This document shows, piece after piece, positions 1-64,000 of a stretch of 64,000 bases of DNA. Positions within the stretch are counted from its first letter, which is position 1, and the number at the start of each line of letters is the position of its first letter. Location: the NCBI GenBank assembly GCA_963761985.1, contig CAVXIT010000001.1, positions 52,003 through 116,002 of the forward strand, in the 5' to 3' direction. The notes under the pieces are model-generated. The model ran no database searches, was not told the origin of the DNA, and saw nothing but the letters and a program-made list of their open reading frames with translations. The stretch is from an uncultured Acidimicrobiia bacterium. Lineage in GTDB: Bacteria > Actinomycetota > Acidimicrobiia > Spongiisociales > ZC4RG35. Both the position numbers and the translations under genes were made by a program.

Positions 1-36
1 CACCCTCACCCCCTTCGAGCGCTAAATAGAAGCCAC

Positions 37-1461
37 TCATTCGGCGGGACCTTGAGGGGTCGGCCGGGTCTCGCTGTCAGCCTGGCGATCGCCCCTCATC
101 CAGGTGATGGCATTGGAGGCATCGGCCAGAGTGCTGAGCTGCTCGGAGCTGAAATGAGCCCTTAGCTCGCTTCTCGCCGCCCAGAGGACGCTGCCTCCAA
201 CCAGAAGCACGACGAGGCCACCCAGCACGATGACTGCTCTGATCCCCTCGTTGAGCTCACCCACGAGGACGCCGTCCAATGTGGCCGCACCTACCCCGGC
301 GAGGGCGAACGAAATCAGAAGAGCCACCCGGGCAAAAGCAAACATGGCGGCAAATGTCCGCCCCCGTAACCGGTCCTCAACGGTGGCGTGCAACTCGGTG
401 AAGCCGCAGACATAGGCCACGCCCGTGCCCAATCCGGTCACAAACGTCCAGGCTGCGGCGCCGGTGACGGTGTTCCTGAATCCGGTGAAGATGATGGCGA
501 GCCCGGTTGCCACGAGGGCGAGGGCAAAGACCAATGGGCGTCGTGTGTTCATCGTGCCGAGGATCGTCATCCCGAGCATGCCGACGCCGACCCCGACGCC
601 GAGCGCCGTCACGATCAACCCATAGCCGGCGTCGGAGGCTCGCAACACTTGTTCGGCAAAAGGCTGACCGATCACGAACAATGCTCCGCCGCCGAATAGG
701 CCGGCCGCCATTCCCAGAATCATTCGGCGAATCGGACCACTCCCGGCCACGAAGCGAAAGCCTTCCATCATGTCTCGCAGCGGCGCTCTGAGGTCGACGC
801 GGCTGCGAGCTTTGCGCTCCTCCGAAAGAGATGCGGACGGTATCGGAGTGAAGAAGACAATCGCCGCCGAGACGAGGAAGGTGACCGAGTTCAAGGCAAA
901 GGCGGCGCCAATCGAGGAGCCGAATGTGCCGAACGGAGGGAGCAGCGAACCGATTTGGGTGAGCCCGGCAAAGAGCGCGGAGCCAATCGGCGCAGTCCCA
1001 TAGTTGGAAAGTAGGGAGAGCCCATTGGCCGCCAGCAGTTGATGCTCAGCGATGAGCGACGGCACAACCGCTTCTCGAGCTGGTTGGCGCATCATCGAGA
1101 GGAGCTCGGTGACGAAGGTGAGCAGGAAGAGCTCACGGAAATTGCTGACGAAGATGAAGCCGATAGCCAGGACCGCCCGCCCAATGTCGGCGACGAGCAT
1201 GGTGGCCTTGCGACTGAACCGATCAGCCAGCACACCCCCCACGAAGCCGAACGCCAGGGCAGGGAGGATCCGGCCCACCAGGGGGACCAGGATGCCGAGG
1301 CTGGCTGCGGATCCTCCGCCAGAAATCCGGGCGGCTAGGGCAAAACTCGCAAAAAGGGCTACCCAATCGCCCAACGATGCGACAGCTTGTGACCACCAAA
1401 GTCGGGCAAACGGCCCTTTTCGGATCAGGTCCCGGCTTCGAAGTTGGAAATCAGATGTCAC
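37..1461 (-). CDS. MFS transporter (GTG start)
   Basis: 474 aa ORF, 12+ TM-like hydrophobic segments, MFS-like N-terminus (LWWSQAVASLGDW...); GTG start verified from reverse complement at 1459-1461. Confidence 0.8.
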   Translation of the reverse strand: MTSDFQLRSRDLIRKGPFARLWWSQAVASLGDWVALFASFALAARISGGGSAASLGILVPLVGRILPALAFGFVGGVLADRFSRKATMLVADIGRAVLAIGFIFVSNFRELFLLTFVTELLSMMRQPAREAVVPSLIAEHQLLAANGLSLLSNYGTAPIGSALFAGLTQIGSLLPPFGTFGSSIGAAFALNSVTFLVSAAIVFFTPIPSASLSEERKARSRVDLRAPLRDMMEGFRFVAGSGPIRRMILGMAAGLFGGGALFVIGQPFAEQVLRASDAGYGLIVTALGVGVGVGMLGMTILGTMNTRRPLVFALALVATGLAIIFTGFRNTVTGAAAWTFVTGLGTGVAYVCGFTELHATVEDRLRGRTFAAMFAFARVALLISFALAGVGAATLDGVLVGELNEGIRAVIVLGGLVVLLVGGSVLWAARSELRAHFSSEQLSTLADASNAITWMRGDRQADSETRPTPQGPAE

Positions 1462-1532
1462 CGGAATGAGGTTTTGAGAGGTTGAATTGACAGTCTCGCC
1501 TAGACGCTAGACAGTGAATTGCCCGTAGATCT

Positions 1533-4161
1533 ATGAAACTCATCATCGTCGAATCGCCGGCCAAGGCCCGCACCATTTCCCGCTTCCTGGGCTCAGGTGT
1601 GGCCGTCGAGGCTTCGATGGGCCATGTCCGAGACCTCGAAACCAAGGGGCTCGGAGTGGATGTGGACGCCGGGTTCGTTCCCTCCTATGTCATTCCTCCG
1701 AACAAACAGGCAGTAATCAAGAAGCTCCGCGAGGCTTTGAAGAAGGCCGACGAGTTGTACCTGGCGACTGATGAGGATCGTGAGGGCGAATCAATCGCCT
1801 GGCATCTAACTCAAGTCCTCAAGCCCAAAGTCAACGTGAAGCGAATGGTGTTTCACGAAATCACCGAGCCGGCGATTCAGGGCGCCTTTGCCTCCCCGCG
1901 GGACATCGATCGCAAGCTCGTCGACGCACAAGAAGCCCGACGAATACTTGACCGGCTCTACGGATACGGAGTGTCGCCAGTGTTGTGGCGGCGAGTAAGA
2001 CAAGGTCTTTCGGCGGGACGGGTGCAAAGTGTGGCGATCCGGATCGTGGTCGAACGAGAGCGCGAGCGGATTGCCTTTGTCACAGCCGGCTATTGGGACC
2101 TCGAGGCCACGCTTGTCAAAGGCGACTCGGCCCCGTTTTCGGCGACGCTGGTGCAACTTGATGGAGCAAGAGTCGCAACCGGCTCCGATTTCGATTCCAG
2201 CGGGAGGATGGCCACCGAGAAAGCCGTAGTTCTTGACGAACCGGCGGCCAGGCAACTATCTGCCGAGCTCGAGAAGTCCGACTTCTCGGTGCGCGACGTC
2301 GAGACCAAGCCTTATCGACGAAGTCCCTATCCCCCGTTCCGCACCTCGACCTTGCAACAAGAGGCAGGCCGCAAGTTCCGCTTTTCCGCTTCCCGCACGA
2401 TGTCGGTCGCGCAGCGACTCTACGAATCGGGATACATCACCTACATGCGCACTGATTCGACCGCGTTGTCCGAATCTGCGGTGGCGGCGGCCCGAGCCCA
2501 AATCGGCTCGCTTTTCGGAGCCGAGTATCTGCCAGAGAAAGCGCGCAGCTATGCCAACAAGGTGAAGAACGCGCAAGAGGCCCACGAGGCGATTCGACCG
2601 GCCGGCGAGACGTTCCGCACTCCCGAGCAAGTCGGCCGGGAAGTGAGCGACGACGAGGCCCGGGTTTATGAGCTCATTTGGAAGCGGACCATGGCGTCGC
2701 AAATGAAGGACGCTCTCGGCGAGTCGATGTCAGTTCGGCTGGGGGCCATCTCTTCGAACGGGGCCGATGCCGAATTTGCAGCCAGTGGCCGCACCATCAC
2801 ATTCCCGGGCTTCCTGCGGGCTTACGTCGAGGGCAGCGACGACCCCGAAGCGGCACTGGACGATCAGGAGACTCCGTTGCCTTCCCTGCGCGAACGGTGA
2901 CGCGCTCGACCTGCAGAGCCTTGAGGCATTGGGTCATAGCACCAAACCGCCCGCTCGCTTCACCGAGGCGTCGCTCGTCCGGCGCCTGGAGGAATTGGGA
3001 GTCGGGCGCCCATCCACCTACGCCTCCATCCTGAGCACGATCAAAGATCGAGGGTATGTCTGGACCAAAGGGCAGGCGCTGGTTCCGACTTTCACTGCGT
3101 TCTCCGTGGTCAGCCTGCTCGAAGAGAATTTCGAGAACCTGGTCGACTACGCCTTCACCGCCCGGATGGAAGACGATCTCGATCGGATCGCAGAGGGAGA
3201 GGAACAAACCGTTCCCTGGCTAACGCGCTTCTACCTCGGACCGGAGGGGTTGCACCAACAAATCGAAGATCGCCTCTCCGAAATCGACGCCCGCGAGATC
3301 AACTCGATTCCGCTGGGGATGGATGAGAACGGACGTCCGGTCGTCATCCGGGTCGGCCGTTATGGCCCTTATCTCGAGCGCGGCGACGACCGGGCGTCGA
3401 TTCCGGACAACCTCCCCCCGGACGAACTCACGATGGAGCGTGCGATCGAGATCCTCGCCGAGCAGCCGGCCGGGGACAAGATCCTCGGCACCGATGCTGA
3501 CAGCGGTTTGGTGGTCATCGCCCGCACCGGCCGCTTCGGACCCTACGTTCAGCTGGGCGAAGCTGAAAACAAGACGAAGCCGAAAACGGCTTCGCTGTTC
3601 AAATCGATGAGTCTCGACTCGATCACACTCGATGAAGCGCTGCAGCTGTTGCAACTCCCTCGAGTGGTGGGCGCCGACCCGGAAAGCGGCAGCGAAATCG
3701 TCGCTCTCAACGGTCGCTATGGACCGTATCTCGACCGGGCCGGCGACACGCGGTCGCTGCCAACCGAAGAAGAGCTCTTCTCGATCACTCTTGATCGGGC
3801 CCTCGAGCTTTTTCGTCAGCCTCCCGCGAGACGCGGGCGCGCAAACGCGACTCCACGCCGGGAGCTGGGCACGACCCCCGAAGGTAAGACCGTTTCGGTC
3901 GGCAACGGTCGCTATGGGCCTTACGTCAGCGACGGCGAGATCAACGCCTCGCTTCGCACCGCCGACGACCCCGATCAGATAGATCTTGATCGAGCCTTGG
4001 AGTTGCTGTCGGCGCGACGCGAACGACTTTCCGACACCACCACGGTTGTGAGAAAATCGCGCGCCAAAAAGGCCGGCACGACCAAGAAGGCCGCTAAGAA
4101 AACGGCGAGCAAGAAGACGTCAGCCACCAAGAAGAAGGCCGTAGCGAAAAAGAAGGCATGA
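1533..4161 (+). CDS. topA: DNA topoisomerase I, split over two frames by a +1 frameshift near 2880-2895; Lys-rich C-terminal tail
   Basis: N-part 1533..2900 (MKLIIVESPAKARTISRFLG, Toprim, catalytic region) and C-part 2767..4161 (FTEASLVRRLEELGVGRPSTYASILSTIKDRGYV) are contiguous TopA sequence but sit in frames 0 and +1; actinobacterial-style KKAxKK tail at the end. Confidence 0.85.
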
Positions 4162-4162
4162 T

Positions 4163-4354
4163 TTGTTCGGCGCATTAAACGGAGTGAGAACGACTCTGGT
4201 GATAGGTGCGATCATCGCCTCCCTCCTGGCCCTGATCCTCGGCTATCCGATCGTGGCCGTAGTGCTGGGGGTTGGGATCGGCGCCCACGCCGCGCTTTGG
4301 GTCTGGCTCTACAAACAACGCCGCGCCACTACTTCCAATCAACTAGGGCAATAG
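4163..4354 (+). CDS. small two-TM membrane protein (hypothetical)
   Basis: 63 aa ORF, two hydrophobic helices, starts 2 bp after topA stop. Confidence 0.4.
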   Translation: MFGALNGVRTTLVIGAIIASLLALILGYPIVAVVLGVGIGAHAALWVWLYKQRRATTSNQLGQ

Positions 4355-5026
4355 CCAACCTTCCGGAGCCCACTGGCCAACGAGGGCCGCGGCCCGCTCG
4401 AAATCGGAGACGGTCGTGACTTTGATGTTGCGATGATCGCCCGCGACCACGCCAATGGTCAGACCGCTCGCTCGAGCGACCGTTTCCGCGGTATCGAAAC
4501 CTGGCTGAACTGATTGCGCGAAGGCTTCGACGAGTTGTACCGCGTTGAAGATCTGCGGCGTTTGAGCTTTTACCACTCCGGAAAGCTCGCGCAGCTGTCC
4601 ATGGGTGTTTCGGAACGTTGGTCCAGGATCGACGACGGGAATCGCTCCGCCCACCAACTCTGCCTTCGCACGACAGGCTTCCCACAGGTCGGCGGTGAGA
4701 AAAGGGCGGGCGCCATCGTGAATGCCGATCAACTCTCCGTCCTTGCATTTGATGGCGGCCAGGCCGGCCTTCTCGCTCTGATATCGCGTCGCTCCTCCCA
4801 GAACCACCTTCGGGTTCAGGTCGGCGAAGCTGACGAGCAACTGATCGAGTAGTGGTCGGTCCTCTTTCCTGGCCACCACCACCAGACGGACCGGGTGGTT
4901 GAAGGCTCTGATGGCTTGCAGCGAATAGGAAAGTAAAGGGGCGCTATTCAGGCTGCGGTACACCTTGTTCGGTCCCTCCCCCGCCCGCTCCCCCCTCCCG
5001 CCGGCGAGGAGGATCAGCGAGTCCAT
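4343..5026 (-). CDS. ispD: 2-C-methyl-D-erythritol 4-phosphate cytidylyltransferase
   Basis: LLAGGRGERAGEGPNKVYRSLNSAPLLSYSL motif typical of IspD; ORF extends to 5092 but the internal ATG at ~5026 (MDSLILLAGG) is the likely start. Confidence 0.8.
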   Translation of the reverse strand: MDSLILLAGGRGERAGEGPNKVYRSLNSAPLLSYSLQAIRAFNHPVRLVVVARKEDRPLLDQLLVSFADLNPKVVLGGATRYQSEKAGLAAIKCKDGELIGIHDGARPFLTADLWEACRAKAELVGGAIPVVDPGPTFRNTHGQLRELSGVVKAQTPQIFNAVQLVEAFAQSVQPGFDTAETVARASGLTIGVVAGDHRNIKVTTVSDFERAAALVGQWAPEGWLLP

Positions 5027-5030
5027 GACG

Positions 5031-6390
5031 TCACAGGATCGTGGCGGCCATTTCGGAGAGCGGAGAGCGGACCGAGCGCTCGAGGGTGACATGGCCGAAA
5101 AGCGATGAACCCTTGAACTTCTCGATCAGTGCCGCTGCTCCGCCAAACGGCGAGATATAAGGATTGTCGATCTGGGTGAGGTCACCGCAGAAGATCACTT
5201 TCGAGTCGCGGGCCATGCGGGTGAGGATGACCTTCAAAGTGGGCAGCTCGAGGTTTTGCGCTTCGTCGATGATCACGATCTCGCCGGTGATCGAGCGCCC
5301 CCGCAGATATGTGATCGCCGCCATTTCCAATTCATCCCGGGCCAGGAGGCCCTCGATCGCGTCGCGAGCGCCTTCCGCGCCGGCGTCGGAAAACAGGGCA
5401 TAAAGGTTGTCGTGGACCGCGGCCATCCACGGAGCGAGTTTCTCCGACAGGTCGCCCGGGAGATAGCCGACTTCCTGTCGGCCAACCGGAACGAGCGGTC
5501 GATAGACCGTGACCTTCCGATAACGACCCATCTCCACCACTTGTTCAAGTGCCGCGGCAAGGGCGAGAAACGTCTTGCCGGTGCCAGCGATGCCCATCAG
5601 CGAAACCGCCGGCAACGCCGGGTCCATCAGGAGGTGCAGGGCAACGGTCTGTCGGATGTTCTTGGGCTCGACGCCGAAGACCTTGAGCCCGTGGCTGGCT
5701 CGTTCGACCACGGTCTCGGGTTCGGTCTCGATCACACGGGCCAGGGCCGACTGGGAGCCGGCCCGGAGCACGACAAACTCGTTAAGCAGAAATCGACTGT
5801 CGGAAAGGGTGAGTTTGTTCTCGACATAGATGCGGTCGATGACTGCGGGCTCCACCTGCATCTCGTGAACTCCCGAGTGGAGTTCTTCGACCGGGAACCG
5901 TATCCCCGCGGTAGTCCTGAACCTCGACTCCTAGCTGCGCGGCCTTGATGCGGAGCGCGACGTCTTTGGTCACGAGGACCGGATGGTCGCCGGCATCGAC
6001 GAGGTTCAGACAACACGCCAGCAAACGATGATCCGGTGTCGATGGATCTAGCACGACTGGAAGGCGATCGGAAGCGATCCCGTTGAGCTCGATTCGGAGA
6101 GTGCCGCCGGCCGGAAGCGCCACCGGCTCGCGCATTCCTTCCGACCGCGAAGCTCCGAGCTGCTCCAGCAAACGGAGAGCCGCACGCGAGTTGGTGCCGA
6201 CTTCGTCGAGCCGCGCCTTCTTTCGATCCAGCTCTTCGACCACCACCATGGGCAGGACGATTTCGTTTTCGTTGAAACGCAACAGGGCGTTGGGGTCGGC
6301 CAGCAGCACGCAGGTGTCGAGAACGTAGCTCAACGATTCTCCTTGGAAAGGACTACTCAACAGGTTCACCGTACCGGCGGTCCATAACAA
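5031..6390 (-). CDS. phoH: PIN-domain/PhoH-like ATPase (PhoH2), split by a +1 frameshift near 5880-5895
   Basis: PIN part 5782..6390 (SYVLDTCVLLADPNALL...VVEELD) and PhoH part 5031..5861 (GIAGTGKTFLALAAAL, IIDEAQN, KVIFCGDLTQID) overlap in different frames; manual retranslation shows a one-base excess near cccGgtcgaa. Confidence 0.8.
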
Positions 6391-6399
6391 GCTAGGGAA

Positions 6400-6999
6400 T
6401 TACGAGTCGGCAGAACCACAAAGAGTGGCCCACTCGGGCGACGGCCACGGGCGAAACTGATTGCGCACCGCCCGCAGCCCGACCGCGGCCACCTTTACGC
6501 CAACTACGCGCGGATTGAGCTTGTGAATGTGGACTTCTCTCGCCTTCAAAGGGTTGCGGTGCAAGATCACGGCAGTGGGGATGGCGAAGAGTCCGCGTAT
6601 CGGTTCAGCCGGATAAACAAGGAGAACCGAGCCGGAGGGTTTGACCACACGAGCCATTTCGGCCAGCGCGGCATCGACATCGGGAATGTGCTCGATGGCG
6701 TGAAACGAAACCACCGCGTCGAAGGTGTTCGATTCGAACTGGAGCTCGGTCGCCGACATGGTTTGCACGTGCGGCACGATCGCGACCTTTGCGGCGTTGG
6801 GATTCAAGTCGATTCCTTCTGCGTCGACGCCAAGATCACGCAAGGCGCCAACGAGATGACCGCGGCCACAGCCGACATCGAGCACACGGGCGTTCGGCTT
6901 TGGTCTCACCCAATCGCGGATCAGGTGGAGGTTGCGTGGGTTCCAACGGTTGATCAGCGCATAGCGGCGTGAGTCGTAGCCACTTTCGGTCTGAGCCAT
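6400..6999 (-). CDS. class I SAM-dependent methyltransferase
   Basis: VLDVGCGRGHLVGAL glycine-rich SAM motif, 199 aa. Confidence 0.75.
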   Translation of the reverse strand: MAQTESGYDSRRYALINRWNPRNLHLIRDWVRPKPNARVLDVGCGRGHLVGALRDLGVDAEGIDLNPNAAKVAIVPHVQTMSATELQFESNTFDAVVSFHAIEHIPDVDAALAEMARVVKPSGSVLLVYPAEPIRGLFAIPTAVILHRNPLKAREVHIHKLNPRVVGVKVAAVGLRAVRNQFRPWPSPEWATLCGSADS

Positions 7000-7001
7000 C
7001 T

Positions 7002-8960
7002 CTAAAGGACCCCGACCAATGCCATCACCGCCCCGATCGTGATCATCGCCTTGATGGCGGAGCTCAGCGCCGGGCCGACCGCGTCTTTCAAGGGGTCCCC
7101 CGCGCTGTCGCCGATCAACGTGGCCCGGTGCTGGTCGGAACCGGCTCCGCCGAAGGCACCTGCCTCAACGAGGTTGTTCGCCGAGCTCCAGACCCCACCC
7201 GTGTTGACAAAGAACGTGGTCTGGATGAATCCCGTCAAGATCACAGCCACCAGGAACCCACCCAGGGTCTCGGGATTGGCGATCCCCAGGACCACGGGCA
7301 ACCCGAGAACCAAAACCCCCATTGAGAGCATCTCGCGTCGCGCCCGACCCGACACCAGATCGAGCAGCCCGGGCAGTCCCGCCCCACCCAACCGGACGGT
7401 GTCGATAACCAACGCCGCAGACCGCCCCACCGCGTTCAAGTTGAGTGCTGAGAAGACAAAAGGAAAAGTGATACCCAACAAAACCCCAAAGAGCCCCGGC
7501 ACGCGGGTCAGGTCGATGGCGTCGAGCCCGGAAACTTCGAGGAAGACGAGGAGCATTACGAGTGCCCCGCCGAGCGCACTGGCGGTTGCGTAACCCCGGC
7601 TGCTCGACGTCGCCGCATTGCCCACCGCAGTCAGACCAGCCACTGCGCTATCGAGCTGCTCGGTTTGTTCGTTGAGTGCCAGCACCCCGTGCCCGCTATC
7701 GGCGATCGGCCCGAAGGCGCCAATAGAGGCCCGGATCGCCAGGATGACCGAGGCGCCCGCTGCTGCCAGTAACAGGCCAAGCCGGCCGCCCGCTTCGTTC
7801 CAGGCCCAGGTCCCCGCCAGGTAGGCGCCCACAAAGCATGCAGCGAGCGCGCCAGCTGAGAAGGCCGCCGCTCGCATGCCCGCGACGATTCCTCCAATGA
7901 CGAGCGTGGACGGGCCGATTTGGCTCTGGCGAGCGATCTCTTTCACGGTCTTGTAGTGATCGGAGGTAAACCACTCGGCGACAAAACCGGCTCCCCACGC
8001 CGCGGCCGTACCGGCCGCGAGGGCGAGAAGCAACCCGAAGGGATGCGTGACCTCGGGACCGGCCATCGTTTCCAGTAGCCACCAGGCTCCGCCGATGATC
8101 ACTGCCACCGAGATGAGGGTGGCCAGGAGGAATCCGGTCACCGGGTTGTCACGACCAAAGCGAATCACAAAGACTGCCGGCAGGGCACCGAGGAGACCGC
8201 ACGCGGCAATGCCCAGGAGGACGTGCTCGAACCAAGCCGATTCCGGACCGACAATGAGCGCACCCAGAACCAGCCCTCCGAAAACAGACATGACAAATGA
8301 GTCGCCGAGGTCGGTGGTTGCTCCCACGACGCCCCCAAGGACGTCGCCCGCGCTGTCGGCGATCACTGCCGGATCGGGGGCAGATTCAGACGATCTCACG
8401 AGGTCAGCGCCAATGTCGGCCGCCTTGTTGTAGACGCCGTTGCCGATGCGCGTGAACAGGGCGACGACGGCGAAACCGAGGATCCCGTAGGCGAGCTGGA
8501 GGGGCTGGATCGCGGTGACTCCGATGAGAAGTGCGACAAGGACCACAACCGCGGCACCGATGCCGACGACCAAGCCGCCTCGCAGGGCCAGCTGCATCGA
8601 TCGCACTGCCCCACCCTGTCGCGCCGCCTCTCCCAGGCGAACGTTCACTTCAGTCGCCCCGGCCGCCGACATCCAGATCACCAGGGCAGCCGCGGCCACT
8701 CCTGTGGCATAGATCGAGACTTCGATCCAGCCGCGACCCGAATACCAGAACAGCGCTCCGCCCAAGACGACGACGGGCACCACGATGAGCCGCATCTGTC
8801 TCCGGAGATGCTCTGCCACCTGGTAGCCGATCTCCCGGGCGGCTCCGCTCAACTCACCCGTGCCCGAAGCCCGGATCTGGCCGTTGAAGTAGACGACAAC
8901 CACGGCGGCCAGCAGCGCGAGACCGCTTGCAAAGAGGACGACTTCGTTCACCGGCGCGAC
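7002..8960 (-). CDS. hppA: membrane-bound proton-translocating pyrophosphatase
   Basis: 673 aa polytopic ORF with the H+-PPase signature GDSAGDPLKDAVGPALSSAIKAM and NKAADIGADLV; ORF nominally extends to 9023, overlapping the polX 3' end, so the true start is probably an internal GTG. Confidence 0.85.
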   Translation of the reverse strand, partial: VAPVNEVVLFASGLALLAAVVVVYFNGQIRASGTGELSGAAREIGYQVAEHLRRQMRLIVVPVVVLGGALFWYSGRGWIEVSIYATGVAAAALVIWMSAAGATEVNVRLGEAARQGGAVRSMQLALRGGLVVGIGAAVVVLVALLIGVTAIQPLQLAYGILGFAVVALFTRIGNGVYNKAADIGADLVRSSESAPDPAVIADSAGDVLGGVVGATTDLGDSFVMSVFGGLVLGALIVGPESAWFEHVLLGIAACGLLGALPAVFVIRFGRDNPVTGFLLATLISVAVIIGGAWWLLETMAGPEVTHPFGLLLALAAGTAAAWGAGFVAEWFTSDHYKTVKEIARQSQIGPSTLVIGGIVAGMRAAAFSAGALAACFVGAYLAGTWAWNEAGGRLGLLLAAAGASVILAIRASIGAFGPIADSGHGVLALNEQTEQLDSAVAGLTAVGNAATSSSRGYATASALGGALVMLLVFLEVSGLDAIDLTRVPGLFGVLLGITFPFVFSALNLNAVGRSAALVIDTVRLGGAGLPGLLDLVSGRARREMLSMGVLVLGLPVVLGIANPETLGGFLVAVILTGFIQTTFFVNTGGVWSSANNLVEAGAFGGAGSDQHRATLIGDSAGDPLKDAVGPALSSAIKAMITIGAVMALVGVL

Positions 8961-10675
8961 CGGGCGAAGTCGAGAAACTGCTTCGTGTCCAGGGTGTTGG
9001 CCACATTCGCCGCCGCCGCCCAACCGCGTTGCGCATTGGCAACTCCAAACACCATCCGCGTGAGGTCGGACGTGTGATGGGAATCGGTGGAGATCACCAG
9101 AGTCACGCCGGCGGCCACGGCTCGTTTGGTCACCTCGGCCGAAGCGTCGAGCCGGTCAAGGGCGCCGTTCAACTCGAGGGCAACTCCGGAAACCGAGAGT
9201 CCCTCGAGCACCGCATCGAGGTCAAGTTCAATCCCCGGCCGGCGACCGATGTAGCGCCCGGTGAGATGTCCGATGGCGTTGACCGCCGGGTCCGCCATCG
9301 CCTTGAGCAGGCGCGTGGTTTGGGCTTCGGCGGAGAGGTCGAAATGCGAATGGACCGACGCCACCGTCCAGTCGAAAAGAAGGCGGAATTCTGGGTCGTA
9401 GTCGAGCGTCCCATTGGGTCCGATGTTGAGCTCGCACCCGAAAAGCAGAGTCATTTCGGGGTACTTCGCGTTGACCGTTCGAATCCGCTCCCGGTGCGCC
9501 AGCATTTGATCACGGCTCGATCCGTTGATCGCCAGGTCCTCGCCATGCTCGGTTATGGCCAGATACGAATAGCCACGGCCCGCGGCCGCCTCCACCATCT
9601 CCTCGAGGCTTGAGCGGCCGTCGCCCGACTGATCGGAATGGAAGTGGAGATCGCCTTTGATCTGCTCCAGGGCCACTAGCTCGGGCAAGGTGCCATTTGC
9701 CGCGGCTTCGATTTCTCCCTGGTTCTCGCGGATCGACGGTGGCAGATAGGGCAGCTCAAGCAGTTCGTAGATATCAGCTTCCGAGCGAGCTGCCAGCAAT
9801 TCCTCGCCGGCAAAGAGTCCGTATTCGTTGAGCAGCCAGCCGCGATCGATCGCCCGCTGGCGGAGAGCGACATTGTGTGCCTTTGAGCCCGTGAAGTAGA
9901 GAAGAGCCGCGCCGAGTTGCTCGGGGGCAACTGCGCGGACGTCGACTTGCAATCCCGAACGGGTCAGAATCGAGGTCTTGGTCTCGCCCGATCCGACCAC
10001 CTCGGTCGCGGCCGGATGATTTGCTACCGCGCTCATCACCGGCTGGGCTTGACTGGCAGCAACCACGATGTCGATGTCGCCGATCGTCTCTGCGAGACGT
10101 CGCAAAGATCCGGCGGGGATCGCGGACTCCACTCCCTCGATGGCGGCGAGCTCAGTTGCCAACCCGGCGGCGACCGGCATCGCCTCGGCAATGGGAGTCC
10201 TCCGATCCTTACCGTGCAGACCGAGACGGTCGATCGACCGGGCGATCTTCTCTTCCGTGGTTCGGCCGAGGCCGGGCAGCTCACGAAGTGCCTGCCGATC
10301 GATGGCGGCTTTCAGGTCGTCGAGGTTTTCAATCCCGAGTTCGGCTCGGATGAGCTTCAGCGTTTTGGGACCGAGCCCTGGGACCTTGAGCAGCTCGACT
10401 AGGGCAGGGGGATACTTCGTCCGCAGTTCCTCGAGCTTGGCCACGCTTCCGGTTTCGACATACTCCATGACCCGCTTGGCAATCGAGCCTCCCACGCCCT
10501 TGATCGCTTCCATGTCCTTCACGCTCAGCGTGGCGACGTTGCCCGGGTACCCCTCGATGCCATGGATGGCGTTCTCATACGCCCTGACTTTGAAGGCTTG
10601 GCTGGAGCCCTCGTCGAGCGCTATGAGCTTGGCCATCTCGGCAAGGACACCGAGAATCCTGGCATTGGAGATCAC
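8948..10675 (-). CDS. DNA polymerase X family protein with C-terminal PHP domain
   Basis: N-terminal HhH/pol-beta-like region; PHP motif [10 protein letters not shown]; 575 aa. Confidence 0.85.
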
Positions 10676-10752
10676 GAGCGAACGTTACGCCGCAAAGCTG
10701 CACCCTTGGATAGCAGCCCTTTATATTTGGGGCCGGTCGGTACCCTTCAGGC

Positions 10753-12714
10753 GTGACCTCGCGCTCGACGCCCGAAAAGAAGCCCCAAGTAAAACCGCCT
10801 GGCTGGAAGGTGGAAGGTGTCCCTCCCGTTGAGGACGACAAAAGCCAGCCAATCAATCCATTGCGACGGGCACCTAACCGCCGGGTCCTCATCCTCGCCC
10901 TCGCACTGCTCGCCGCGAACTGGTTCCTGACGTCACTCCTTTTCACTCCCACCCGACTCGAACTGTCGTACACCGAGTTTCTCGACGCCGTGGAAACCGA
11001 AAAGGTGGAGACCGTCTTCTCGCAGGGGGACACGATCCAGGGGCGCTTCCTCGCCCCCCAAGAGAACCCTGACGATGCCAATGAGACTGCTGATTTGTTC
11101 TCGACGGTCAGGCCGAGCTGGGCCGACGACAACCTCGTCGAGACTTTGCGGGACAACAACGTCGAGATTTCGGCGGTCGATCCCGAGCAACGCCCTATCT
11201 GGCAGCAACTCCTCTTCGGTTTCGGACCGACACTGCTTCTCATCTGGATCTTTGTGGCCATGTGGCGTCGGGCCGGCTCGGCCCTCGGGGGCATCGGTGG
11301 TCTGGGCAAGAGCAGGGCCAAGCGCTTCGAAGCCAGCACCCAGCGGACGACTTTTGACGATGTCGCCGGAATCGACGACGCCAAGGCCGAACTGACCGAG
11401 ATCGTCGACTTCCTCAAGAATCCCGGCAAGTACACCCGGTTGGGCGGGGCGATCCCCAAGGGAGTCCTGCTCTCGGGCCCTCCCGGCACAGGAAAGACCT
11501 TGCTGGCCAGGGCAGTGGCGGGTGAAGCCAACGTGCCCTTCTTTTCGATGTCGGCCTCAGAATTCATCGAAATGGTCGTCGGCGTGGGAGCAAGCCGGGT
11601 TCGTGACCTTTTCGAGGAAGCGAAGAAGGTTGCTCCGGCGATCATCTTCATCGACGAGCTCGACGCGATCGGCCGGACCCGCGGAGGCGGCGTCTCCCTC
11701 GGCGGGCACGACGAACGCGAACAGACCCTCAACCAAATTCTCACCGAGATGGACGGATTCACCGGATCTGAAGGCGTCATCGTCATCGCCGCCACCAACC
11801 GGCCCGAGGTCCTCGATTCGGCTCTGATTCGACCCGGTCGCTTTGACCGCCAGGTCGCGGTGAGCCCTCCCGATCAGCGAGGACGCCTCTACATCCTCAT
11901 GATCCACACCCGCAATGTGCCTCTAAACGCTGACGCTGATCTCTCCTCGATCGCTTCGTCCACTCCTGGAATGGTCGGAGCCGATCTGCGCAACCTGGTC
12001 AACGAGGCGGCACTGATGGCCGCTCGTCGCAACCACGACGACGTAACGATGGCCGACTTTGCCGACGCGCTGGAGAAGATCGTGCTGGGGACCGAGCGTC
12101 AGATCATGATGTCGGATGCGGAGAAAGAACGGACGGCCTTTCACGAGGCGGGCCATGCCCTCCTCGGAATGCTGCTGCCTGGTGCCGACCCGGTCCGAAA
12201 GATCTCGATCATTCCCCGCGGCCGCGCCCTCGGTGTCACCTTCCAGTCCCCCGATGCCGACCGCTACGCCTACGACCGCGGCTACCTCGAAGGGCGAATT
12301 GTTGGAGCATTGGGTGGCCGTGCCGCCGAAGAGGTCGTGTTCGGCACGATCACCACTGGTGCCGAGAACGATCTGGTCCAGGTGACGAGGATCGCCCGAT
12401 CGATGGTTGGGAAATGGGGCATGTCCGACGTCATCGGGCCAATCACGGTCATCGATGAGAACCGGGAAGCATTCATGCGACCCGAGGTGGGCGAGAAGAC
12501 CCAGGAACTCATGGACGACGAGGTTCGCCGGATCGTCGATGAGTGCTACCAGCGCGCCGTGAACGTGCTCAAGGAACACCGCACTCAGCTCGATGCGATT
12601 GCCGCCGCTTTGCTCGATAAGGAAACGCTTGACGAAGCGGAGGCCTATCAAGTCGCAGGCATTACTCGGACCGACGACAAGATGGACGAGAAGCTGGAAA
12701 CGCTCTCGAGCTAA
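10753..12714 (+). CDS. ftsH: ATP-dependent zinc metalloprotease FtsH
   Basis: N-terminal TM segments, AAA Walker [26 protein letters not shown] zinc site, 653 aa. Confidence 0.9.
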
Positions 12715-12722
12715 TCGCTTCT

Positions 12723-14954
12723 GTGCAGGACTGGGACCCAACTCAGCTGATCAGCGAGTGGGCTGAGCAACACGACGGCGAGCTGGTTGAGGTTCGAACC
12801 ATCCCCGCCCGCGAGGCACGATTTGGCTCCGTCGAACTCGACCCCTTCGTTGCCTCCCGGTTGGCAGAGCGCGGAGTGGAGCGGCTGTACCTGCATCAGG
12901 CCCAGGCAATCGACTCGATTCGCGCCGGACGTCACACAGTGCTTTCGGTGGGAACTGCCAGCGGCAAGTCGCTCGCCTTCCAGGTTCCGATCATGGAGTC
13001 GCTCCACGAGGACCCCAAGCGGTCGGCGCTTTTGCTCTATCCGACCAAGGCTCTAGCGCAGGATCAAGCGCGTTCGTTGCGCTCGTTCCGGATTCCGACG
13101 ATCAGCGCGGCGATCTACGACGGCGACACCCCGATCGAGAGCCGCACCGAAATCAGGCGTCGGTCCAATGTTGTCCTCACCAACCCCGACATGCTCCACG
13201 TCGGCATCCTTCCGTCGCACGATCGTTGGAGCGATTTCCTCCATCGGCTGCGATTTGTGGTCGTAGATGAGGTGCACAACCTGCGTGGCGTGTTTGGCAC
13301 TCACGTCGCCTTCATCCTTCGTCGCCTGCGCCGCCTCTGCGAGCACTACGGCTCGTCGCCTACTTTTATCTTTGCTTCGGCCACCATCGGCAATGCCGCC
13401 GAGCTGGCCTCGAATCTGACAGGTCTCGAGGTGCATCCAATTGCCGCCGACTACTCCCCCACCGGGAACCGCACGTTCGCTCTCTGGAATCCCGGGCTCA
13501 TCGATAGCGACCTCGGTCTCCGTCGCTCGGCTCTATCCGACGCAACCTCGGTCTTCGCGCATCTCGTTGCCAACGATCGGAAGACGATCGCCTTTGCTCG
13601 GGGTCGAAAGTCGACCGAGCTCATGTATCGATGGTCCCAAGGGAGGCTGGCTCGGGAGAAGAACATCGCCGCGTATCGGGGCGGCTACACGCCGGCGCAA
13701 CGGCGAAGCATTGAAGAAAAGCTGTTCGGAGGAGAGCTCGACGGCGTCATCGCCACCAACGCGCTTGAGCTCGGCATCGACGTCGGTGGACTCGATGCGG
13801 CGGTGGTCACCACTTTTCCCGGGACCATGGCGGCCTTCCGCCAACAAGCCGGTCGCGCAGGTCGGAGCCGCCAGGATTCGCTCGTGGTGCTCTCCGCCGG
13901 CGACGACGCTCTCGATCAATATCTGATGCGACATCCACAAGAACTCTTCGACCGTCCCACGGAAGCGGTGGTCGTCAATCCCGCGAACCCGCAACTGGCC
14001 GAAGCCCACGCCGCTTGTGCGGCCTATGAATTGCCGCTCGCTATCGACGATCGGGAGATCCTCGGCCCGGCGATGGAGGAAGCCGCCAATCGACTGGTCC
14101 AAGCCGGACACCTCCGCTTGAAGGACAGCCGGCTCTACTGGGCCCGCCGCCAACGGCCGGCACCTTCCATCGATCTTCGCTCGAGCAGCGGACCGCCTTA
14201 TCAGATCATCGTCCGCAAGGAGCTGTTGGGAACGCTGGACGGGGACCGGGTCAACCGCGACGCCCATCCGGGAGCGATCTATCTCCATCAAGGCGATAGC
14301 TACCTGGTTGAGTCGGTCGATCATGCTCTTCGCGAGGTGCGAGTGTCGGCGGCATCTGTCGATTACTACACCCAAACGAGAGCTGAGACAGACCTCTCCA
14401 TAGTGGACATGGCTGCTCGCTCGCCCGCAGGTCGGCTCGGCGTCTCGATCCATCTCGGAACAGTTGACGTCGAATCGCAGGTGATCGCCTATCAGAAGCG
14501 TTCTTTGAAGACCCGCGAAGTGATCGAAACGATCGATCTGGACGTTCCGCCGACCAGTCTCACGACCTCCGCCATTTGGCTCACCTTCCCCGACCTTGCC
14601 GATCTGGGAGCCGATCTGTTGGGAGCGCTGCACGCCGCCGAACACGCCGGCATCGCCTTGCTCCCCCTGATGGCAGTCTGCGATCGCTGGGACATTGGCG
14701 GTCTGTCGACCAACTTCCACCCCGATACCGGCACCGCCACCATCTTCATCCATGAGGGCTATGAGGGCGGAGCCGGCATCGCCCCGATCGCCTACGAACG
14801 TCACGAGCGCCACTGGAAGGCGACGCGCGATCTAATCGGCGAATGCCCCTGCCTCTCCGGGTGCCCCTCCTGCGTCCAGTCGCCCAAGTGCGGCAACCTG
14901 AACGAACCACTCTCCAAGGCCGGCGCCCTCCGCCTCCTCGACTTGTTTGTCTGA
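12723..14954 (+). CDS. DExH-box helicase with C-terminal DUF1998 Cys4 domain (SftH/MrfA-like)
   Basis: Walker A VGTASGKSLAF, DEVH box (VVDEVHNL), C-terminal CPCLSGCPSCVQSPKCGN; begins 8 bp after ftsH. Confidence 0.85.
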   Translation: MQDWDPTQLISEWAEQHDGELVEVRTIPAREARFGSVELDPFVASRLAERGVERLYLHQAQAIDSIRAGRHTVLSVGTASGKSLAFQVPIMESLHEDPKRSALLLYPTKALAQDQARSLRSFRIPTISAAIYDGDTPIESRTEIRRRSNVVLTNPDMLHVGILPSHDRWSDFLHRLRFVVVDEVHNLRGVFGTHVAFILRRLRRLCEHYGSSPTFIFASATIGNAAELASNLTGLEVHPIAADYSPTGNRTFALWNPGLIDSDLGLRRSALSDATSVFAHLVANDRKTIAFARGRKSTELMYRWSQGRLAREKNIAAYRGGYTPAQRRSIEEKLFGGELDGVIATNALELGIDVGGLDAAVVTTFPGTMAAFRQQAGRAGRSRQDSLVVLSAGDDALDQYLMRHPQELFDRPTEAVVVNPANPQLAEAHAACAAYELPLAIDDREILGPAMEEAANRLVQAGHLRLKDSRLYWARRQRPAPSIDLRSSSGPPYQIIVRKELLGTLDGDRVNRDAHPGAIYLHQGDSYLVESVDHALREVRVSAASVDYYTQTRAETDLSIVDMAARSPAGRLGVSIHLGTVDVESQVIAYQKRSLKTREVIETIDLDVPPTSLTTSAIWLTFPDLADLGADLLGALHAAEHAGIALLPLMAVCDRWDIGGLSTNFHPDTGTATIFIHEGYEGGAGIAPIAYERHERHWKATRDLIGECPCLSGCPSCVQSPKCGNLNEPLSKAGALRLLDLFV

Positions 14955-14978
14955 TTTCTCCCCCCTCCGGGGGAGAAA
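14955..14978. terminator. GC-rich hairpin (10-bp stem tttctccccc/gggggagaaa, 4-nt loop) between convergent helicase and tadE-like genes
   Basis: perfect inverted repeat seen directly in sequence immediately after the helicase stop; no U-tract. Confidence 0.45.
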
Positions 14979-14984
14979 CCAAAC

Positions 14985-15350
14985 CTAGGGGGCGAATTCG
15001 GCGCGACTGGTGGCTTCGACGATCACTTCGCCTACCAGGACCACGCGGGTGGCGACCTGCACCTCTACCTCGACTGCACGCGGATCGAAGTTGTCAACAG
15101 TTGGACAGAGGCAGCCGACGATGACGGCACCGTTGGCCGCGGCCAACTCGCTGGCCGCAGCGAGAGGCGACTGCTCTGCGATCGGTGGAAAAGTCATCGG
15201 CGCGGCAGCCAAAGCAGCGGCGTCGGCGGCGAGCACCGCCCGCGTCCGCGCCGCGACTATCTGGGCAGCTGCCACCACAGCCAGACCAACCGCGATGATG
15301 ACGAGCATCAGGGCAAGAGCCAGAACCGTTGCCGACCCTCGCTCTCTCAC
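14985..15350 (-). CDS. TadE-like protein (Rv3654c 'helicase/secretion neighbourhood' family)
   Basis: 121 aa, N-terminal hydrophobic pseudopilin-like segment (TVLALALMLVIIAVGLAVV); conserved position between helicase and tad genes. Confidence 0.65.
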   Translation of the reverse strand: MRERGSATVLALALMLVIIAVGLAVVAAAQIVAARTRAVLAADAAALAAAPMTFPPIAEQSPLAAASELAAANGAVIVGCLCPTVDNFDPRAVEVEVQVATRVVLVGEVIVEATSRAEFAP

Positions 15351-15679
15351 TGTTCAACTCGCATCGTTGCCCGGCCCGACAGCTCAACCGTGTACCAGCG
15401 CAAGATCGGCGTAACCAGCTGATGACGCAGCCGAATCGTGACGGTGGCAGGTCGACCAACCACTGCAGGTCTAGTCACCGTGACGCCGACTCTCGTCGCC
15501 ATCTCGGTTGAAAGCGCCGAGGTCGCTGCCACGACTGCCGCTTCCGGATTGGGACTGGTGGCGGCAACACGCGCGCCTTCGCGTGCTGCCGCCACCAGGT
15601 CAATCTGGATTCGAGCGACGACCACGATCTCCAGCACAGCCAGGAGGACGAGGATCAGAGTTGGGATCGTCAGGGCCAT
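15347..15679 (-). CDS. TadE/TadG-like pilus assembly protein
   Basis: GTVALEMALTIPTLILVLLAVLEIV TadE N-terminal motif; ORF nominally extends to 15964 over the flp gene; start uncertain. Confidence 0.6.
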   Translation of the reverse strand: MALTIPTLILVLLAVLEIVVVARIQIDLVAAAREGARVAATSPNPEAAVVAATSALSTEMATRVGVTVTRPAVVGRPATVTIRLRHQLVTPILRWYTVELSGRATMRVEQ

Positions 15680-15702
15680 CTCGAGCGCCACAGTTCCCTT
15701 CT

Positions 15703-15903
15703 CTAGAACTGACTGGCCACCCAACCCACGACCTTGCCCAGGATGGTGCTGATGATCGAGGTCCCTCCGCTCGACTGCACCCACTTGAAGAGAATCACGG
15801 CCAGAGCAGTCGCGGCAAGGATCACGAGGAAATACTCCACCGTTCCTTGCCCCCGTTCGTCGCGATTGGCGCGTTCTAGCCACCGTTTCCACAAAGCCAG
15901 CAT
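15703..15903 (-). CDS. flp: Flp family type IVb pilin
   Basis: 66 aa; prepilin processing motif G/TVEYFLVILAATALAV after a short leader. Confidence 0.75.
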   Translation of the reverse strand: MLALWKRWLERANRDERGQGTVEYFLVILAATALAVILFKWVQSSGGTSIISTILGKVVGWVASQF

Positions 15904-15960
15904 GACCGGCTCCTTTCGATTGCTTCCGGCGACCGGCCGGAGCGGGGGGAAGCGAATCGT

Positions 15961-16551
15961 TCACGGAAGCGAACCCTGCAGGTCGGTCAACGAGCCCAGG
16001 AGGACTGGCCCTACAAACAAAAGGACAAAGCCCGGAAGGATCAAAAGCCCGAGCGGGATCATCAACGTGACGGGAAGCCGGCGGGCCTTTTCGATTGCCC
16101 TGGTTCGACGTTCCATGCGCAGCTCGGCGAGGTAGGACGCCACCGCGTCAAGCATCGGAGCGCCGGACGCGGCGGCGCGGGCGAGGCGGGTGAGAAGCGA
16201 GTTGGTGTGCGGGCCGGTCCAGCGAGAGAGAGCCTGCGCAATCCCTTCTCGACGCGCCCGTCTGATCAAGAGGGTCAACTCTGCCGCGACTGCTCCGGTC
16301 GATCGCTCAGCCGCCAGCTGCAAGGTCGCCAAAAGAGGCAGCCCCGCGGCGAGGCCGACGAGAACGATGCGCGCCGCGAGGGCCTGTTGCTCAGGAACGA
16401 AATCGACAGGGCGGCGTCGCCGAAGGCTCGCCGGGAATCCGATGGCGACAACTACCAGAAGGAGAGGATGGAAAATGAACAAGGCCGCGGACGCCGCGGA
16501 GAGGAGCGGACGATCAACCGGTCGGCTCCAATTAACGCGAGTGCTGTTCAC
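15961..16551 (-). CDS. tadC: type II secretion system F family protein (TadC-like)
   Basis: 196 aa polytopic protein, 4-bp start/stop overlaps with neighbours, position in tad locus. Confidence 0.7.
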   Translation of the reverse strand: MNSTRVNWSRPVDRPLLSAASAALFIFHPLLLVVVAIGFPASLRRRRPVDFVPEQQALAARIVLVGLAAGLPLLATLQLAAERSTGAVAAELTLLIRRARREGIAQALSRWTGPHTNSLLTRLARAAASGAPMLDAVASYLAELRMERRTRAIEKARRLPVTLMIPLGLLILPGFVLLFVGPVLLGSLTDLQGSLP

Positions 16552-17213
16552 GCTCGGGCCCTCCGCATGAGAAGCGCCGCAGTGGCCATGCCTGCGACCA
16601 GGAACCCGATTCCGATCACGACCACCGCGGCTGAGACAAATCCGCCACGGAGCATTCGCGCCACTTCGCCGCGCCCGATTTGGATCAGGAGCAAGAGCAG
16701 CGGAAACCCGGCCACCAGCCCGATCGACCAGCGGGCTGCAACCGTCAACGAGCGCCGTTCCGCGATGAGTCCGGCCTCATCGGCTGCCTCGGCCGCCAGC
16801 GCTTCCAGCACCGGCGCCACCGAACCGCCCGTAACGCTGGTGACTTCGAGGACGATCGAGGCTGCCTCCAGTCCTTCGACCCGTGCCATCGATGCGCCAA
16901 CCTCGGCCATCGGCCTTCCCGCCGCGGCCAAGCGCGCAACCTGGTCGAGTCCCAACTCGGGATAGGTACTGACCGCGGCCACAAGTGAGGAGCGAAGCGA
17001 CATTCCTGCGCGGAGCTCAGCCGCTGCAGTCCGCAGCCATCCTGCGACTTGTTCGCCATAGAGCTCGCGGCGGCTGGCGAGCAAGACCTTGACGGTTGCA
17101 ACTGCCAGTACGGGAGCCGCAGCCAGGGGTTCCTGCCAGAGCAGAGCCAAACCGATCGCCGGACCCAGAGGGACAATTCCCCAGCAGCCAATGGCGAGGA
17201 CAAGCGCAGTCAC
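16548..17213 (-). CDS. tadB: type II secretion system F family protein (TadB-like)
   Basis: 221 aa polytopic protein adjacent to cpaF. Confidence 0.7.
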   Translation of the reverse strand: MTALVLAIGCWGIVPLGPAIGLALLWQEPLAAAPVLAVATVKVLLASRRELYGEQVAGWLRTAAAELRAGMSLRSSLVAAVSTYPELGLDQVARLAAAGRPMAEVGASMARVEGLEAASIVLEVTSVTGGSVAPVLEALAAEAADEAGLIAERRSLTVAARWSIGLVAGFPLLLLLIQIGRGEVARMLRGGFVSAAVVVIGIGFLVAGMATAALLMRRARA

Positions 17214-18310
17214 CAGTCCACCTGGTCAATGCGTCCATTCCGCACGATGCCGACCGAGGCCAGCCGGCGTTCGCCGTCTCGACGCTCAAGATGGAGGACG
17301 CAACCAATCGCCGCCCACAGTTGGCGTCGAACCGCTTCTTCGCCAACCCGCTCCTCCCCCGACAGCGCGAGCGTCTCCAGACGCCACATCGCCTCTTCGG
17401 GACTGTTGGCATGGACCGTTGCCATCGATCCAGCGTGACCCGTGTTCAATGCGTTGATCAGGTCGAGGGCCTCGGCGCCTCGGACCTCGCCGATGATGAT
17501 TCGGTCCGGTCGCAGGCGCAATGCCGAACGCAACAGAGTGCGGATGAGAATCGCCCCTTTACCCTCGGAATTCGGGGGATGTCCCTCGAGACGAACGACA
17601 TGTCCCCCGATTGCAAGTTCAGCGGCATCTTCGATCGTCACCACTCGTTGCGTCGCCGGGATCTCGGCAGCGAGAAGGTTGAGCAAAGTCGTCTTGCCGG
17701 TGCCGGTCCCACCGCTGACTATGAGGTTCTGGCGTTCGATCACGAGTGCGCGCATCTGCTCCAGCTGCCCGCTAGTGATCGATCCACGCGCGGCCAACTC
17801 GGAGAGCGAATCGATGGCTCGCACGAATCGCCTCACCGCCACGATCGGAAAGTCGACTGCCGCGGGAGGGATCACGGCGTGCAGCCTGCTCCCGTCAGGC
17901 AGGCGGGCATCGATGGTGGGCGATGCGCGATCGAGCCTCAAGCCGAGGGGAGCTATCACTCGCTCGACCGCAGCGACGACCGCAGCATCGTCAGCGAAGG
18001 CTGCGTCGGCTCGACTGAGGCGCCCTCGCTTCTCTACATAGATCGAGTTCGGTCCGTTGACCAGGACATCGCTCACATCGGGGTCTCGCAACAGGATCTC
18101 GAGAGGACCGAGGCCGACCAAACCGTCGACCAATTCCTCGACAAGTTCGGCGCCGGCGAGGGGTGCCTCCTCGGCCAGGAGACGACGGGCGGCCCTGCGC
18201 AGATTGTCTCGATCTAACGGCGTCCCTGAAGAGAGCAGTGCGCCGGTGACTCTCTCCGTGAGCTTCAGGGCCACGGCAGCTCCCATACCGATCGCCAGGC
18301 CTTCACCCAT
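17210..18310 (-). CDS. cpaF: CpaF/TadA family secretion ATPase
   Basis: VSGGTGTGKTTLLNLLAAEIP Walker A, GEVRGAEALDLINALNTGHAGSMATVHANS; ORF extends to 18583 but that N-extension is R/P-rich junk, so the start is likely near MGEGLAIGMG (~18310). Confidence 0.85.
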   Translation of the reverse strand: MGEGLAIGMGAAVALKLTERVTGALLSSGTPLDRDNLRRAARRLLAEEAPLAGAELVEELVDGLVGLGPLEILLRDPDVSDVLVNGPNSIYVEKRGRLSRADAAFADDAAVVAAVERVIAPLGLRLDRASPTIDARLPDGSRLHAVIPPAAVDFPIVAVRRFVRAIDSLSELAARGSITSGQLEQMRALVIERQNLIVSGGTGTGKTTLLNLLAAEIPATQRVVTIEDAAELAIGGHVVRLEGHPPNSEGKGAILIRTLLRSALRLRPDRIIIGEVRGAEALDLINALNTGHAGSMATVHANSPEEAMWRLETLALSGEERVGEEAVRRQLWAAIGCVLHLERRDGERRLASVGIVRNGRIDQVDW

Positions 18311-18840
18311 CGGTGGGCGGCGAGATGTCGGAACTCGAGCAAAGAGGTCAGGGCGGCCCGACCGAGCGGGGGCAAGATCGGGCCCGGGCCCGGCGGGCGC
18401 TGGCCGCGTCCAGTCAATTGCCAAACGGCGGGACGGGCTGCGGACGTGGACATGATTCCCGGTAGCAACGGCACTACCGGAACGACCGGCCAGGGCAGGT
18501 CCGGTGTCCCGACCGAAACCCGCAGGACGAGCACCGGCCATGCACCAGCGAGACGGTGGACCGTCTCGGCCGCCTCGTCCCAAGCAACGCCACCGTTTCT
18601 CATGATCGCCAGCGAGCCTCCGGCTGGTGAGAGCTCGACCCGACGAGGGCCTTCGGCGACCACGTCAGCCAGCGAACGCTCACCGGGATAACGCGGACCG
18701 GCCGGGTCAAGATCGAGGATCAAAGACATCGCGCCCGACGCGGCCGCCAGGCCAACCGGTGCAATGGCTCCGAGCACGGAGTCGAGCTCGGTCCTAATCC
18801 CCAGAACCCCTGTCATGGCTCCGAAAGTACGAAGCGACAC
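18265..18840 (-). CDS. Ssd/TadZ-like (CpaE-family, degenerate P-loop) protein
   Basis: MSLILDLDPAG..SLADV resembles Rv3660c-type septum-site/TadZ proteins; C-terminal part Pro/Trp-rich and overlaps the cpaF ORF extension. Confidence 0.45.
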   Translation of the reverse strand: MSLRTFGAMTGVLGIRTELDSVLGAIAPVGLAAASGAMSLILDLDPAGPRYPGERSLADVVAEGPRRVELSPAGGSLAIMRNGGVAWDEAAETVHRLAGAWPVLVLRVSVGTPDLPWPVVPVVPLLPGIMSTSAARPAVWQLTGRGQRPPGPGPILPPLGRAALTSLLEFRHLAAHRWVKAWRSVWELPWP

Positions 18841-18903
18841 TTCCGCCTGCTACCCCTTGTATCGCCACAGCGCATATGGCATTAATGGAGGTTTTCGTAG
18901 ACT

Positions 18904-19707
18904 TTGCAGATGCCAGGCCAGGCTGCGTTCTTCGATCTGGACAAGACGATCATCGCCCGCTCGTCGACCCTGGCCTTCTCCCGGCCGCTTTACAAAGCCG
19001 GCCTCCTCAACCGAAGGGCTCTGCTAAAGGCCGCGATCGCCCAAACCTATTACCAGATGTTTGGAGCCGATCACAGCCAGCTCGATCGAATGCGACAGGA
19101 GCTCGCCCGACTCACCACCGGTTGGAATCGAGCCGAGATCGAAACGCTCGTCCATGAAACCGTCGATGAAGTAGTCGCCCCTCTGGTTTATGCCGAGGCG
19201 CTCTCAATCATCGATCAGCATCAGCGGGCCGGTCGCAAGGTTGTCGTGATCTCCTCGTCGCCGCTCGAGATCGTGGAGCCGCTCTGCCTATGGCTCGGAC
19301 TGATCGACGTCATTGCTACCCGACCCGAAGTCGATGAGGACGGCCGCTATACCGGTGCCCTCGATTTCCACGCCTATGGGCCCGCCAAGGCAGAAGCCAT
19401 GCGCGAGCTGGCCATCCGGGAAGACATCTCGCTTCCCGACTCGTTCTCCTATTCCGACTCCATCACCGATCTTCCGATGATGGAGGCAGTGGGGCATCCC
19501 GTTGCGGTAAATCCCGACAAGGAGCTGCGTGAGGTGGCAATCGAGCGCGACTGGGAGATTCTCGAGTTCGAAAAGCCGGTCGCACTAAAATCGCGCATCC
19601 AGCCGATTCCGGTCCTCGCCGGGGCAGCCGCGGCCGGGGCCGCAACGGCGCTGACGGTTTGGGCGATCAGGAATCGTCGGCGGGGATCTGGAAGCCCACG
19701 GGCCTAG
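18904..19707 (+). CDS. HAD-IB family hydrolase
   Basis: FFDLDKTII motif I, 267 aa; corresponds to the Rv3661-type gene in the mycobacterial neighbourhood. Confidence 0.8.
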   Translation: MQMPGQAAFFDLDKTIIARSSTLAFSRPLYKAGLLNRRALLKAAIAQTYYQMFGADHSQLDRMRQELARLTTGWNRAEIETLVHETVDEVVAPLVYAEALSIIDQHQRAGRKVVVISSSPLEIVEPLCLWLGLIDVIATRPEVDEDGRYTGALDFHAYGPAKAEAMRELAIREDISLPDSFSYSDSITDLPMMEAVGHPVAVNPDKELREVAIERDWEILEFEKPVALKSRIQPIPVLAGAAAAGAATALTVWAIRNRRRGSGSPRA

Positions 19708-20053
19708 CCGCGCGGGCGAGGATCGGCAACAGCTCGATGTGCGAGTCTTCATCCAGGAAATCGAGCACGGCGTGGCCCAGCTCGGCCGAAAAGGCGTAAG
19801 GCTCGACCAACTGGACGACGTCGTCACGGCTAACCGACTCGACGACTAGTTCCTCGACGACGACCTTGAGCGCCTCACCGATGGGCCGGGTCGCGGCGAT
19901 CAGAGATCGGTCCCCCAGTTGAGTCACGAGCGCGCCCAGCAGATGTTCGTGCTCGAGCGACAAGACGGCCACAATCTCCGCCTTTTCGAGATGACGCCTC
20001 CATTGACCAACCGTCATCTGCTCGACCGGTTGAACCACTGCCACCCGTCTCAT
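19667..20053 (-). CDS. hypothetical protein (128 aa)
   Basis: non-junk composition, start overlaps GNAT stop (ATGA), no recognisable motif. Confidence 0.4.
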   Translation of the reverse strand: MRRVAVVQPVEQMTVGQWRRHLEKAEIVAVLSLEHEHLLGALVTQLGDRSLIAATRPIGEALKVVVEELVVESVSRDDVVQLVEPYAFSAELGHAVLDFLDEDSHIELLPILARAARPVGFQIPADDS

Positions 20054-20547
20054 CGGAGCGTTTTCTGGTAGCGGATCTCGGTGAGCTGGCGGCCACCCAG
20101 TTCCATCAGCGCTGTGCGCGACTCAGCTTTCCAGCCCATCGCCTCGTAGAAATCACGCGCCGCCAGGTTGTCGACGAACACCCAGAGAATCGCGGCCTCA
20201 TAGCCCATTTCCTTCAAGCGTTGCTCCGCCGCGCTGAGGAGCGGGCTCCCGAAACCACGCCGGTAAAGAGCAGGATCGAGATAGATCGACTGGATCTCGC
20301 CCAGGCTGGCGTCTTCAGCTGGCGCCACCCGGGTGAATCCGACGACATTGCCGTCGGACTCGACGACGAACGTCTGTTGCTCACCGAGGTTGGTGGCCCA
20401 CATCTCCTGGCGCTCTTTGATCGAAAACCCGTCCAGGAACTCTGCAGGAAGGATCTCGCGATATGCCGCTTGCCACGATCGAACGTGGATTTCGGCGATG
20501 CGAGGGACGTCGGACAGTTCGGCCGGTCGGACGTGCGCCACGTGCAA
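20050..20547 (-). CDS. GNAT family N-acetyltransferase
   Basis: 165 aa, acetyl-CoA binding region RRGFGSPLL. Confidence 0.8.
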   Translation of the reverse strand: MHVAHVRPAELSDVPRIAEIHVRSWQAAYREILPAEFLDGFSIKERQEMWATNLGEQQTFVVESDGNVVGFTRVAPAEDASLGEIQSIYLDPALYRRGFGSPLLSAAEQRLKEMGYEAAILWVFVDNLAARDFYEAMGWKAESRTALMELGGRQLTEIRYQKTLR

Positions 20548-20562
20548 TTATGACCCGCCCTG

Positions 20563-21888
20563 ATGTCTGATACTCCCCGTCGCGCGTTGGGCGCCAACTA
20601 TTGGAAGCTGTGGATCGCCAGCGTCATTTCCAACTTCGGTGATGGCGTCGCGCTGATCGCGTATCCCTGGCTCGCCTCGGCTGTCACACGGTCACCGCTC
20701 CAGATCGCGTTGGTTGGAGTTGCGACGCGACTGCCCTGGTTGATCTTCACGCTGCCCGCGGGGGTCATCACCGATCGCGCCGATAGGCGAAGACTGGTAG
20801 TGGCGATGGATGCGACCCGGGCACTGATCACCGTCGGTGTCGCCGCAGTCGTTCTCGTCAATCAGGGGATCTTGCCCACTCCGGAGCAAATCGAGGCCGC
20901 CGACTTTGCTCCCATGGCCAACTCAGGGATTCTGCTCGTCACTCTCTATGTTTCGGCGTTGCTCCTGGGAATGGCCGAAGTTCTGCGCGACAACGGTGCC
21001 CAGACGTTGATGCCGGCGGTGGTCGACAAAAGCCAGCTCGAAAAAGCCAACGGGCGTCTCTGGGGCGCCGAGATGGTCATGAACTCGTTCATCGGGCCTC
21101 CACTCGGTGGACTGCTTCTCGCAGTGGCCTTCAGCCTTCCTTTCTTCATCGACTCGGTCACATTCGCGGTTTCGGCCGCCTTGCTCGCTGCCCTCACGGG
21201 TTCATTCCGTCCCAGCGGCGAGACGCGGGCTTCGTTTCGCACTGATCTGAAGGAGGGATTCCGTTGGTTGTGGAATCACCAACTGCTGAAGAGGTTCGCG
21301 ATCGTGTTGGGCTTGATCAACGCATCGAGCGCGGCGACAACTGCGACATTGGTGCTCTTCGGACAAGAGGTCCTTCAGGTTGACGCCGCTGGATTTGGCC
21401 TGCTGATGTCGGCAGGTGCCGCCGGCGGTGTGCTCGGCAGCCTGGCCGCCGCCCCTTTCACTAAGCGGCTCGGATCCGGCTCCACCATCATGTTCACGCT
21501 CGTCAGTTCGGCCATTACTTCATTGGTCATCGGGCTCACGTCGTCGGCGGTGGTTGTCTGGGTCATGTTCGCCATCATGTCGTTCGGCGGTGTGATGTGG
21601 AACGTGGTGACGGTTTCCCTCCGCCAGGCGATCATCCCCGATCGGCTGTTAGGCCGCGTGAACAGCGTCTATCGGTTCTTCGGCTGGGGGATGATGCCGA
21701 TCGGGCTATTCATCGGTGGCGCGCTGGTGGCGGTGGTCGCCAACCTGTTGACTCGGGAGTGGGGCCTGCGCTCTCCCTTCTTCGTTGCCGCGGTACTGCA
21801 GGCACTCTTGGCCATCTACGCAATCGGTCGGCTGAGTACGCGCCAAATCGAAGCCGCACGAGAAGCCGCCGGACCGGCTAGTCAATGA
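20563..21888 (+). CDS. MFS transporter
   Basis: 441 aa, 12 TM pattern. Confidence 0.8.
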   Translation: MSDTPRRALGANYWKLWIASVISNFGDGVALIAYPWLASAVTRSPLQIALVGVATRLPWLIFTLPAGVITDRADRRRLVVAMDATRALITVGVAAVVLVNQGILPTPEQIEAADFAPMANSGILLVTLYVSALLLGMAEVLRDNGAQTLMPAVVDKSQLEKANGRLWGAEMVMNSFIGPPLGGLLLAVAFSLPFFIDSVTFAVSAALLAALTGSFRPSGETRASFRTDLKEGFRWLWNHQLLKRFAIVLGLINASSAATTATLVLFGQEVLQVDAAGFGLLMSAGAAGGVLGSLAAAPFTKRLGSGSTIMFTLVSSAITSLVIGLTSSAVVVWVMFAIMSFGGVMWNVVTVSLRQAIIPDRLLGRVNSVYRFFGWGMMPIGLFIGGALVAVVANLLTREWGLRSPFFVAAVLQALLAIYAIGRLSTRQIEAAREAAGPASQ

Positions 21889-24444
21889 TTAGGCGAAGAC
21901 TGCTTCCAAAGTGAGATCGTCGGCCGTTTCGAAGGTGAATTCCCCGGTGATGACGCCGGCGCTGCGGAGGTCGTCGGCAACCAGCGAAATCGCCTCAATG
22001 GTGTCCGCCGGCGCGCGCACCGTAACGGTTGCGAGGGGAGCTTTCATCGAAGTCTGCGCATCGGTCTTCGCCTTGCGAATCAACGAGAGGATTGCTCCGG
22101 CGTGGGTCAACAAGCCATCACGATCGGGCAGGTCTCGCCGCAGCTCATTCGAATTCGGCCACGCCGAACGATGGATGCTCCCCTCCTGCCACCACGACCA
22201 AACTTCCTCGGTGACATAGGGCAGGAACGGGGCGAAGAGCTTGAGCAGCGTTTCGAGGGCGACGGCTAGCGTGGCACGCGCCGAGCGACTGCCTGGCGCA
22301 TCGTCGGCATAGGCACGACCTTTAACCAGCTCCAAATAGTCGTCGCAAAAGGGCCAGAAGAATTCCTCGGTACGCTCGATCGCCCGGGCATAGTCAAGGC
22401 CCTCAAAAGCCAATGTGGCTTCCTCGACCAAATTGGCCAACGCGCTCAGAAGTGACAGGTCCAAAGGCTCGGTCGGCTCCCCGGAAGCGTCTCCGGTGAG
22501 ACCGAGGACAAAGCGAGAGGCGTTGAGCACCTTGGTGGCAAGGCGGCGGCCGATCTTGAGTTGTCCCTCATCAAAGGCGATGTCGGTTCCGGGCCGCCCC
22601 TGCGCGGCCCAATAGCGGACCGCATCGGCGCCGAAACGGTCGAGCATGGCAACGGGATCGTTGGGGCTGTTGCCAGCCGACTTGCTGAGCTTTTTCCGGT
22701 CAGGGTCGATGACGAACCCGGAGATGGCGGCATTTTTCCAGGGAGGGGCGCCGAACTCGTAATGCGCGCGCACGATGGTGGAGAAGAGCCAGGTGCGGAT
22801 GATCTCGTGGGCCTGCGGGCGCAAGTCCATCGGATACGTGCGGGAGAAAAGGTCGGAGTCGTCGAGATAACCGGTGATGATCTGGGGGGACAACGAGGAA
22901 GTCGCCCAGGTATCCATCACGTCGGAATCTGCGGCGAATCCGTCCGGCTGGTTTCGCTGCGCCGGTTGGAATCCGGGTGGCGTATCTGTGGAAGGATCGA
23001 CTGGCAGCATCTCCACCGGCGCCGCAATCGGCGCGAGGTAGTCCACCTGCCCGTCGACGCCGATCGGGTACCAGATCGGGAACGGGACCCCGAAGTAACG
23101 CTGCCGGGTGATGTTCCAATCGCCCGACAATCCCGTGACCCAGTTTTCGTATCGCACCCGCATGAAGTCGGGCACCCAGTTGACTTCCCGACCAAGCTCG
23201 ATGAGCACGTCTTTGTCGGGATAGCGAATAAACCATTGGTCCGAGGTCACGATCTCGAGCGGGCGCGTCCCGTTCTCCCAGAACTTCACCGAGTGCGTGA
23301 TCGGACGCGGCTCCGCGGCGAGCTTGTTGGCCTCCGCCAGCAGATTGGTGACGATGTCCTTAGCCTGCTTGGTCGAACGGCCGGTGAGCTGGTCATATGC
23401 GCTTTGGGCGGCGCCGGCATCATCGCTCTCGAATCCTGGCTGCCCCCAACTGACCTCCCGCATCGTGCCGTTTCTCTCCACCAACGCCCTGGTCTCAAGG
23501 TTGAGCTCACGCCACCAGATCACGTCAGTGGCGTCACCAAAGGTGCAGATCATCGCCAGGCCCGTCCCCTTCTCCGGGTCGCCGAGATGGTGGGCGACGA
23601 TCGGGACCGACACCCCGAACAGCGGTGTGGTCGCCCATTTTCCGAAGAGCGGCTTATAGCGCTGGTCGTCGGGGTGGGCGACGAGAGCAACACAGGCAGG
23701 CAACAGCTCGGGGCGGGTCGTATCGACCAAGAGGTCGGAACCGTCGGGGCTTTGGAAGACAATGCGCTGATAGACACCAGGTACTTCGCGATCTTCGAGT
23801 TCGGCTTGTGCCACCGCAGTGCGCAGATCGACGTCCCACAATGTCGGCGACTCGGCGCGGTAAGCCACACCTTTCTCGAGGAGCCGCAAGAAGGCCCGCT
23901 GCGAGACCTTGGTCGCGTAGGGACCAATGGTGGTGTACGTGAACGACCAATCGATGGAAAGGCCGAGCCGTGACCAGAGCTCGTGATAGCTGGCTTCCAT
24001 CTCGGGGACGATTTGCTGACAGAGCTCGATGAAGTTCGGCCGCGAGACGGGGAGCGGGCGTTTGGGAGGCTCGGCAGGCGGCTCGAAGGCAGGGTCGTAG
24101 GGAAGGCTCGGGTCGACCATCGTCCCGGTCATGAGTTGCACTCTGCGTTCGACGTTGAGGCCGTTGTCATCCCAGCCGATCGGATAGAAAACCTCTTTTC
24201 CCGTCATCCGCTGGTATCGGGCAACTAAATCGGTGTGCGTGTAGGAGAAAACGTGGCCGATATGGAGCCGGCCGGAAACCGTCGGGGGAGGCGTATCGAT
24301 CGAAAAGACCTCATCCCGCTTCCGGGTGCGATCGAATTTGTAGGTGCCCTCTTCCTCCCAACGAGCGCGCCATTTGTCCTCTAGTCCTTCGAGGACCGGC
24401 TTTGGGGGAAGGGAGGCGATCATCTCGAACAGGATACGCGTCAA
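21889..24444 (-). CDS. valS: valine--tRNA ligase
   Basis: PPPTVSGRLHIGH (HIGH), KLSKSAGN (KMSKS), 851 aa, class I editing aaRS architecture. Confidence 0.9.
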   Translation of the reverse strand: MTRILFEMIASLPPKPVLEGLEDKWRARWEEEGTYKFDRTRKRDEVFSIDTPPPTVSGRLHIGHVFSYTHTDLVARYQRMTGKEVFYPIGWDDNGLNVERRVQLMTGTMVDPSLPYDPAFEPPAEPPKRPLPVSRPNFIELCQQIVPEMEASYHELWSRLGLSIDWSFTYTTIGPYATKVSQRAFLRLLEKGVAYRAESPTLWDVDLRTAVAQAELEDREVPGVYQRIVFQSPDGSDLLVDTTRPELLPACVALVAHPDDQRYKPLFGKWATTPLFGVSVPIVAHHLGDPEKGTGLAMICTFGDATDVIWWRELNLETRALVERNGTMREVSWGQPGFESDDAGAAQSAYDQLTGRSTKQAKDIVTNLLAEANKLAAEPRPITHSVKFWENGTRPLEIVTSDQWFIRYPDKDVLIELGREVNWVPDFMRVRYENWVTGLSGDWNITRQRYFGVPFPIWYPIGVDGQVDYLAPIAAPVEMLPVDPSTDTPPGFQPAQRNQPDGFAADSDVMDTWATSSLSPQIITGYLDDSDLFSRTYPMDLRPQAHEIIRTWLFSTIVRAHYEFGAPPWKNAAISGFVIDPDRKKLSKSAGNSPNDPVAMLDRFGADAVRYWAAQGRPGTDIAFDEGQLKIGRRLATKVLNASRFVLGLTGDASGEPTEPLDLSLLSALANLVEEATLAFEGLDYARAIERTEEFFWPFCDDYLELVKGRAYADDAPGSRSARATLAVALETLLKLFAPFLPYVTEEVWSWWQEGSIHRSAWPNSNELRRDLPDRDGLLTHAGAILSLIRKAKTDAQTSMKAPLATVTVRAPADTIEAISLVADDLRSAGVITGEFTFETADDLTLEAVFA

Positions 24445-24530
24445 CGCCTCAGCGGAAGAAGGGAGATCCGTTCGTGAAAACGTCCGCTAGCTTTGACATT
24501 GGAGTGGACCGCTGATCGCCCGGAGCACGG

Positions 24531-25004
24531 GTGAATGCGTGGTTGAAAGGGAAAAGTATGAGAAAGCTCTTCGAATCGGTCCGTGCGTCGCGCTGGCCAG
24601 TGTTCGCAGTCGTTGTTTCGATCCTGTTACTTGCGGTCGCCCCGGCCGCCTGGTCGCGAACTGGCACCGCCCAGCAACGCCAGGTCGCTGTCGGAGTGCT
24701 GGAGGTAGACGACTGCAAGCAAGGCAATTGGCAGCGCTATGGCGTCTTCAAGAACCAGGGCGACTGCGTCAGCTATGTGGCGACCGGAGGCCGCAACCAG
24801 CCTTCTGGTCAGACCGGCACCACCCAGAGCCCCACCACCACCACGCAGCCGGCTCCAACAACCACAACCATCGCCACCAACCGGCCGGCATCTAAAGAAG
24901 ATTGCAAGGACGGGGGCTGGACGGATTACGGCGTCTTCAAGAACCAGGGCGACTGCGTGAGCTATGTGGCGACTGGGGGGACCAACCCTCCAGACGGCGC
25001 TTAG
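24531..25004 (+). CDS. small secreted protein with two tandem Cys-containing repeats (DCKxGxWxxYGVFKNQGDCVSYVATGG) and a Thr-rich linker
   Basis: signal-peptide-like N-terminus; internal duplication visible at protein and DNA level. Confidence 0.6.
   Translation: MNAWLKGKSMRKLFESVRASRWPVFAVVVSILLLAVAPAAWSRTGTAQQRQVAVGVLEVDDCKQGNWQRYGVFKNQGDCVSYVATGGRNQPSGQTGTTQSPTTTTQPAPTTTTIATNRPASKEDCKDGGWTDYGVFKNQGDCVSYVATGGTNPPDGA
24741..24789 (+). repeat. direct repeat copy 1 (ggcgtcttcaagaaccagggcgactgcgtcagctatgtggcgac)
   Basis: near-identical to 24930..24978. Confidence 0.7.
24930..24978 (+). repeat. direct repeat copy 2 (one mismatch relative to copy 1)
   Basis: near-identical to 24741..24789. Confidence 0.7.
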
Positions 25005-25014
25005 GCTCGTCTCG

Positions 25015-25650
25015 CTAGTAGCGCGACCGCTCTTGTGCGGTGGCGATGATTCGTTCGGCCTCGAGCCGCGCCGCTTCGAGCCTTTGTTTGGCGCTCTCGG
25101 TCATTTCTTCCACCCGCGCGTCGGCTTCGACCTTGGCATGGCGGATGATCGAGTCGGCCTGACGGCGGGCATCGAGCAGGTCTGACTCCGTCCGGACAAG
25201 CTCGAGCTGGCGATCGGCAATGAGCTGGGCAAGTTCGGCGGCACGGGCTTCGGCCGGGGCGATGGATTCCTTCGCCTCGCGAACCAACTCCGCTGCCTGC
25301 CGCTCGGCATTTCGGCGGAGCTGGTCTGCCCCGTCGACCATCTCGTTGACCTTGCGAGCAACGTCCTTGCGCGCTTGTTCAGTTCCCCCCGCAGCTGCGG
25401 TCTCGGCCATGAGCCGCAGACGTTCGGCCTCACGAACCAATTCCTCTGACTGCTGTCGCGCCTCGAGTCGGGTTAGCGCGGCTTCTTCGCGGGCGGCTGC
25501 CAACATCTGGGCGAGCCGATCGTCGAGAGGTCGATCAGGGGAAGCCAGATGGGCGAGAGCCCATTCCGCCTCCGCAAGGCGGGACCGCAGATAATCAAGC
25601 TCGGCAGTGAGCCGTTCGATGTCGAGCTGGTCCGACGGTTCCGAGTTCAC
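25015..25650 (-). CDS. coiled-coil protein (Ala/Glu/Arg-rich), co-directional directly downstream of cvnD
   Basis: 211 aa, heptad-like AEAxR repeats, no enzymatic motif. Confidence 0.55.
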   Translation of the reverse strand: MNSEPSDQLDIERLTAELDYLRSRLAEAEWALAHLASPDRPLDDRLAQMLAAAREEAALTRLEARQQSEELVREAERLRLMAETAAAGGTEQARKDVARKVNEMVDGADQLRRNAERQAAELVREAKESIAPAEARAAELAQLIADRQLELVRTESDLLDARRQADSIIRHAKVEADARVEEMTESAKQRLEAARLEAERIIATAQERSRY

Positions 25651-25693
25651 CGGCCCAGCCTATCTTTGGCCCCGAACGCCCCCGCGAGCCAGC

Positions 25694-26282
25694 TCACGGC
25701 GCGGCGGCTCCCTCCAGTGCCCTTGTCAGGGCATGCTCGACGAGATGAACCAGGGCACCCTGCACCTGCAGGCGGTGTCGGGCGTCGCAGAAGACCATTG
25801 GCACTTCTGGCCCGATCGCGAGGGCGCTGGCGACATCGGCCAGGTCGTGGGTCTTTTCTCCATTGAAGGTGTTGACTCGCGACGAGAAAGGGAACCCCCT
25901 GTTTCTCGAAGAAGTCGACCGCCGGGAAGCCGGCCTCGAGCCGCCGGGTATCGACAAGCACGACCGCCCCGATGGCGCCTTTGGAGAGCTCGTACCACAT
26001 GAAGTGGAATCGATCTTGTCCGGGAGTGCCAAAGAGATAGAGAACGAGGTTGCCCTTCAGGCTGATGCGACCGAAATCCATCGCCACGGTCGTCGTCGTC
26101 TTGGTGTTATCGGCGAAGAGTTCATCGACCCCGGCACTCACCTGGGTCATGACTGCTTCGCTACGTAGCGGCTCGATCTCGGAGATCGATCCGACAAAGG
26201 TTGTCTTTCCGACTCCGAAACCGCCGGCAACGACAATCTTGACCGGCAGCAGCCGGGGTCGGTCAGAGAGCCTGGATTCCAT
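25694..26282 (-). CDS. cvnD: conservon Ras-like GTPase (CvnD, MglA-like), split by a +1 frameshift near 25875-25885
   Basis: KIVVAGGFGVGKTTFVGSISEI, LYLFGTPGQDRF in ORF 25647..26282; C-terminal VNTFNGEKTHDLADV...CDARHR...LVEHAL is in ORF 25694..26032 in the +1 frame; an extra base in gcgAgtcaac explains the split. Confidence 0.8.
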
Positions 26283-26637
26283 CGAGCACCTTCCTCAGGA
26301 GCGTTGCGTACTGGTAAGAGTCGAGATCGGTGGCGTTGCCCGTGGGTGGATCGAGGATTTGCAGCGCTCCCCGGCGGGCGAGGTCGGCGACAACTACCCG
26401 AATCACTCCGACTGGCACATCGAGGCGGGCCGAGATTTCGACGAGTGCGAGCTGGCGATCGGTGAGGTCGATGATGCGGGCGGCCTCGAATCGATAGAGG
26501 TGGCGATTCTCGCGGCCCGCCTCGGTTGCAACGATCTGTGCTTCGAGGGCAATCTGGGGAAGGTCGCGTCCAGTGCGGCCACCGGTCATCGTGTATGGCC
26601 GAACCAACCTCCCCGGAGCATCCCCTTCGTGCTTCAC
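26263..26637 (-). CDS. cvnC: DUF742 protein (CvnC)
   Basis: RPYTMTGGRT signature. Confidence 0.8.
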   Translation of the reverse strand: MKHEGDAPGRLVRPYTMTGGRTGRDLPQIALEAQIVATEAGRENRHLYRFEAARIIDLTDRQLALVEISARLDVPVGVIRVVVADLARRGALQILDPPTGNATDLDSYQYATLLRKVLDGIQAL

Positions 26638-27053
26638 TTCGAGGCAACCAGCTCCATCTTCAGTTCTTCGCGGACCTCGGGCGTGAGCACCTGACCGGCC
26701 CGCTCAGCGAAGAGCGCCATCTGGTAGGCGACCGAACCGATGTCGACCGATCGGCTGGTCAGGACGCAGAGAAGAGATCCATCGCTGATCCCGGTGACGA
26801 ACAGCCAGCCGTTGGTCATTTCGATGATCACGTTCGATACTGACCCGGCGCCGAAGCGTCCCGCCGATCCGTAGGCCAAGCCGATCATGCCGGAGGCGAC
26901 GGCAGCCAACCGATCAGCCGACTCCCGATCGACATCGAGCGAGACTGCCATCGGCAGTCCATCGGAGGAAACCACGACCGCCTTGCGAACGGTCGGAACC
27001 GCCTCGACAAATCGACCAATCAGCCAGTTGAGGTTGGAAGCACCAGCACTCAT
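26634..27053 (-). CDS. cvnB: Roadblock/LC7 domain protein (CvnB)
   Basis: 139 aa, conservon position, ATGA overlap with cvnA stop. Confidence 0.8.
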   Translation of the reverse strand: MSAGASNLNWLIGRFVEAVPTVRKAVVVSSDGLPMAVSLDVDRESADRLAAVASGMIGLAYGSAGRFGAGSVSNVIIEMTNGWLFVTGISDGSLLCVLTSRSVDIGSVAYQMALFAERAGQVLTPEVREELKMELVASK

Positions 27054-29388
27054 TCGTCAGATCCCTTCGTGTCTTTGTTTGGTCCGTCACCGAGCTTGCC
27101 GGCGCTGTCGCGGCCCGTCTGGAAGGCGCTGAGGGCAGCTTTGATCCCCTCAGGCCCGATGTCAGACGAGCTCGAGCTCGTTGCACCCTCATTGCTCCGA
27201 TCCTGGAACGACGTGCCTGGCACGCGGGTTGGAAGGCCTTGCTCGGTAAGAATGGTGCCGGCGCTGAGCGCGGGGTCGCCGTAGTTCCGTTGCCCCCGAT
27301 GGTTGGGTTTGGGGCCGGTTGTGGGGTCGACGGTGACGGTCGCGGCGAGGGCGCCGGTGTTGGGGGGCTGCTAATCGGAGCCGGGACCGCATGGAGACGG
27401 GCCGGGGTGGTGGACGGCAGAGCGACCGGGGCTGCGGGTGGGTTGGGAACCGCCTGGACCGGTCGGTTGCGACGAGAGTCCACCATGGCCGGCGGCTGGT
27501 TCTGGACGCGTGGTGGTTCGGGTGGCCGGGTGATCACGGCGGTCTCTAGCAACCCCCGCGGCACGGTGATCCGTACGGTGATCCCAGGCACACCCGCCGC
27601 GAGGCGAACTCGCATGCGGTGGCGGGACGCCAGCCGAGCGACCACGTACATACCCAGTGTCGGTTCGAGGGCAAGACCCAGCACCGGAGGATGGGCCAGG
27701 AGTTCGTTGAGTTCGACGAGTCGCTCATCACCGATCCCGATGCCGTGATCCGAAATGGTGATCAAGTAGCCCTGCTCGTCGAAGAGCCCAGCGACGCGTA
27801 CTCGTTCGGTGGGCGGCGAGAACTGTGTGGCATTGTCCAAAAGTTCCGACATGAGGTGGGCGACATCCGAAACCGCATGACCGGCAACCCGCACCGGTTC
27901 GAGCGCGAGGATGTCGATGCGCTGATAATCATCGACCTCGCCGAGCGCGGCTCTGATGACGTCGCCGATTTCGAGTGGCTTTTCCCACATCCGCGGGCTC
28001 TCGGCGCCGGCCAGAACCAGAAGGCTCTCCGCGTTGCGCCGCATCCGGGTGCTGAGATGATCGAGCCGGTAGTAGCCGGCGAGAGTCTCGGGATCTTCTT
28101 CCTTCGATTCAAGTTTGTCGATCAGGGCAAGCTGGCGGTCGACGAGCGAGCTGTTGCGACGGGCGAGCGTGACAAAAATCTCCGAAACCCCTTTGCGGAG
28201 GATGTCCATCTGCTGGGCGGCGACTTCGACCAGCGTGCTGTGTAGCGCGGAGAAGGAACGAGCCAGCTCGCTGACCTCATCGTTTCCGGAGTCACGAATC
28301 CGCGAGGAGATGATCGAACGGGCAGGGACAACGCCGCTCTCGTCGGGATTGCGCAGCGCCGAGACCAGATTGGGCAGTTCGACCTCAGCGACGCGCCGTG
28401 CCGAATCCGTGACAGCTCGCACTCGCCGAACCAGGGAACGCTCGATGCGCACCGTGGCAAAGATGGTGATGAGGATGATCACGGCCACGCCGGCCGCGAT
28501 GAAGATCGCCCGCTGGCGCGCGGTCGCCGAGTCAAGCTGGGCGGCCTCGGCCGCCTGATCGGCGAGACGGTCGGCGGCCACGATCAGCAGCTCGTTGCGG
28601 TCGGCGGGGAAGCCATTGATGTCAACGGTCTCAGAGGCTTCGCGCCCGGTGACGGCTTCTTCCATGGCGGCGAGGTCGGCGAGTTCCTGAGCGGCCAGGT
28701 CTGATGCCTCGGCGGCGCGTTCCTGCCAGCTGCGGAGCTCGGCCTCGAGGATGTTCAGGTTCGACTCAACCTGGTCCCGCTGCTGATCGGTGCCGCGGGA
28801 GATAAAGGTTCGCACAATCTGTTCTTGCCCGAAGGAGATGCTCGCCGCTTCGGCCAGAGCCTCAGCTGCGGAAACGTCCTGGGCTTTCTCGCGATCGTCA
28901 AGGTCGAGCGTCACATGCGAGATGACATCGAAGAGCAACGAGCTTCCGCTCCGGTAGCCCGAGGCCAAACCGACGTTGACCTCCTCGGCTGCTCGAACAT
29001 CGGCCAGCCAGGACTCGATCGCAGAAGTGGTCGCAGTCAAACCATCGACCAAATCTTCGCTATCGGGTCGCACGCTGGCAGCCAGCACCTCCACCGTGGC
29101 TGACAGCTTGTCGATGGCGAGGTCGGTCTGGATCCGAGCGGACTCGAGATTGACGGGGTCGACCGCCTCCGGATCGAGAACCAAAGTATTCACGAGGTGC
29201 TGTTCGGACCACAGGGTGCTCAAGGCCTCCATGGCCGAGCTGGCGACGGTCGAGGCCTGAGCGGTCTCTTCCTGCACGTTCGCTTGCTCGAGGAAAGTCC
29301 ACGCGACGTAGCCACCGGCAAGCAGCGCCACCAACCCGATCGGGATGCTCGCCAACGCCAATTTGGCGGCCAGCCGAGTCCTAAACAC
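27050..29388 (-). CDS. cvnA: conservon sensor histidine-kinase-like ATPase (CvnA), frame change in the Pro-rich C-terminal region (~27150-27300)
   Basis: N-terminal TM, long sensor region, HATPase (ITISDHGIGIGDERL), Pro-rich tail; the conserved C-terminal motif ...GPEGIKAALSAFQTGRDSAGK and the ATGA overlap with cvnB are found only in the -1/+2 frame. Confidence 0.8.
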
Positions 29389-29496
29389 GTAGCTCCCTCC
29401 TTGCGAAATAGTCCGCAGTGCTTATCGACCGAAACGGCTGCCTTCTTTAGGCGCGCGGGCTCCCCGAGGCTGATCTCCGGTGCGTAAGGTCGAGGG

Positions 29497-29949
29497 GTGA
29501 AGTACTGGCTCTACAAGTCTGAGCCCAACAGCTACAGCATCGACGATCTGGCCCGGGATCGGACGACGATTTGGGACGGAGTGCGCAACTACATCGCTCG
29601 CAACTATCTGCTCCAGGCCGAGGCAGGGGACCTTGCCTTCTTCTACCACTCGAGTGCCAATCCACCCGGCGTAGCCGGCCTCTCCCGAGTCATCGAAACG
29701 AAAGTTGTGGACCCCACGCAATTCGATCCGGAGTCGAAGTACTTCGACGCTGGAGCCAAGCCCGAGGAGCCTCGTTGGCACACCACGACGGTCGAGTTCG
29801 TCGAGAAATTCCGAACATTCATTTCGCTCGAGACCCTGCGAGCGACCTTCTCCCCCGAAGAGCTCCCGATTCTTCGTCGGGGAAGTCGCCTGTCGGTTAC
29901 TCCGGTCCCCGAATCGTCCGCTTTGCGTCTGCTCGAATTGGCTCGCTGA
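29497..29949 (+). CDS. EVE (PUA-like) domain protein
   Basis: MKYWLYKSEPNSYSIDDL...WDGVRNYIARNYL...FFYHS typical of EVE/DUF55. Confidence 0.8.
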   Translation: MKYWLYKSEPNSYSIDDLARDRTTIWDGVRNYIARNYLLQAEAGDLAFFYHSSANPPGVAGLSRVIETKVVDPTQFDPESKYFDAGAKPEEPRWHTTTVEFVEKFRTFISLETLRATFSPEELPILRRGSRLSVTPVPESSALRLLELAR

Positions 29950-29987
29950 GTTCTACAGGGGCGGCAGATCGTTGCCGATTCGAATTG

Positions 29988-31892
29988 ATGCCGCGCATTC
30001 GTTGGTCTACACCGTGGGTTGCCGCGTCCGGGACGACCTGTCTCGTCGCCCTGGCAGCATTCGCCGGTCTCGGACTTTCCGCGGGATTAGACGGCGTGAC
30101 GATCTTCTGGCCGGCAGCCGGAGTCGCCGCGGCCATGGTCACGTCGAGCAGCCCGGCCCTCCGGCGCTACATCCTCACGGGCGTCTTCCTGGGAACCGTA
30201 TTGTCGGCATTCCCTTTCGAGGGAGAGGCGTGGCTGTTCGTCATTGGGGCGGCGGTCGCGAATACGGTCGAAGCCCTAATCGTGGGAGCCATTCTTCGGA
30301 CCAGACTCCCGGCAACTCATCGAATCGTCCGTGTCGCTGATATTCATGCCTTGGTCACGGCTTGTTTGGCCGGCCCAGTAGTCGGCGGCCTAATCGGCGG
30401 GACAGTGACAGCGATCTCATTCGGCTCTCCGCTTCGGGGAGCCATGCTCTCCTGGTTCGCGGCCGACTCGCTTGGCATCGCATTGATTGGACCGGGTGCC
30501 CTAGCTGTGATCTCCGCTTTCCGCGATCGCCTTCCCGGGTTCAAATGGCTCCACATTCTCTACTACGGGATTGGGACAATGGGGGTCCTCGCCCTTGCGA
30601 CCCTGCTGCGTGAACTAACTGCCCGCGGCTTCGCTTATCTAATCATCGTCCCACTCATGCTTGCAACGGTCTACTTGGGGCAGCGTGGCACCGTGCTCCT
30701 CACCGCTGTGGTTTCGTTTGGCGCGGTCATCGCGACCGAACAAGGGGTCGGTCCCTTCAACAACGCCGTAAGCGACTTCCACCCGGTGCTCGCGGCACAG
30801 ATCTTTCTCGTGGTGATTCAGATTGTCTTGCTCTTCGTTTCCATCGAAGCAACTCGGAGGCGCGATGTCCTCGCCGAAATCGAAGGCGTCTTCGACGCCG
30901 CCCTCGACGGCGTCTTGCTGGTCGACGAAGGAGATGTCATTCGGCGAGCGAACAGGTCGAGCGAAGAGATGCTGGGCATTCGCTTGCTCGGAAAGAGGTT
31001 CACCGACTTCCTCGTTGAGCCAATCGACGCCGAAATCATGGTCGCGCATAGAGCCGTCCTAACTCGCGCGCGGCGGGCGAGCAAAGAGGAGTTCTGGGCT
31101 GAAGTTTCCGAGGGCAAGGTTGCCGGAAGTTCCAACCGGGTGCGGAGGGCCATCGTGCTCAGGGATGTGACCCTCCGGATCGAGGCGCAAGAAAAGCTCG
31201 AGAAGATGCGCGACCAGTTCATCTCCAACATGACCCATGAACTCCGAACTCCCTTGACCTCGATCATCGGCTATACCGAATGGCTGCTCGAAGGAACCGA
31301 AGGCGAAACCAGGGCCGACCTGGAGCTGATTCGGGAGAGTGCCGCCAGCCTTTCGGGGATCGTCGACGACATCCTCGACTTCAAGCGATCAGCCGAGTCA
31401 GGCGGAGTCTCCGAACCGGTCAACTTCACGCTCCTCGTTGGGCGAGTGACGCAGGCTCTCGAGCCAACCGCGCAAAGCCGCAAGGTGAAAATCGTCGCTG
31501 ACGTCGAACACAATGTGAATGTCGTCGGCGACGATCGTCAGCTGGAGCGCGTGGTGGCAAACCTGGTTTCCAACGGCATCAAGTACTCAAATCCGGGCGA
31601 CATCGTGACCATCGAGCTCCGCACCGACGGCAACGACATGTGCCTCCTGGTCGCCGACACCGGCATCGGGATCTCCACCGAGGACCAGGCTCGTATCTTC
31701 GAAAGGTTCTTCCGGGCGAGCAGCGCAGTGTCGGCCGGGATTCCCGGGACCGGGCTCGGACTCTCCTTTGCCCGGGATATCGCCCGGACACACAAAGGGG
31801 AGCTCACCCTGGAAAGCAACCTGGGTGTGGGTACTACGACCCGGCTGCGGCTCCCCCTCCGCAAGGCTGCGCTACAGACCGCAACTCGTTAG
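29988..31892 (+). CDS. sensor histidine kinase with N-terminal MASE1 membrane domain, PAS-like region, HisKA and HATPase
   Basis: FWPAAGVA MASE1 motif, H-box MTHELRTPLTSIIGYTEWL, G-box GTGLGLSFARDIA; ORF nominally starts at 29571 inside the EVE gene, internal ATG at 29988 taken as start. Confidence 0.8.
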   Translation: MPRIRWSTPWVAASGTTCLVALAAFAGLGLSAGLDGVTIFWPAAGVAAAMVTSSSPALRRYILTGVFLGTVLSAFPFEGEAWLFVIGAAVANTVEALIVGAILRTRLPATHRIVRVADIHALVTACLAGPVVGGLIGGTVTAISFGSPLRGAMLSWFAADSLGIALIGPGALAVISAFRDRLPGFKWLHILYYGIGTMGVLALATLLRELTARGFAYLIIVPLMLATVYLGQRGTVLLTAVVSFGAVIATEQGVGPFNNAVSDFHPVLAAQIFLVVIQIVLLFVSIEATRRRDVLAEIEGVFDAALDGVLLVDEGDVIRRANRSSEEMLGIRLLGKRFTDFLVEPIDAEIMVAHRAVLTRARRASKEEFWAEVSEGKVAGSSNRVRRAIVLRDVTLRIEAQEKLEKMRDQFISNMTHELRTPLTSIIGYTEWLLEGTEGETRADLELIRESAASLSGIVDDILDFKRSAESGGVSEPVNFTLLVGRVTQALEPTAQSRKVKIVADVEHNVNVVGDDRQLERVVANLVSNGIKYSNPGDIVTIELRTDGNDMCLLVADTGIGISTEDQARIFERFFRASSAVSAGIPGTGLGLSFARDIARTHKGELTLESNLGVGTTTRLRLPLRKAALQTATR

Positions 31893-32282
31893 CGCTTCCT
31901 CGACCGAAGCGCCGCCGAATTGCAGCCGTTCAAAGGCGGCGACCTGCTCAATCTCTTCTCCGCTGAGGACGGCTTCGAATGACGGCATTACCGCGGTGAT
32001 GTCCTTGTCGGCGTCGCCGTAGGTGGGCCCCACCTCCTCTTCCCATCTCTTCGATCCAAGAAAGATCCACCTCTTCTGGTCGTTGCAATCGGAGAAGGTG
32101 GTGAGCACGCTCGCCAGACTCGGGCCGCTGGCCCCTTGGCCGTCGCCCCCATGGCAAGTTGCGCAGGCCCGGTTGAAGGTGAGACGTCCGGCGTCAAGCG
32201 CGGGATCACCCAAGGATTGGGTGGGCTGAGCACAGGCGATCGCGACGAGCCATACCCCCGCCGACTGCATCAGCCTGCGCAC
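31872..32282 (-). CDS. c-type cytochrome (class I), secreted
   Basis: signal peptide, CATCHG heme motif, distal Met (AVMPSF). Confidence 0.75.
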   Translation of the reverse strand: MRRLMQSAGVWLVAIACAQPTQSLGDPALDAGRLTFNRACATCHGGDGQGASGPSLASVLTTFSDCNDQKRWIFLGSKRWEEEVGPTYGDADKDITAVMPSFEAVLSGEEIEQVAAFERLQFGGASVEEALTSCGL

Positions 32283-32294
32283 TCGGGAATATTC

Positions 32295-33460
32295 TCAGGC
32301 AGCCTGGCTGCGGTTGAGCGCCGGAACCGCCGTCGCAATCGCCCAGATCAACGCCAGCCCGAGGATCGGAGTCGCAATCCGCTTGAGAATGGCTGAGTCG
32401 ACCACCAACCCGACGAGGAAGCCAGCCAGGCCCAAGTTGATCGCCCACAGCAACAACCGGTCGGTGTTTCCGCGGTTAAAAAAGCCGGAGAGCACACCGA
32501 ACAGCGCGTTGGTCATGACGCCGATGAACATGGCATGGTCGAACGCCGATCAGCACGCCGATGGGACCCGTTCCGGCTTCCGGATCCAGCTCTCCGGAGG
32601 TGACCAACTGCACCACATAGACGAGTAACGCGATACCGACTACCAGGAACAGAACAGATGTCTTGGAGAATGCGGATCCCCCTGTGCCCGGACGAACCTG
32701 GGGCCAGATGGCGATCACGAAGATGATGATGCCGATCACTTCCAGCGCGGCGAACACCTGGATCAGAGCTTCTATGTCGAGGATTAGGGCCAGGTTGGCG
32801 ATGATTCCGGAGGCGAAGAGCAGCCACGCCGCGACTGCGCCCCAGACGGGTGTTGGCGCCGTTGAGTTGCCAGGCGGCAACTGCTACACCGGCGAGGATC
32901 AAATAGCCGATCAGCATCGCCGGGGGATGCGCTCCTGCGATTGCGGCCGCTGTGTCGTTGCTGAGGCCGGGGAGCGAGCCGTTGGCGATGAAAAGGCCGA
33001 ACAGGACACCGAGCACGGCTCCGATGACCAGCGAGATCGTGGCGAGATAGATCGCCAAATGCCCCGTCGAGCGCTCACTGGCTCGATAACGGCGAGTCGT
33101 CCAGACCAACAGCCAGATCAACACGAGCAGGAGGAGAGTGCCGGCGATGGGTCGGTACACGCCGGTTCCGATTGCAAAGGTTGCCACATACAGGACTATT
33201 GCTCCGAGGCCAAAGCGGGCGATGCTTCGCCCGCTCGCGACCTCAGCATCGGAAGCACCAGGTCCGAACATCGTCAACAGGACGCCGATCACCGCCATCG
33301 TGATCCACCCGAGCGTGCCCGCGTGGACGTGGGTGATCAACAGCTCGTGGCTCGGATCCCAGACGTCCAACCCGTTCAGGATTCCGATGACAATCGTCAC
33401 CAGAAAGACGAGCAATGCCGCCTGGTAAAGCATCCGACTCTGCTGTGCCAACGGGCCCAT
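32295..33460 (-). pseudogene. multi-pass membrane protein (His-rich TM helices, heme-copper/NnrS-like flavour) disrupted by two +1 frameshifts (~32885 and ~32520)
   Basis: three co-linear ORF pieces (32513..33625, 32476..32880, 32295..32531) whose hydrophobic segments read through (..AAWQLNGANT / PVWGAVAAWLLF.. and ..GVLIGV / MTNALFG..). Confidence 0.55.
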
Positions 33461-33488
33461 TCGTGCCTCCTCAATTTGACCGACCTCT

Positions 33489-33839
33489 TTAGCCGACGGT
33501 GAGAGTCCCGCCCATGTCGCTGTGGACTTCGCAAAAGAACGTGTAGGACCCGGCGGCCAGCTCAGCGGGAACGGTGAACTGAGCCTGGGAGTCGCCGGCG
33601 ATTTCGACGGCTTCCCAGGAGTCATCGCCAGAGGTAAAGGTATGGCGCACGGAGTCGAGGTTGACGATCGTCATCGATTCGCCCGGTCCGAGGTCGGGAG
33701 CCGCGCCAAACGAGCGTCCTTCGATCGTGAGCTGTGGTCCGTCGCCCTCCCCAACGGTCGTTGTATTGGGTTCAGTCGAGTTCCCACCACACGCACACAA
33801 AGCACAGACCAGTGCAAACAGAAGTAGGCGCCTCGCCAC
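33489..33839 (-). CDS. cupredoxin-like copper-binding lipoprotein
   Basis: lipobox LCAC-GG, C-terminal FFCEVHSDMGG (Cys-His-Met type-1 Cu ligand pattern). Confidence 0.65.
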   Translation of the reverse strand: MARRLLLFALVCALCACGGNSTEPNTTTVGEGDGPQLTIEGRSFGAAPDLGPGESMTIVNLDSVRHTFTSGDDSWEAVEIAGDSQAQFTVPAELAAGSYTFFCEVHSDMGGTLTVG

Positions 33840-33889
33840 GAAGGTGAATCTAAGCCTGGCTCACGAAGCGATGTCGGTAAATTCGCCCA

Positions 33890-34900
33890 ATGGCACTCGT
33901 CTGCGTCACCGGCGGGAGCGGCTACGTGGGATCCCAAATTGTACGCGAGCTGCTCGAAGCCGGTCATCAGGTACGGGCCACGACTCGGGACGTGGGCAAA
34001 GCCAAGGAGCAGCTAGCGACGCTCGGCGAGCACCTCGAATGGATAACCGCCGACCTCGGGTCCCCGGATTCGTTCGCACCGGCCATAGGCGGCTGCGACT
34101 ACGTCATCCACACCGCCAGCCCCTATGTCCTCTCGGTTGCCGACCCGCAACGGGACCTCGTCGAGCCGGCGGTGGCCGGGACGACGGCGGTCTTGGAGGC
34201 TGCCCTCGCGGCCACGACCGTGCGGCGAGTGGTGATGACCTCGTCGCTGGCAGCAGTGACCGACGAGCCTGACCGGGTTTTTACCGAGGCCGATTGGAAC
34301 ACCAAGTCCTCGCTGACGAGGAACCCCTATTACTTCTCAAAAACCGCGGCCGAGATGGCTGCCTGGGATTTCGCCAAAGCCCACCCCGGCTTCGACCTCG
34401 TCGTAATCAACCCGTCCTACGTGGTCGGTCCCTCACTCATCCCACCTTTGAACGAGACAGGGAGAGCCCTGGTGGGCCTGGTCACAGGTTTGTTTCCGGC
34501 CGTGATTGATCTCTCCTACCCGTTCGTCGATGTCCGCGACGTTGCCCTCGCCCATCGCCTCGCTTTGGAGAACGACAAAGCGCATGGGCGGTACCTGTGC
34601 ACCGCCGAAACCTGGTCCCAGCGCCGCGTGGTCGAGTGGATCAAGGGCGCCAACCTGGGCCTGGGCAGCCCGCCGCGGTTTTACATGGACAACAATGTCG
34701 GAAGTGCCTTCGCCAAGCTGGCGGCGCGCTTCCAAGACTCCGGCGAGCGCGACTACATCGTGACCCATGTCGGGCGGCATCCAAGCATCGACACCACGAA
34801 GATCAGGTCCGAGCTAGGAATGCACTTTCGCCCGGTCGGCGAAAGCTTGATCGATTCCTATCGCGACTATGAAAAGTGGGGGCACCTCAAGAAGGGTTAG
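33890..34900 (+). CDS. NAD-dependent epimerase/dehydratase (SDR family, cinnamoyl-CoA reductase-like)
   Basis: VTGGSGYVGSQIVRELL Rossmann motif, 336 aa. Confidence 0.8.
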   Translation: MALVCVTGGSGYVGSQIVRELLEAGHQVRATTRDVGKAKEQLATLGEHLEWITADLGSPDSFAPAIGGCDYVIHTASPYVLSVADPQRDLVEPAVAGTTAVLEAALAATTVRRVVMTSSLAAVTDEPDRVFTEADWNTKSSLTRNPYYFSKTAAEMAAWDFAKAHPGFDLVVINPSYVVGPSLIPPLNETGRALVGLVTGLFPAVIDLSYPFVDVRDVALAHRLALENDKAHGRYLCTAETWSQRRVVEWIKGANLGLGSPPRFYMDNNVGSAFAKLAARFQDSGERDYIVTHVGRHPSIDTTKIRSELGMHFRPVGESLIDSYRDYEKWGHLKKG

Positions 34901-35418
34901 GAATCGCCGCGACGGCGTCGAACCTCGTCGACCTTGCCAAGCGCATCCCGGAGCTCATCCAACCACTCGGCCTCGTGCTCGCCCACGAGGCGGACACACC
35001 ACGCAAGAGCTTCGGCCCGGCTTCGGGCCGCGCCACTTTCGACGAGGGTGTCGAGCACACGGCGTTCGCTCATTCGGAGCCGGGTCATAGCCGGAGCGGC
35101 CAGAGTGCGGAAGTGGTAAGTGTCGTCGCCGAGCTTGACTCCCCAGCTGACCTTGCGTCCGAAGCGGCGCTCGGCCTCGCGAGCGATAGAAATTCGTTGG
35201 GACCGGCTGTCGGAGCGAAAGCCGTCGACCCGGGCCTCGACCGCGACTTCATGGTCACCCTCGGTGGCGTCGCCTCCAATTTCGGGGGACTCGAGCGGGA
35301 CGATTACCAGGATTTCATCGCGGTCGGTTTTGACTTCAAGCGGGCCGGTCGCCCATTCCTTGGGGAGGCGGCCGGTGAACCAGGCGAGAGGTTCTTTGGA
35401 CTGTTCTGTGGTTGGCAT
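34897..35418 (-). CDS. hypothetical protein (173 aa)
   Basis: ATG start; coding-like composition; no motif recognised. Confidence 0.45.
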   Translation of the reverse strand: MPTTEQSKEPLAWFTGRLPKEWATGPLEVKTDRDEILVIVPLESPEIGGDATEGDHEVAVEARVDGFRSDSRSQRISIAREAERRFGRKVSWGVKLGDDTYHFRTLAAPAMTRLRMSERRVLDTLVESGAARSRAEALAWCVRLVGEHEAEWLDELRDALGKVDEVRRRRGDS

Positions 35419-35425
35419 GATTACA

Positions 35426-35431
35426 AGTATA
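35426..35431 (-). promoter_or_regulatory. -10-like hexamer TATACT (minus strand) 7 nt upstream of the 35418 ATG, inside a 30-nt AT-rich patch (35419..35449)
   Basis: gattacaagtatacataattacttaattacc is anomalously AT-rich for this window; spacing suggests a leaderless transcript; divergent to the DUF222 gene. Confidence 0.3.
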
Positions 35432-35531
35432 CATAATTACTTAATTACCTTGGGCGCCTAAGAACCTCCCTCCAGATGGATCAATGGGAGATTGAATTTG
35501 TCACAGCCAAGGCGTACATTCAGTAGAACAG

Positions 35532-36711
35532 ATGTTCGACACCTTCGCTATGGAAGAGCCTGCAACGGAAAAATCTAGAGGCGAAAACTTGGTCGCCGGG
35601 TTGCGGGAATGCCACCGCCAAATCGGCCAGCTCCAGGCCCACTTTTACCGGCAGCTGGTCGCAGTGGCCGACGCGGTGGCCGAAGCGGTCCCCAAGGCGG
35701 GATACGAATATGCCGCCGACGAAGTGGCGGCCGCTTTGAGCTGGACTCGGCGTCGGGCCGAGGCCGAGCTCAACTTCGCCTGGGAGCTGGCCGACCTGCC
35801 CGCCGTATCGGATTCTCTGGCCGCGGGCCAGATTGACGTGGCCAAGGCGAAGACCATCGTCTTCGGCCTCACCGGCACCGACCCCGAGACCTCCACTCAG
35901 GTGGCCGAGAAGCTGTTGGAGCGGGCGGATCGGCAGACCACCGGCCAGATCCGGGCCCGGCTCCGCCGTTTGCTCCTAGAAGTCAACCCTGAAGCCGCTG
36001 CCGACCGTTACGAGGCCGGGCTGAAGGATCGGAAAGTGGTCTTAGACGCCAACGACGACGGGACCGCCAACCTCCATCTCTACAACGTGGCCCCCGACCA
36101 GGCCGCGCTCGCGTTCGACCGAATCGACCAATACGCCCGGGCGCAAGGAACCGAAGACGAACCGCGGACGTTGGACCAGCTCCGCACCGATGTCGGCTTA
36201 GACCTCCTGGTCGGCTGCCTCCAACACCAGGACCGGGGTCGGAAACCGATCGTCGACATCCGCGTCGATCTCACCACCCTGATGGAGTTAAACGACAAGG
36301 CCGGCTGAGATCCCGGGGTGGGGACCGGTCGTCGCAGACATCGCCCGCCAAGTCTCAGAACAGCAACATTCCGAATGGCGGTTCTATGTCATCGACGGAG
36401 ACCAAATCGTCTCAAATGGCACCACCCGGAGAAGACCGAGCCGACCGCAAAGACGCCGCATCGAAACCCGCTACCCCCACTGCGTCTTCCCCGGCTGCCG
36501 GACCCCCGCTACCCATGCCGACTTGGACCACCGGCAACGCTGGTCCGACGGCGGACCCACCACAGACCACAACCTCAACCCGCTCTGCGCCCACAACCAC
36601 GGCAGTAAAGACAACGGAGGCTGGCGGCTCGAACTCATCGACGAAGTCACCTTCGAGTGGACCAGCCCACTCGGCATCAAACACCTCGTCGAAATCGAAC
36701 CGCCCTAACTG
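35532..36711 (+). CDS. DUF222 (REP13E12-type) protein with C-terminal HNH endonuclease domain, interrupted by a TGA created by a +1 insertion at ~36306
   Basis: N-part 35532..36308 ends ...LNDKAG*; immediately after, the +1 frame reads IPGWGPVVADIARQV...CVFPGCRTPATHADLDHRQRW...HN (HNH) to 36711; removing the t in ggcTgagatc restores the frame. Confidence 0.75.
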
Positions 36712-36724
36712 GTTGAGGTCGAAT

Positions 36725-38219
36725 TCAGGACGAGCTATCGAGAACGGAGATGATCTCGGTCACCGGGTAGGCGACTGTCGTCGCGGTGTCGGGGACGGCG
36801 AGCCCGGCCCACGGCGCCGCCGCGGTCCCCCGCCATTGGACGTCCCACCGATACGCCACCGTGAGGGGGTAGCTGTCGAGGCTCGGATGACAGCGAGGGG
36901 TTGATCCCGGTGGATTACAAGTCTTGACCTCGTAGATATGACGGGCGAGACCCGTCGGGTATCCGGTGAGAAGCGGGAACTCGCTTTCCCCGAAAGAGGA
37001 CGAACTGCCGTCGCCCCAACTGATCGTGACGCCAACCACCCGCCCGGTCACCTCGAGGACCTGTCCCAACGGATCGACGATCGAATCCGAGAACGGAGGC
37101 GGCGGATCCACTCGGAGGTGGGTCTCGGCGCCGGTCAATCCCCAGGGGATGCGTGGGTTGAGGATCGGATCGGGCTCGACGTGGACATATTCGGAAGCGA
37201 GATCCCAGGCAGTGAGAACATCGGGCTGCTCGGGTGTCGGTTCCGACCGGCAGACCGGATAGGTCACGTCGACGATCAGCGGGCCCCCGGGATCGTCATC
37301 GGGGTCAAAAGCGAATGTCGCCGAACCGTCAGCTTGCCGGCCTAGGAATTCCCATCCCGTCGGCACCGATCGCCAGTACCAACAAGTGCCATTGGTAGCG
37401 CTGCCAACCGCCGGATACAGCCATCCCGGCACCCGTCCTCTCGCTGGCATAGTCGACGATCTCGCCAGCAACGCGACAACGGGTCACAGACCCGATCGCT
37501 GCCGCGACCATCAGTCGCGATGTCAGCCCAGCAGTAGCGTTCATCCGACTTGCGCCGACGCAGGTAGTGCAGATCGAACAACATGAGCATGAATGACGAC
37601 CAACGTCTTCATGGAGTCTCCTCCCGCACGACCTCGTCGCAATCGGCCAGCCAAAGATCATCCGCGATACACCCAAGCTGATGCGAACCGCCAGCCCGTA
37701 CCGATCATCGGGCCACATGACGTCGACGCCTTCGACAGTCGGGTCACCTGCAAGATGGCGCATCGATACGGTTTAGCGAACCACGAGGCAATCGGCTCGG
37801 TCAAGAAGGACTCTGCATCGACGTCGACCGAGATCGCCAATCGTCGCGAGGAGGTGCATCGAAGCGAGACTGATCGTCCATCGCAGCTATACCTGCATCG
37901 TGATTGCGGCGTCGTCGCAACGATAGTCCAAAGCGCGTCGGCGTCTTTGCGATAGATCGCATCAAACCAGCCGAACCAGAGGTCAGTCAGGATTGCTTCG
38001 ACTTCAGCGATTCGTTGCTCGGCGGTAGTCGTCGTCGGAGCTGGGGGTCGTCGTAGAAGTCGTAGCTGGAGGAGCAGTCGTTGTGACCACCGCCAGAGCC
38101 GACGTAGTGGTTGGGGTAGTCGGAGCGGCTGTGTTCCAGCTTCGCCAGAGCAAACCACCAAGTGCCAGCGCTAGCACACCCACAATCCCCACCGCCGTCC
38201 ACCGCCGCGTCCGACTCAC
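36725..38219 (-). pseudogene. N-terminally anchored secreted protein (TM + Thr/Pro linker + NTF2/SnoaL-like segment + C-terminal domain) fragmented over at least 4 frame segments
   Basis: pieces 38004..38219 (MSRTRRWTAVGIVGVLALALGG..TTTP), 37658..38161 (AEQRIAEVEAILTDLWFGWFDAIYRKDADALW), 37329..37763 (DPTVEGVDVMWPDDRYGLAVRISLGV; ..AGEIVDYASERTGAGMAVSGGW) and 36725..37471 (GTCWYWRSVPTGWEFLG...CRSEP...) are co-linear on the minus strand. Confidence 0.4.
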
Positions 38220-38251
38220 CCAGGCGAATTTACAGCGAAACCACCTCTTAA

Positions 38252-38770
38252 CTAAAGGGTGTCGTCGGTCTGAGTTTTCGCGATTTCGGGCTCGTCGCGG
38301 CCCGGCAGGGCCCAGATCGCCAGCGCCAGCAACGACAGCGCGGCAAACCCGAGACCTGCCCAGCCCCAGGCGTTTGCGCGATTCGGTTCGGCGACCTCGC
38401 CCGGGGCCGAACTGAGGATCCCCAGGACGGCGGGGGCCACTCCGAGATCGGTCAAAAGGACAGGTTGGCTTTGACTGCTGACCTCGGCACCCAGGAGTTC
38501 AAAGACCACGATGTAGTTGACCTTCCGCACGTCGACGATGATTCGGTACTCGCCCTCGTCCGTCTCGGGCAGCGGTAGCGCCTGTTGTGCTCCCCCCGGC
38601 TCGATCAGGTGGGCAACTACGGCTTCAGCAGATTCGGCTTCGACCGAGAGATTCAGCTCGATCCGCTCGGCACTCGTCTGTGTTGCTGAGGCTGTGGCAA
38701 GTCCAAAGACCCCTCCTAGGTTCACCCCTACAGAGGCCACGATCAGCAAGCTCGCCATCCAATGCAGCAT
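38252..38770 (-). CDS. hypothetical exported protein with C-terminal TM anchor
   Basis: signal-peptide-like N-terminus, C-terminal hydrophobic helix, 172 aa intact ORF. Confidence 0.5.
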
Positions 38771-38814
38771 CTGGAAAGGCTATCGACCAGGCCAACACGG
38801 TTCTGCACTTTCGA

Positions 38815-39345
38815 TTGGCCAAATACGATTCGGACGTGATCGAAGTCGTCGTCGGTGACCTGACCGCCCAGCCGGTCGACGCACTCGTCAACGCCGCTAA
38901 CGAGCATCTTGCCCATGGTGGTGGGGTCGCCGCAGCGATCGTCCGGGCAGGCGGAGCGTGTTATCCAGCAGGAATCGGACCGATGGGTCGAAAGAGCATG
39001 GGCCTCTCCGGTCCGGTCAGGCGGCTGTCACCTCGGCGGGTTCTTTGCCGGCCAGACACGTAATCCACGTCGTCGGGCCCCGCTATCGACAAGGGTCAGG
39101 ACAACGAGGGCCTGCTCGCGAGAGCCGTGGAGGGTGCCCTCCAGCGCAGGGGCCGACCTCGGAATAGCTCGATCGCCTTTCCCGCGATCTCTGCCGGAAT
39201 CTTCGGATATCCGCGGAAGGAGGCTTGTTCGGTGATTGTCAATGCGATCCAGCGTTGGACCGCTGACCATCCCCAATATGAGCGAATTGTCCTCGTTGGG
39301 TACGACGAGGCTGCAGCTGACGACTTCCGGTCCGCCTTATCCTGA
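38815..39345 (+). pseudogene. Macro domain (YmdB/O-acetyl-ADP-ribose deacetylase-like) gene carrying three +1 frameshifts
   Basis: consecutive macro motifs are spread over 4 frame segments: [39 protein letters not shown] / [11 protein letters not shown] / [30 protein letters not shown] / NEGLLARAVEGAL..SIAFPAISAGIFGYPRKEA..IVLVGYD; probable TTG start. Confidence 0.65.
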
Positions 39346-39349
39346 CCGC

Positions 39350-40753
39350 ATGAGCGGTCGCACACTGTTCGAAAAAGTCTGGGAGAACCACCTGGTTCGT
39401 CACGTTCCCGGCGAACCCGACCTGCTCTACGTCGATCTCCATCTCGTCCACGAGGTCACCTCGCCCCAAGCATTCGATTCGCTACGGATGCAGGGAAGAA
39501 CCGTGCGCCGCCCGGATCTGACGCTCGCCACCATCGACCACGGGGTTCCCACCGCCAATCGCCATCTCGGCATCACCGATCCCATGTCGAAGATCCAGAT
39601 CGACGCCTTGATCCGCAATTGCGACGAGTTCGGCGTCAAACTCTTCGGGCTCGACGATCCGCGCTCCGGGATCGTGCACATCATCGGACCCGAACAAGGC
39701 CTTACCCAGCCGGGAATGCTCATTGTGTGCGGCGATTCGCACACCTCGACTCACGGGGCGCTGGGCGCGCTCGCCTTTGGCATTGGCACCTCCGAGGTCG
39801 AGCACGTTCTCGCCACCCAGACACTGCCCCAGGACAAGCCTCTTTCGATGGCGGTCACAGTTGACGGTGAATTGCCGACCGGGGTGACGGCGAAGGACAT
39901 CATCCTCGGGGTTATCGCCCAGATCGGCACTGGCGGCGCCTCGGGTCACGTCATCGAATACCGCGGCTCGACCATCCGCAGTCTCTCGATGGAGGGCCGG
40001 ATGACGATCTGCAACATGTCGATCGAAGGCGGCGCTCGGGCAGGGATGATCGCACCTGACGGAACAACCTTTGCCTACGTTGAGGGCCGCCCCTACGCAC
40101 CGAGTGGTCCGCAGTGGCAAGCGGCGTTGGACGATTGGAGTCGGTTGCAGACCGATCCGGATGCTGTGTTCGACCACGAACTCGTCTTCGACGCCAGGCA
40201 ACTCGAGCCCTATGTCTCCTGGGGAACCAACCCGGGACAAACCATTTCCATCACTGCGTCGATCCCCCATCCCGATCAAGCCGACGATCCCTCCGAACGC
40301 GATTCGATCGAGCGCGCGCTCGCCTACATGGATCTGACAGGTGGCACGCCGATCAGCGAGGTCACGATCGACCGGGTCTTCCTCGGTTCGTGCACCAACG
40401 GCCGCATCGAAGACCTGCGGGCGGCGGCGGCCATCGTCGAAGGGCGCCAGCTGGCTCAAAACGTCACGGCGATGGTCGTGCCTGGGTCCGGTCTGGTGAA
40501 GCTCCAGGCCGAAGAGGAAGGCCTCGATCGAATCTTCAAGGAAGCCGGCTTCGAATGGCGCGACGCCGGCTGCTCGATGTGTCTGGGGATGAACCCCGAC
40601 ATCCTCCTCCCCGGGGAACGCTGCGCCTCGACGTCGAACCGCAACTTCGAAGGACGCCAAGGGCCCGGTGGGCGGACCCACCTGGTCTCGCCTGCGATGG
40701 CGGCGGCGGCCGCGATCGCCGGCCACTTCGTTGATGTAAGGGAATGGAATTGA
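39350..40753 (+). CDS. leuC: 3-isopropylmalate dehydratase large subunit
   Basis: aconitase-family motifs, [20 protein letters not shown]; ORF nominally from 39236. Confidence 0.9.
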
Positions 40754-41238
40754 CCATCCCTGCGATCGACCGCCCGGTCGCACCGAAGGCGTATGGCTAC
40801 TCGACCAAGAAAGAGGGGATGCTCTCCTGGGACGAGGTCCGGGATGCCCTGGCCGCGGCCAACATTTTCTGGATCGGCACCACCCGGCCCGACGGGAGTT
40901 CGCACATACATCCCATCTGGGGCGGCTGGGTCGACGAGACGGGCTACTTCGAAGGCGGTCCCACGACTCGCTGGGGTCGCAACCTCGCAATCGATCAGAG
41001 GATCAGCTTCGGAGTCGATTCGACCGGGATGCATGTCAGCGGCCGTGGATCAGTCACCAGAGGCAAAGCAGGGGAGCAGTTCGACCGCCTGCAGGCGAAC
41101 TACGCAGGCAAGTACGACTACCAGCCCGAAAAAGACGGTGATTTCTGGCGGATCGCGCCAGAGGTGATCATCGCTCTCAAGGTCGGGTCGATGGAGGAGT
41201 TCGCCAACACCCCGACCCGCTTCAGATTCAAATCGTGA
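40744..41238 (+). CDS. pyridoxamine 5'-phosphate oxidase (PPOX/FMN-binding split-barrel) family protein inserted between leuC and leuD
   Basis: 164 aa, split-barrel-like pattern ([20 protein letters not shown]); overlaps leuC by 10 bp and leuD by 4 bp. Confidence 0.65.
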
Positions 41239-41831
41239 AGCCGATCAGCACCATCGTCGGTTCGTTGGCTCCGCTCCCCCGCGCCAACGTCGACACCGAT
41301 CAGATCATGCCCAAGAAGTATCTCAAGCGAGTGGAGCGCACCGGCTACGGCGAATTCGTGTTCGCCGAGTGGCGTGAGGCCGACTCGAACTTCGTCCTCA
41401 ATCTCCCCGAGTACCGAAGCGCTCGCATCCTGGTCACCGGTCCCAACTTCGGTTCGGGCTCCTCGCGTGAGCATGCACCGTGGGGCCTTCAGGATTGGGG
41501 TTTCGAGGCGATCATCGCTCCCTCTTTTGCGGACATATTTCGCAACAACTGCACGAAGATCGGACTGCTGCCAGTCGAACTGTCCGAGAAGGAAGTGGCC
41601 TGGCTGATGGAGTTGGCGGAAGCGGACCCGGCCACCGAAGTCGAGATCAGTCTTCCCGATCTAAAGGTGCAAACAGAGGGGTTCAGCGCCGAGTTTGTGA
41701 TCGACCCCTACACCCGCTGGCGGCTGGAGAAGGGCCTCGATGACATCGGGCTCAGCCTCCGCCACACCGACGCCATCTCTGCGTTCGAGACGACTCGCCC
41801 GGACTATCTGCCGGTTACCTCCGGGGGCTAA
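41235..41831 (+). CDS. leuD: 3-isopropylmalate dehydratase small subunit
   Basis: VDTDQIMPKKYLKRVERTGYG..GPNFGSGSSREHAPW. Confidence 0.85.
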   Translation: MKPISTIVGSLAPLPRANVDTDQIMPKKYLKRVERTGYGEFVFAEWREADSNFVLNLPEYRSARILVTGPNFGSGSSREHAPWGLQDWGFEAIIAPSFADIFRNNCTKIGLLPVELSEKEVAWLMELAEADPATEVEISLPDLKVQTEGFSAEFVIDPYTRWRLEKGLDDIGLSLRHTDAISAFETTRPDYLPVTSGG

Positions 41832-42613
41832 CCGAGCGCGATGGCGAGGTCGGGGCGGTCGGTGATCACCGCGTCGACGCCGATTTCAAACAGGCGTTCC
41901 ATCTCGCTTGGCTCGTTGATGGTCCAAACATGAATCAACCTGCCCCACCGATGGACTAGCTCGACGAGCCGACGGCTCACAATCGGAAAGCCGTACCAGG
42001 AGACCGGGACCTGCATCGCCGATGTGGAGACACCGAACGGGTTCCACTTGCCGCTGCGGCTCGACGCGATGGCCCGAATCGTTTCGTTGGTGGCGGTAGA
42101 AGTAGCCACGCGGTTCTCGGTCCAAGACCGGAAGCGCGCGAGTCGCTGGTCCGAGAACGAGCCGACGATCACTCGCGGGTTCAACTCGCGTTCGGCGATG
42201 AGGCGGGCCAGTGGCTCTTCCGTTCCATCGACTTTGAGATCGACGATGAAGCCCGCCTGGGGAAACTGTGCGACGACGGACTCAAATGTTGACACCCGGA
42301 GTCCCTGATCGCGGAACGGGAACTCCTCTCCCCGACGGTGCCGCCAGCCTGCATCGAGCGCGGCCACGTCCGGATACCTGGTTCGGGCCGTGAGCCCTGA
42401 GCCGTCGGTCGTTCGATCGAGGGTTGCATCGTGGAAACAGATCAGTTCGCCGTCCGCGGTGACGCGAAGGTCGGTTTCAAAGAGTTCGACACCGAACTCG
42501 GCGGCACGCTCAAAGCCGAAGGTTGTGTTCTCGGGCCACAGCAGTCGAGACCCGCGATGAGCTACGACCCGCCCACCCGAATGAAAGACAGTTTGCGGGA
42601 AGACGGTTTCCAA
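41828..42613 (-). CDS. glycerophosphodiester phosphodiesterase
   Basis: VAHRGSRLLWPENTTFGFERA, FETDLRVTADGELICFHD GDPD motifs. Confidence 0.8.
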   Translation of the reverse strand: METVFPQTVFHSGGRVVAHRGSRLLWPENTTFGFERAAEFGVELFETDLRVTADGELICFHDATLDRTTDGSGLTARTRYPDVAALDAGWRHRRGEEFPFRDQGLRVSTFESVVAQFPQAGFIVDLKVDGTEEPLARLIAERELNPRVIVGSFSDQRLARFRSWTENRVATSTATNETIRAIASSRSGKWNPFGVSTSAMQVPVSWYGFPIVSRRLVELVHRWGRLIHVWTINEPSEMERLFEIGVDAVITDRPDLAIALG

Positions 42614-42619
42614 GCAGCG

Positions 42620-42912
42620 TTACTGGGCGATGCGGTCCTTGAGGCCCTTGGCGGGTGCGAAATGCACGTACTTTCGAGCCGGAATGGAGATCTCTTGCCC
42701 GGTGGCGGGGTTGCGGCCTTTGCGGGCTGAACGGCTCTTCGTTGCAAAGGTGCCAAAGCCGGAGATGGTGACTTTGTCGCCGGCATCGAGTTCGACCGCA
42801 ATGATTCCCTTGCCCGGATCCGAGTCGAAAATCATGTCAATGATGTCGGTCGCGGCCGCCTGAGTGAGGTCGGCCTTTCTGGCAAGCTTTTGTGCCATTT
42901 CCGTCTTGTTCA
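42620..42912 (-). CDS. hup: HU family DNA-binding protein
   Basis: VNKTEMAQKLA...GFGTFATKSRSARKGRNPATGQEI; probable GTG start (ORF nominally to 43174). Confidence 0.8.
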
Positions 42913-42966
42913 CGGGCCCTCCTTGGGGGTTCTGTGACGCTGGCGCCGCTTGCGCCGCGGCCAACC

Positions 42967-44346
42967 TTAGGCCGGTTCGGCGGGGCGAGGAAAGCTCCCT
43001 ACGACCGGATCCCCTTGTTTTACAACGGTTTTGACCAGGTTTTGGTCGGGCCGGTACCCGAGATGTCGGTAGTTGTCGGACTCGAGCACAACCACATCGC
43101 CCACGTCGCCGACCCGGAGGCGACCCTTCCGCGGCTCCTCCAAGGCAAGCGCCCCACCTCTCGTCGCCGACCACAACGCCTGATCAAGTGTCAGGCCCAT
43201 ATCGAGGCAAGCGACCGCGATGACAAGCTGCATCGAAGAAACGAGGGAACTCCCTGGATTGCAATCGGTCGCCAGCGCGACGGTGGCACCCAGGTCCCAC
43301 AGCAATTTTCCCGGCGCCTGGGGTAAACGCGTCGACCAGGAAGCCGTTGGACACAACACGGCCACGACTCCCGCTTCGGCAAGGCCCCGCGCCTGAGACT
43401 CATCGACGTTCTCGAGATGGTCGGCGGAAACCGCGCCGAGTTCGATCGCCAGTTCCACGCCGCCCGTATTGCCGAGCTGGTTGGCGTGAAGGCGCGGCTT
43501 CAAACCGTGCCGACTGGCGTGCTGAAGCACCCAACGAGCCTCATCGACGGTAAAGGCGCCGCGATCACAAAAAACGTCGCAATAGGTCGCAGCTCGCGCC
43601 GCCAAAGGCAGCATCTGCTCGATGAGCCGGAGATAGCCGGCTCGATCTTTGCCGTATTCGGGTGGAACCACATGGGCACCGAGGAAGGTGACGACGACAT
43701 CGACGGGAAGCGACTCGCCGACTTGGCGCGCGACTTCCAGAGATGCCATCTCGGTGGCGAGGTCGAGGCCGTAGCCACTCTTGATTTCAACCGTCGTCGT
43801 CCCGTGCTCCAACATGCTGCCGGCGCGCTCGATTGCCGAGCGCAACAAGTCAGCCGGAGTCGACTCCCGGGTTGCGGCGACCGTTGAACTTATGCCGCCG
43901 CCCGCTTCGAGGATCTCGACGTAGGTCGCTCCCTGCATCCGCAAGGCGAATTCGTGGCTGCGATCGCCCGCGAACACGAGATGAGTGTGCGAATCGACAA
44001 AGCCCGGAATGACGGCGCGGCCTTCGCATTCGATCGTGGGAAAGTGGCGATAGCGATTTGGCAGTTGCGACTCAGGACCGGTCCAGGTCACACTCCCCTG
44101 TCGGATAGCCAGAGCCGCCTCCTCGATCACGCCCAGTCGGGAACCATGTCGCGGATCGTTGGTCACGAGTTCGGCGATGCCGGTGAGGAGCAGGTCGCCG
44201 GTCGCCGGACGAGTTGACGGCAAGGCCACATCTGCCGCGAGGCGGACGCACGCCTCGCATATGGCCACCCACTTGGGCCCGGCAACCAGGCGATTATCCG
44301 GGTCCTCCGCCCTCCCACAGAATGAGCAGCGAAGTCTGCGGGCCAT
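42967..44346 (-). CDS. hutI: imidazolonepropionase with an N-terminal ClpX-type C4 zinc-ribbon extension
   Basis: FVDSHTHLVFAG and the rest of the amidohydrolase fold; first ~45 aa RLRCSFCGRAEDPDNRLVAGPKWVAICEACVRLA matches the ClpX ZBD consensus CSFCGK...LIAGP..YICDECV; ATG start, no in-frame stop between the domains. Confidence 0.85.
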   Translation of the reverse strand: MARRLRCSFCGRAEDPDNRLVAGPKWVAICEACVRLAADVALPSTRPATGDLLLTGIAELVTNDPRHGSRLGVIEEAALAIRQGSVTWTGPESQLPNRYRHFPTIECEGRAVIPGFVDSHTHLVFAGDRSHEFALRMQGATYVEILEAGGGISSTVAATRESTPADLLRSAIERAGSMLEHGTTTVEIKSGYGLDLATEMASLEVARQVGESLPVDVVVTFLGAHVVPPEYGKDRAGYLRLIEQMLPLAARAATYCDVFCDRGAFTVDEARWVLQHASRHGLKPRLHANQLGNTGGVELAIELGAVSADHLENVDESQARGLAEAGVVAVLCPTASWSTRLPQAPGKLLWDLGATVALATDCNPGSSLVSSMQLVIAVACLDMGLTLDQALWSATRGGALALEEPRKGRLRVGDVGDVVVLESDNYRHLGYRPDQNLVKTVVKQGDPVVGSFPRPAEPA

Positions 44347-44379
44347 GGGCGGGAGGGTACCGATGGTTAACTGATTGCC

Positions 44380-45486
44380 ATGTCCGACCCGGTGCCGCGC
44401 CCTCTCTCGATCCGCGTGCCGCCGGGCTCGGCAGTTGGCGCAGGACGCTTCGCGCAGGCCGGGCTGGCCGGTTACATCGGCGTCGAGCTGATCTCATTTC
44501 TCACCGGTGTGGTCACGCTTGTCCGCTGGAATGACCGAGAACGAGAACTCGCCGCCCCCGCCCCATTCTTCGCCGACGGCTGGGACCTCGGACTGGGGTT
44601 CGCCTACTTTGGCGTGTTCCTCGTATGTGGCATCGCGTGGCTGATCTGGCAATACCAGGCACACACGAATCTCTCCAACCTGACGCAAACCAGATTTCGT
44701 CCCGCGTCCGCGTTCTGGATCCTGGTCCCAGTCGTAAGCCTGTTCCTCCCCTATCGGGCCATCGCCGAGCTGACCCAGGCTGGGGTCGATCGACCGTCGT
44801 TGCGCCGGTGGTGGTGGGCGCTCTATCTGTCGATGAACTTCCTCATCGGGCTCGCCTCCGGTTTCGCCTTGCTGGAAAACCTCTTGGCTTCGACTGCGAT
44901 ACGAGCCGTCGGCGCGGTTCTCGGCATCGGCGCGGCGATCGCCGCGATCCGGGTGATTTCACTCGTCAATACCGGGCTTGAGACTCGACGAATATCGGCT
45001 GGCTGGGTGGCCGGTCCGCCGCCCCTCTCGAGGAAGTTCAGCCTCGTTTGGGCAGGAGCGGCGCTGGTGTCGACCGTGCTTGGTAGTGGCCTGATGGGGT
45101 GGGCTCTTCCCGCGATCGTGCGTGCTATCCCGACGATCCCTGCCACCAATCTCGCATTTGCCGTGGGCGATTGTTTCAACGAAACCGCCGAGGAATTTGT
45201 CGACATCAGTTGCGATGAACCTCACCAGGCAGAGATCTACGAGGTGCTTGACCACCCTGATGCATCGGCCTATCCCGGGGGACAGCTGATCGCCGATTGG
45301 GCCGAGCCTCAGTGTTACGCCCGTTTCGAGTCCTACACCGGCGTTGCCTATCCGGACTCGGCGCTCGAGTTCAACTATCTCTTCCCAACGGCGGCGGGCT
45401 GGCGGGAGGGAGATCGTGAAGTGATCTGCTACCTGTTCGATCCATCCGGGGACGATCTCACCGAGCCTATTGCCAATCCCGCTTGA
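44380..45486 (+). CDS. membrane protein with DUF4328-like N-terminal TM region and C-terminal septum-formation-like Cys domain
   Basis: four TM helices (WWWALYLSMNFLIGLASG), C-terminal CFNETAEEFVDISCDEPH..CYARFESYTG..VICYL. Confidence 0.6.
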   Translation: MSDPVPRPLSIRVPPGSAVGAGRFAQAGLAGYIGVELISFLTGVVTLVRWNDRERELAAPAPFFADGWDLGLGFAYFGVFLVCGIAWLIWQYQAHTNLSNLTQTRFRPASAFWILVPVVSLFLPYRAIAELTQAGVDRPSLRRWWWALYLSMNFLIGLASGFALLENLLASTAIRAVGAVLGIGAAIAAIRVISLVNTGLETRRISAGWVAGPPPLSRKFSLVWAGAALVSTVLGSGLMGWALPAIVRAIPTIPATNLAFAVGDCFNETAEEFVDISCDEPHQAEIYEVLDHPDASAYPGGQLIADWAEPQCYARFESYTGVAYPDSALEFNYLFPTAAGWREGDREVICYLFDPSGDDLTEPIANPA

Positions 45487-45495
45487 TTGGGCCGC

Positions 45496-47169
45496 CTAGC
45501 CCGGCCGGGTTCCCATCGGTACTCGCACCCCGCGCTCTTCGGCTGTCTTCCGCGCGATCTCATATCCGGCGTCGACGTGACGGAGGACCCCCATGGCCGG
45601 ATCGTTGGTAAGAACACGCTCGACCCGAAAAGCACCATCGGCGGTGCCATCAGCCACGACCTGTGCCCCGGCATGGATCGACTTCCCGATCCCCACTCCT
45701 CCGCCATGATGAACCGCAACCCAGGCGGCGCCTGAGGCGGTGTTCACCAAGGCGTTGAGGATCGGCCAGTCGGCAATCGCATCCGAGCCGTCAGCCATCG
45801 CCTCAGTCTCCCGGTAAGGGGAGGCCACGGAGCCCGAATCGAGGTGGTCGCGACCAATCACAATCGGGGCTGCGACACGACCGGAAGCCACCAGGTCGTT
45901 GAAAGCGAGTCCTGCTTGGTGACGTTCGCCGTATCCCAGCCAGCAGATGCGAGCTGGGAGTCCCTGGAACGGAATCTTCTCGGCCGCCATCCGCAACCAA
46001 CGTTGCAAAGGGTCGTTGTCGGGGAACAGTTGCGCGACCGCTCGATCGGTCTCAGCAATGTCGGCGGGGTCACCGGAGAGAGCGACCCATCGAAACGGCC
46101 CGAGGCCCTCACAGAAGAGCGGCCGGATGTAGGCGGGGACGAAGCCCGGATACGCAAAGGCATCCGCGAATCCACCGAGGATCGCTTCCCCGCGGAGGTT
46201 GTTGCCATAGTCGAACACCTCGGCCCCAGCACGTTGCAGATCGACCATGGCCGCGCAATGCTCGGCCATCGCTCGCCGACTTTCGACGATGTATCGCGTC
46301 GGGTCGGCCTCCCGCAGTTCGGCCGCCGCTTCGAGAGTGAACCCGTTGGGGACGTAACCGTTGAGGGGATCATGAGCGGATGTCTGATCGGTCACGATGT
46401 CGACTGGGAGCGCGCGGCGCGCCACCTCGGCAAAGAGATCAGCGGCGTTGGCGACCAAGCCGATCGAAAGCGCCTGTCGTGAATCCCGAGCTGATTCAGC
46501 TTGTCGAAACGCATCGTCGAGATCGGTGGCAAGGACGTCGAGGTATCCGATCTCGAGCCTTCGCTGCAGCCGGGAAGGATCGATATCGACGGCTATCACG
46601 ACTCCACCGTTGAGAGTCACCGCCAAAGGCTGGGCACCCCCCATCCCGCCGACTCCTCCGGTCAGGGTGATAGTGCCGGCTAACGATCCGCCGAAGCGCT
46701 GTTCGGCAATGGCAACAAAGGTTTGATAGGTGCCCTGCAGAATGCCCTGTGTGCCGATGTAGATCCATGAGCCAGCGGTCATCTGGCCGTACATGATCAA
46801 ACCGGCCGCTTCGAGTTCCCAGAAGTGATCCCATGTCGCCCACTCGGGCACCAACAGGGAATTGGCGATGAGAACCCGGGGGGCGAGCGGATGAGTGTTG
46901 AGCACTCCGACCGGCTTCCCCGACTGGACCAGCAGCGTCTCGTCGTTCTCGAGTTCGGTCAGGGAGCGGACGATGGCATTGAGTGCTTCCCGGTTGCGAG
47001 CGGCTTTCCCGCGCCCCCCATAGACGACCAGGTTCTCCGGATCTTCGGCGACCTCCGGATCGAGATTGTTTTGCAAGCAACGCAGCGCCGCCTCCTGGAG
47101 CCAACCCTTGGTGTGCAGCTCGGCCCCGCGATAGGTGGAAGCAAAAGGCAGATCGACCATGGCCGGCAT
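45496..47169 (-). CDS. hutU: urocanate hydratase
   Basis: 557 aa, NAD-binding [10 protein letters not shown], highly characteristic urocanase sequence throughout. Confidence 0.9.
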
Positions 47170-47249
47170 TGTGGCTGAAAGTGGCTACGAAACTGAATGC
47201 AATAAACCGTGAAAAGCACGGCTCAGAGCCTTAGGTTTCGGTTCGGCGG

Positions 47250-48035
47250 CTAGCCGAGGAGGTTGCGCAGCGAACGGATCAGGCTGATCGAGGCTTCGGT
47301 CTGTGTCGGGGTCAGCCGTGAACGCCTGATCTGTTGGGCGAGCCGCTCGATCTCTTCGGCCAAGTCCGATGCCTCCGCGAAGGCGGGAGCAAGATCAACC
47401 GGGGGAACGTCGACGATCGAAAGCGAGATCGGCTTGGGCTCGTCGGCCAACGCCGGATGACGCGTATAGGCGGTCGCGGGCATCGACCAAAGCGGGCCGG
47501 GCTCAGGTTCCTGAATCGGGGCCGGCTCGGTGAGCCGAAAGTCGTCGTCGCCGGGCTCAGGTTCGTCAGTCAGCTCCTCGGGCCGATTCGCCTTGGCTAC
47601 TTCGATCAAGTCGCGCAGTCGCTTCACGTTCGCGGGGATCTCGTCGGCGTCGGGCTCATGCACAATCACGGCCGGCTCCGAAGGTGCAACCACAGAGGGC
47701 GCCTCTGTCGGAGCCGGAGACGAGGTCTTGCGTCCTCCGCCAAGGAGCTTGCGGAAACCCTGGGCCGCTTCGGCGAGCGGCTTGCGCGTGAGTTTGGGGA
47801 GGGCTTCGTACGAAAAGGCAAGGGCGTCGTCGGCCGCGAAAACTGCCCGGTCGTCACCCAGGTAGAGCTCGAAACGGTCGCCTTCGATCCGCTCGGCCTT
47901 CACCTGCCCTACGGGCCAACTCCCGAGCACGTCGTCGCCCGAAATGAGCTCGACCTTGCTGCCGGATATTGAGAGTTCGCTCTTCAACCATCCGTCAGGG
48001 TCGGACTCGGTTTGGAGACGTCCGTTGAACCGCAT
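47250..48035 (-). CDS. hypothetical protein: small N-terminal beta-rich domain + acidic/Pro-rich disordered linker + C-terminal helix
   Basis: 261 aa ORF between hutU and hutH, same orientation. Confidence 0.5.
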   Translation of the reverse strand: MRFNGRLQTESDPDGWLKSELSISGSKVELISGDDVLGSWPVGQVKAERIEGDRFELYLGDDRAVFAADDALAFSYEALPKLTRKPLAEAAQGFRKLLGGGRKTSSPAPTEAPSVVAPSEPAVIVHEPDADEIPANVKRLRDLIEVAKANRPEELTDEPEPGDDDFRLTEPAPIQEPEPGPLWSMPATAYTRHPALADEPKPISLSIVDVPPVDLAPAFAEASDLAEEIERLAQQIRRSRLTPTQTEASISLIRSLRNLLG

Positions 48036-48088
48036 TTCGCTCTTTCTGCCCGTTGCTCAACATCTATCGGTCACCCAGTTGGGGCGCT

Positions 48089-49633
48089 TCAGTGTTTCGC
48101 GAACCCCTCGAGAACGGCATCGACCTCTCCAGTGCGGATCAGCTTGGCGACCGCTTCCATCTCGTCGCCGATCATTCGATCAGCGGTAAGTGGCGGAACA
48201 TGGGACCGGATGAGCTCGGCCAGGCTGGCCACGCCCGGACCTGGCCGGAGCGGAAGCCGGAATCCCAAACCCTGGGTCGCAATAAGCATTTCGATGGCAA
48301 TGACGGTCGAGACATTGGTGATGATCTGGCCGAGTTTCTTTCCGGCTCCCCAGCCCATCGAGACATGATCCTCCTGCGAACCGGAGGTGGGAATCGAATC
48401 GACCGAGGCCGGATGGGCCATCACGCGGTTCTCCGCCACGAGGGCGGCGGCGGTGTATTGGGCCATCATGTATCCCGAGTTGAGGCCAGGGGATTCGGCC
48501 AGGAACGGCGGGAGTCCGTTAGATCGTTCCGGGTCGAGCATGCGATCGACTCGACGCTCCGAGATCGAACCCAGTTCGGCGACCGCGATAGCGAGGAAGT
48601 CGAGGATGAAAGCCAGTGGCTCGCCATGGAAATTGCCACCGGACAAGACTTCGTCGTCAGCTGCGAACACGATTGGGTTGTCGACCACCGATCCCAGCTC
48701 TCGCTCCGCGACCAGAGTGGCGTATTCGATCGTGTCGAGCACAGCTCCATGAACCTGCGGTGCGCAGCGAAGTGAATAGGCGTCCTGGACTGCGTGCACG
48801 AAATCTTCGTGATGGCTGGCGTCGATTTCGGATGACTCGATCAGACCGGCGATGCGAGCAGCCGACAAAGCCTGGCCCGGATGGGGGCGAACGCGATGAA
48901 TCTGCGGGAGAAAAGGACGCGACGAGCCGGTCAACGCTTCGACCGACATCGCACAGGCGGCATCGGCAGCTCGGACGAGGCGGTGAGCGTCGTCGATCGC
49001 CAGGCAGGCCATCGCCAACATGCCTTCCGTCCCGTTTAACAGGGAAAGGCCCTCCTTCGCCTCGAGTTTGATCGGCTTCAGCGTTTTTGCCGCTACCGCA
49101 TCGGCCGAGCTGATGACCTCGCCCCCGACGCGTACCGAACCTTCGCCGATCAAAGGCAACGCGAGATGGGCGAATTGAGCGAGATCGCCCGATGCCCCCA
49201 CCGAGCCCTGCGAGGGCACGATGGGGAGGACATCACGATTGAGCAGATCGAGGAGAGCCGCCGGGATCTCGGACCGGACACCAGAATGGCCCTGGCTCAG
49301 GGTTCGCGCCCGCAACAGCAGCATCGCCCGCACCAATTCGTCCGGGACCGGCGCACCCACACCGGCGGCATGGCTTCTGAGCAAGTTCACCTGCAGGTCG
49401 GCAGCCTGCGAAGCGCTCACCCGGGTCGAAGCGAGCGCACCGAACCCGGTGGTGATCCCATACACAACGGCGTTGCTGGCCAAGGCTCTTTCGACTACCG
49501 CCCGAGCGGGGGCCATGCGTTCGGCCACCTCGGGTCCGAGCTCAGCTCGGGCGCCACCGCGAGCCACGGCAACTACATCGCTTATGTGAAGCGGGTCACC
49601 GGTGACCTCGACAGTGGTGACGCTCCCGGGCAT
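48089..49633 (-). CDS. hutH: histidine ammonia-lyase
   Basis: SVGASGDLAQFAHLAL (ASG MIO-forming triad), 514 aa. Confidence 0.9.
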   Translation of the reverse strand: MPGSVTTVEVTGDPLHISDVVAVARGGARAELGPEVAERMAPARAVVERALASNAVVYGITTGFGALASTRVSASQAADLQVNLLRSHAAGVGAPVPDELVRAMLLLRARTLSQGHSGVRSEIPAALLDLLNRDVLPIVPSQGSVGASGDLAQFAHLALPLIGEGSVRVGGEVISSADAVAAKTLKPIKLEAKEGLSLLNGTEGMLAMACLAIDDAHRLVRAADAACAMSVEALTGSSRPFLPQIHRVRPHPGQALSAARIAGLIESSEIDASHHEDFVHAVQDAYSLRCAPQVHGAVLDTIEYATLVAERELGSVVDNPIVFAADDEVLSGGNFHGEPLAFILDFLAIAVAELGSISERRVDRMLDPERSNGLPPFLAESPGLNSGYMMAQYTAAALVAENRVMAHPASVDSIPTSGSQEDHVSMGWGAGKKLGQIITNVSTVIAIEMLIATQGLGFRLPLRPGPGVASLAELIRSHVPPLTADRMIGDEMEAVAKLIRTGEVDAVLEGFAKH

Positions 49634-49650
49634 CTTCCGAGCGTACTCCG

Positions 49651-49720
49651 CAGACGTCAGACATCAGACGTCAGATGTCAGATCCGATCTGATGTCTGAA
49701 ATCTGATGTCTGTAGTCTCC
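49651..49720. repeat. cluster of CAGAYRT heptad direct repeats followed by their inverted copies (stem cagacatcagat / atctgatgtctg)
   Basis: agacgtcagacatcagacgtcagatgtcagat ccg atctgatgtctgaaatctgatgtctg in the divergent hutH / enoyl-CoA hydratase intergenic. Confidence 0.6.
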
Positions 49721-49725
49721 GAAAG

Positions 49726-50493
49726 GTGGCCGTGCACTACCAACTCGAAGCTGAGGTGGCGGTCATCACTCTCGCTCGGCCCGATCGATTCAATTCGGTC
49801 TCGGCGGAGCTGAGCGCCGGGTTGATTGCCGCTCTCGGCCGTGCTGGAGAAGAAGCGCGAGCCGCGATCGTGACCGGGAGCGGCAAGGCCTTCTCCGCGG
49901 GCGCCGATCTATCCGATCTAATAGCTGAATACGACGCCAGCGGGCCCGATCTTCATCGCATCATCGGCGAGCGATTCAACCCGGTTGCCGAGGCGCTGTT
50001 CGGTGCCCGCTTGCCCACAATCGCCGCGGTGAATGGGGTCGCGGCGGGCGCCGGCATGGGCATTGCCCTGGCCTGTGACATTCGCCTATTCGCCCCCCAG
50101 TCCTATCTCCTGTCGGCCTTCATCGGTCTCGGACTCATCCCCGACACCGGTCTCACCTGGCTCCTGGTCAAGCACCTCGGTTTGAGCCGAGCGCTCGAGT
50201 TCACGGTCAGCAACCGCCGCATGCTCGCTGATGAAGCGGAAGAGCTCGGTCTCGGAAGGGCTGTCGAGGGCGACCTGATGGAAGAAGCCCTCAAATTGGG
50301 AGGAGAGCTAGCGAACGGGCCCAAGGCGGCCTACGTGGCGAACCGCGAGATTCTCTGGGAAGCGACCGGGCGTTCGTTTGCCGAGGCGCTCGAGGAGGAA
50401 CGGAGGGTGCAGGGCAAGCTAGGAGTCAGCCCACAGCACCTCGAAGGAATGAAGGCGTTCCTCGAGAAGCGCCCGGCCAACTTTCGCGATTAA
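49726..50493 (+). CDS. enoyl-CoA hydratase/isomerase family protein
   Basis: crotonase fold motifs (GSGKAFSAGADL, AAVNGVAAGAG). Confidence 0.8.
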   Translation: MAVHYQLEAEVAVITLARPDRFNSVSAELSAGLIAALGRAGEEARAAIVTGSGKAFSAGADLSDLIAEYDASGPDLHRIIGERFNPVAEALFGARLPTIAAVNGVAAGAGMGIALACDIRLFAPQSYLLSAFIGLGLIPDTGLTWLLVKHLGLSRALEFTVSNRRMLADEAEELGLGRAVEGDLMEEALKLGGELANGPKAAYVANREILWEATGRSFAEALEEERRVQGKLGVSPQHLEGMKAFLEKRPANFRD

Positions 50494-51077
50494 GGAGCCC
50501 GAGGCGCGGCTCTAGCCGCCATCCTCTGCCTAACCCGTCTAATCGCCCCGAACAGGGTGACCACCAGCCACACCGCCAGGACCGTCAGAACGCCAACGAC
50601 TATCAGCGCGATGACCGGGTTCGCAACGGCGAGCGCGACAAGTCCAGCAACTATCCCATCCTCCATCAACGACAGGAAGATGTTCGAGAACGGCTCGGGC
50701 GAAGTGTTGACGGCGGCGCGTGTCGTCGCTTTCGCCGAATGCGATGACAACGCCAGCGATCCCGAAATGACCGCCCCGACTATTTGCGATATCGAAGGAG
50801 ATTCGCCCGCCAGCAGGTAGCCGAGCACTCCAGCGCCGAGCGGACGAACGAAAGTGTGTACCGCATCCCAGAGGTTGTCCAGGTAGGGGATCTTGTCGGC
50901 GAAGAATTCGATGCCATAGAGGACACCCGCCCCGATCATCACATCGGTTCGCTCAAGTGCGGCCGGAACCTCAAGCCAGTCGAGTCGCCCGGCGAGGCCG
51001 AGGAGGAAAGTTGCGAGATAAAGGTTGAGACCTGCCGCCCAGCCTGTGCCCGCCAACAACCCGATTGTGTCGACCAT
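50490..51077 (-). CDS. DUF4126-like membrane protein
   Basis: 195 aa polytopic, GIEFFADKIPYLDNLWD motif. Confidence 0.6.
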   Translation of the reverse strand: MVDTIGLLAGTGWAAGLNLYLATFLLGLAGRLDWLEVPAALERTDVMIGAGVLYGIEFFADKIPYLDNLWDAVHTFVRPLGAGVLGYLLAGESPSISQIVGAVISGSLALSSHSAKATTRAAVNTSPEPFSNIFLSLMEDGIVAGLVALAVANPVIALIVVGVLTVLAVWLVVTLFGAIRRVRQRMAARAAPRAP

Positions 51078-51079
51078 CA

Positions 51080-51432
51080 GTCCTTGACGATGTAAAGAGT
51101 GATGCTGATTTTTCCGACCTCACCGTCGCCGATTGCGACTCCGACTGCTGTGTTGAGCCATGCGAGGTCGGCGTTGCCCGTCGCGAAGGTGATCAGCTCG
51201 CGGGATGAGCCTCGGTCGGGCTAGTAACAACCGACACGCCGGTACCTCGATAACTGAGCGTCTCCCGCTTCTCGCCAATGGTCGCTCTGATATCAAGGTC
51301 CATGTTTCCATCACTGCGAACCGTTGCGTAATCGACTCCTCGCACCGGCCTTTCACCTTCCCAGTGGCTCGAGGTGGCCACACCTTCAAAGCCAAAATCG
51401 ATCCGTGTGCCTTGCGGCATGTTGCCGAGCAT
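51080..51432 (-). CDS. small DUF3224-like protein whose C-terminal third is in another frame (-1/+2 shift near 51210-51240)
   Basis: MLGNMPQGTRIDFGFEGVATSSHWEG... continues as ...SSRELITFATGNADLAWLNTAVGVAIGDGEVGKISITLYIVKD* in the third minus frame ending 51080; start uncertain. Confidence 0.4.
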
Positions 51433-51509
51433 TCGGGGAGCGAGTGTCCCTTCGATTCTGCAGAACTCTTCGAGCGTGGCCAATTCTTCGGTCTCCTTTC
51501 GAGAACGAT

Positions 51510-52583
51510 TCAACCTAGGCCGTCGAGAACACTCAAGAAGCGATCGTTCTCCTCGGCGGTGCCGATCGTGACTCTGATCCAATCTTTGAAACCACGAACA
51601 ATGACACCGTGATGTAGCAGTTCCTCGGCAGTTTCTCCTCCGCGCGGACCGAGCATGAAGAGGAAGTTGGTTTGCGAAGGGACGAACTTGATCTCGCGGG
51701 CAAGCAACTCCTTGCCCATCCGCAGTCGCTCAACCTCATTTGTTCGTTGCCGGGCCCAGATGCGCTCGGGATGTTGGAGCGAAGCAATCGCCGCCGCCTG
51801 GCCCAATGATCCAACCGTGAACGGTGCCTGCGCTCGCCGCAGGTCGAGGAGAGTGTCCGGTTGGCCGACGGCAAATCCGACTCGAAGCCCCGCGAGACCA
51901 AAGATCTTCGAGAAGGTGCGGGTAACAACGACATTGGGCCGAGCCAGGGCGGCAGGGATGGCGCTGCGATAGTCGGGCGCAGTTACGTACTCGAAATAGG
52001 CTTCATCGACCACCACCAGCACCCGTTCGGGGACACCGTTGATCACGTAGTCGACCGCGTCACCGCTGAGATAGGTACCGGTGGGGTTGTTGGGATTGCA
52101 TAGAAAGAGCAACGTCGAATCGGGACGAACTGCCGCGACCAACGCCTCGGGATCGAGGCCCATTTCCCCGGTCAGCGGCACTTCGATCAAGGCGCTCCCG
52201 GCGAGCGTCGGGGCCAGTCGGTAGATCACGAATGAGGGCCACGGGTACACCGTGCTCGTGCCTGAGCCGGCGACGGCGAGGGAGAAGACGCGGAGCAACT
52301 CCGAGCTGCCCCCGGCAAACATGAGGTGGTCGGCGTCGACCGAGAGCCAGCTGCCGACGGCGTCAGCCAAGTCACCCCAACCATTGTCCGGGTAACGATT
52401 GACCGACACGGCCGCTTCGGCGATCGCCGCCAGCGCTTCGGGAAATGGCGGCTCGGGGCTTTCGTTCGACGCAAGCTTTATGACAGCATCGGGCGAGAAT
52501 CCGTATTCCCGCGCAACTTCGTCGATCGGCCGCCCCGCTTCGTAAGGAGAGAGCCGACTCACCTCCGGGCGAATTGCAGGCAT
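51510..52583 (-). CDS. histidinol-phosphate/aromatic aminotransferase (class I/II, HisC family)
   Basis: LASNESPEPPFP N-terminal motif, PLP-lysine region FSKIFGLAGLRVG. Confidence 0.8.
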   Translation of the reverse strand: MPAIRPEVSRLSPYEAGRPIDEVAREYGFSPDAVIKLASNESPEPPFPEALAAIAEAAVSVNRYPDNGWGDLADAVGSWLSVDADHLMFAGGSSELLRVFSLAVAGSGTSTVYPWPSFVIYRLAPTLAGSALIEVPLTGEMGLDPEALVAAVRPDSTLLFLCNPNNPTGTYLSGDAVDYVINGVPERVLVVVDEAYFEYVTAPDYRSAIPAALARPNVVVTRTFSKIFGLAGLRVGFAVGQPDTLLDLRRAQAPFTVGSLGQAAAIASLQHPERIWARQRTNEVERLRMGKELLAREIKFVPSQTNFLFMLGPRGGETAEELLHHGVIVRGFKDWIRVTIGTAEENDRFLSVLDGLG

Positions 52584-52605
52584 CGCCGATGAGGCTACCC
52601 CGGGA

Positions 52606-54720
52606 ATGTGGCAGACTCGAACGAGCTTGGAGAGCGACTACCCCACCTTTCAGCTGCTGTCACAAGCCGGCGATCTAACTTCCGAGAGCGCCCTTTCTGG
52701 GCTCGACTTCTCGGAGTCACTCACCGCGGAGATGTACCGCTTGATGGTGCTCTCACGGGAATTCGATCGGAAGATGCTTTCGCTGCAGCGGCAAGGGCGC
52801 ATCGGAACCTATCCGATGCTCGAGGGTCAAGAGGCGGTGCAAATCGGGTCGGCGCTTGCGCTGGCCGAGAACGACTTCGTCTTTCCTTCGTATCGGGAAC
52901 ATGGCGTGCAACTCGCGCGAGGAGTCCCCATCGATGTCGTGATGTCCTACTGGCGCGGGCTGCCCAACCAGGACTGGGATGTCCTCAAATACCGGATGGG
53001 CATCACCGCGGTTCCGATTGCCAGCCAGCTGCCCCACGCCGTGGGTTACTCCTACGTCACCAAGCTGCGTGGCGACGATTCAGTCGCTGTTGCCTATTTC
53101 GGCGACGGCGCCACCTCCGAGGTCGACTTCCACTCCGGCCTGAACTTCGCCGGCGTGTGGCGAACGCCCACGGTGTTCATCTGCGCCAACAACCTCTACG
53201 CGATTTCGGTGCCCTACGAGAAGCAAACGGCATCAGCAACCATTGCCCAAAAGGCGGTCGCCTATGGATTCCCGGGGGTGCGGGTCGACGGGATGGATGT
53301 GCTGGCGATGTACCAGGTGACCCGGGAGGCACTGGATCGGGCCCGACGCGGCGAGGGACCCACACTGATCGAGGCGATGACCTATCGCTACGGCGCCCAC
53401 GCCACCGCCGACGATGCCCGACGATATCGCAGCGCCGACGAAGAGCAGACGTGGCGAAAACGCGATCCGATCGAGCGCCTGCGCCACTTCCTCGAAAAGG
53501 AAGGACGCTGGGACGAGCAGGCCGGGGAGAAAGTGGCACGAGAAGTTGCCGAGCTGGTGGAAGCGGCTATCACCGACATCGAAGCGCGGCCTCTCCCGCC
53601 ACGAGCCGATGCGATTCGACACGCCTACCACCGGATTCTCCCCAGCCTGATCGAACAGCTGAATCGCGCCGAAGAAGCCAGCTCTGAGCCTCGCTCCGAG
53701 TTTCGCCCCGATGAGATCTGGAGGGTCGAGGCGGCCATCGAACCAAACGGCCCGACCGAAGCGATGACGATGGCCGATGCCATCAACGCGGCCTTGCGCC
53801 AGGCGATGGAATCGGACCCCGAAACGATCGTCCTCGGTGAGGACGTTGGCATCTCGGGTGGCGTGTTCCGCATAACCGAGGGACTGCAACAGGCGTTTGG
53901 GGAAGACCGGGTGATCGATACCCCCCTGAACGAGTCTGGGATTGTCGGAACTGCGATCGGTATGTCGATGGCTGGAGCCCGCCCCGTGGCGGAAATCCAG
54001 TTCGACGGTTTTGTCTACCCAGCCTTCGATCAGATCGTTTCGCATCTGGGGCGTTTCCGTTTTCGGACCCGGGGCCACCTGCCGGTGCCGGTCGTCGTTC
54101 GATTTCCCAACGGCGCCGGGATTGGCGCCCACGAACATCATTGCGACTCACCCGAGGCCTATTTCGTCCATGCGCCGGGTCTGGTAGTCGTCTGCCCTTC
54201 GACTCCATATGACGCCAAAGGACTGCTGGCCGCCGCTTTGGCCAGTCCGGATCCGGTGATCTTCCTCGAGCCCAAGGTTCTCTACCGGGCGACCCGCGAC
54301 CAGGTTCCCACCGAGCACTATGAGATCCCGCTTGGTTCGGCGCGAGTGCGCCAGGAAGGCGACGAACTGACCCTGGTCACCTACGGCGGAATGGTGCCGC
54401 CGGCCCTGCGGGCTGCTCAGGAATCAGGCTCTTCGGTTGAAGTGATCGATCTCCGCACACTCTTTCCCTGGGATCGCGAGGCCGTGATCGCGTCCGTGGA
54501 GAAGACGGGCCGACTGCTCCTGGTCCAGGAGCCGCAAGGAGCCGCCGGGGTCGCAGCCGAGGTTGCGGCAGTGATCGCGGAGCGCTGTCTCTTTTCGCTC
54601 CAGGCACCCATCGTTCGATTGACCGGCTTCGATGCTCCCTGGCCCCAGTTCGCGATCGAGAAGCATGCTTTGATCGATCAGCGCCGCATCGGAGCCGCTA
54701 TCGAACAGGCTCTCGGGTAA
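52606..54720 (+). CDS. fused 2-oxo acid dehydrogenase E1 component (alpha and beta subunits in one polypeptide)
   Basis: TPP motif GDGATSEVDFH...ICANNLYAIS (E1 alpha) followed by E1 beta transketolase-like region (GEDVG..GGVFRITEGL, EIQFDGF). Confidence 0.85.
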   Translation: MWQTRTSLESDYPTFQLLSQAGDLTSESALSGLDFSESLTAEMYRLMVLSREFDRKMLSLQRQGRIGTYPMLEGQEAVQIGSALALAENDFVFPSYREHGVQLARGVPIDVVMSYWRGLPNQDWDVLKYRMGITAVPIASQLPHAVGYSYVTKLRGDDSVAVAYFGDGATSEVDFHSGLNFAGVWRTPTVFICANNLYAISVPYEKQTASATIAQKAVAYGFPGVRVDGMDVLAMYQVTREALDRARRGEGPTLIEAMTYRYGAHATADDARRYRSADEEQTWRKRDPIERLRHFLEKEGRWDEQAGEKVAREVAELVEAAITDIEARPLPPRADAIRHAYHRILPSLIEQLNRAEEASSEPRSEFRPDEIWRVEAAIEPNGPTEAMTMADAINAALRQAMESDPETIVLGEDVGISGGVFRITEGLQQAFGEDRVIDTPLNESGIVGTAIGMSMAGARPVAEIQFDGFVYPAFDQIVSHLGRFRFRTRGHLPVPVVVRFPNGAGIGAHEHHCDSPEAYFVHAPGLVVVCPSTPYDAKGLLAAALASPDPVIFLEPKVLYRATRDQVPTEHYEIPLGSARVRQEGDELTLVTYGGMVPPALRAAQESGSSVEVIDLRTLFPWDREAVIASVEKTGRLLLVQEPQGAAGVAAEVAAVIAERCLFSLQAPIVRLTGFDAPWPQFAIEKHALIDQRRIGAAIEQALG

Positions 54721-54992
54721 GAAAGAAATAGTCCTGGTTTTGCCACTCTCTATCGGTCTAGCCTCGCTCCATGGCGAGAAGTCCACGTCACGCGACTACC
54801 CGATGGCGAGACCAGGCGTCGTGCCGGCGCGGCGAGCATCGCTACGGCCTGGCGACCGAGGCAGGCGGCGGGATCGTTCGTCGGATCTGTCTGGCTTGTG
54901 GCACCTTGAGCATCGACCTGACCGGGGTCGAGCCAACTCGCACCGACGGCTTCCAAAACAACCACGACGGCCTCAAGCGCTAGCTGATCGCC

Positions 54993-55859
54993 TTGGCTGA
55001 CATCGTCGCCGCGGGCGGCGCCGTGATCCGAAAGGGCGCCGACGGCCCTGAGGTTCTCATCATCCACCGTGCCCGCTACGACGATTGGACTTTGCCCAAG
55101 GGTAAGGCGGACAACGCGGAATCGATCGAAGCCACCGCATTGCGAGAGGTCGAGGAAGAGTCCGGAGTGCAGCCGCGAATCGTCGGCGAGCTCGGCAAGA
55201 GCCAGTATCCCCATGAGAACGAGAACAAGGTCGTGCACTGGTTCTCCATGCGAGAAGTCAGGTCGACTCCATTCCAACCAAACGATGAGGTCGATGAACT
55301 CCGATGGTTGTCAATCGAGGAAGCGCGCAAACTTCTCACCTACAAGCAGGACCGCACCGTGCTCAAGTCGGTCAACCCGAATGAAATCCTCACCACCGGT
55401 ACGCTGATGCTGGTACGGCACGGGGCCGCGGGCAGTCGGTCGGAGTGGTCCGGTGACGATGCCTTGCGGCCCCTTAGCCGCCGGGGGCAGCGTCAGGCCG
55501 AAGCGCTAGCCGAAGCTTTCGCCGACCGAGAAATCGAGCGGATCCTGACCAGTCCCTTCTTGCGATGCCGGCAGACAGTCGAACCCCTGGCTTCTTCGCT
55601 AGGCATCAAGATCGAGGAACGGGACGAGCTCGCGGAAGGCATGGGGCATCGCCCGGCGCGTGATCTTTGTCGCGAACTGGCCGGCACCAATGCGGTGCTC
55701 TGCTCGCATGGAGACGTGATCCCCGCCGTTCTCGATTGGATGGTCAGACACGGCACCAGCCTCAAGTCCGGATTCGACTGCAAGAAAGGCTCCACCTGGG
55801 AGATCGGGGTCAAAGCCGGCGAGTTTCACCAGGCTCACTACCTCCCTCCGCCTCTCTAA
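54993..55859 (+). CDS. NUDIX hydrolase fused to histidine-phosphatase (SixA/PGAM-like) domain
   Basis: NUDIX box GKADNAESIEATALREVEEESGV; C-terminal LVRHGAAGSRSEW RHG motif. Confidence 0.8.
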   Translation: MADIVAAGGAVIRKGADGPEVLIIHRARYDDWTLPKGKADNAESIEATALREVEEESGVQPRIVGELGKSQYPHENENKVVHWFSMREVRSTPFQPNDEVDELRWLSIEEARKLLTYKQDRTVLKSVNPNEILTTGTLMLVRHGAAGSRSEWSGDDALRPLSRRGQRQAEALAEAFADREIERILTSPFLRCRQTVEPLASSLGIKIEERDELAEGMGHRPARDLCRELAGTNAVLCSHGDVIPAVLDWMVRHGTSLKSGFDCKKGSTWEIGVKAGEFHQAHYLPPPL

Positions 55860-58800
55860 CCCTCGATCGCCTTCTTGATGAGGGCTTCTTGTTCCTGATG
55901 ATGAACCTTGTTTGAGCCGCTGGCAGGAGAGGCGGCGGCGGACCGACCTGAGTAAACCGGATCGCGTCCGAAAATCTCCCCTAGATGCGGGGCGAGAAAT
56001 CGGTACGCTCCCATGTTCTCGGGTTCTTCCTGACACCAGACGAGTTCGGCGCCGGGGCTTCGCTCCGCCACCTCGGACAAACGGTTCTCCTCGACGGGAT
56101 ATAGCTGGGCGACACGCACCAGGGCGACATCGTTCGCTTCGACCGCCGCCCGATGCTTGGCCAGATCGTGATAGACCTTGCCCGAGCACAGCACAATCCG
56201 ACGTGCGCCGTTCGACGCCACGCCGTCTTCGAGGATCGGTTCGAACCGTCCGTTGACCAGCACCTCGGCGGTCGCAAACGATTCCTTGGTCCGGAGCAGC
56301 GACTTGGGGGTGAAGACGATCAGGGGCTTGCGCGGTCGCAACATCGCTTGCCGTCGCAGCAGGTGGAAGTATTGGCCGCTGGTCGAGGGGACGATGACCC
56401 GCATGTTCTCGTGAGCGCAGAGCTCGAGGAAGCGTTCGATACGAGCTGACGAATGTTCCGGTCCTTGTCCCTCGTAACCGTGGGGAAGGAGAAGCGTGAG
56501 ACCCGACTGTTGACCCCATTTGGCCTCGCCAGCCGCCATGAATTGGTCGATGATCACTTGAGCACCATTGGTGAAGTCGCCGAACTGCGCTTCCCAGGCC
56601 ACAAATGCCTCCGACCACTCGACGGAGTATCCGTACTCGAAACCCACCGCGGCGAACTCGGAGAGAAGCGAGTCGACGATTCGGACCCGGGTAACGCCGG
56701 CGGTCAGCAGTTGGAGCGGCGTCCACTCGGAGCCCGTATCGAACGAAGTGAGCTCGGCATGTCGATGACTGAAGGTGCCCCGGCGCGAATCCTCTCCGGA
56801 CAACCGCACGGGAATGCCATCTTGCGCCAACGACCCGATTGCCAGCGCCTCGGCCGTTCCCCAGTCGAAGGCATCGGCTTCGAAGGCGCCTGCCCGATCG
56901 GCGACGACCTTTTGCAGTTTGGGATGAACGACGAAATCAGGCGGCGGAGTGGTGATGTACGAGAGGATGTGCTTGAGCCGTTCCGCCGGTACACGTGTTT
57001 CCGGTTCTTCGTTGCTCATTGGCTGCAGGGGGCTCGGGCGAACGGCTGGAGCCGAGTTGCGAGTCTCGGCGAAGGCATGGTCGAGAATCTCGGAGAACTC
57101 CGCCATGATCCGCTCCCCGTCCTCCACTGAGATGTCGCCGGTGCTCACCAGCCTCTCCATATATAGGTGACGGACCGGGCGCTTCTCGTCGATGAGCTTG
57201 TACATCAGCGGCTGGGTGTAAGAAGGCTCGTCACCTTCGTTGTGACCGCGTCGCCGGTAGCAGATCATGTCGATGACCACGTCGCGGTTGAACGCCTGGC
57301 GGAAGGCAAAAGCGAAGCGGGCCACACGAACGACCGACTCGGGGTCATCGCCGTTTACGTGGATGATGGGAGCGGCGACGATTTTGGCGACATCGGTGGC
57401 ATAGAAGCTCGACCGGGCATCGAGAGTCGAGGTCGTGAAGCCAACCTGGTTGTTGATCACGATGTGGACGGTGCCGCCGGTCCGGTAGCCGCGCAGTTGG
57501 GAAAGGTTGAACACCTCGGCCACGACGCCTTGCCCGGCGAAGGCGGCGTCGCCATGGAGCAAGATCGGGAGCACCTGGGTGTGCCCCTGGGGACCTCTTT
57601 TCTCCTGCTTGGCGCGCACCACTCCTTCGAGAACCGGATCGACCGCTTCGAGATGGCTCGGGTTGGCGACCAATTGCGCACCGATCATCGACCCGTCGGC
57701 GGTCTCGTACTTGCCGCTAAAACCGAGGTGATATTTGACGTCGCCCGATCCCCCGGTGGTGTCCGGATCGAGGTCGCCTTCGAATTCGCGGAAGATCTTG
57801 GCGTAGCTCTTGCCGATCACGTTGGTGAGGATGTTGAGCCGCCCGCGATGCGCCATCCCGATCACGACTTCTTCCATGCCGTCGAGGGCAGCCGCCGACA
57901 GCAGCGAATCGAGCATCGGAATCACAGACTCCGAGCCCTCGAGACCAAAGCGCTTGTGCCCGACGTACTTGGTGTGGAGAAAACGCTCGAATGCCTCGGC
58001 CTGATTGAGCTTGCGGAGGATTCTGATCTTCTCGTCGTGGCTCAATTCGACCCGAGGTACCTCCACGCGATCCTGAATCCAGCGCTTCTGCTCGGTCTCT
58101 TGCATATGCATGAACTCGATCCCGGCGGTGCGGCAATAGGCATCCCGCAAACGAGAGAGGATCTGCCCGAGGGTCATGATCTGAGTCCCCGCCAAACCCC
58201 CGGTGGCGAATTGGCGATCGAGGTCCCAGATCGTCAATCCATAGAAAAGAGGGTCAAGCTCGGCGTAGAGGGTCGGAGCCTTCTGCCGGAGAGGGTCTAG
58301 GTCCGCGATCAGGTGGCCGCGTACGCGGAAGGCATTGATGAGGCGGAACACATTCGCTTGCTTCTCCGCCCAGTGAGGACTCCCCGCGGGAGGGTTGTCG
58401 TCGATGGCCCAGCGCGCCGGCGTATAGGGGATGCCGAGAGCGGCGAACACCTCGTCATAGAAGTCTCCCTCGCCGAGCAGGAGCTCATGGACGCGTGCCA
58501 GCAGTTCGCCCGATTGTGCACCCTGGATAACCCGATGGTCGTAGGTCGAGGTCAAAGTCACGATGCGACCGATGCCCTGGCTGGCAATGAAGGCGGCATC
58601 GGATCCCTGATATTCAGGTGGGTACTGGATGGCGCCGACACCGACGATCACGCCCTGGTCGGGCATCAGCCGGGGAACGCTCTGCACCGTTCCGATCGTG
58701 CCGGGATTGGTGAGAGTGACTGTGGTCCCGGCGAAATCGTCGGGGCTGAGGCGATTGTTGCGAGCCTTCCCGACCAGCTCCTCGTATTTCTGCCAGAACG

Positions 58801-59452
58801 CTCGAAAGTCGAGGGTGTCGGCCTCTTTGATGTTCGGTACCACCAGCCCCCTTGACCCATCTTTTCGCTCGAGGTCGATGGCCAGGCCCAAGTTGACATG
58901 CGGATAGCGGACCACGTGAGGCTTGCCGTCGATCTCGGCGAAAGCGACATTGAGATGAGGAAGCTCTTTGAATGCTCGCGCAATCGCATAACCGATCAAG
59001 TGGGTGAAGCTGACCTTCCCGCCTTCAGTCAGCCGCTTGAGCTGGTTGTTGAGGATCAGCCGGTTGACTTCGAGCAATTTGGCCGGGACCGTCCGCACCG
59101 AGGTGGCGGTGGGAATCTCCCGGCTCGCCTCCATCCGCTCGACCACAATCGCAGCCGGCCCGCGTAACACGGTCGCGTCACGGAATGTTTGCGCCTTCGG
59201 TGCGACTTTGATCGGCGGATCGGCCTCGACCGGCGAATCGGCCTTCTTCGGCGGAACAGCTTGGGGCGGTGCGGCTGCCGGAGTCGGGGCTGGCGCAGGA
59301 GTCGGTTCGGCAACGGCGGGACTGTCGCCGTTGAAGTAGGACCTCCAGGTCTCACTCACCGAGAGGGGGTCGTCGAGCCACCGCTCTCGCATGTCTTCGA
59401 GGATCCAAGCGTTTGACCCGAAGTCAGAAGGGGTGTCTTGATCGTTGGCCAC
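55856..59452 (-). CDS. kgd: multifunctional 2-oxoglutarate dehydrogenase/decarboxylase E1 with N-terminal E2-like segment (Kgd/SucA, actinobacterial type)
   Basis: 1198 aa, Pro/Ala linker, acyltransferase-like segment then OGDH E1 TPP region. Confidence 0.9.
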   Translation of the reverse strand: MANDQDTPSDFGSNAWILEDMRERWLDDPLSVSETWRSYFNGDSPAVAEPTPAPAPTPAAAPPQAVPPKKADSPVEADPPIKVAPKAQTFRDATVLRGPAAIVVERMEASREIPTATSVRTVPAKLLEVNRLILNNQLKRLTEGGKVSFTHLIGYAIARAFKELPHLNVAFAEIDGKPHVVRYPHVNLGLAIDLERKDGSRGLVVPNIKEADTLDFRAFWQKYEELVGKARNNRLSPDDFAGTTVTLTNPGTIGTVQSVPRLMPDQGVIVGVGAIQYPPEYQGSDAAFIASQGIGRIVTLTSTYDHRVIQGAQSGELLARVHELLLGEGDFYDEVFAALGIPYTPARWAIDDNPPAGSPHWAEKQANVFRLINAFRVRGHLIADLDPLRQKAPTLYAELDPLFYGLTIWDLDRQFATGGLAGTQIMTLGQILSRLRDAYCRTAGIEFMHMQETEQKRWIQDRVEVPRVELSHDEKIRILRKLNQAEAFERFLHTKYVGHKRFGLEGSESVIPMLDSLLSAAALDGMEEVVIGMAHRGRLNILTNVIGKSYAKIFREFEGDLDPDTTGGSGDVKYHLGFSGKYETADGSMIGAQLVANPSHLEAVDPVLEGVVRAKQEKRGPQGHTQVLPILLHGDAAFAGQGVVAEVFNLSQLRGYRTGGTVHIVINNQVGFTTSTLDARSSFYATDVAKIVAAPIIHVNGDDPESVVRVARFAFAFRQAFNRDVVIDMICYRRRGHNEGDEPSYTQPLMYKLIDEKRPVRHLYMERLVSTGDISVEDGERIMAEFSEILDHAFAETRNSAPAVRPSPLQPMSNEEPETRVPAERLKHILSYITTPPPDFVVHPKLQKVVADRAGAFEADAFDWGTAEALAIGSLAQDGIPVRLSGEDSRRGTFSHRHAELTSFDTGSEWTPLQLLTAGVTRVRIVDSLLSEFAAVGFEYGYSVEWSEAFVAWEAQFGDFTNGAQVIIDQFMAAGEAKWGQQSGLTLLLPHGYEGQGPEHSSARIERFLELCAHENMRVIVPSTSGQYFHLLRRQAMLRPRKPLIVFTPKSLLRTKESFATAEVLVNGRFEPILEDGVASNGARRIVLCSGKVYHDLAKHRAAVEANDVALVRVAQLYPVEENRLSEVAERSPGAELVWCQEEPENMGAYRFLAPHLGEIFGRDPVYSGRSAAASPASGSNKVHHQEQEALIKKAIEG

Positions 59453-59460
59453 CGAGGTTG

Positions 59461-60402
59461 ATGGTAGGTGGAAGAATCAAGATTCTGACCTCCGTATCTC
59501 ATCCCGAAAAGGTCCTCTTCCCCGACAGCGGGGTGACCAAAGGCGAAGTCGTCGGCTATTACGAATACGTGTCCGAGCGACTTTTACCTCACTTGATCGA
59601 CCGCCCGCTGACCCTCCAGAGGTTCCCGCAAGGCATCGGCAAACCGGGGTTCATGCAGAAGAACGCCGGCAAGGGTTTCCCACCGTTCATCGATCGCCTC
59701 GAGCTCCCCAAACAAGGCGGAACGGTCGAGTTCCCGGTCATCCACGACCTTGCCGGTCTGAGCTATCTCGCCAACCAGAACACGATCACATTCCATATCC
59801 CCGGGTTTCGAACCAACGACCTCGAACACCCCGACCGGCTGGTGTTCGACCTCGACCCTGAGGCGGGCGACGTCGCCGGCGCTCGTTTAGCTGCCCGGGC
59901 GACAGCCGACTTGCTCGAGTCTTTCGAAGTCCCATCCTGGGTGATGACATCCGGATCGAAAGGCTTTCACGTCGTCACCCCGCTGGCTGCCACCGTTTCC
60001 TTCGAGGACATCGGCCGATTCTCGCAAACCCTGGCGGTCATGTTGGCGCAAGCCCATGCCGAGCAGCTCACCGTCGAATTCTTGAAGAAGGAACGGAAGG
60101 GTCGGGTCTTCATCGACTGGATGCGCAACCACTTCGGTTCCACGGGGGTCGCGCCCTACTCGCTGCGGCCGCTGCCAGGTGCTCCCATCGCCATGCCGAT
60201 CTCCTGGAGCGCGCTGTCCAAAACCGAACCCGGCGCCTTTGAGCTCAGCTCGTTCACCCTATCTGACGACCCTTGGGCGGATGCCGAGCGATTTGATCTG
60301 CGGAAGGCGATCGAATTGGCAGACCAAGTCGTAGCCGAGCAAGGCATCAAGCTCCCAGACTTCGATCGCTTTGGACGCGACCTCGAGAAGGACAAGCAAT
60401 GA
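59461..60402 (+). CDS. stand-alone LigD polymerase/primase domain protein (NHEJ PolDom)
   Basis: SGSKGFHVV, FIDWMRN motifs; no ligase or Ku seen in the window. Confidence 0.75.
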   Translation: MVGGRIKILTSVSHPEKVLFPDSGVTKGEVVGYYEYVSERLLPHLIDRPLTLQRFPQGIGKPGFMQKNAGKGFPPFIDRLELPKQGGTVEFPVIHDLAGLSYLANQNTITFHIPGFRTNDLEHPDRLVFDLDPEAGDVAGARLAARATADLLESFEVPSWVMTSGSKGFHVVTPLAATVSFEDIGRFSQTLAVMLAQAHAEQLTVEFLKKERKGRVFIDWMRNHFGSTGVAPYSLRPLPGAPIAMPISWSALSKTEPGAFELSSFTLSDDPWADAERFDLRKAIELADQVVAEQGIKLPDFDRFGRDLEKDKQ

Positions 60403-60854
60403 GCCCGGAAACATTGCGAACGGTGACCGTCGATCGAATCGCTTTGGCCCGCTATCGGGTCACGAATGCCGCGGGTGACTCGATCGAAGTGGGCGAAGGC
60501 GGAGGTGCTTTGTCCGCGGTCGAGTTGCTGCTCGCGGCCATGGCGTGTTGCGCGGCGTCGGATGTGGATCACATCACCAGCAAACGATCAGAGCCGGAGA
60601 TGTTCTCGGTCGAAGCTCATGGCGACAAGATCCGCGACGAGCAAGGCAATCGCTTGATCAACCTGGCGCTCGACTTCAAGATCGACTTTCCAGAAGGGGA
60701 CGGCGGCGAGAGGGCCCGAGCCGTATTGCCAAGAGCGGTGGAGGAGACTCGCGACCGGCTTTGCACAGTTAGCCGAACCATCGCCCTCCCCAACGACCTC
60801 ACCTTCCGAGTCTCTCCCCGGGGAGAGCAACCGAAGGCGGGGTCGGGGGCATAG
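60399..60854 (+). CDS. OsmC/Ohr family protein
   Basis: LLLAAMACCAASDV OsmC Cys motif; 4-bp overlap with the preceding gene. Confidence 0.8.
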   Translation: MSPETLRTVTVDRIALARYRVTNAAGDSIEVGEGGGALSAVELLLAAMACCAASDVDHITSKRSEPEMFSVEAHGDKIRDEQGNRLINLALDFKIDFPEGDGGERARAVLPRAVEETRDRLCTVSRTIALPNDLTFRVSPRGEQPKAGSGA

Positions 60855-60879
60855 ACCTCTGAGAAAGCCCCCTCCCGCA

Positions 60880-60914
60880 CTCCCCTGGGGAGAACCGCTG
60901 ACTTATCAGTCAGC
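60880..60914. terminator. two adjacent hairpins (ctccc-ctg-gggag and gctgac-ttatca-gtcagc) between convergent osmC and ABC genes
   Basis: inverted repeats seen directly; the second includes the ABC stop codon; no U-tract. Confidence 0.4.
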
Positions 60915-62718
60915 TGGCGCTTTTTACCCCGCGATCCCAGTCGGCGTAGAGGCCGGAATAGACCCCACCGCGAGCAAGGAGCTCGGCATGGGTGCCTCGC
61001 TCCACCAAGCCGCCATGGTCGAACACGAGGATTTCGTCGGAGGCCTCCGCAGTGGAAAGTCGGTGGGCAACGGTGATCGAGGTTCGCCCGGCGGTGAGGA
61101 GCTCGATCGCTCGGCGCAAAGACACCTCGAGGTATGGATCGACCGCCGAGGTCGCCTCGTCTAGGACCAGTAAGTCCGGAGCCGAGATCCAGGCTCGGAC
61201 GAGCGCCACCAACTGACGTTCCCCGGTCGAAAGATTTGATCCTCGCTCCCCCACCTCGGTCGCGAGCCCGACTGGTAGACGCTCGACCCACTCGGTAAGA
61301 CCGAGTTGCTCGATCGCGCCTTCGATCTCCGCATCCGACGCGCCAGGGGCGCCGTAGCGAATGTTCTCGGCGACCGTTGCGTTGAAGAGGAATCCCTCCT
61401 GAGGCACAAAAGCCACCCGTTTCCGCAACGAGGAGAACTTGACGTTCTGGAGGGCGATGCCACCGATGGCAACCTCCCCCTCATCAGACTCGATAAGCCG
61501 CGTAGCGACTTTGGCAAAGGTCGTCTTGCCGGAGCCGGTTTCGCCAACGATCGCCACCCGCCGGCCTGCGGGTATGTCCAGGGTGATGTCAGATAGCACC
61601 ACCGGCCCTGAGGGATAGCGATAAGTCACGTCTCGCATCGAAAGCCCGAGCGGACCCTCCGGAAGATCGACGCCGTTTACGGGATCGGGGATGTCAACGG
61701 TTGTGTCGAGCACTCGCAAGACTCGTCTCACCCCCGCCGCGGCTCGTTGAGCCTGATCGATCGTCTCGACCAGGACCTGAACCGGATCGATCATCAGGTT
61801 GACCAGAAACAGGAAAGCCAGCAGCACTCCGGCCGAGGTTCCTGCGGCGGCTCCGAGGACAATTCCGATGCCGATCACCATCGCCGTGATGCTGGCTGCG
61901 AAAAGTTCGGCAGAGGAAAACAGAATGGCTGACAGGCGATTAGCCCTGTGCTCGACTTCGACCTGTGCCTTGAGCACGTTATCGACCCGAGTAATTGCCG
62001 TCTCCTCGACACCGTGGGCGCGGATGATCGGAAGGCCGGTAATGGTCTCGCTCATGACGGAAAGAGAATCAGCCACTCTTTCCCGTACCTGATCCTGGGA
62101 CCTTTGCAAGACTCCCTTAAAGAAGAGAAGCATCACTACGTAGACGACCACCCCAACCAGCACGAGCAGCGCCAGCTGCCATTGGTAAAAGAACATGACG
62201 GCAAGGGCGAGCAGGACCTGGGCCGAACCGATCAACATGCCGGTCCCACCCCACTCCATGAACTCTTGGATGGTGGAGATGTCGTTCGTGACCCGGGAGA
62301 CGAGAGCACCGCGCCGTTCTGACTGCACATGAAGGATCGACAGGCGATGGAGATGCGCAAACAGCTTCACCCGCAACTCACGGAGACCACCAGCCGTCAG
62401 ATTGGCCAATCGCATAACTGCGGCCCGTGTGGCGAGGGCCGTGAGGAAAAGAAGGCCGATCGCCAATGCTCCCTGGCCGATGACGACATCGATCCGGGGC
62501 CCTGCCTCGCTGAGAAGTTCTTGGTCGGTGATTTGCTGGACCACCACCGGAACGATTAGTTGGCCGATGGTGCCTAGTAAGGACAGCCCGATGGTGCCGA
62601 ACAGTCCCCGGCGCAGCGTCGGGGCTTCGACAAACGCGCGTCGAAGCGCTTGTGTGGTCGATATCGGCTCGCCGACAACCTCTTCTTCCTCGTCGAGGAC
62701 GACTGGCTCGGTCGTCAT
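60910..62718 (-). CDS. ABC transporter ATP-binding/permease protein (type I exporter half)
   Basis: six TM + NBD: GETGSGKTT Walker A, LSTGERQ signature, LLVLDEATSAVD Walker B. Confidence 0.85.
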   Translation of the reverse strand: MTTEPVVLDEEEEVVGEPISTTQALRRAFVEAPTLRRGLFGTIGLSLLGTIGQLIVPVVVQQITDQELLSEAGPRIDVVIGQGALAIGLLFLTALATRAAVMRLANLTAGGLRELRVKLFAHLHRLSILHVQSERRGALVSRVTNDISTIQEFMEWGGTGMLIGSAQVLLALAVMFFYQWQLALLVLVGVVVYVVMLLFFKGVLQRSQDQVRERVADSLSVMSETITGLPIIRAHGVEETAITRVDNVLKAQVEVEHRANRLSAILFSSAELFAASITAMVIGIGIVLGAAAGTSAGVLLAFLFLVNLMIDPVQVLVETIDQAQRAAAGVRRVLRVLDTTVDIPDPVNGVDLPEGPLGLSMRDVTYRYPSGPVVLSDITLDIPAGRRVAIVGETGSGKTTFAKVATRLIESDEGEVAIGGIALQNVKFSSLRKRVAFVPQEGFLFNATVAENIRYGAPGASDAEIEGAIEQLGLTEWVERLPVGLATEVGERGSNLSTGERQLVALVRAWISAPDLLVLDEATSAVDPYLEVSLRRAIELLTAGRTSITVAHRLSTAEASDEILVFDHGGLVERGTHAELLARGGVYSGLYADWDRGVKSAS

Positions 62719-63959
62719 GCACTTCTCCGCTGCTCGAGGTCCTCTTCGTAAGCCCGCAGAATTCGGGCATATCCGGGCGTCGTCGCCAACAACTCCTCGT
62801 GGGTGCCCTGCGCCGCGACTTCGCCGTCTTCGACATATACAACGCGGTCGGCGAGCATGATCGAGGCCCGTCGATAGGCGACGATGACCAGGGTGGCCGG
62901 CAGATCCGCGCGTGTGAGCTTGCGGAGAATGTTCGCCTCGACCGACGGATCGACTGCCGAAGTGGCATCGTCGAGCAGCAACAAGCGAGGCTTGCGAACC
63001 AGGGCACGAGCCAGGGCGATTCGCTGTTGTTGGCCCCCTGACAGCGATGTGCCGCGCTCACCGAGGCGGGTGTCGTAGCCACGCGGGAGCGCACTGATGA
63101 AGCCGTGGGCGCCTGCGAGCCGAGCGGCTTCCTCGATTTCCGCCAAGGGGATATCCGCCCCCAGATCGATGTTGCCCCGCACGGTGTCGTCGAAGAGGAA
63201 GGCGTTTTGGGCGACGTAGGACACTTCTTGCGGCAACTCGGAGCGTCCGAACTGACGGAGATCTCGTCCATCGAGGGTGATACTCCCCGTTTCGGGGTCC
63301 CAGAGCCTGGCGAGGAGGAGAACCAGAGTGGTCTTACCCGAGCCGGTGGCGCCGACGATGGCGACGGTCGTGCCTTCAGGCGCCTCGAGGTTTACACCGC
63401 GCAGCACCGGGACCTCGCCACCGTAAGAGAAGGCGACTTCTTCGCCCGCCAGCGCTGCCCCGGATCGATCGCTCGTGGCGCTGAGTTCCCCGTATTTGAC
63501 GAAGTCGTCGGCGACCAGAACATCTTGCACGCGCTCCCACCCCGCCAGGCTGGAGGCCATCTCCCAAATGACATACCCGACCAGGCGAACCGGCACGGCC
63601 GACAGAGCGAAGAGATAGGCAACGCTGATCATCTGTCCGGGAGTGACGGCACCGTTCCCAATGCGAATTGCGCCGAGGACAATGAGCAGGATGGCGGCGA
63701 GCTGAGGAATGCTGTCGGCGATCGTTCGGAAGAAGGCGAACTTGCGCCCGAGCCTCACGTATTCGTCTGCCAGGTTTCCGGCCGCGCGGTCGAAGCGAGC
63801 GGTCTCACTGGCTTCCCGCCCAAGAGCCTTGACGGTGAGCGCGCCGTCGAAACTCTCGTGAGCGACGTCGCTGACCACTCCGCGCAGATATTGGATTTTC
63901 TCGAAGCCCGAAAACGCGCTCCAGCTCCCCGTCATCTCCGTGTAGACGATGGCGAACAC
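62715..63959 (-). CDS. ABC transporter ATP-binding/permease protein, partner half (N-terminus beyond window end)
   Basis: GATGSGKTT, LSGGQQQR, LLLLDDATSAVD; 4-bp overlap with the downstream ABC gene. Confidence 0.85.
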   Translation of the reverse strand: MFAIVYTEMTGSWSAFSGFEKIQYLRGVVSDVAHESFDGALTVKALGREASETARFDRAAGNLADEYVRLGRKFAFFRTIADSIPQLAAILLIVLGAIRIGNGAVTPGQMISVAYLFALSAVPVRLVGYVIWEMASSLAGWERVQDVLVADDFVKYGELSATSDRSGAALAGEEVAFSYGGEVPVLRGVNLEAPEGTTVAIVGATGSGKTTLVLLLARLWDPETGSITLDGRDLRQFGRSELPQEVSYVAQNAFLFDDTVRGNIDLGADIPLAEIEEAARLAGAHGFISALPRGYDTRLGERGTSLSGGQQQRIALARALVRKPRLLLLDDATSAVDPSVEANILRKLTRADLPATLVIVAYRRASIMLADRVVYVEDGEVAAQGTHEELLATTPGYARILRAYEEDLEQRRSA

Positions 63960-64000
63960 CGCCGCGATCGTCAGCAGCCCCAGCCAGAGGTCGATCGAAA

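Follow-up and report, generated by a model that had tools for sequence, protein, structure and literature searches.

Whether single-base frame disruptions in an assembled bacterial genome are mutations of the organism or errors of its consensus sequence is a question raised in acute form by the 64,000-nt stretch of Acidimicrobiia DNA analysed here (the window), in which topA is among the genes affected. We regard the disruptions as very probably consensus errors of a Nanopore-only, Flye/Medaka-type Acidimicrobiia MAG and not mutations, the platform being judged from the sister assemblies; on this reading their importance is for data quality rather than biology.

By themselves, GC3 and codon-usage frame plots were too noisy at 62% G+C for frameshifts to be called, and we turned instead to pairwise alignments with relatives, in which the codon phase of the substitutions was followed. 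The nearest relative is the GTDB representative MFD05747.bin.2.23 (∼95% identical), and a search of genome contigs with the cvnA reading frame (26914-29388) as the query returned one relative. Two long-read assemblies served for comparison, a documented Nanopore-only Microflora Danica MAG (L001/L004) and contig B (L002, L008 and L006), which is 99–99.5% identical to the window; for L002/L006, the pipeline was judged from the contig naming and a neighbouring ERZ accession. MFD MAGs are built from Nanopore reads alone with Flye, followed by one round of Medaka polishing (PMC12313526). The short-read relative, in which no gene is broken and which is 92–93% identical to the window overall, is represented by L005 (MEGAHIT contig k141_1823510, 93.3% identical) and by L003, a contig from the same assembly that covers window positions 6575-18793. 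L009 is a Logan contig.

Inventory and distribution of the frame-breaking indels

Base-level comparison with the relatives located 17–19 frame-breaking indels in the window. Fourteen are +1 insertions (at 2889, 5896, 25877, 32546, 32834, 36303, 37435, 37573, 37576, 38039, 38959, 38989, 39090 and 39145), three are −1 deletions (at 27253 in cvnA, 39167 in the macro gene and 51202 in the DUF3237 gene), and two further frame changes lie in a secreted-protein gene, near 37490 and 37555. At the disrupted genes, Pfam divided single families over two overlapping ORFs. Together, the two approaches confirmed every gene that the sequence-only reading had named as disrupted, and where, although the gene that it called DUF3224-like is DUF3237 by Pfam. 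Its statement that nearly all of the changes are +1 and a few −1 therefore holds as well.

An indel-free stretch extends from 5898 to 24440 and contains the ispD-side spacer, hppA, polX, ftsH, a helicase, tad genes and valS, which bears out the earlier description of a clean region (no frame-breaking indel from 5.9 to 24.4 kb). Compared with the short-read contig L003 (window 6575-18793), zero frame-breaking indels were found within genes, the indels being located in spacers or measuring 3 nt. Gene lengths in the clean stretch equal or nearly equal those of the relative (743 and 575 aa in both, 653 versus 652 aa; for hppA, the called start is the sole difference). All indels between positions 5898 and 24440 that were detected against L001, L008 and L004 disrupt the frame of the relative, and from 16.6 to 24.4 kb those against L001 and L008 never break that of the window. 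The window has spacer indels, also located by comparison with relatives, at 24478 (−1), 24508 (−2) and 25005 (−1), so that the affected zone begins near 24.5 kb; the extra bases at the first two sites are present in both L001 and L008, and the base at 25005 is present in L001 and L009, with L008 the same as the window. Two other apparent frameshifts, at 29811 and 29987, were discounted, since neither site distinguishes L008 from the window: the EVE-domain gene (29497-29949) is separate and intact, and the following sensor kinase begins near 29990.

The events are over-dispersed (index 3.3, a value reached in 0 of 20,000 simulations), which is driven by 11 events in 36–40 kb. When one event per gene is counted, dispersion has a p-value of 0.03 and the 20-kb gap one of 0.26. 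The 36–40 kb pile-up is significant and the 19-kb clean stretch by itself is not, and the gap was dropped as stand-alone evidence. The case made from clustering against uniform error is thus only half right, since clustering itself is normal in these assemblies and the clean stretch alone is non-significant.

Lesions in individual genes

The topA gene (1533-4161, forward strand) carries an extra C (CTG[C]GCGAAC, within 2886-2893) followed by a stop codon at 2898-2900. Pfam splits its Topoisom_bac profile between residues 2-294 in one ORF (1533-2900) and 299-407 in the next (2767-4161). Over 6.4 kb of alignment with L005 (window 3-6432) there are exactly two gaps, both +1 in the window, one at topA 2889 and the other at phoH2 5891; in L005 the two genes are intact at 875 and 452 aa. 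The topA lesion is the same in the window and in L002, and is not found in L005. L004 has the same extra C and then a −1 change six nt downstream that restores the frame. At 2889, the window reads CTGCGCGAACGG, the in-frame L005 reads CTG-GCGAACGG and the in-frame L004 reads CTGCGCGA-CGG. The alleles contrasted at this site are CTGGCGAAC and CTGCGCGAC, and a real frameshift would be expected to give CTGCGCGAAC. In phoH2 (PIN-PhoH, reverse strand), the inserted base (GGG[A]ACC, 5891-5897) is specific to the window, with none in L002, L004 or L005, and the L002 gene is intact at 445 aa; Pfam places PIN_4 in 5782-6390 and PhoH in 5031-5861.

Two conservon genes on the reverse strand are affected. 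The conservon GTPase gene cvnD has a +1 insertion at 25877-25878 that is common to the window and L008. Against GAC[TC]GCG in the window, L001 shows C and L009 shows T in place of the bracketed bases. L007 and L009 encode a protein of 195 aa, and that of the window and L008 has 211 aa; the Pfam match to ATP_bind_1 is cut at residue 135. The sensor kinase-like gene cvnA has a −1 deletion at 27253-27255, where L008 is −2, and over residues 724-790 the L001 protein aligns with window frame −1 at 98.5% identity. In L009, the cvnD insertion is absent and the base missing from the window cvnA is present. In a membrane-protein gene on the same strand, comparison with relatives gave two +1 insertions, at 32546-32549 and at 32834-32835, the second being the site of a −1 change in L008. 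A 397-aa stop-to-stop ORF of L001 (392 aa as called in L007) falls in window frames −1, −2 and −3.

Most of the remaining events lie in a block of accessory genes at 35.4-39.4 kb. Comparison with relatives and Pfam place a +1 insertion at 36303 in a DUF222-HNH endonuclease gene (forward strand), with DUF222 in ORF 35532-36308 and HNH in ORF 36292-36705. The gene is one inserted base apart from an intact L007 orthologue (391 aa as called), and in its DUF222 5′ part the third codon position accounts for 77 of 127 mismatches, a clear bias; the gene (35449-36736) is absent from contig B. The secreted-protein gene (∼290 aa, ∼36725-37600, reverse strand) has at least three and probably five frame changes within its first ∼50 codons (37435-37576). 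Those at 37435, 37573 and 37576 are window-only, and the other two are common with L008. Homologues are 285–294 aa long, P0217 and P0215 align by tblastn to window frames −3, −1 and −2, and every out-of-frame piece still matches the intact ∼290-aa homologues. The shifts sum to a multiple of 3, and the gene is broken in three of three long-read assemblies. An N-terminally anchored Thr/Pro-rich protein (37850-38229, reverse strand) has a +1 at 38039 that is common to the window and L001 and absent in L008. Additional shifts affecting this protein, whose sites are ambiguous, occur in the 37.44–37.93 kb segment, which is hypervariable across the three assemblies. In the macro-domain gene (∼38545-39342, forward strand), five indels fall within 210 bp (38959-39167), +1 at 38959, 38989, 39090 and 39145 and −1 at 39167, so that the net change is +3 and the original frame is regained. 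Codon phase of substitutions is constant in L001 and changes five times in the window; the Pfam match is limited to profile positions 1-24, and the L001 ORF is intact. Further along, the DUF3237 gene (reverse strand) has a −1 deletion at 51202 (CATCC[G]CGCGAG). The Pfam match covers profile positions 2-86 of 149, and a 118-aa protein of L006 maps to window frames −2 and then −1.

Error pattern in the sister assemblies

The long-read relatives carry comparable lesions at other places. In L001/L004, valS carries six surplus bases and the gene at 25015-25650 three, and hppA, phoH2, ispD and polX are also broken; in L002/L006, sucA contains ∼35 bases too many, and both ftsH and polX are in fragments. 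Wherever these assemblies are broken, codon phase in the window is constant. Their error spectrum comprises 103 single-base insertions and 25 deletions (∼4:1). Nanopore consensus errors are not usually described as insertion-biased outside homopolymers, a point that counts against the artefact reading. Homopolymer slippage was rejected as a source, the inserted base repeating a neighbouring one in 37 of the 103 insertions (36%, against ∼46% estimated by chance). A shared sequence context at the insertion sites, such as a methylation motif, had been raised by the sequence-only reading as something to look for, and no k-mer survived correction for 512 tests. The best was CGCGA at the window sites (4 of 16, p = 7.6e-4) and CGCGC at those of the relatives (10 of 128, p = 5e-4), and motif-linked basecalling error was therefore rejected too.

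The more the window and contig B diverge locally, the more frame-breaking indels lie between them (Spearman 0.58, p = 2e-6); with divergence from the short-read contigs, none arose. Contig B contains a patch (9.75–12.5 kb) that is only 86–90% identical to every other sequence, within a contig 99% identical to the window. At 2889 and 25877, and in two shifts of the secreted-protein gene, the window and contig B have the same lesion, which is found neither in the L001/L004 form nor in the short-read contigs. At 27253 and 32834, both differ in length, and differently, from the in-frame L001.

A possible source of such errors is that the contigs are mosaics assembled from a mixed strain population. 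Thin read support, or two mixed haplotypes, could then lead the polisher to retain extra bases, and at some sites both variant alleles might be kept, giving a ‘union’ sequence that is one base too long. Such a model would account for the +1 bias, the clustering and the hits in essential genes, as well as for trouble at the same site in independent assemblies of one population. Read support in the hotspots may accordingly be low or mixed; a near-finished R10.4 consensus requires ∼40-fold coverage (PMC9262707). Judged from the aligned alleles, topA 2889 and cvnD 25877 in the window look like the union of two in-frame haplotypes; the same reading is plausible at 32834 and ambiguous at 32546. As a general mechanism, union of alleles was rejected, because the depletion that it predicts at the codon 1|2 junction is absent: insertions in the relatives are spread over the three codon junctions as 27, 30 and 35, with no preference. 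Most of these insertions are also without an adjacent SNP, which leaves the bulk unexplained by this model, and we retained it for the specific window sites only. Identical frameshifts in two assemblies, as in topA, cvnD and parts of the secreted-protein gene, are also to be expected from real mutation in a shared strain.

Mutation or consensus error

The sequence-only reading had proposed a mixture of consensus errors and genuine decay, the latter affecting accessory genes at 35.4-39.4 kb. The first half of this proposal is strongly supported: in collinear alignments the indels are absent from independent short-read assemblies of close relatives (L005, L003 and L009), and the sister long-read contigs, presumably products of the same pipeline, are broken elsewhere, essential genes included (valS, hppA, polX, ftsH and sucA). 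For the second half, no positive support was found in that interval. We consider it unlikely that any of the indels arose by genuine, recent mutation in this strain, for which this block and the conservon operon would be the candidates. The block is strain-variable, with DUF222-HNH missing in contig B and a hypervariable segment, and the secreted-protein gene is disrupted in all three long-read assemblies; likewise one operon is hit twice, with the cvnD lesion identical and the cvnA site abnormal in two assemblies. However, the out-of-frame segments still match intact homologues residue for residue, whereas a pseudogene would be expected to lose its third-position bias and to gather further disabling lesions. 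The indels in the macro gene and in the secreted-protein gene each restore the frame overall, and DUF222-HNH, the membrane protein, cvnD and the macro gene each have an unbroken orthologue in L001/L007. Moreover, nearly identical assemblies disagree at 27253 and 32834, so at least one of them must be wrong at each site, and like lesions occur in topA in the window and in valS, ftsH and sucA in the sisters, where decay is not credible.

The topA insertion shared by the window and contig B might instead be real and tolerated, either by +1 ribosomal frameshifting near CGG-UGA-C or by the production of two polypeptides (455 and ∼410 aa). Two assemblies that come from separate ENA analyses carry the same lesion, a stop codon lies within 9 nt after it, and the compensating −1 in L004 resembles an evolved repair. 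SNPs between the window and L002 are third-position-biased on both sides of the insertion (13 of 16 at the third position of codons in the local frame; downstream of it 8 of 10, binomial p = 0.003), so both halves are still under purifying selection, with no relaxation through loss of this bias. Yet by eye the site (CGC GAA CGG TGA C) contains no slippery or prfB-like motif and no CUU-U-type site, and short-read assemblies of relatives have an uninterrupted topA of 875 aa. We know of no split or recoded bacterial TopA. That the window is the union of both in-frame alleles fits a consensus artefact, and the shared or co-located errors at 25877, 27253 and 32834 call for the same technical explanation. 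A tolerated frameshift in topA is therefore highly improbable. We give just as little credence to its population-level form, in which the insertion would be a real allele, TopA would be made by +1 recoding or as two polypeptides, and L004 would be an in-frame repair (Ala-Asn to Arg-Asp).

Taken as consensus errors, the disruptions hold no new biology, but they have practical consequences. Many frame-breaking errors in core genes (topA, valS, ftsH, sucA, hppA and polX) are carried by a public MAG and by the nearest GTDB species representative, and pseudogene counts, protein annotation and trees drawn from these records will be misleading. A gene-decay reading of frameshift clusters in such records requires a read check first. 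The pattern itself (insertion-biased, non-homopolymer, in strain-divergent patches and sometimes at recurrent sites) may interest those who build polishers and quality filters for long-read metagenomes.

Compared with known systems, the window resembles bacterial frameshift pseudogenes in that several of the genes hit are accessory and strain-variable (the HNH element, the secreted proteins and the macro-domain gene), but it differs from them in lacking stop-codon substitutions and larger deletions and in retaining similarity throughout. In collapsed-haplotype consensus artefacts, both alleles of a heterozygous or strain-variable site are carried into the consensus, which becomes one base longer. 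This is the appearance of 25877 (TC against C or T) and of 2889 (the union of the L004 and L005 alleles), although the likeness is clear at two of the six window sites with at least two references and the mixed reads behind it are presumed. Residual indels of Nanopore-only (Flye and Medaka) assemblies truncate gene calls, are measured by IDEEL-type tests and are repaired by short-read polishing or proovframe. As in such assemblies, the window's single-base indels split conserved and essential genes into adjacent overlapping ORFs, are absent from short-read relatives and have counterparts in sister contigs of the same naming style and ENA series. Unlike the homopolymer deletions emphasized in published work, the errors here are ∼4:1 insertions, mostly outside homopolymers, clustered in strain-divergent patches and partly at the same sites across independent assemblies.

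Frame-breaking lesions in the window

The window has a G+C content of 62% and contains no Ns. The species-representative genome collection yielded a single match, contig_70001 (L001) of a Microflora Danica MAG titled 'MAG: uncultured Acidimicrobiia bacterium isolate MFD05747.bin.2.23', which shows 91–97% DNA identity to positions 17103–39370; further portions of this contig (L004 and L007; ERZ25039550) were found by protein look-ups. The other relatives were three portions (L002, L006 and L008) of one 2.23-Mb Flye-style contig from the neighbouring ENA analysis ERZ25039588, termed contig B (97.5–99.7% identity), two MEGAHIT (k141_) short-read contigs from ERZ27311206 (L003 and L005; 92–93%) and a 2.9-kb Logan contig (L009; 96%). 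Since a 182,514-bp contig in NCBI and ENA carries the window's exact topA fragment plus two more exact proteins, the frameshifts are present in the public record.

To assign each indel, pairwise alignments were read for the codon phase of their substitutions, the intact genome being that in which third-position phase stays constant across the indel; exact sites were then set by multi-way alignments. Pfam matches showed all named genes to be divided between neighbouring overlapping ORFs. In topA, Toprim and Topoisom_bac positions 2–294 lie in a first ORF (1533–2900), and Topoisom_bac positions 299–407 and four C-terminal repeats in a second (2767–4161). The PIN_4 and PhoH domains of phoH2 fall in 5782–6390 and 5031–5861, respectively, ATP_bind_1 is truncated in cvnD, DUF222 is split from HNH, the macro gene matches only the initial 24 positions of the Macro profile, and the DUF3237 gene covers profile positions 2–86 of 149. 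Extra bases relative to in-frame relatives (+1) were placed at 2889, 5896, 25877, 32546, 32834, 36303, 37435, 37573, 37576, 38039, 38959, 38989, 39090 and 39145, and missing bases (−1) at 27253, 39167 and 51202, with two extra frame changes near 37490 and 37555. The disrupted genes named in a sequence-only reading, its excess of +1 events and its lesion-free middle, ∼6.4–25.6 kb, were all recovered; the sites placed here include fourteen +1 and three −1 lesions. Candidate events at 29811 and 29987 were dropped because 29497–29949 is a separate, intact EVE-domain gene. At 39.4–41.5 kb and beyond 62.6 kb, where there is no relative to align, Pfam matches are full-length.

The clustering of lesions is genuine: the over-dispersion index of 3.3, which reflects 11 events within 36–40 kb, was reached in 0 of 20,000 simulations. 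With one event counted per gene, dispersion gives p = 0.03 and the 20-kb gap p = 0.26; the clean stretch alone is unremarkable.

Several other features were seen. The conservon-type operon (25647–29388, minus strand) is complete, with cvnA (HAMP and HATPase sensor), cvnB (Roadblock/LC7), cvnC (DUF742) and cvnD (GTPase), and the cvnB protein of the window is matched at 100% identity in both of the sister contigs and in two Logan contigs. An unusual fusion, called in L006 as well, joins an N-terminal ClpX-type C4 zinc finger (PF06689, E = 2e-12) to the imidazolonepropionase-type amidohydrolase (42967–44346, minus strand) that clusters with genes of HutH and HutU type. A secreted Thr/Pro-rich protein (24531–25004, plus strand), for which there was no Pfam match, contains a ∼25-aa repeated module (…GVFKNQGDCVSYVATGG), present twice in the window, L008 and L009 and three times in L001, where the third copy is an in-frame 180-nt insertion at window ∼24827.

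Comparison with short-read and long-read relatives

We conclude that the frame disruptions are very probably consensus errors of a long-read metagenome assembly and not a biological feature, in line with the consensus-error part of the mixed explanation offered by the sequence-only reading. Four lines of evidence are offered. In close relatives assembled from short reads the genes are intact: aligned to 3–6432, L005 shows exactly two gaps, each one extra window base, at the topA and phoH2 frameshifts, and L003 shows no frame-breaking indels in genes across 12 kb, with gene lengths equal or near to the window's. Separate error clusters mark the sister long-read contigs at places intact in the window. 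L001 has six single-base insertions in valS (L001 15248–16371) and three extra bases in the adjoining gene; L004 has ∼25 more (12493–19059) over ispD, phoH2, a methyltransferase gene, hppA and polX; in contig B, ftsH and polX are fragmented and sucA has ∼35 extra bases. The error spectrum is alike across relatives and does not look biological, with 103 single-base insertions against 25 deletions, the inserted base copying a neighbour in only 37 of the 103, and sites spread evenly over codon junctions. Finally, frame-breaking indels between window and contig B track local divergence (Spearman 0.58, p = 2e-6), yet the much greater divergence from the short-read contigs gives rise to none. A contig B patch at 9.75–12.5 kb, 86–90% identical to every other sequence although within a contig 99% identical to the window, looks like a jump to another, poorly supported haplotype.

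The topA call of the GTDB species representative MFD05747.bin.2.23 is 690 aa long, owing to a deletion in a C-run (window 1894) together with the loss of 2 nt from the Lys-rich tail (window 4066). In the phoH2–ispD spacer of contig B (L002 13925–13960, window ∼5022–5026), 26-nt and 5-nt insertions with the palindrome CCCCCGGGGG are missing from the window, L004 and L005.

Possible real lesions in topA or the accessory block

Since a genuine shared frameshift in the essential topA would be striking, this gene was examined further. Over 1–4993, the window and L002 differ by 16 SNPs, all inside topA (1533–4161) and none in the 2.4 kb of flanks, which suggests that this topA segment is mosaic or has recombined. 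Of the 16, 13 occupy third codon positions in the local frame, as do 8 of the 10 lying 3′ of the frameshift (p = 0.003); purifying selection has therefore continued to act on the true frame of the downstream half, which fits an artefact and not a dead gene. Inspection of the site sequence revealed no +1 slippery motif, and a real, tolerated topA lesion is very improbable.

The block at 35.4–39.4 kb, for which genuine decay had been proposed, varies between strains. The DUF222-HNH gene (35449–36736), found in the window and L001/L007, is absent from contig B, where ∼21 nt stand in its place (L008), and 37.44–37.93 kb is hypervariable. However, DUF222-HNH differs from an intact orthologue by a single inserted base, with divergence in its 5′ part biased to third positions; the five indels of the macro gene lie within 210 bp and have a net of +3; and out-of-frame pieces of the secreted-protein gene keep matching intact homologues of 285–294 aa. 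Judged on these alignments, the lesions do not look like decay, and that proposal is unsupported, although one of them may, with low probability, be real. The presence/absence polymorphism of DUF222-HNH is typical of a mobile HNH element. At 37436–37930, ∼0.5 kb between two secreted/anchored protein genes, the window, L001 and L008 are far more divergent than in the well-conserved flanks, which may be either true diversification or a mixture of strains that was poorly resolved.

Recurrent sites and the probable cause of the lesions

At the sites of four window lesions contig B is abnormal too: 2889 and 25877 carry the same lesion in the two sequences, 27253 is −1 in the window and −2 in contig B, and 32834 is +1 and −1, respectively. 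This recurrence is beyond chance and implies that such sites either are systematically difficult or truly vary. The bases at 25877 are TC in the window, C in L001 and T in L009; at 2889 the window reads CTGCGCGAACGG, against CTG-GCGAACGG in the in-frame L005 and CTGCGCGA-CGG in the in-frame L004. At both sites the window thus appears to be the union of the two alleles, as if a mixed read population had been resolved by retaining both variants. Such a union suits some sites only and leaves most insertions in relatives unexplained; thin or mixed read support is the more likely general cause. A shared motif, for example for methylation, had been suggested as a check, and no 5-mer was significant after correction for 512 tests (the top 5-mers were CGCGA, at 4 of 16 window sites, and CGCGC, at 10 of 128 sites in relatives).

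The lesions are of low interest except as a caution over the quality of these public MAGs. The pipeline behind the nearest relative was Nanopore-only, with Flye and one Medaka round (PMC12313526), and R10.4 consensus reportedly requires ∼40-fold coverage (PMC9262707).

Follow-up and report, generated by a model that had tools for sequence, protein, structure and literature searches.

Gene content of the stretch between the SDR gene and leuC

Why are so many reading frames broken in the roughly 4.4 kb between an SDR gene and leuC, next to the most AT-rich patch of the 64,000-nucleotide stretch of DNA that we analysed (the window)? A reading made from the sequence alone had seen here a decaying accessory islet, to be put down either to relaxed selection on acquired DNA or to a local problem with the sequencing. 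Its gene layout between SDR and leuC was reproduced by gene calls and family searches, and the gene formerly listed as hypothetical was identified as an abmR homologue. The features are as follows.

33890-34900, plus strand: SDR gene (gene call)
34897-35418, minus strand: abmR homologue, 173 aa, intact
35419-35449, minus strand: AT-rich patch, putative AbmR-type operator overlapping a predicted leaderless promoter
35450-35485, no strand: spacer between operator and conserved HNH unit
35486-36708, plus strand: DUF222-HNH (REP13E12-type) putative mobile unit, 46-nt leader plus ORF
35532-36708, plus strand: DUF222-HNH ORF, 391 codons
36709-36724, no strand: 16-nt spacer between HNH stop and C248 stop
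36725-~37612, minus strand: C248 gene, original extent
36725-37450, minus strand: C248 body, the constrained part
37451-38003, minus strand: decayed patch, with the signal-peptide end of C248 and remnants of the D body
~37609-38219, minus strand: D gene, original extent
38004-38219, minus strand: N-terminal stub of D, 71-codon ORF
38252-38770, minus strand: anch172, gene for an anchored 172-aa protein
38836-39345, plus strand: macro-domain gene
39350: start of leuC

What had been described as one fragmented anchored secreted protein is indeed fragmented, and comprises two genes, C248 and D. We consider it likely that four unrelated things adjoin one another in the stretch, in a part of the chromosome of an Acidimicrobiia-like bacterium that is otherwise native and syntenic. 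The four parts would, with similar likelihood, be a conserved operator, an old 1.2-kb HNH insertion, the remnant of one dead gene and a set of probable assembly errors.

Frame disruptions are concentrated in the stretch

We counted 14 frameshifts and one in-frame stop between the SDR gene and leuC.

36303: HNH gene, one frameshift
~37549, 37491, 37439: C248 N-terminus, three frameshifts
~38039, 37903, 37848, 37703, 37660: D, five frameshifts
~37775: D, in-frame stop TAA
38959, 38989, 39090, 39145, 39168: macro gene, five frameshifts

The sister genome L111 is colinear with window positions 25558-46689 at 92.5% nucleotide identity. Within the 16.7 kb of flanking sequence comparable with it, the window has only three frame-disrupting indels (25877, 32549 and 32834). 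The reported concentration of at least seven disruptions is thus real, with a more than 10-fold excess over these flanks. As to its cause, relaxed selection on acquired DNA and a sequencing problem each account for a part, and neither explains the stretch in full.

Single-base insertions in constrained genes

The macro gene is broken by single-base insertions at 38959, 38989, 39090 and 39145 and by one deletion at 39168, and its fragments match the Pfam Macro family. The gene is intact in L111 (168 aa; NCBIfam ADP-ribose-binding models, E=1.9e-52) and in the more distant relative L001, and it is absent from L002 and L003. Once the indels are removed, the window's protein is 94% identical in amino acids to that of L111 and keeps all catalytic motifs. 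Codon positions 1+2 differ by 0.027 and 4-fold sites by 0.354, giving a non-synonymous/synonymous proxy below 0.1. From these matches, the product would be an ADP-ribose-binding or hydrolase protein.

Similar lesions are found elsewhere. Outside the stretch, the window has two single extra bases in a membrane protein gene and one in a GTPase gene, all at sites where L111 is undisrupted, and L111 has four single-base insertions in leuC and about 12 more at places where the window is intact. Altogether, 27 single-base differences fall within conserved genes, and in 26 of them the extra base is on the side of the assembly whose frame is broken. Bacterial pseudogenes are known for the reverse, a bias towards deletions, which Mira, Ochman and Moran reportedly described in 2001. 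Nine of the 27 sites lie next to a homopolymer, and CGCG occurs near 11 of them, as compared with 3.5 expected, an excess that is marginal after multiple-testing correction. The mainly non-homopolymer insertion profile fits no one platform's textbook signature. Divergence at the neutral rate was found at 37440-38000, and not in the macro, membrane protein, GTPase or HNH genes.

We infer that the single-base disruptions in constrained genes, i.e. those in macro (5), HNH (1), the membrane protein (2) and the GTPase (1), most likely arose as consensus errors in an assembly prone to them, probably one made from long reads. The one frameshift in HNH may just as well reflect true inactivation. A sequencing problem is a likely description of the macro frameshifts, which behave like consensus errors, and fails for the D patch with its neutral divergence and shared frameshift described below.

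Decay of D and of the 5′ end of C248

C248 has no match in Pfam or NCBIfam. Its body shares 77% amino acid identity with the intact gene of L082, another relative, and differs from L111 by 0.026 at positions 1+2 and by 0.252 at 4-fold sites. C248 is a conserved protein of the secreted type, and purifying selection on its body is still strong.

The lesions in C248 and D were located by frameshift-aware alignment to the intact L082 proteins. The decayed patch holds four of the five D frameshifts and the TAA, and the C248 end holds three more. Between 37440 and 38000 the all-site mismatch with L111 is 0.20-0.23, the same as the 4-fold divergence of the neighbouring genes (0.21-0.25), whose positions 1+2 differ by only 0.01-0.03. 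The amino acid difference reaches 34–42%, as compared with 4.7% in the C248 body. The alignment of the patch to L111 contains many indels in both directions, and the indels and the stop codon of L111 differ from those of the window. The fifth D frameshift, a +1 at ~38039, lies in the stub, whose 71-codon ORF ends after it. This stub encodes a transmembrane anchor and a Thr/Pro-rich linker, and its first 44 codons are identical to L111. The relative L121 has the D anchor, linker and domain in one reading frame; relative to the L121 N-terminus, the window at 38039 and L111 at 12503 carry the +1 in the same context, CAGC[T]CCGACGA. A patch of 0.55 kb is decaying at the neutral rate, and one disabling frameshift is shared with the sister.

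We propose that this +1 in the D linker cut D down to the 71-codon stub. What remained of D would then have drifted neutrally, as would the 5′ end of C248, which was coupled to it in translation, and each lineage would have gained indels and stops of its own. The original C248 ATG (37612-37610) overlaps the D stop (37611-37609) as ATGA. The C248 body would have been kept under selection, probably by re-initiation at an ATG that another shift brought into frame. A +1 shift just after the ATG at 37450 is common to the window and L111, and the current start may be this ATG or the TTG at 37471. Both the order of these events and the new start codon are our reconstruction from the alignments. The L121 assembly, likewise error-prone, also has D in fragments, so that some of the window's indels in D could have been added to real decay by faulty assembly. 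In addition, divergence between the window and L111 is a mosaic (0.5% to 14% per 200 nt), and the D patch could therefore owe part of its many differences to a divergent allele brought in by recombination.

We give little credence to the idea that every gene is intact and that consensus errors in a low-quality patch explain the stop and all 14 frameshifts. In the window, L111 and L121, genes that are clearly essential or conserved do contain many single-base insertions, and the indels form clusters that run across gene boundaries. D is broken in each of these error-prone assemblies, and the only intact copy is that of the L082 contig, presumed from its naming to be short-read. However, indel errors cannot yield 20–23% base mismatches, and the D patch diverges at the local synonymous rate next to flanks in which positions 1+2 differ by only 1–3%. 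Moreover, the +1 at 38039 is common to two independent assemblies, and in-frame stops fall at different places in the window and L111.

The main proposal of the sequence-only reading, in which the whole 4.4 kb is accessory DNA under relaxed selection and macro, HNH, C248 and D are genuine pseudogenes, also seems improbable to us. The more than 10-fold enrichment of disruptions, the dispensability of macro suggested by its absence from L002 and L003, and the tendency of HNH elements to decay agree with it. Yet macro, with five indels, shows no excess of amino acid changes, the same type of lesion strikes leuC four times in L111, and an inserted base accounts for nearly all such lesions. Purifying selection is also strong on the C248 body, anch172 and abmR, and relaxed selection can be demonstrated for ~37451-38003 only.

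The AT-rich patch as a candidate abmR operator

The abmR product matches the NCBIfam equivalog NF058631 (sRNA_TF_AbmR) with 215.5 bits against a cutoff of 160 (E=3.4e-64). The L111 protein is 98% identical and has precomputed Pfam matches to Rv1265_N and Mb1296_C. Positions 1+2 of the gene differ from L111 by 0.009 and 4-fold sites by 0.206, which indicates strong purifying selection. By family assignment, the protein is predicted to be an ATP-binding, RHH-like transcription factor of the Rv1265 family.

The patch before abmR is, as had been stated, the only strongly AT-rich 30-mer of the window: the A+T maximum is 25/30 at 35417-35447, and the best value elsewhere in the 64 kb is 20/30. The TATACT that had been noted 7 nt from an ATG was found on the minus strand (35431-35426), and the ATG (35418-35416) is the abmR start. 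Read on this strand, the patch consists of tandem 8-nt units, GGTAATTA-AGTAATTA-TGTATACT-TGTAATC-ATG. Four units with the conserved core GTAAT make up 35419-35449. The patch is conserved in L081, L082, L111 and L121, including the loci that are free of the HNH gene. Of 29 regions upstream of abmR, 28 contain the arrangement GTAA-N4-GTAA, which is found once in the 64-kb window; its background is 50 matches in 3.6 Mb.

The patch is not an islet feature and would be a conserved operator and promoter of abmR, present also without the insertion. We propose that it serves as an autoregulatory operator with 8-nt boxes of the GTAAT/ATGN5 type, overlapping a leaderless promoter whose −10 box would be TATACT. 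The cis-element is conserved and specific to abmR across the loci compared. Binding of AbmR to it is suggested by experiments in M. tuberculosis, where the AbmR operator consists of four tandem ATGN5 octamers, is AT-rich and is unique in the genome (PMC6282994; bioRxiv 10.1101/2021.09.03.458936). A search of 33500-40000 for an Mcr11-like sRNA with Rfam gave nothing credible (the presence of an Mcr11 model in Rfam was not established). At the loci without the HNH insertion the stop codon lies 2-6 nt from the boxes, leaving no room for an sRNA.

A probably native neighbourhood

The gene order SDR-abmR-HNH-C248-D-anch172-macro-leuC is complete in L111. C248 and D adjoin abmR in L081, L082 and L121, where only the HNH unit is missing. 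C248 and D are absent from L001-L003, which are more distant relatives, and abmR adjoins anch172 there. The anch172 gene is intact and encodes a signal peptide and a C-terminal anchor; its homologues adjoin leuC or abmR in L001, L002, L003, L111 and L121. Positions 1+2 of anch172 differ from L111 by 0.029 and 4-fold sites by 0.230. The gene is native to the lineage.

The islet was not borne out by composition either. The genes have a GC content of 0.63-0.65 and a GC3 of 0.72-0.80, as compared with a window GC of 0.625, and the decayed patch, at 0.587, matches the intact D gene of L082 (0.576). With the sister colinear, host-like composition and an apparent insertion of only the 1.22-kb HNH unit, the accessory islet has to be given up. 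We consider it very unlikely that a genomic island was acquired horizontally here and that the AT-rich patch marks its edge or is its foreign promoter: the mobile-type HNH gene, the extreme composition of the patch and the lack of C248 and D in L001-L003 would fit, but GC and GC3 resemble those of the host in all parts, a search of 28-46 kb for tRNA genes gave none, no direct repeats were found around the stretch and no integrase in Pfam scans or gene calls, the order is kept in L111 and, apart from HNH, in L082, L081 and L121, and the patch stands upstream of abmR in nearly all loci whatever the neighbours.

An old insertion of a DUF222-HNH unit

The HNH gene encodes a DUF222 domain (PF02720, E=2e-13, residues 24-221) and an HNH domain (PF01844, E=2e-4, matched by a 61-aa tail). 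Its ORF is split into 258 aa and this tail by an extra G at 36303 (GGCC[G]GCT) and is thus not intact as assembled. The reconstructed 391-aa protein aligns end to end, including the CxxC...H...N...H region, with intact 391-aa relatives that are 87% identical. The 46-nt leader contains a promoter-like TTGAAT...TACATT. To our knowledge, DUF222 has no established role.

The limits of the unit were set by a copy at another locus and by a five-copy alignment. In L120, a copy with 86% nucleotide identity spans exactly 35486-36707 at an unrelated locus, and conservation among the five copies drops to zero beyond the unit limits. The unit is absent at the same junction in L081, L082 and L121; L121 has a related copy elsewhere in the same neighbourhood. 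Further copies, with 64–72% amino acid identity, lie in other contexts. Within the window the unit occurs once. Sites with and without the unit, and its copies elsewhere, are thus observed directly. Neither terminal inverted repeats nor a target-site duplication was found at the unit. Its GC content is 63.3%, as compared with 62.5% for the window. Relative to L111, positions 1+2 differ by 0.071 and 4-fold sites by 0.228, which indicates that the unit was inherited vertically and is still constrained. The spacer 35450-35485 is highly divergent and indel-rich compared with L111 and showed no homology to the HNH copies at other loci. L111 has the 16-nt spacer 36709-36724 without any difference, and the empty sites lack it.

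As far as these alignments go, only 35486-36708 (1,223 bp) is inserted DNA, and the insertion is old, predating the split from the sister lineage. The description of the HNH gene as mobile, acquired DNA agrees with this insertion and with the related copies elsewhere; it does not extend to the neighbouring genes, which are native. We suggest that the unit was inserted between the C248 stop and the abmR operator in an ancestor shared with L111. Its movement was presumably endonuclease-driven, as for free-standing homing endonuclease genes.

The upstream neighbour of the HNH gene is divergent in all five independent loci. The unit occupies the position held in mycobacteria by Mcr11, the AbmR-activated sRNA, directly beside the AbmR operator, and as a result its expression may have come under AbmR control. 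It is conceivable, though we would not count on it, that the DUF222-HNH gene alone is a complete mobile unit, in need of no partner gene, that moves into promoter-proximal intergenic DNA in the manner of a free-standing homing endonuclease gene and is here perhaps expressed under AbmR. We know of no demonstration of how REP13E12-type elements move. If the proposal is true, the filled and empty pairs (window and L111 versus L081, L082 and L121) provide a defined substrate for studies of this movement.

Comparison with known systems

The probable assembly errors resemble consensus errors in error-prone long-read metagenome assemblies in that isolated single-base indels split conserved genes, form local clusters and differ in position between independently assembled sister genomes. 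Unlike typical errors of this kind, almost all are insertions, mostly outside homopolymers.

The abmR locus is comparable to the mcr11-abmR locus of M. tuberculosis (PMC6282994; bioRxiv 10.1101/2021.09.03.458936), with a protein match at the equivalog level. Like the operator there, the patch is AT-rich, has about four tandem 8-nt units with (A/T)TG, occurs once in the sequence examined and overlaps the transcription start of its own gene, here as predicted. In contrast to M. tuberculosis, the core is GTAAT, a sharper consensus than ATGN5, the HNH gene holds the divergent position in this genome, and in insertion-free relatives the gene before the operator has its stop codon directly next to it.

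Free-standing HNH homing endonuclease genes are known from phages, e.g. the mob genes of T4. Like these, the unit is a single nuclease ORF with a putative promoter of its own in intergenic DNA, without terminal repeats, target-site duplication or transposase. Unlike them, it lies in a bacterial chromosome.

Also close in kind are the DUF222-HNH genes of the REP13E12 or '13E12 repeat family' of Mycobacterium tuberculosis (Gordon et al. 1999, cited in PMC10589994). These also have an N-terminal DUF222 and a C-terminal HNH nuclease in about 390-440 aa, and their copies are dispersed in unrelated contexts and treated as repetitive or mobile DNA. We found no report of a filled/empty-site comparison for REP13E12. 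The present case differs in having one copy in the 64-kb window and an Acidimicrobiia-like host rather than Mycobacterium, and in that filled and empty sites here delimit the unit to a promoter plus ORF of 1,223 bp.

Results

The stretch at 34897-39345 lies between an SDR gene and leuC. It had been described, in a sequence-only reading, as a horizontally acquired, decaying islet under relaxed selection, or alternatively as a local sequencing problem. We recovered the SDR, DUF222-HNH, anchored and macro-domain genes of that reading, but its fragmented anchored protein is really two minus-strand genes, C248 (originally about 300 codons) and D (about 200 codons), whose junction is an ATGA at 37612-37609, shared by the D stop and the original C248 start. 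The genes are as follows:

33890-34900, plus strand: SDR/epimerase (Pfam)
34897-35418, minus strand: 173-aa gene, abmR
35486-36708, plus strand: DUF222-HNH unit (REP13E12-type), with DUF222 at 35532-36308 and the HNH tail at 36523-36708 (Pfam)
36725-37450, minus strand: body of C248, preceded by its 5′ end and by D on the same strand
38252-38770: anch172, an intact anchored gene of 172 aa, the third gene beside C248 and D
38797-39345: macro-domain fragments (Pfam)
from 39350: leuC

C248, D and anch172 gave no family match in Pfam or NCBIfam.

Synteny with relatives

Scanning species-representative genomes with leuC assigned the organism to Acidimicrobiia-like Actinomycetota (best match 82% amino acid identity). 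In the more distant relatives L001-L003 the 173-aa gene directly adjoins anch172 and leuC, while C248, D and HNH are missing, as is macro in L002 and L003. Using the 173-aa protein as query, a metagenome scan detected the closer relatives L081 (85% amino acid identity) and L082 (78%). In both, the end of C248 is followed after 2-6 nt by the same AT-rich sequence and then by the 173-aa gene, with no HNH gene; the gene order in L082 is D, C248, 173-aa gene, SDR. The reconstructed HNH protein, used as query in a protein search, returned the window's own 258-aa fragment (100%) and intact relatives of 391 aa (87% identity), one of which led to the sister genome L111 (ENA ERZ25039550, contig_70001). 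The key comparator was L111, which is colinear to window 25558-46689 (92.5% nucleotide identity) and has the HNH gene in the corresponding position. Synteny is preserved across the whole stretch including HNH; D is broken in L111 too.

A GC and codon-usage comparison gave no compositional island signal. Nor did the neighbourhood show a tRNA gene or flanking repeats, and neither gene calls nor Pfam scans revealed an integrase. It is a native, syntenic neighbourhood of host-like composition, and an acquired, decaying islet is not what we find. Beyond the stretch, a PNPOx-like (pyridoxamine 5′-phosphate oxidase family) gene at 40744-41238 lies between leuC and leuD and overlaps both ends; it is present in L001 and L111 and absent from L002, L003 and L004, where leuC adjoins leuD.

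The AT-rich patch is a probable abmR operator

The window has a G+C content of 62.5%. As had been noticed, it holds a single strongly AT-rich 30-mer (35417-35447, 25 of 30 positions A or T, against at most 20 of 30 elsewhere), and TATACT precedes the ATG of the 173-aa gene by 7 nt. Read on the minus strand, the sequence is GGTAATTAAGTAATTATGTATACTTGTAATC-ATG. NCBIfam NF058631 (215.5 bits, cutoff 160) identifies the 173-aa product as an AbmR equivalog, and the L111 orthologue of this protein matches Pfam Rv1265_N and Mb1296_C. The patch is kept in L081, L082, L111 and L121, a further relative lacking HNH at this junction. GTAAT boxes with 8-nt spacing occur just 5′ of the start codon in 28 of 29 abmR homologues, with amino acid identities as low as 45%. 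Against a background of just 50 matches to GTAA-N4-GTAA in 3.6 Mb, there is a single match in the entire window. In Mycobacterium tuberculosis AbmR is a self-repressor whose bound region includes its own transcription start (PMC6282994), and the determinant consists of four tandem, AT-rich ATGN5 octamers, unique in the genome (bioRxiv 10.1101/2021.09.03.458936).

Based on this conservation, the AbmR assignment and the match to the M. tuberculosis operator, the patch is a native abmR operator with a leaderless promoter, to which AbmR is predicted to bind. It is older than the HNH insertion and is no island marker, so it does not belong to an islet. A sigma-70 consensus scan of the region found no promoter, as expected for a leaderless actinobacterial one, and an Rfam scan gave chance matches only. 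In the L081 operator (688-733) a 16-nt double unit (GTATACTTGTAATCAT) occurs twice in perfect tandem, giving two additional boxes and another TATACT-N7-ATG.

HNH is the only inserted DNA

Another assembly (locus L120) contains an 86% nucleotide-identical copy of window 35486-36707, with the similarity confined to that segment and the copy flanked by a CsoR-like gene and fdhE. In L121, which shares the same neighbourhood at 75% nucleotide identity, the HNH copy sits beside anch172, at a different site and in the opposite relative orientation, and the C248-abmR junction is empty. More distant copies (64-72% amino acid identity) occupy yet other genomic contexts. An alignment of five copies showed that conservation starts about 46 nt 5′ of the ATG, at a promoter-like TTGAAT...TACATT leader, and ends at the stop codon. 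These results indicate that the HNH unit, a new copy of the known mobile REP13E12/DUF222-HNH family, is the only inserted DNA in the stretch.

A search around the unit for terminal inverted repeats or a target-site duplication found none. We rejected a 17-nt inverted pair (35383-35399/35457-35473) as a terminal repeat, as it is not kept in L111, and also a special cis-acting end in the last 30 nt of the ORF, as internal segments are equally conserved. The composition of the unit is host-like (GC 63.3%, GC3 0.74-0.80). Compared with L111, its divergence is 0.228 at 4-fold sites, similar to the neighbours, and 0.071 at positions 1+2. It was therefore passed on vertically since before the split from L111, with purifying selection kept, though weaker than on the neighbouring genes. 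In five of five independent loci (window, L112, L114, L117, L120) the upstream neighbour of DUF222-HNH is on the opposite strand, and the gene always lies in a divergent, promoter-containing intergenic region.

Frame disruptions are enriched in the stretch

Frameshifts were located by frameshift-aware alignment to intact homologues and by the window-L111 alignment:

HNH: one frameshift, at 36303
C248, first ~60 codons: three frameshifts, at ~37549, 37491 and 37439
D: five frameshifts, at ~38039, 37903, 37848, 37703 and 37660, and an in-frame TAA at ~37775
macro: five frameshifts, at 38959, 38989, 39090, 39145 and 39168

In the 21 kb comparable with L111, we counted 14 window-specific frame-disrupting indels in the 4.4-kb stretch versus 3 in the 16.7-kb flanks. 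The enrichment, which the sequence-only reading had recognized, is real, and it has two causes: a pseudogene patch contributes 8 of the indels and a local cluster in macro another 5.

A codon-usage HMM overlooked a frameshift at 25877, and the census is based on L111 instead. Further frameshifts called by the HMM at the EVE/histidine kinase, aminotransferase and DUF4126 junctions were discarded, as Pfam shows clean gene boundaries there; the EVE-domain gene (PF01878, E=5e-45) is complete at 29497-29946, directly upstream of a MASE1-PAS histidine kinase. Outside the L111-comparable region, one ORF of a DUF3237 gene (~51077-51729) covers profile positions 2-86 of 149 and the remainder apparently lies in another frame; the split near 51200 is probably a further frameshift. 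Two 15-nt indels relative to L111, at 34899 (overlap of the SDR and abmR stops) and at 45503 (the end of a gene at about 45.5 kb), differ from the single-base class in being length changes that are intergenic or keep the frame.

An old pseudogene patch spans the D/C248 boundary

Between 37440 and 38000 the window differs from L111 at 20-23% of all sites and by numerous indels of either direction, whereas the flanking genes differ by 0.21-0.25 at 4-fold sites and only 0.01-0.03 at positions 1+2. The frame-corrected amino acid difference is 34-42% in the patch versus 4.7% in the C248 body. In L111 neither the indels nor the stop codon of this patch are those of the window, and in L121 the anchor, linker and domain of D are all in one reading frame. 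A shift at the same spot, CAGC[T]CCGACGA, is common to the window (38039) and L111 (12503). Neither the neutral-level substitution nor the shared lesion can be explained by indel-type sequencing errors. Judged from these comparisons, the patch is a true, old pseudogene remnant of about 0.55 kb, and it is here that relaxed selection applies. Its low GC was rejected as a sign of AT-drift, since the intact L082 gene is equally low.

The C248 body is still strongly constrained. In both the window and L111 a +1 shift just 3′ of an ATG (37450) brings that ATG into frame with the body, making it a plausible new C248 start. Relative to L082 the shifts are GAG[A]GG in the window (37439-37450) and AGT[C]GAG in L111 (~11906-11912), with different inserted bases about 5 nt apart; either a shared shift followed by a compensated indel pair or two independent ATG-restoring events could account for them. 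At ~38090-38260, some 130-170 nt (codons 1-44 of the D stub plus the intergenic sequence 5′ of it) show no difference between the window and L111, where local neutral divergence is about 23%, and over the 21-kb alignment divergence is strongly mosaic (0.5-14% per 200 nt). This suggests recombination between lineages, or nucleotide-level constraint at that place.

Macro and other genes probably carry consensus errors

After removal of four extra bases and restoration of a missing one, the macro protein shares 94% identity with its intact L111 counterpart of 168 aa and retains all motifs, with divergence of 0.027 at positions 1+2 and 0.354 at 4-fold sites. Natural decay does not fit, since five indels fall within 210 nt yet constraint is not relaxed. 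The same constrained pattern is seen outside the stretch in a 392-aa membrane protein (insertions at 32549 and 32834) and a 99.5%-conserved GTPase (25877). The reverse is seen in L111, where leuC has four single-base insertions and genes that are intact in the window have about twelve others. Altogether, 26 of 27 single-base differences in conserved genes are an extra base in the disrupted assembly, and 9 of 27 are homopolymer-adjacent. Indels in natural bacterial pseudogenes are deletion-biased. The contig_NNNNN names of the sister assemblies suggest long-read assemblers. The single-base disruptions in macro, the membrane protein and the GTPase are therefore best read as probable consensus errors; a sequencing problem, proposed earlier for the whole stretch, probably holds for macro and fails for the D patch. 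The HNH frameshift (extra G, GGCC[G]GCT) may be real decay or a consensus error. A methylation-type motif at the indel sites was not retained (CGCG in 11 of 27 contexts versus 3.5 expected, marginal after correction).

The GTPase belongs to a conservon-like operon at 25558-29420 (histidine kinase, Roadblock/LC7, DUF742, ATP_bind_1 GTPase). A window-specific extra T shifts the frame of the final ~60 codons of the GTPase gene; the protein shares 99.5% identity with the sister's. The membrane protein gene (32295-33625; polytopic, no Pfam family) is split over three frames, is intact in L111, and is flanked by a cytochrome c gene and a cupredoxin gene.

Discussion

Compared with one sister genome, most of the apparent decay is probably consensus error, with real pseudogene confined to the D/C248 patch, and pseudogene labels for macro, HNH, the membrane protein and the GTPase would then be wrong. 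A frameshift cluster beside a mobile-looking gene can thus mimic a decaying island, which calls for caution. The most useful by-products are two. Filled and matching empty sites delimit a REP13E12-type element to promoter plus ORF, making its mobility testable. The GTAAT arrays sharpen the consensus of the AbmR operator and offer a simple marker by which abmR promoters can be recognized in genomes.

Overall, the stretch combines a known regulator with a known operator type, an HNH copy of a known family, an ordinary pseudogene and probable assembly errors. Distant Actinomycetota keep the M. tuberculosis AbmR operator in the form of GTAAT octamer arrays, and its description as ATGN5 octamers fits the units AAGTAATT, ATGTATAC, TTGTAATC and ATG... 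of the window.

Follow-up and report, generated by a model that had tools for sequence, protein, structure and literature searches.

We found that a ClpX-type zinc ribbon is fused in frame to the N-terminus of imidazolonepropionase (HutI) in uncultured Acidimicrobiia, and that this fusion is genuine and conserved. In the 64-kb stretch of DNA analyzed here (the window), the whole fusion gene occupies positions 42967..44346 of the reverse strand, as delimited by the ORF list, Pfam, NCBIfam and full-length homologues with 55-99% identity. According to the ORF list and the sequence, it starts with ATG and encodes 459 amino acids followed by a stop codon, with no internal stop. The N-terminal sequence reported in the original prediction, the ATG at 44346 and the unbroken reading frame were all found in this ORF. 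The claim built on them, namely that a complete HutI carries a translated, in-frame ClpX-type ribbon, was borne out by Pfam, NCBIfam and conservation. Ribbon and HutI are each well known, and the architecture had been put forward as undescribed. Indeed, the literature searched gave no paper on a ribbon-HutI fusion and only passing mentions of zf-C4_ClpX or ClpX C4-type zinc finger proteins.

The ribbon covers residues 6-40 (44227..44331, reverse strand), as located with PF06689, PDB sequence matches and an AF2 model. [quoted passage not shown] The CxxC ... CxxC arrangement was complete, with the Cys ligands C7 (44326-44328), C10 (44317-44319), C30 (44257-44259) and C33 (44248-44250), all on the reverse strand, invariant in 52/52 fused homologues; F9, G23 and I29 were likewise invariant in the 52 sequences. 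AF2 modeled two strands (residues 20-23 and 27-30) and a helix (31-41), a predicted treble-clef fold. The top PDB match of a ribbon-only AF2 model was 2DS5_A (rmsd 1.7 Å over 36 columns, probability 1.00). In the full-length AF2 monomer, the body was modeled with pLDDT above 90 and the ribbon with 72-82, and values fell below 50 at residues 41-46. In this model, the ribbon forms a small domain of its own, joined to the enzyme by a linker of low confidence. This linker (residues 41-50; 44197..44226, reverse strand), defined by pLDDT and its fixed length, comprises the end of the zinc finger (ZnF) helix and a Pro/Ser-rich tether. Its sequence drifts between subclades while its length stays fixed, with 16-18 residues between the last Cys and the G-D-L-L-L start of HutI in 52/52 proteins, which points to a defined geometry and not to a loosely attached tag.

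When compared with the ClpX ZBD, the HutI ribbon shares the Cys4 treble clef and the pattern C-S-F-C-G...L-[IV]-A-G-P...I-C-x-x-C-[VI]-x-L, with 47% identity to the E. coli domain over 36 residues, and the hydrophobic helix pattern C-V/I-x-L-A-x-x-V is retained by the HutI ribbons. However, it precedes an amidohydrolase whereas that of ClpX precedes an AAA+ ATPase, its loop after G-P is one residue longer, and it has Ala or Gly in place of the aromatic residue of V-Y-I-C and Ala in place of the helix Cys. The original prediction had described the fit to ClpX as almost residue-for-residue, a slight overstatement in view of the loop and the aromatic position. Among the HutI ribbons scored (n=59), the loop after A-G-P had two residues in all but one, which had three, and the aromatic position was Ala or Gly in 54/59 and Ser or Thr in the remainder; this position was aromatic in 143/195 other ribbons. 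HutI ribbons thus lack the ClpX signature (a one-residue A-G-P-x-V loop and the aromatic of V-[YF]-I-C), a subfamily difference that lies outside the Pfam criteria. The loss of the aromatic residue argues against the ribbon simply doing what the ClpX N-domain does and, together with the extra loop residue, implies that partner specificity is probably the ribbon's own and not that of ClpX. The protein itself is not a ClpX: residues 51-449 form an amidohydrolase where ClpX has an AAA+ module with an IGF loop, and only the ribbon contributed to the scores of the ClpX equivalog models, which at 19.6-23.8 bits stayed far below the cut-offs (359-371).

The HutI catalytic body (residues 51-449; 43000..44196, reverse strand) was delimited by TIGR01224, the 2BB0 alignment, Foldseek and the invariant ligands. 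The NCBIfam equivalog TIGR01224 (hutI) scored 408.5 bits (cut-off 298.15) over residues 74-446, corresponding to profile positions 1-376 of 377, and residues 51-449 aligned with residues 6-413 of B. subtilis HutI 2BB0 at an E-value of 2e-84. The metal ligands H120, H122, H287 and D361 were invariant in the 52 homologues and match the B. subtilis motifs D-x-H-T-H, H-A-D and D-F-N-P-G. With Foldseek, the best match was 2GOK_A (E-value 9e-43, target TM-score 0.93, rmsd 2.1 Å), and the next four were all HutI. On these grounds the fusion encodes an imidazolonepropionase (EC 3.5.2.7) whose catalytic site is predicted from the sequence to be intact. HutI performs the third step of histidine catabolism, converting the 4-imidazolone-5-propionate made by HutU into N-formimino-L-glutamate. 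Canonical HutI from B. subtilis (2BB0/2G3F) and A. tumefaciens (2GOK/2PUZ) has the same full catalytic body with the ligands HxH, H and D, 38-40% identity, TM-scores up to 0.93 and the same hutH-hutU-hutI cluster. Unlike the fused protein, which has 50 additional N-terminal residues, solved and typical HutI begin at the G-D-L-L-L strand.

Two other genes of the pathway lie 1.1-5.3 kb upstream of the window hutI on the same strand: hutU, encoding urocanate hydratase (45496..47169, reverse strand; Pfam Urocanase_N, Urocanase and Urocanase_C), and hutH, encoding histidine ammonia-lyase (48089..49633, reverse strand; Pfam Lyase_aromatic, 633 bits; syntenic in related loci). HutH catalyzes the first step and HutU the step before HutI. 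The fused hutI of relatives is directly downstream of hutU, the stop codon of which abuts or overlaps its start. In the window subclade, unlike in the canonical cluster, a membrane-protein gene in divergent orientation lies between hutU and hutI. Immediately before the fusion gene, the element AGTTAACCATCGGTACCCTCCCGCCC (44347..44372, reverse strand) was nearly identical in 11 loci despite a synonymous-site divergence of 55-70%. Within it, 7 nt upstream of the ATG, is TACCCT (44354-44359), a hexamer of the TANNNT type. TACCCT, TAGCCT or TACGCT was present 6-9 nt upstream of the start in 22/26 fused loci examined, a count in which the downstream in-frame GTG is taken as the start for L021 and L022; the hexamer was missing from L002, L004, L012 and L025. 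Judging from its sequence, TACCCT may serve as the -10 box of a hutI transcript with a short leader or none. A consensus scan found no canonical sigma-70 promoter upstream of hutI.

The fusion was retained in about 70 protein clusters at 55-99% identity, so that its conservation in relatives supports the original prediction. It was carried by 21 GTDB species-level genomes, all uncultured Acidimicrobiia, and the carriers form a lineage of mainly soil members of this class. Nei-Gojobori pN/pS values were 0.235/0.694 for the ribbon and 0.226/0.668 for the enzyme body, indicating that purifying selection on the ribbon equals that on the enzyme. Unfused relatives (L026-L028) have the same hutU-hutI-GDPD-leuD order. 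As their hutI occupies the same slot, the ribbon module, a ZBD-coding stretch of about 150 nt, was added to a resident hutI at its junction with hutU. Neither an unfused hutI accompanied by a separate ribbon gene nor a second ribbon gene near the fused loci was found in the window and 87 loci. Clean monophyly of the fused proteins was not recovered in a neighbor-joining (NJ) tree of HutI cores, where six divergent fused sequences fell among the unfused ones. This nesting may reflect secondary loss of the ribbon, which would make it dispensable, or tree error. An apparent archaeal fusion (Bathyarchaeota, L062), matching from residue 5, was discarded as an alignment artefact, its N-terminal stretch being full of stop codons. 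Close homologues that seemed to be unfused (P0048 and P0054, listed without PF06689, and, judged by sequence, P0012, P0033 and others) were miscalled or truncated at contig ends and have the ribbon in frame upstream.

The position of the translation start decides whether the ribbon is part of the protein. The ribbon could be an untranslated leader or a decayed separate gene, HutI starting at a downstream GTG, since GTG codons are in frame at residues 27 and 40 (V27 and V40), some gene callers put the starts of homologues downstream (P0033, P0045, P0048 and P0054), and the window ATG has no Shine-Dalgarno sequence. Yet the start pattern M/V-A-R-x-(L-R)-C-S-F-C was fixed, with the start codon at most six residues before the first Cys and often an in-frame stop 3-10 codons upstream, and the ribbon is as conserved as the enzyme at the protein level, with invariant Cys. 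Moreover, the hutU stop and hutI start overlap as TAATG in L004, GAGGAG precedes a TTG start in L002, and the TANNNT hexamer 6-7 nt upstream fits leaderless initiation. Untranslated or non-conserved N-terminal residues and a downstream GTG start had been named in the original prediction as findings that would refute it. Instead, the N-terminal 45 amino acids were conserved in relatives as protein and the upstream ATG/GTG start was fixed among homologues, both of which favor the fusion. An artefact of this kind has a negligible probability in our view, and a downstream GTG start or an untranslated leader was ruled out by the conservation, the pN/pS values, the fixed start and the upstream stops.

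More than 1,000 representative proteins matched the ribbon at E-values up to 0.001, and the best 150 of these were nearly all small tandem-ribbon proteins. Among these 150 best free-standing homologues, 126 had two copies, 15 had four and one had six, against three copies in five proteins and one copy in two; the ranking by summed score favors multi-copy proteins, which does not explain the shortage of three-copy ones. Such even copy numbers suggest that the ribbons work in pairs. Other architectures included at least 2xZnF-PyrB, Hsp70-Sel1-2xZnF, Clp_N-2xZnF and TPR-5xZnF; because the summed-score ranking puts tandem proteins first, single-copy enzyme fusions were not among the matches listed. 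The ClpX-type ribbon is a promiscuous module that is not unique to HutI. These tandem and fused proteins resemble the HutI fusion in carrying the same domain family as an appended module outside ClpX. In 2xZnF-PyrB, too, the ribbons precede a metabolic enzyme at its N-terminus, and the fusion is encoded inside the operon of that enzyme. In contrast to HutI, with one copy and no aromatic, those among the matches listed nearly always have even copy numbers and usually the aromatic. No experimental work on tandem or non-HutI fused ribbon proteins was found, and most of these proteins are unnamed in databases.

Known zinc domains offer several points of comparison. By itself, the ClpX ZBD forms homodimers via its C-terminal helix and beta-hairpins, and adaptors dock on it by way of short LKxh/XBR motifs (PMC5890618; PMC7226468). 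The ClpX N-domain and CsfB, an anti-sigma factor of B. subtilis, are according to PMC5890618 the only treble clefs that dimerize. CsfB, a small Cys4 protein that homodimerizes via a C-terminal helix and hairpins, shows that a treble clef can be a dimerizing, partner-binding module outside ClpX, but it binds sigma factors, is not fused to an enzyme and has only about 20% identity to ClpX, with which its homology is doubtful. Thioredoxin-2 (TrxC) has a short N-terminal extension with two zinc-binding CxxC pairs. It is thus also an enzyme with a short N-terminal zinc extension (weak match to 2PPT, E-value 0.26, not significant), although its zinc finger belongs to a different family and is proposed to sense redox state.

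The most likely role of the ribbon, to which we give about an even chance of being correct, is that of a dimerizing or partner-docking module. The ribbon would be non-catalytic and serve protein-protein interaction. In a HutI homodimer, the two ribbons would pair as ClpX ZBDs do constitutively, and the resulting ClpX-N-domain-like dimer could clamp or position the enzyme dimer, provide a surface on which a partner protein docks through a short peptide motif, or both. Solved HutI structures are dimers and the PyrB catalytic chains form trimers; the PDB entries of B. subtilis and A. tumefaciens HutI have two chains each. With two ribbons per chain in a PyrB trimer and one per chain in a HutI dimer, every ribbon could pair in both enzymes. 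Dimerization could nevertheless be weakened if the dimer interface includes the lost aromatic residue. A further counterpoint to the dimer model is that the flanks examined held no partner gene strictly co-occurring with the fusion, orf261 and the DUF4328 gene each being missing from some fused loci. Zinc-dependent regulation, ClpX/ClpP interaction and oligomerization had all been suggested beforehand, and we infer that oligomerization or partner docking fits the evidence best.

Other roles would tie the ribbon to proteolysis, metal chemistry or gene control. HutI might be linked to Clp through mixed dimers with the ZBD of the cell's own ClpX or shared adaptor tails, and delivered to ClpXP when histidine catabolism must stop, or the ribbon might titrate adaptors as a decoy. 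The homology to the ClpX ZBD is in line with this, as are the related ribbons fused to Clp or chaperone parts (Clp_N with two ZnF; Hsp70 and Sel1 with two ZnF), and, in E. coli, adaptor-dependent degradation is inhibited by isolated ZBD supplied in trans, which competes for the adaptors with ClpX (PMC7226468). We nonetheless regard proteolytic control as rather unlikely: with their longer loop and missing aromatic, HutI ribbons are not faithful ClpX mimics, and a clp or adaptor gene was near the locus in none of about 25 fused loci. The 64-kb window has no clpX. It is less probable still that ribbon-tagged enzymes (HutI, PyrB) and tandem-ribbon proteins form a network of ZBD-ZBD interactions, in which the cis-encoded ribbon would be a built-in docking tag pairing with the ClpX N-domain or with tandem-ribbon adaptors or anti-adaptors. 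If true, histidine catabolism and other nitrogen-metabolism enzymes would be under adaptor-free proteolytic or sequestration control.

A redox or zinc switch, in which oxidation or zinc limitation would free Zn2+, unfold the ribbon and alter the activity, assembly or stability of HutI, would follow the model of thioredoxin-2, Hsp33 and zinc-dependent anti-sigma factors. Zinc occupancy and oxidation are known to gate ClpXP substrates such as MqsA (PMC8808172). The four invariant Cys would suit such a switch but are expected for any structural zinc site, the sequence echo of the thioredoxin-2 zinc finger noted above is not significant, and redox genes were absent from the context, so that we hold this explanation to be improbable, even more so than the network. 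Very improbable is a PutA-style autoregulation, with the ribbon binding the conserved element upstream of hutI or the mRNA. Here, an element of about 25 nt before the start codon is conserved far beyond synonymous sites, no dedicated hut repressor gene was visible in the clusters, and treble-clef fingers in general are able to bind DNA. On the other hand, the ribbon has an average net charge near 0 (range -3 to +3) and lacks a conserved basic surface, we know of no nucleic-acid binding by the ClpX ZBD, a promoter could account for the element, and the most divergent fused loci (L002, L004 and L025) keep the ribbon without it.

Work on the ClpX zinc-binding domain has dealt almost exclusively with its part as the dimerizing head of the unfoldase, where adaptors dock. 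Here, an ordinary catabolic enzyme has long kept this domain, and selection on it is as strong as that on the active site. Together with the PyrB fusion and the many tandem-ribbon proteins, this suggests that ClpX-type ribbons are used more generally as a portable, so far uncharacterized tag for protein interaction or regulation. Were such a tag to connect enzymes with one another or with Clp proteolysis, it would represent a new post-translational layer in the control of nitrogen metabolism in Actinomycetota. Gene callers sometimes cut these genes to an internal start, which partly hides the domain in public annotation. The fused proteins are already public, labelled 'imidazolonepropionase', with PF06689 among their precomputed domains.

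The hutI gene at 42967-44346 (- strand) starts with ATG, has no internal stops and encodes a protein of 459 aa. Residues 6-40 matched the ClpX-type zinc ribbon zf-C4_ClpX (Pfam PF06689; 46.9 bits, E = 2.4e-12, gathering cut-off 27), while the remainder matched amidohydrolase families. With NCBIfam, the whole imidazolonepropionase equivalog model TIGR01224 was covered by residues 74-446 (408.5 bits vs. a cut-off of 298). In the PDB, the first 50 residues had sequence matches to ClpX zinc-binding domains (ZBD) only (2DS5 and 1OVX, E ~3e-6), and residues 51-449 aligned end-to-end with residues 6-413 of B. subtilis HutI (2BB0, E = 2e-84). These domain matches and alignments indicate that the protein is a normal HutI behind 50 additional N-terminal residues, and the original prediction of a HutI carrying an N-terminal ClpX-type zinc ribbon was correct. 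The full-length AlphaFold2 model had a mean pLDDT of 89.8, with a confident HutI body (>90), a ribbon of moderate confidence (72-82) and low-confidence residues 41-46. The modelled body superposed on a solved HutI (2GOK_A, TM 0.93, rmsd 2.1 Å). Modelled by itself, the ribbon formed two hairpins and a helix, and its best PDB match was the ClpX ZBD 2DS5_A (rmsd 1.7 Å over 36 columns, 47% identity).

We searched 5.8 billion proteins and recovered approximately 70 clusters of 448-468 aa with 55-99% identity, each with PF06689 and amidohydrolase domains, and all from Acidimicrobiia metagenome-assembled genomes (MAGs) or soil metagenomes. Remoter homologues (402-428 aa) start at the G-D-L-L-L strand, without a ribbon. 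In a scan of one genome per GTDB species, 21 genomes carried the fusion, each from an uncultured member of the Acidimicrobiia. A seeming archaeal fusion (locus L062) was an alignment artefact with stop codons throughout. In a 52-sequence alignment, the four ribbon cysteines (C7, C10, C30, C33) were invariant, as were F9, G23 and I29 and the HutI metal ligands H120, H122, H287 and D361. The start of the fused proteins is fixed (M/V-A-R-x-(L-R)-C-S-F-C), and at many loci an in-frame stop lies 3-10 codons before it. At locus L004, the hutU stop overlaps the hutI start (TAATG), and at L002 a GAGGAG precedes a TTG start. Nei-Gojobori estimates from 20 coding sequences gave mean pN and pS of 0.235 and 0.694 for the ribbon and of 0.226 and 0.668 for the HutI body; both parts are under equally strong purifying selection. 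In two close homologues whose annotation omits the ribbon (P0048 and P0054), its coding sequence lies in frame immediately upstream; the gene callers had picked an internal start. Taken together, the conservation, the distribution, the fixed start with its upstream stops, the selection estimates and the explained exceptions therefore rule out a true start at the downstream GTG, the alternative raised with the original prediction.

The gene order around the fusion is very stable: enoyl-CoA hydratase, hutH, an ORF without assigned function, hutU, hutI with its ribbon, HU, GDPD and leuD. Three unfused Acidimicrobiia loci (L026-L028, 50-55% identity) have hutU-hutI-GDPD-leuD in the same position; therefore, the ribbon joined the resident hutI and not a paralogue. 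A neighbor-joining tree of the HutI core did not cleanly part fused from unfused proteins, with six divergent fused sequences nested among unfused ones, possibly through one gain followed by loss or through tree error. The ORF between hutH and hutU (47250-48035, - strand; 7189-8301 in locus L001) is conserved and matched nothing in Pfam. Conservation is seen in an N-terminal domain of ~85 aa (M-R-F-x-G-R-L-Q...F-S-Y-E-A-x-P) and in a C-terminal helix; the long region between them is acidic, rich in proline, apparently disordered and variable in length. The ORF was found in most fused loci and is missing from L002 and L004 and from L027, which is unfused. Among the subset of window ORFs scanned, we found no gene for the final histidine-catabolic step (formiminoglutamase HutG, or HutF with N-formylglutamate amidohydrolase), no HutC-type repressor gene, and no clpX or clpP. 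FtsH (10753-12714) was the sole AAA+ protease found among the scanned ORFs.

In a single subclade (the window, L005-L016, L020, L023 and L024), a DUF4328/Septum_form membrane-protein gene (44380-45486, + strand) is inserted in opposite orientation between hutU and hutI, splitting a pair that is translationally coupled in other relatives. Only 33 nt separate its start codon from the divergent one of hutI. Just 5' of the hutI start lies a 25-26 nt element, AGTTAACCATCGGTACCCTCC(C)GCCC (44347-44372, - strand), found in the same position in L005-L011, L023 and L024. It is near-identical in 11 loci with 55-70% synonymous-site divergence. In 22 of the 26 fused loci examined, a TANNNT hexamer (TACCCT, TAGCCT or TACGCT) precedes the start codon by 6-9 nt. 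This also holds where hutU is the adjacent upstream gene, with the hutU TAG stop then falling inside the hexamer. A sigma-70 consensus scan of the hutI upstream region gave no match. The element and the hexamer suggest an internal promoter that would yield hutI mRNA without a leader, or else an operator.

The 50-residue extension was compared by phmmer with 1.84 billion representative proteins, which gave 1163 matches at E up to 0.001. The best 150 of these were mostly small tandem ClpX-type ribbon proteins; counting CxxC...CxxC, 126 of the 150 had two copies, 15 had four, one had six, five had three and two had one. These tandem proteins are a very large, essentially unstudied family with a nearly always even copy number (2, 4 or 6). 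Databases leave them unnamed or name them misleadingly, for example as 'ribosomal protein L37AE' or 'Clp ATPase subunit'. Larger members include aspartate/ornithine carbamoyltransferase behind two ribbons, Hsp70-Sel1 and Clp_N proteins with two, and a TPR protein with five. The carbamoyltransferase fusion (1892-3289 in locus L087) lies in a pyrR-pyrB-pyrC-carA operon and is therefore PyrB with two N-terminal ribbons. Thus, the ribbon is a portable and promiscuous module that several enzymes, HutI among them, have acquired. We found no second ribbon ORF in the window, nor in the regions flanking 87 loci. The literature searched contained no study of the HutI-ribbon architecture or of non-ClpX PF06689 members apart from passing mentions, and the fused proteins are already public under the name 'imidazolonepropionase'. 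Both parts are known; their combination appears to be new and is restricted to uncultured organisms.

PyrB catalytic chains assemble into trimers and carry two ribbons each, whereas HutI, described as a dimer and with two chains in each crystal entry, carries one. This difference, the strong even-copy bias of the free-standing proteins, the conserved hydrophobic helix pattern and the fixed length of the tether argue for ribbons that would act in pairs with a set geometry. The tether spans 16-18 residues between the last Cys and the HutI start in all 52 proteins, with a sequence that varies by subclade (E-V-A-L-P-S-x-R-P, E-I-T-G-E-H-A-F-E-Q-T-S or E-I-N-Q-A-D-L-T-Y). By homology to the ClpX ZBD, the ribbon is proposed to be a non-catalytic protein-interaction module. 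The ClpX ZBD homodimerises alone via its C-terminal helix and hairpins (PMC5890618), serves as a docking platform for adaptors via short LKxh/XBR motifs, and competes with ClpX when supplied in trans (PMC7226468). Most likely, each HutI dimer would form one ribbon dimer, which could act as a clamp on the enzyme, as a docking site for a partner peptide, or as both. We infer this whole model, including putative zinc binding, dimerisation and partners.

The most attractive specific alternative is that the ribbon links HutI to ClpXP-dependent turnover or acts as an adaptor decoy. The related Clp_N and Hsp70 fusions hint that way, but no clp or adaptor genes lie near the locus and the HutI ribbon has lost a ClpX-typical residue. 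Unlike ClpX and most family members, HutI ribbons space G-P from the strand that follows by two residues instead of one, and the aromatic residue of the ClpX V-Y-I-C motif is replaced by Ala, Gly, Ser or Thr. All 59 HutI ribbons had both features; of 195 other ribbons, 143 have an aromatic residue at that position. The longer loop and the missing aromatic residue indicate that the ribbon would have its own specificity rather than mimic ClpX. A network of ZBD tags coupled to Clp proteolysis would be the more exciting reading if true, and we consider it rather unlikely. A redox or zinc switch at the Cys4 site is possible, as for any such site, but lacks specific support, and nucleic-acid binding is disfavoured by a ribbon net charge that is not conserved (mean ~0, range -3 to +3).

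In the window, topA (DNA topoisomerase I) appears split into two overlapping ORFs (1533-2900 and 2767-4161, + strand), the first with Toprim and the first three quarters of Topoisom_bac and the second with the end of Topoisom_bac and the C-terminal repeats, which points to a frameshift or misassembly. In a 96% identical relative (L024, CAWIXU010000007.1), each gene of the syntenic block appears in at least two tblastn pieces and the hutI ORF stops early, at 6948; this is the pattern expected from indel errors of long-read assembly rather than from genuine pseudogenes. The MAG DATFBM01 (SMAG_U8528) holds the whole block from enoyl-CoA hydratase to leuD twice (contigs L006 and L008, 76-77% identity to the window), which may represent a duplication or, more probably, two strains binned together.
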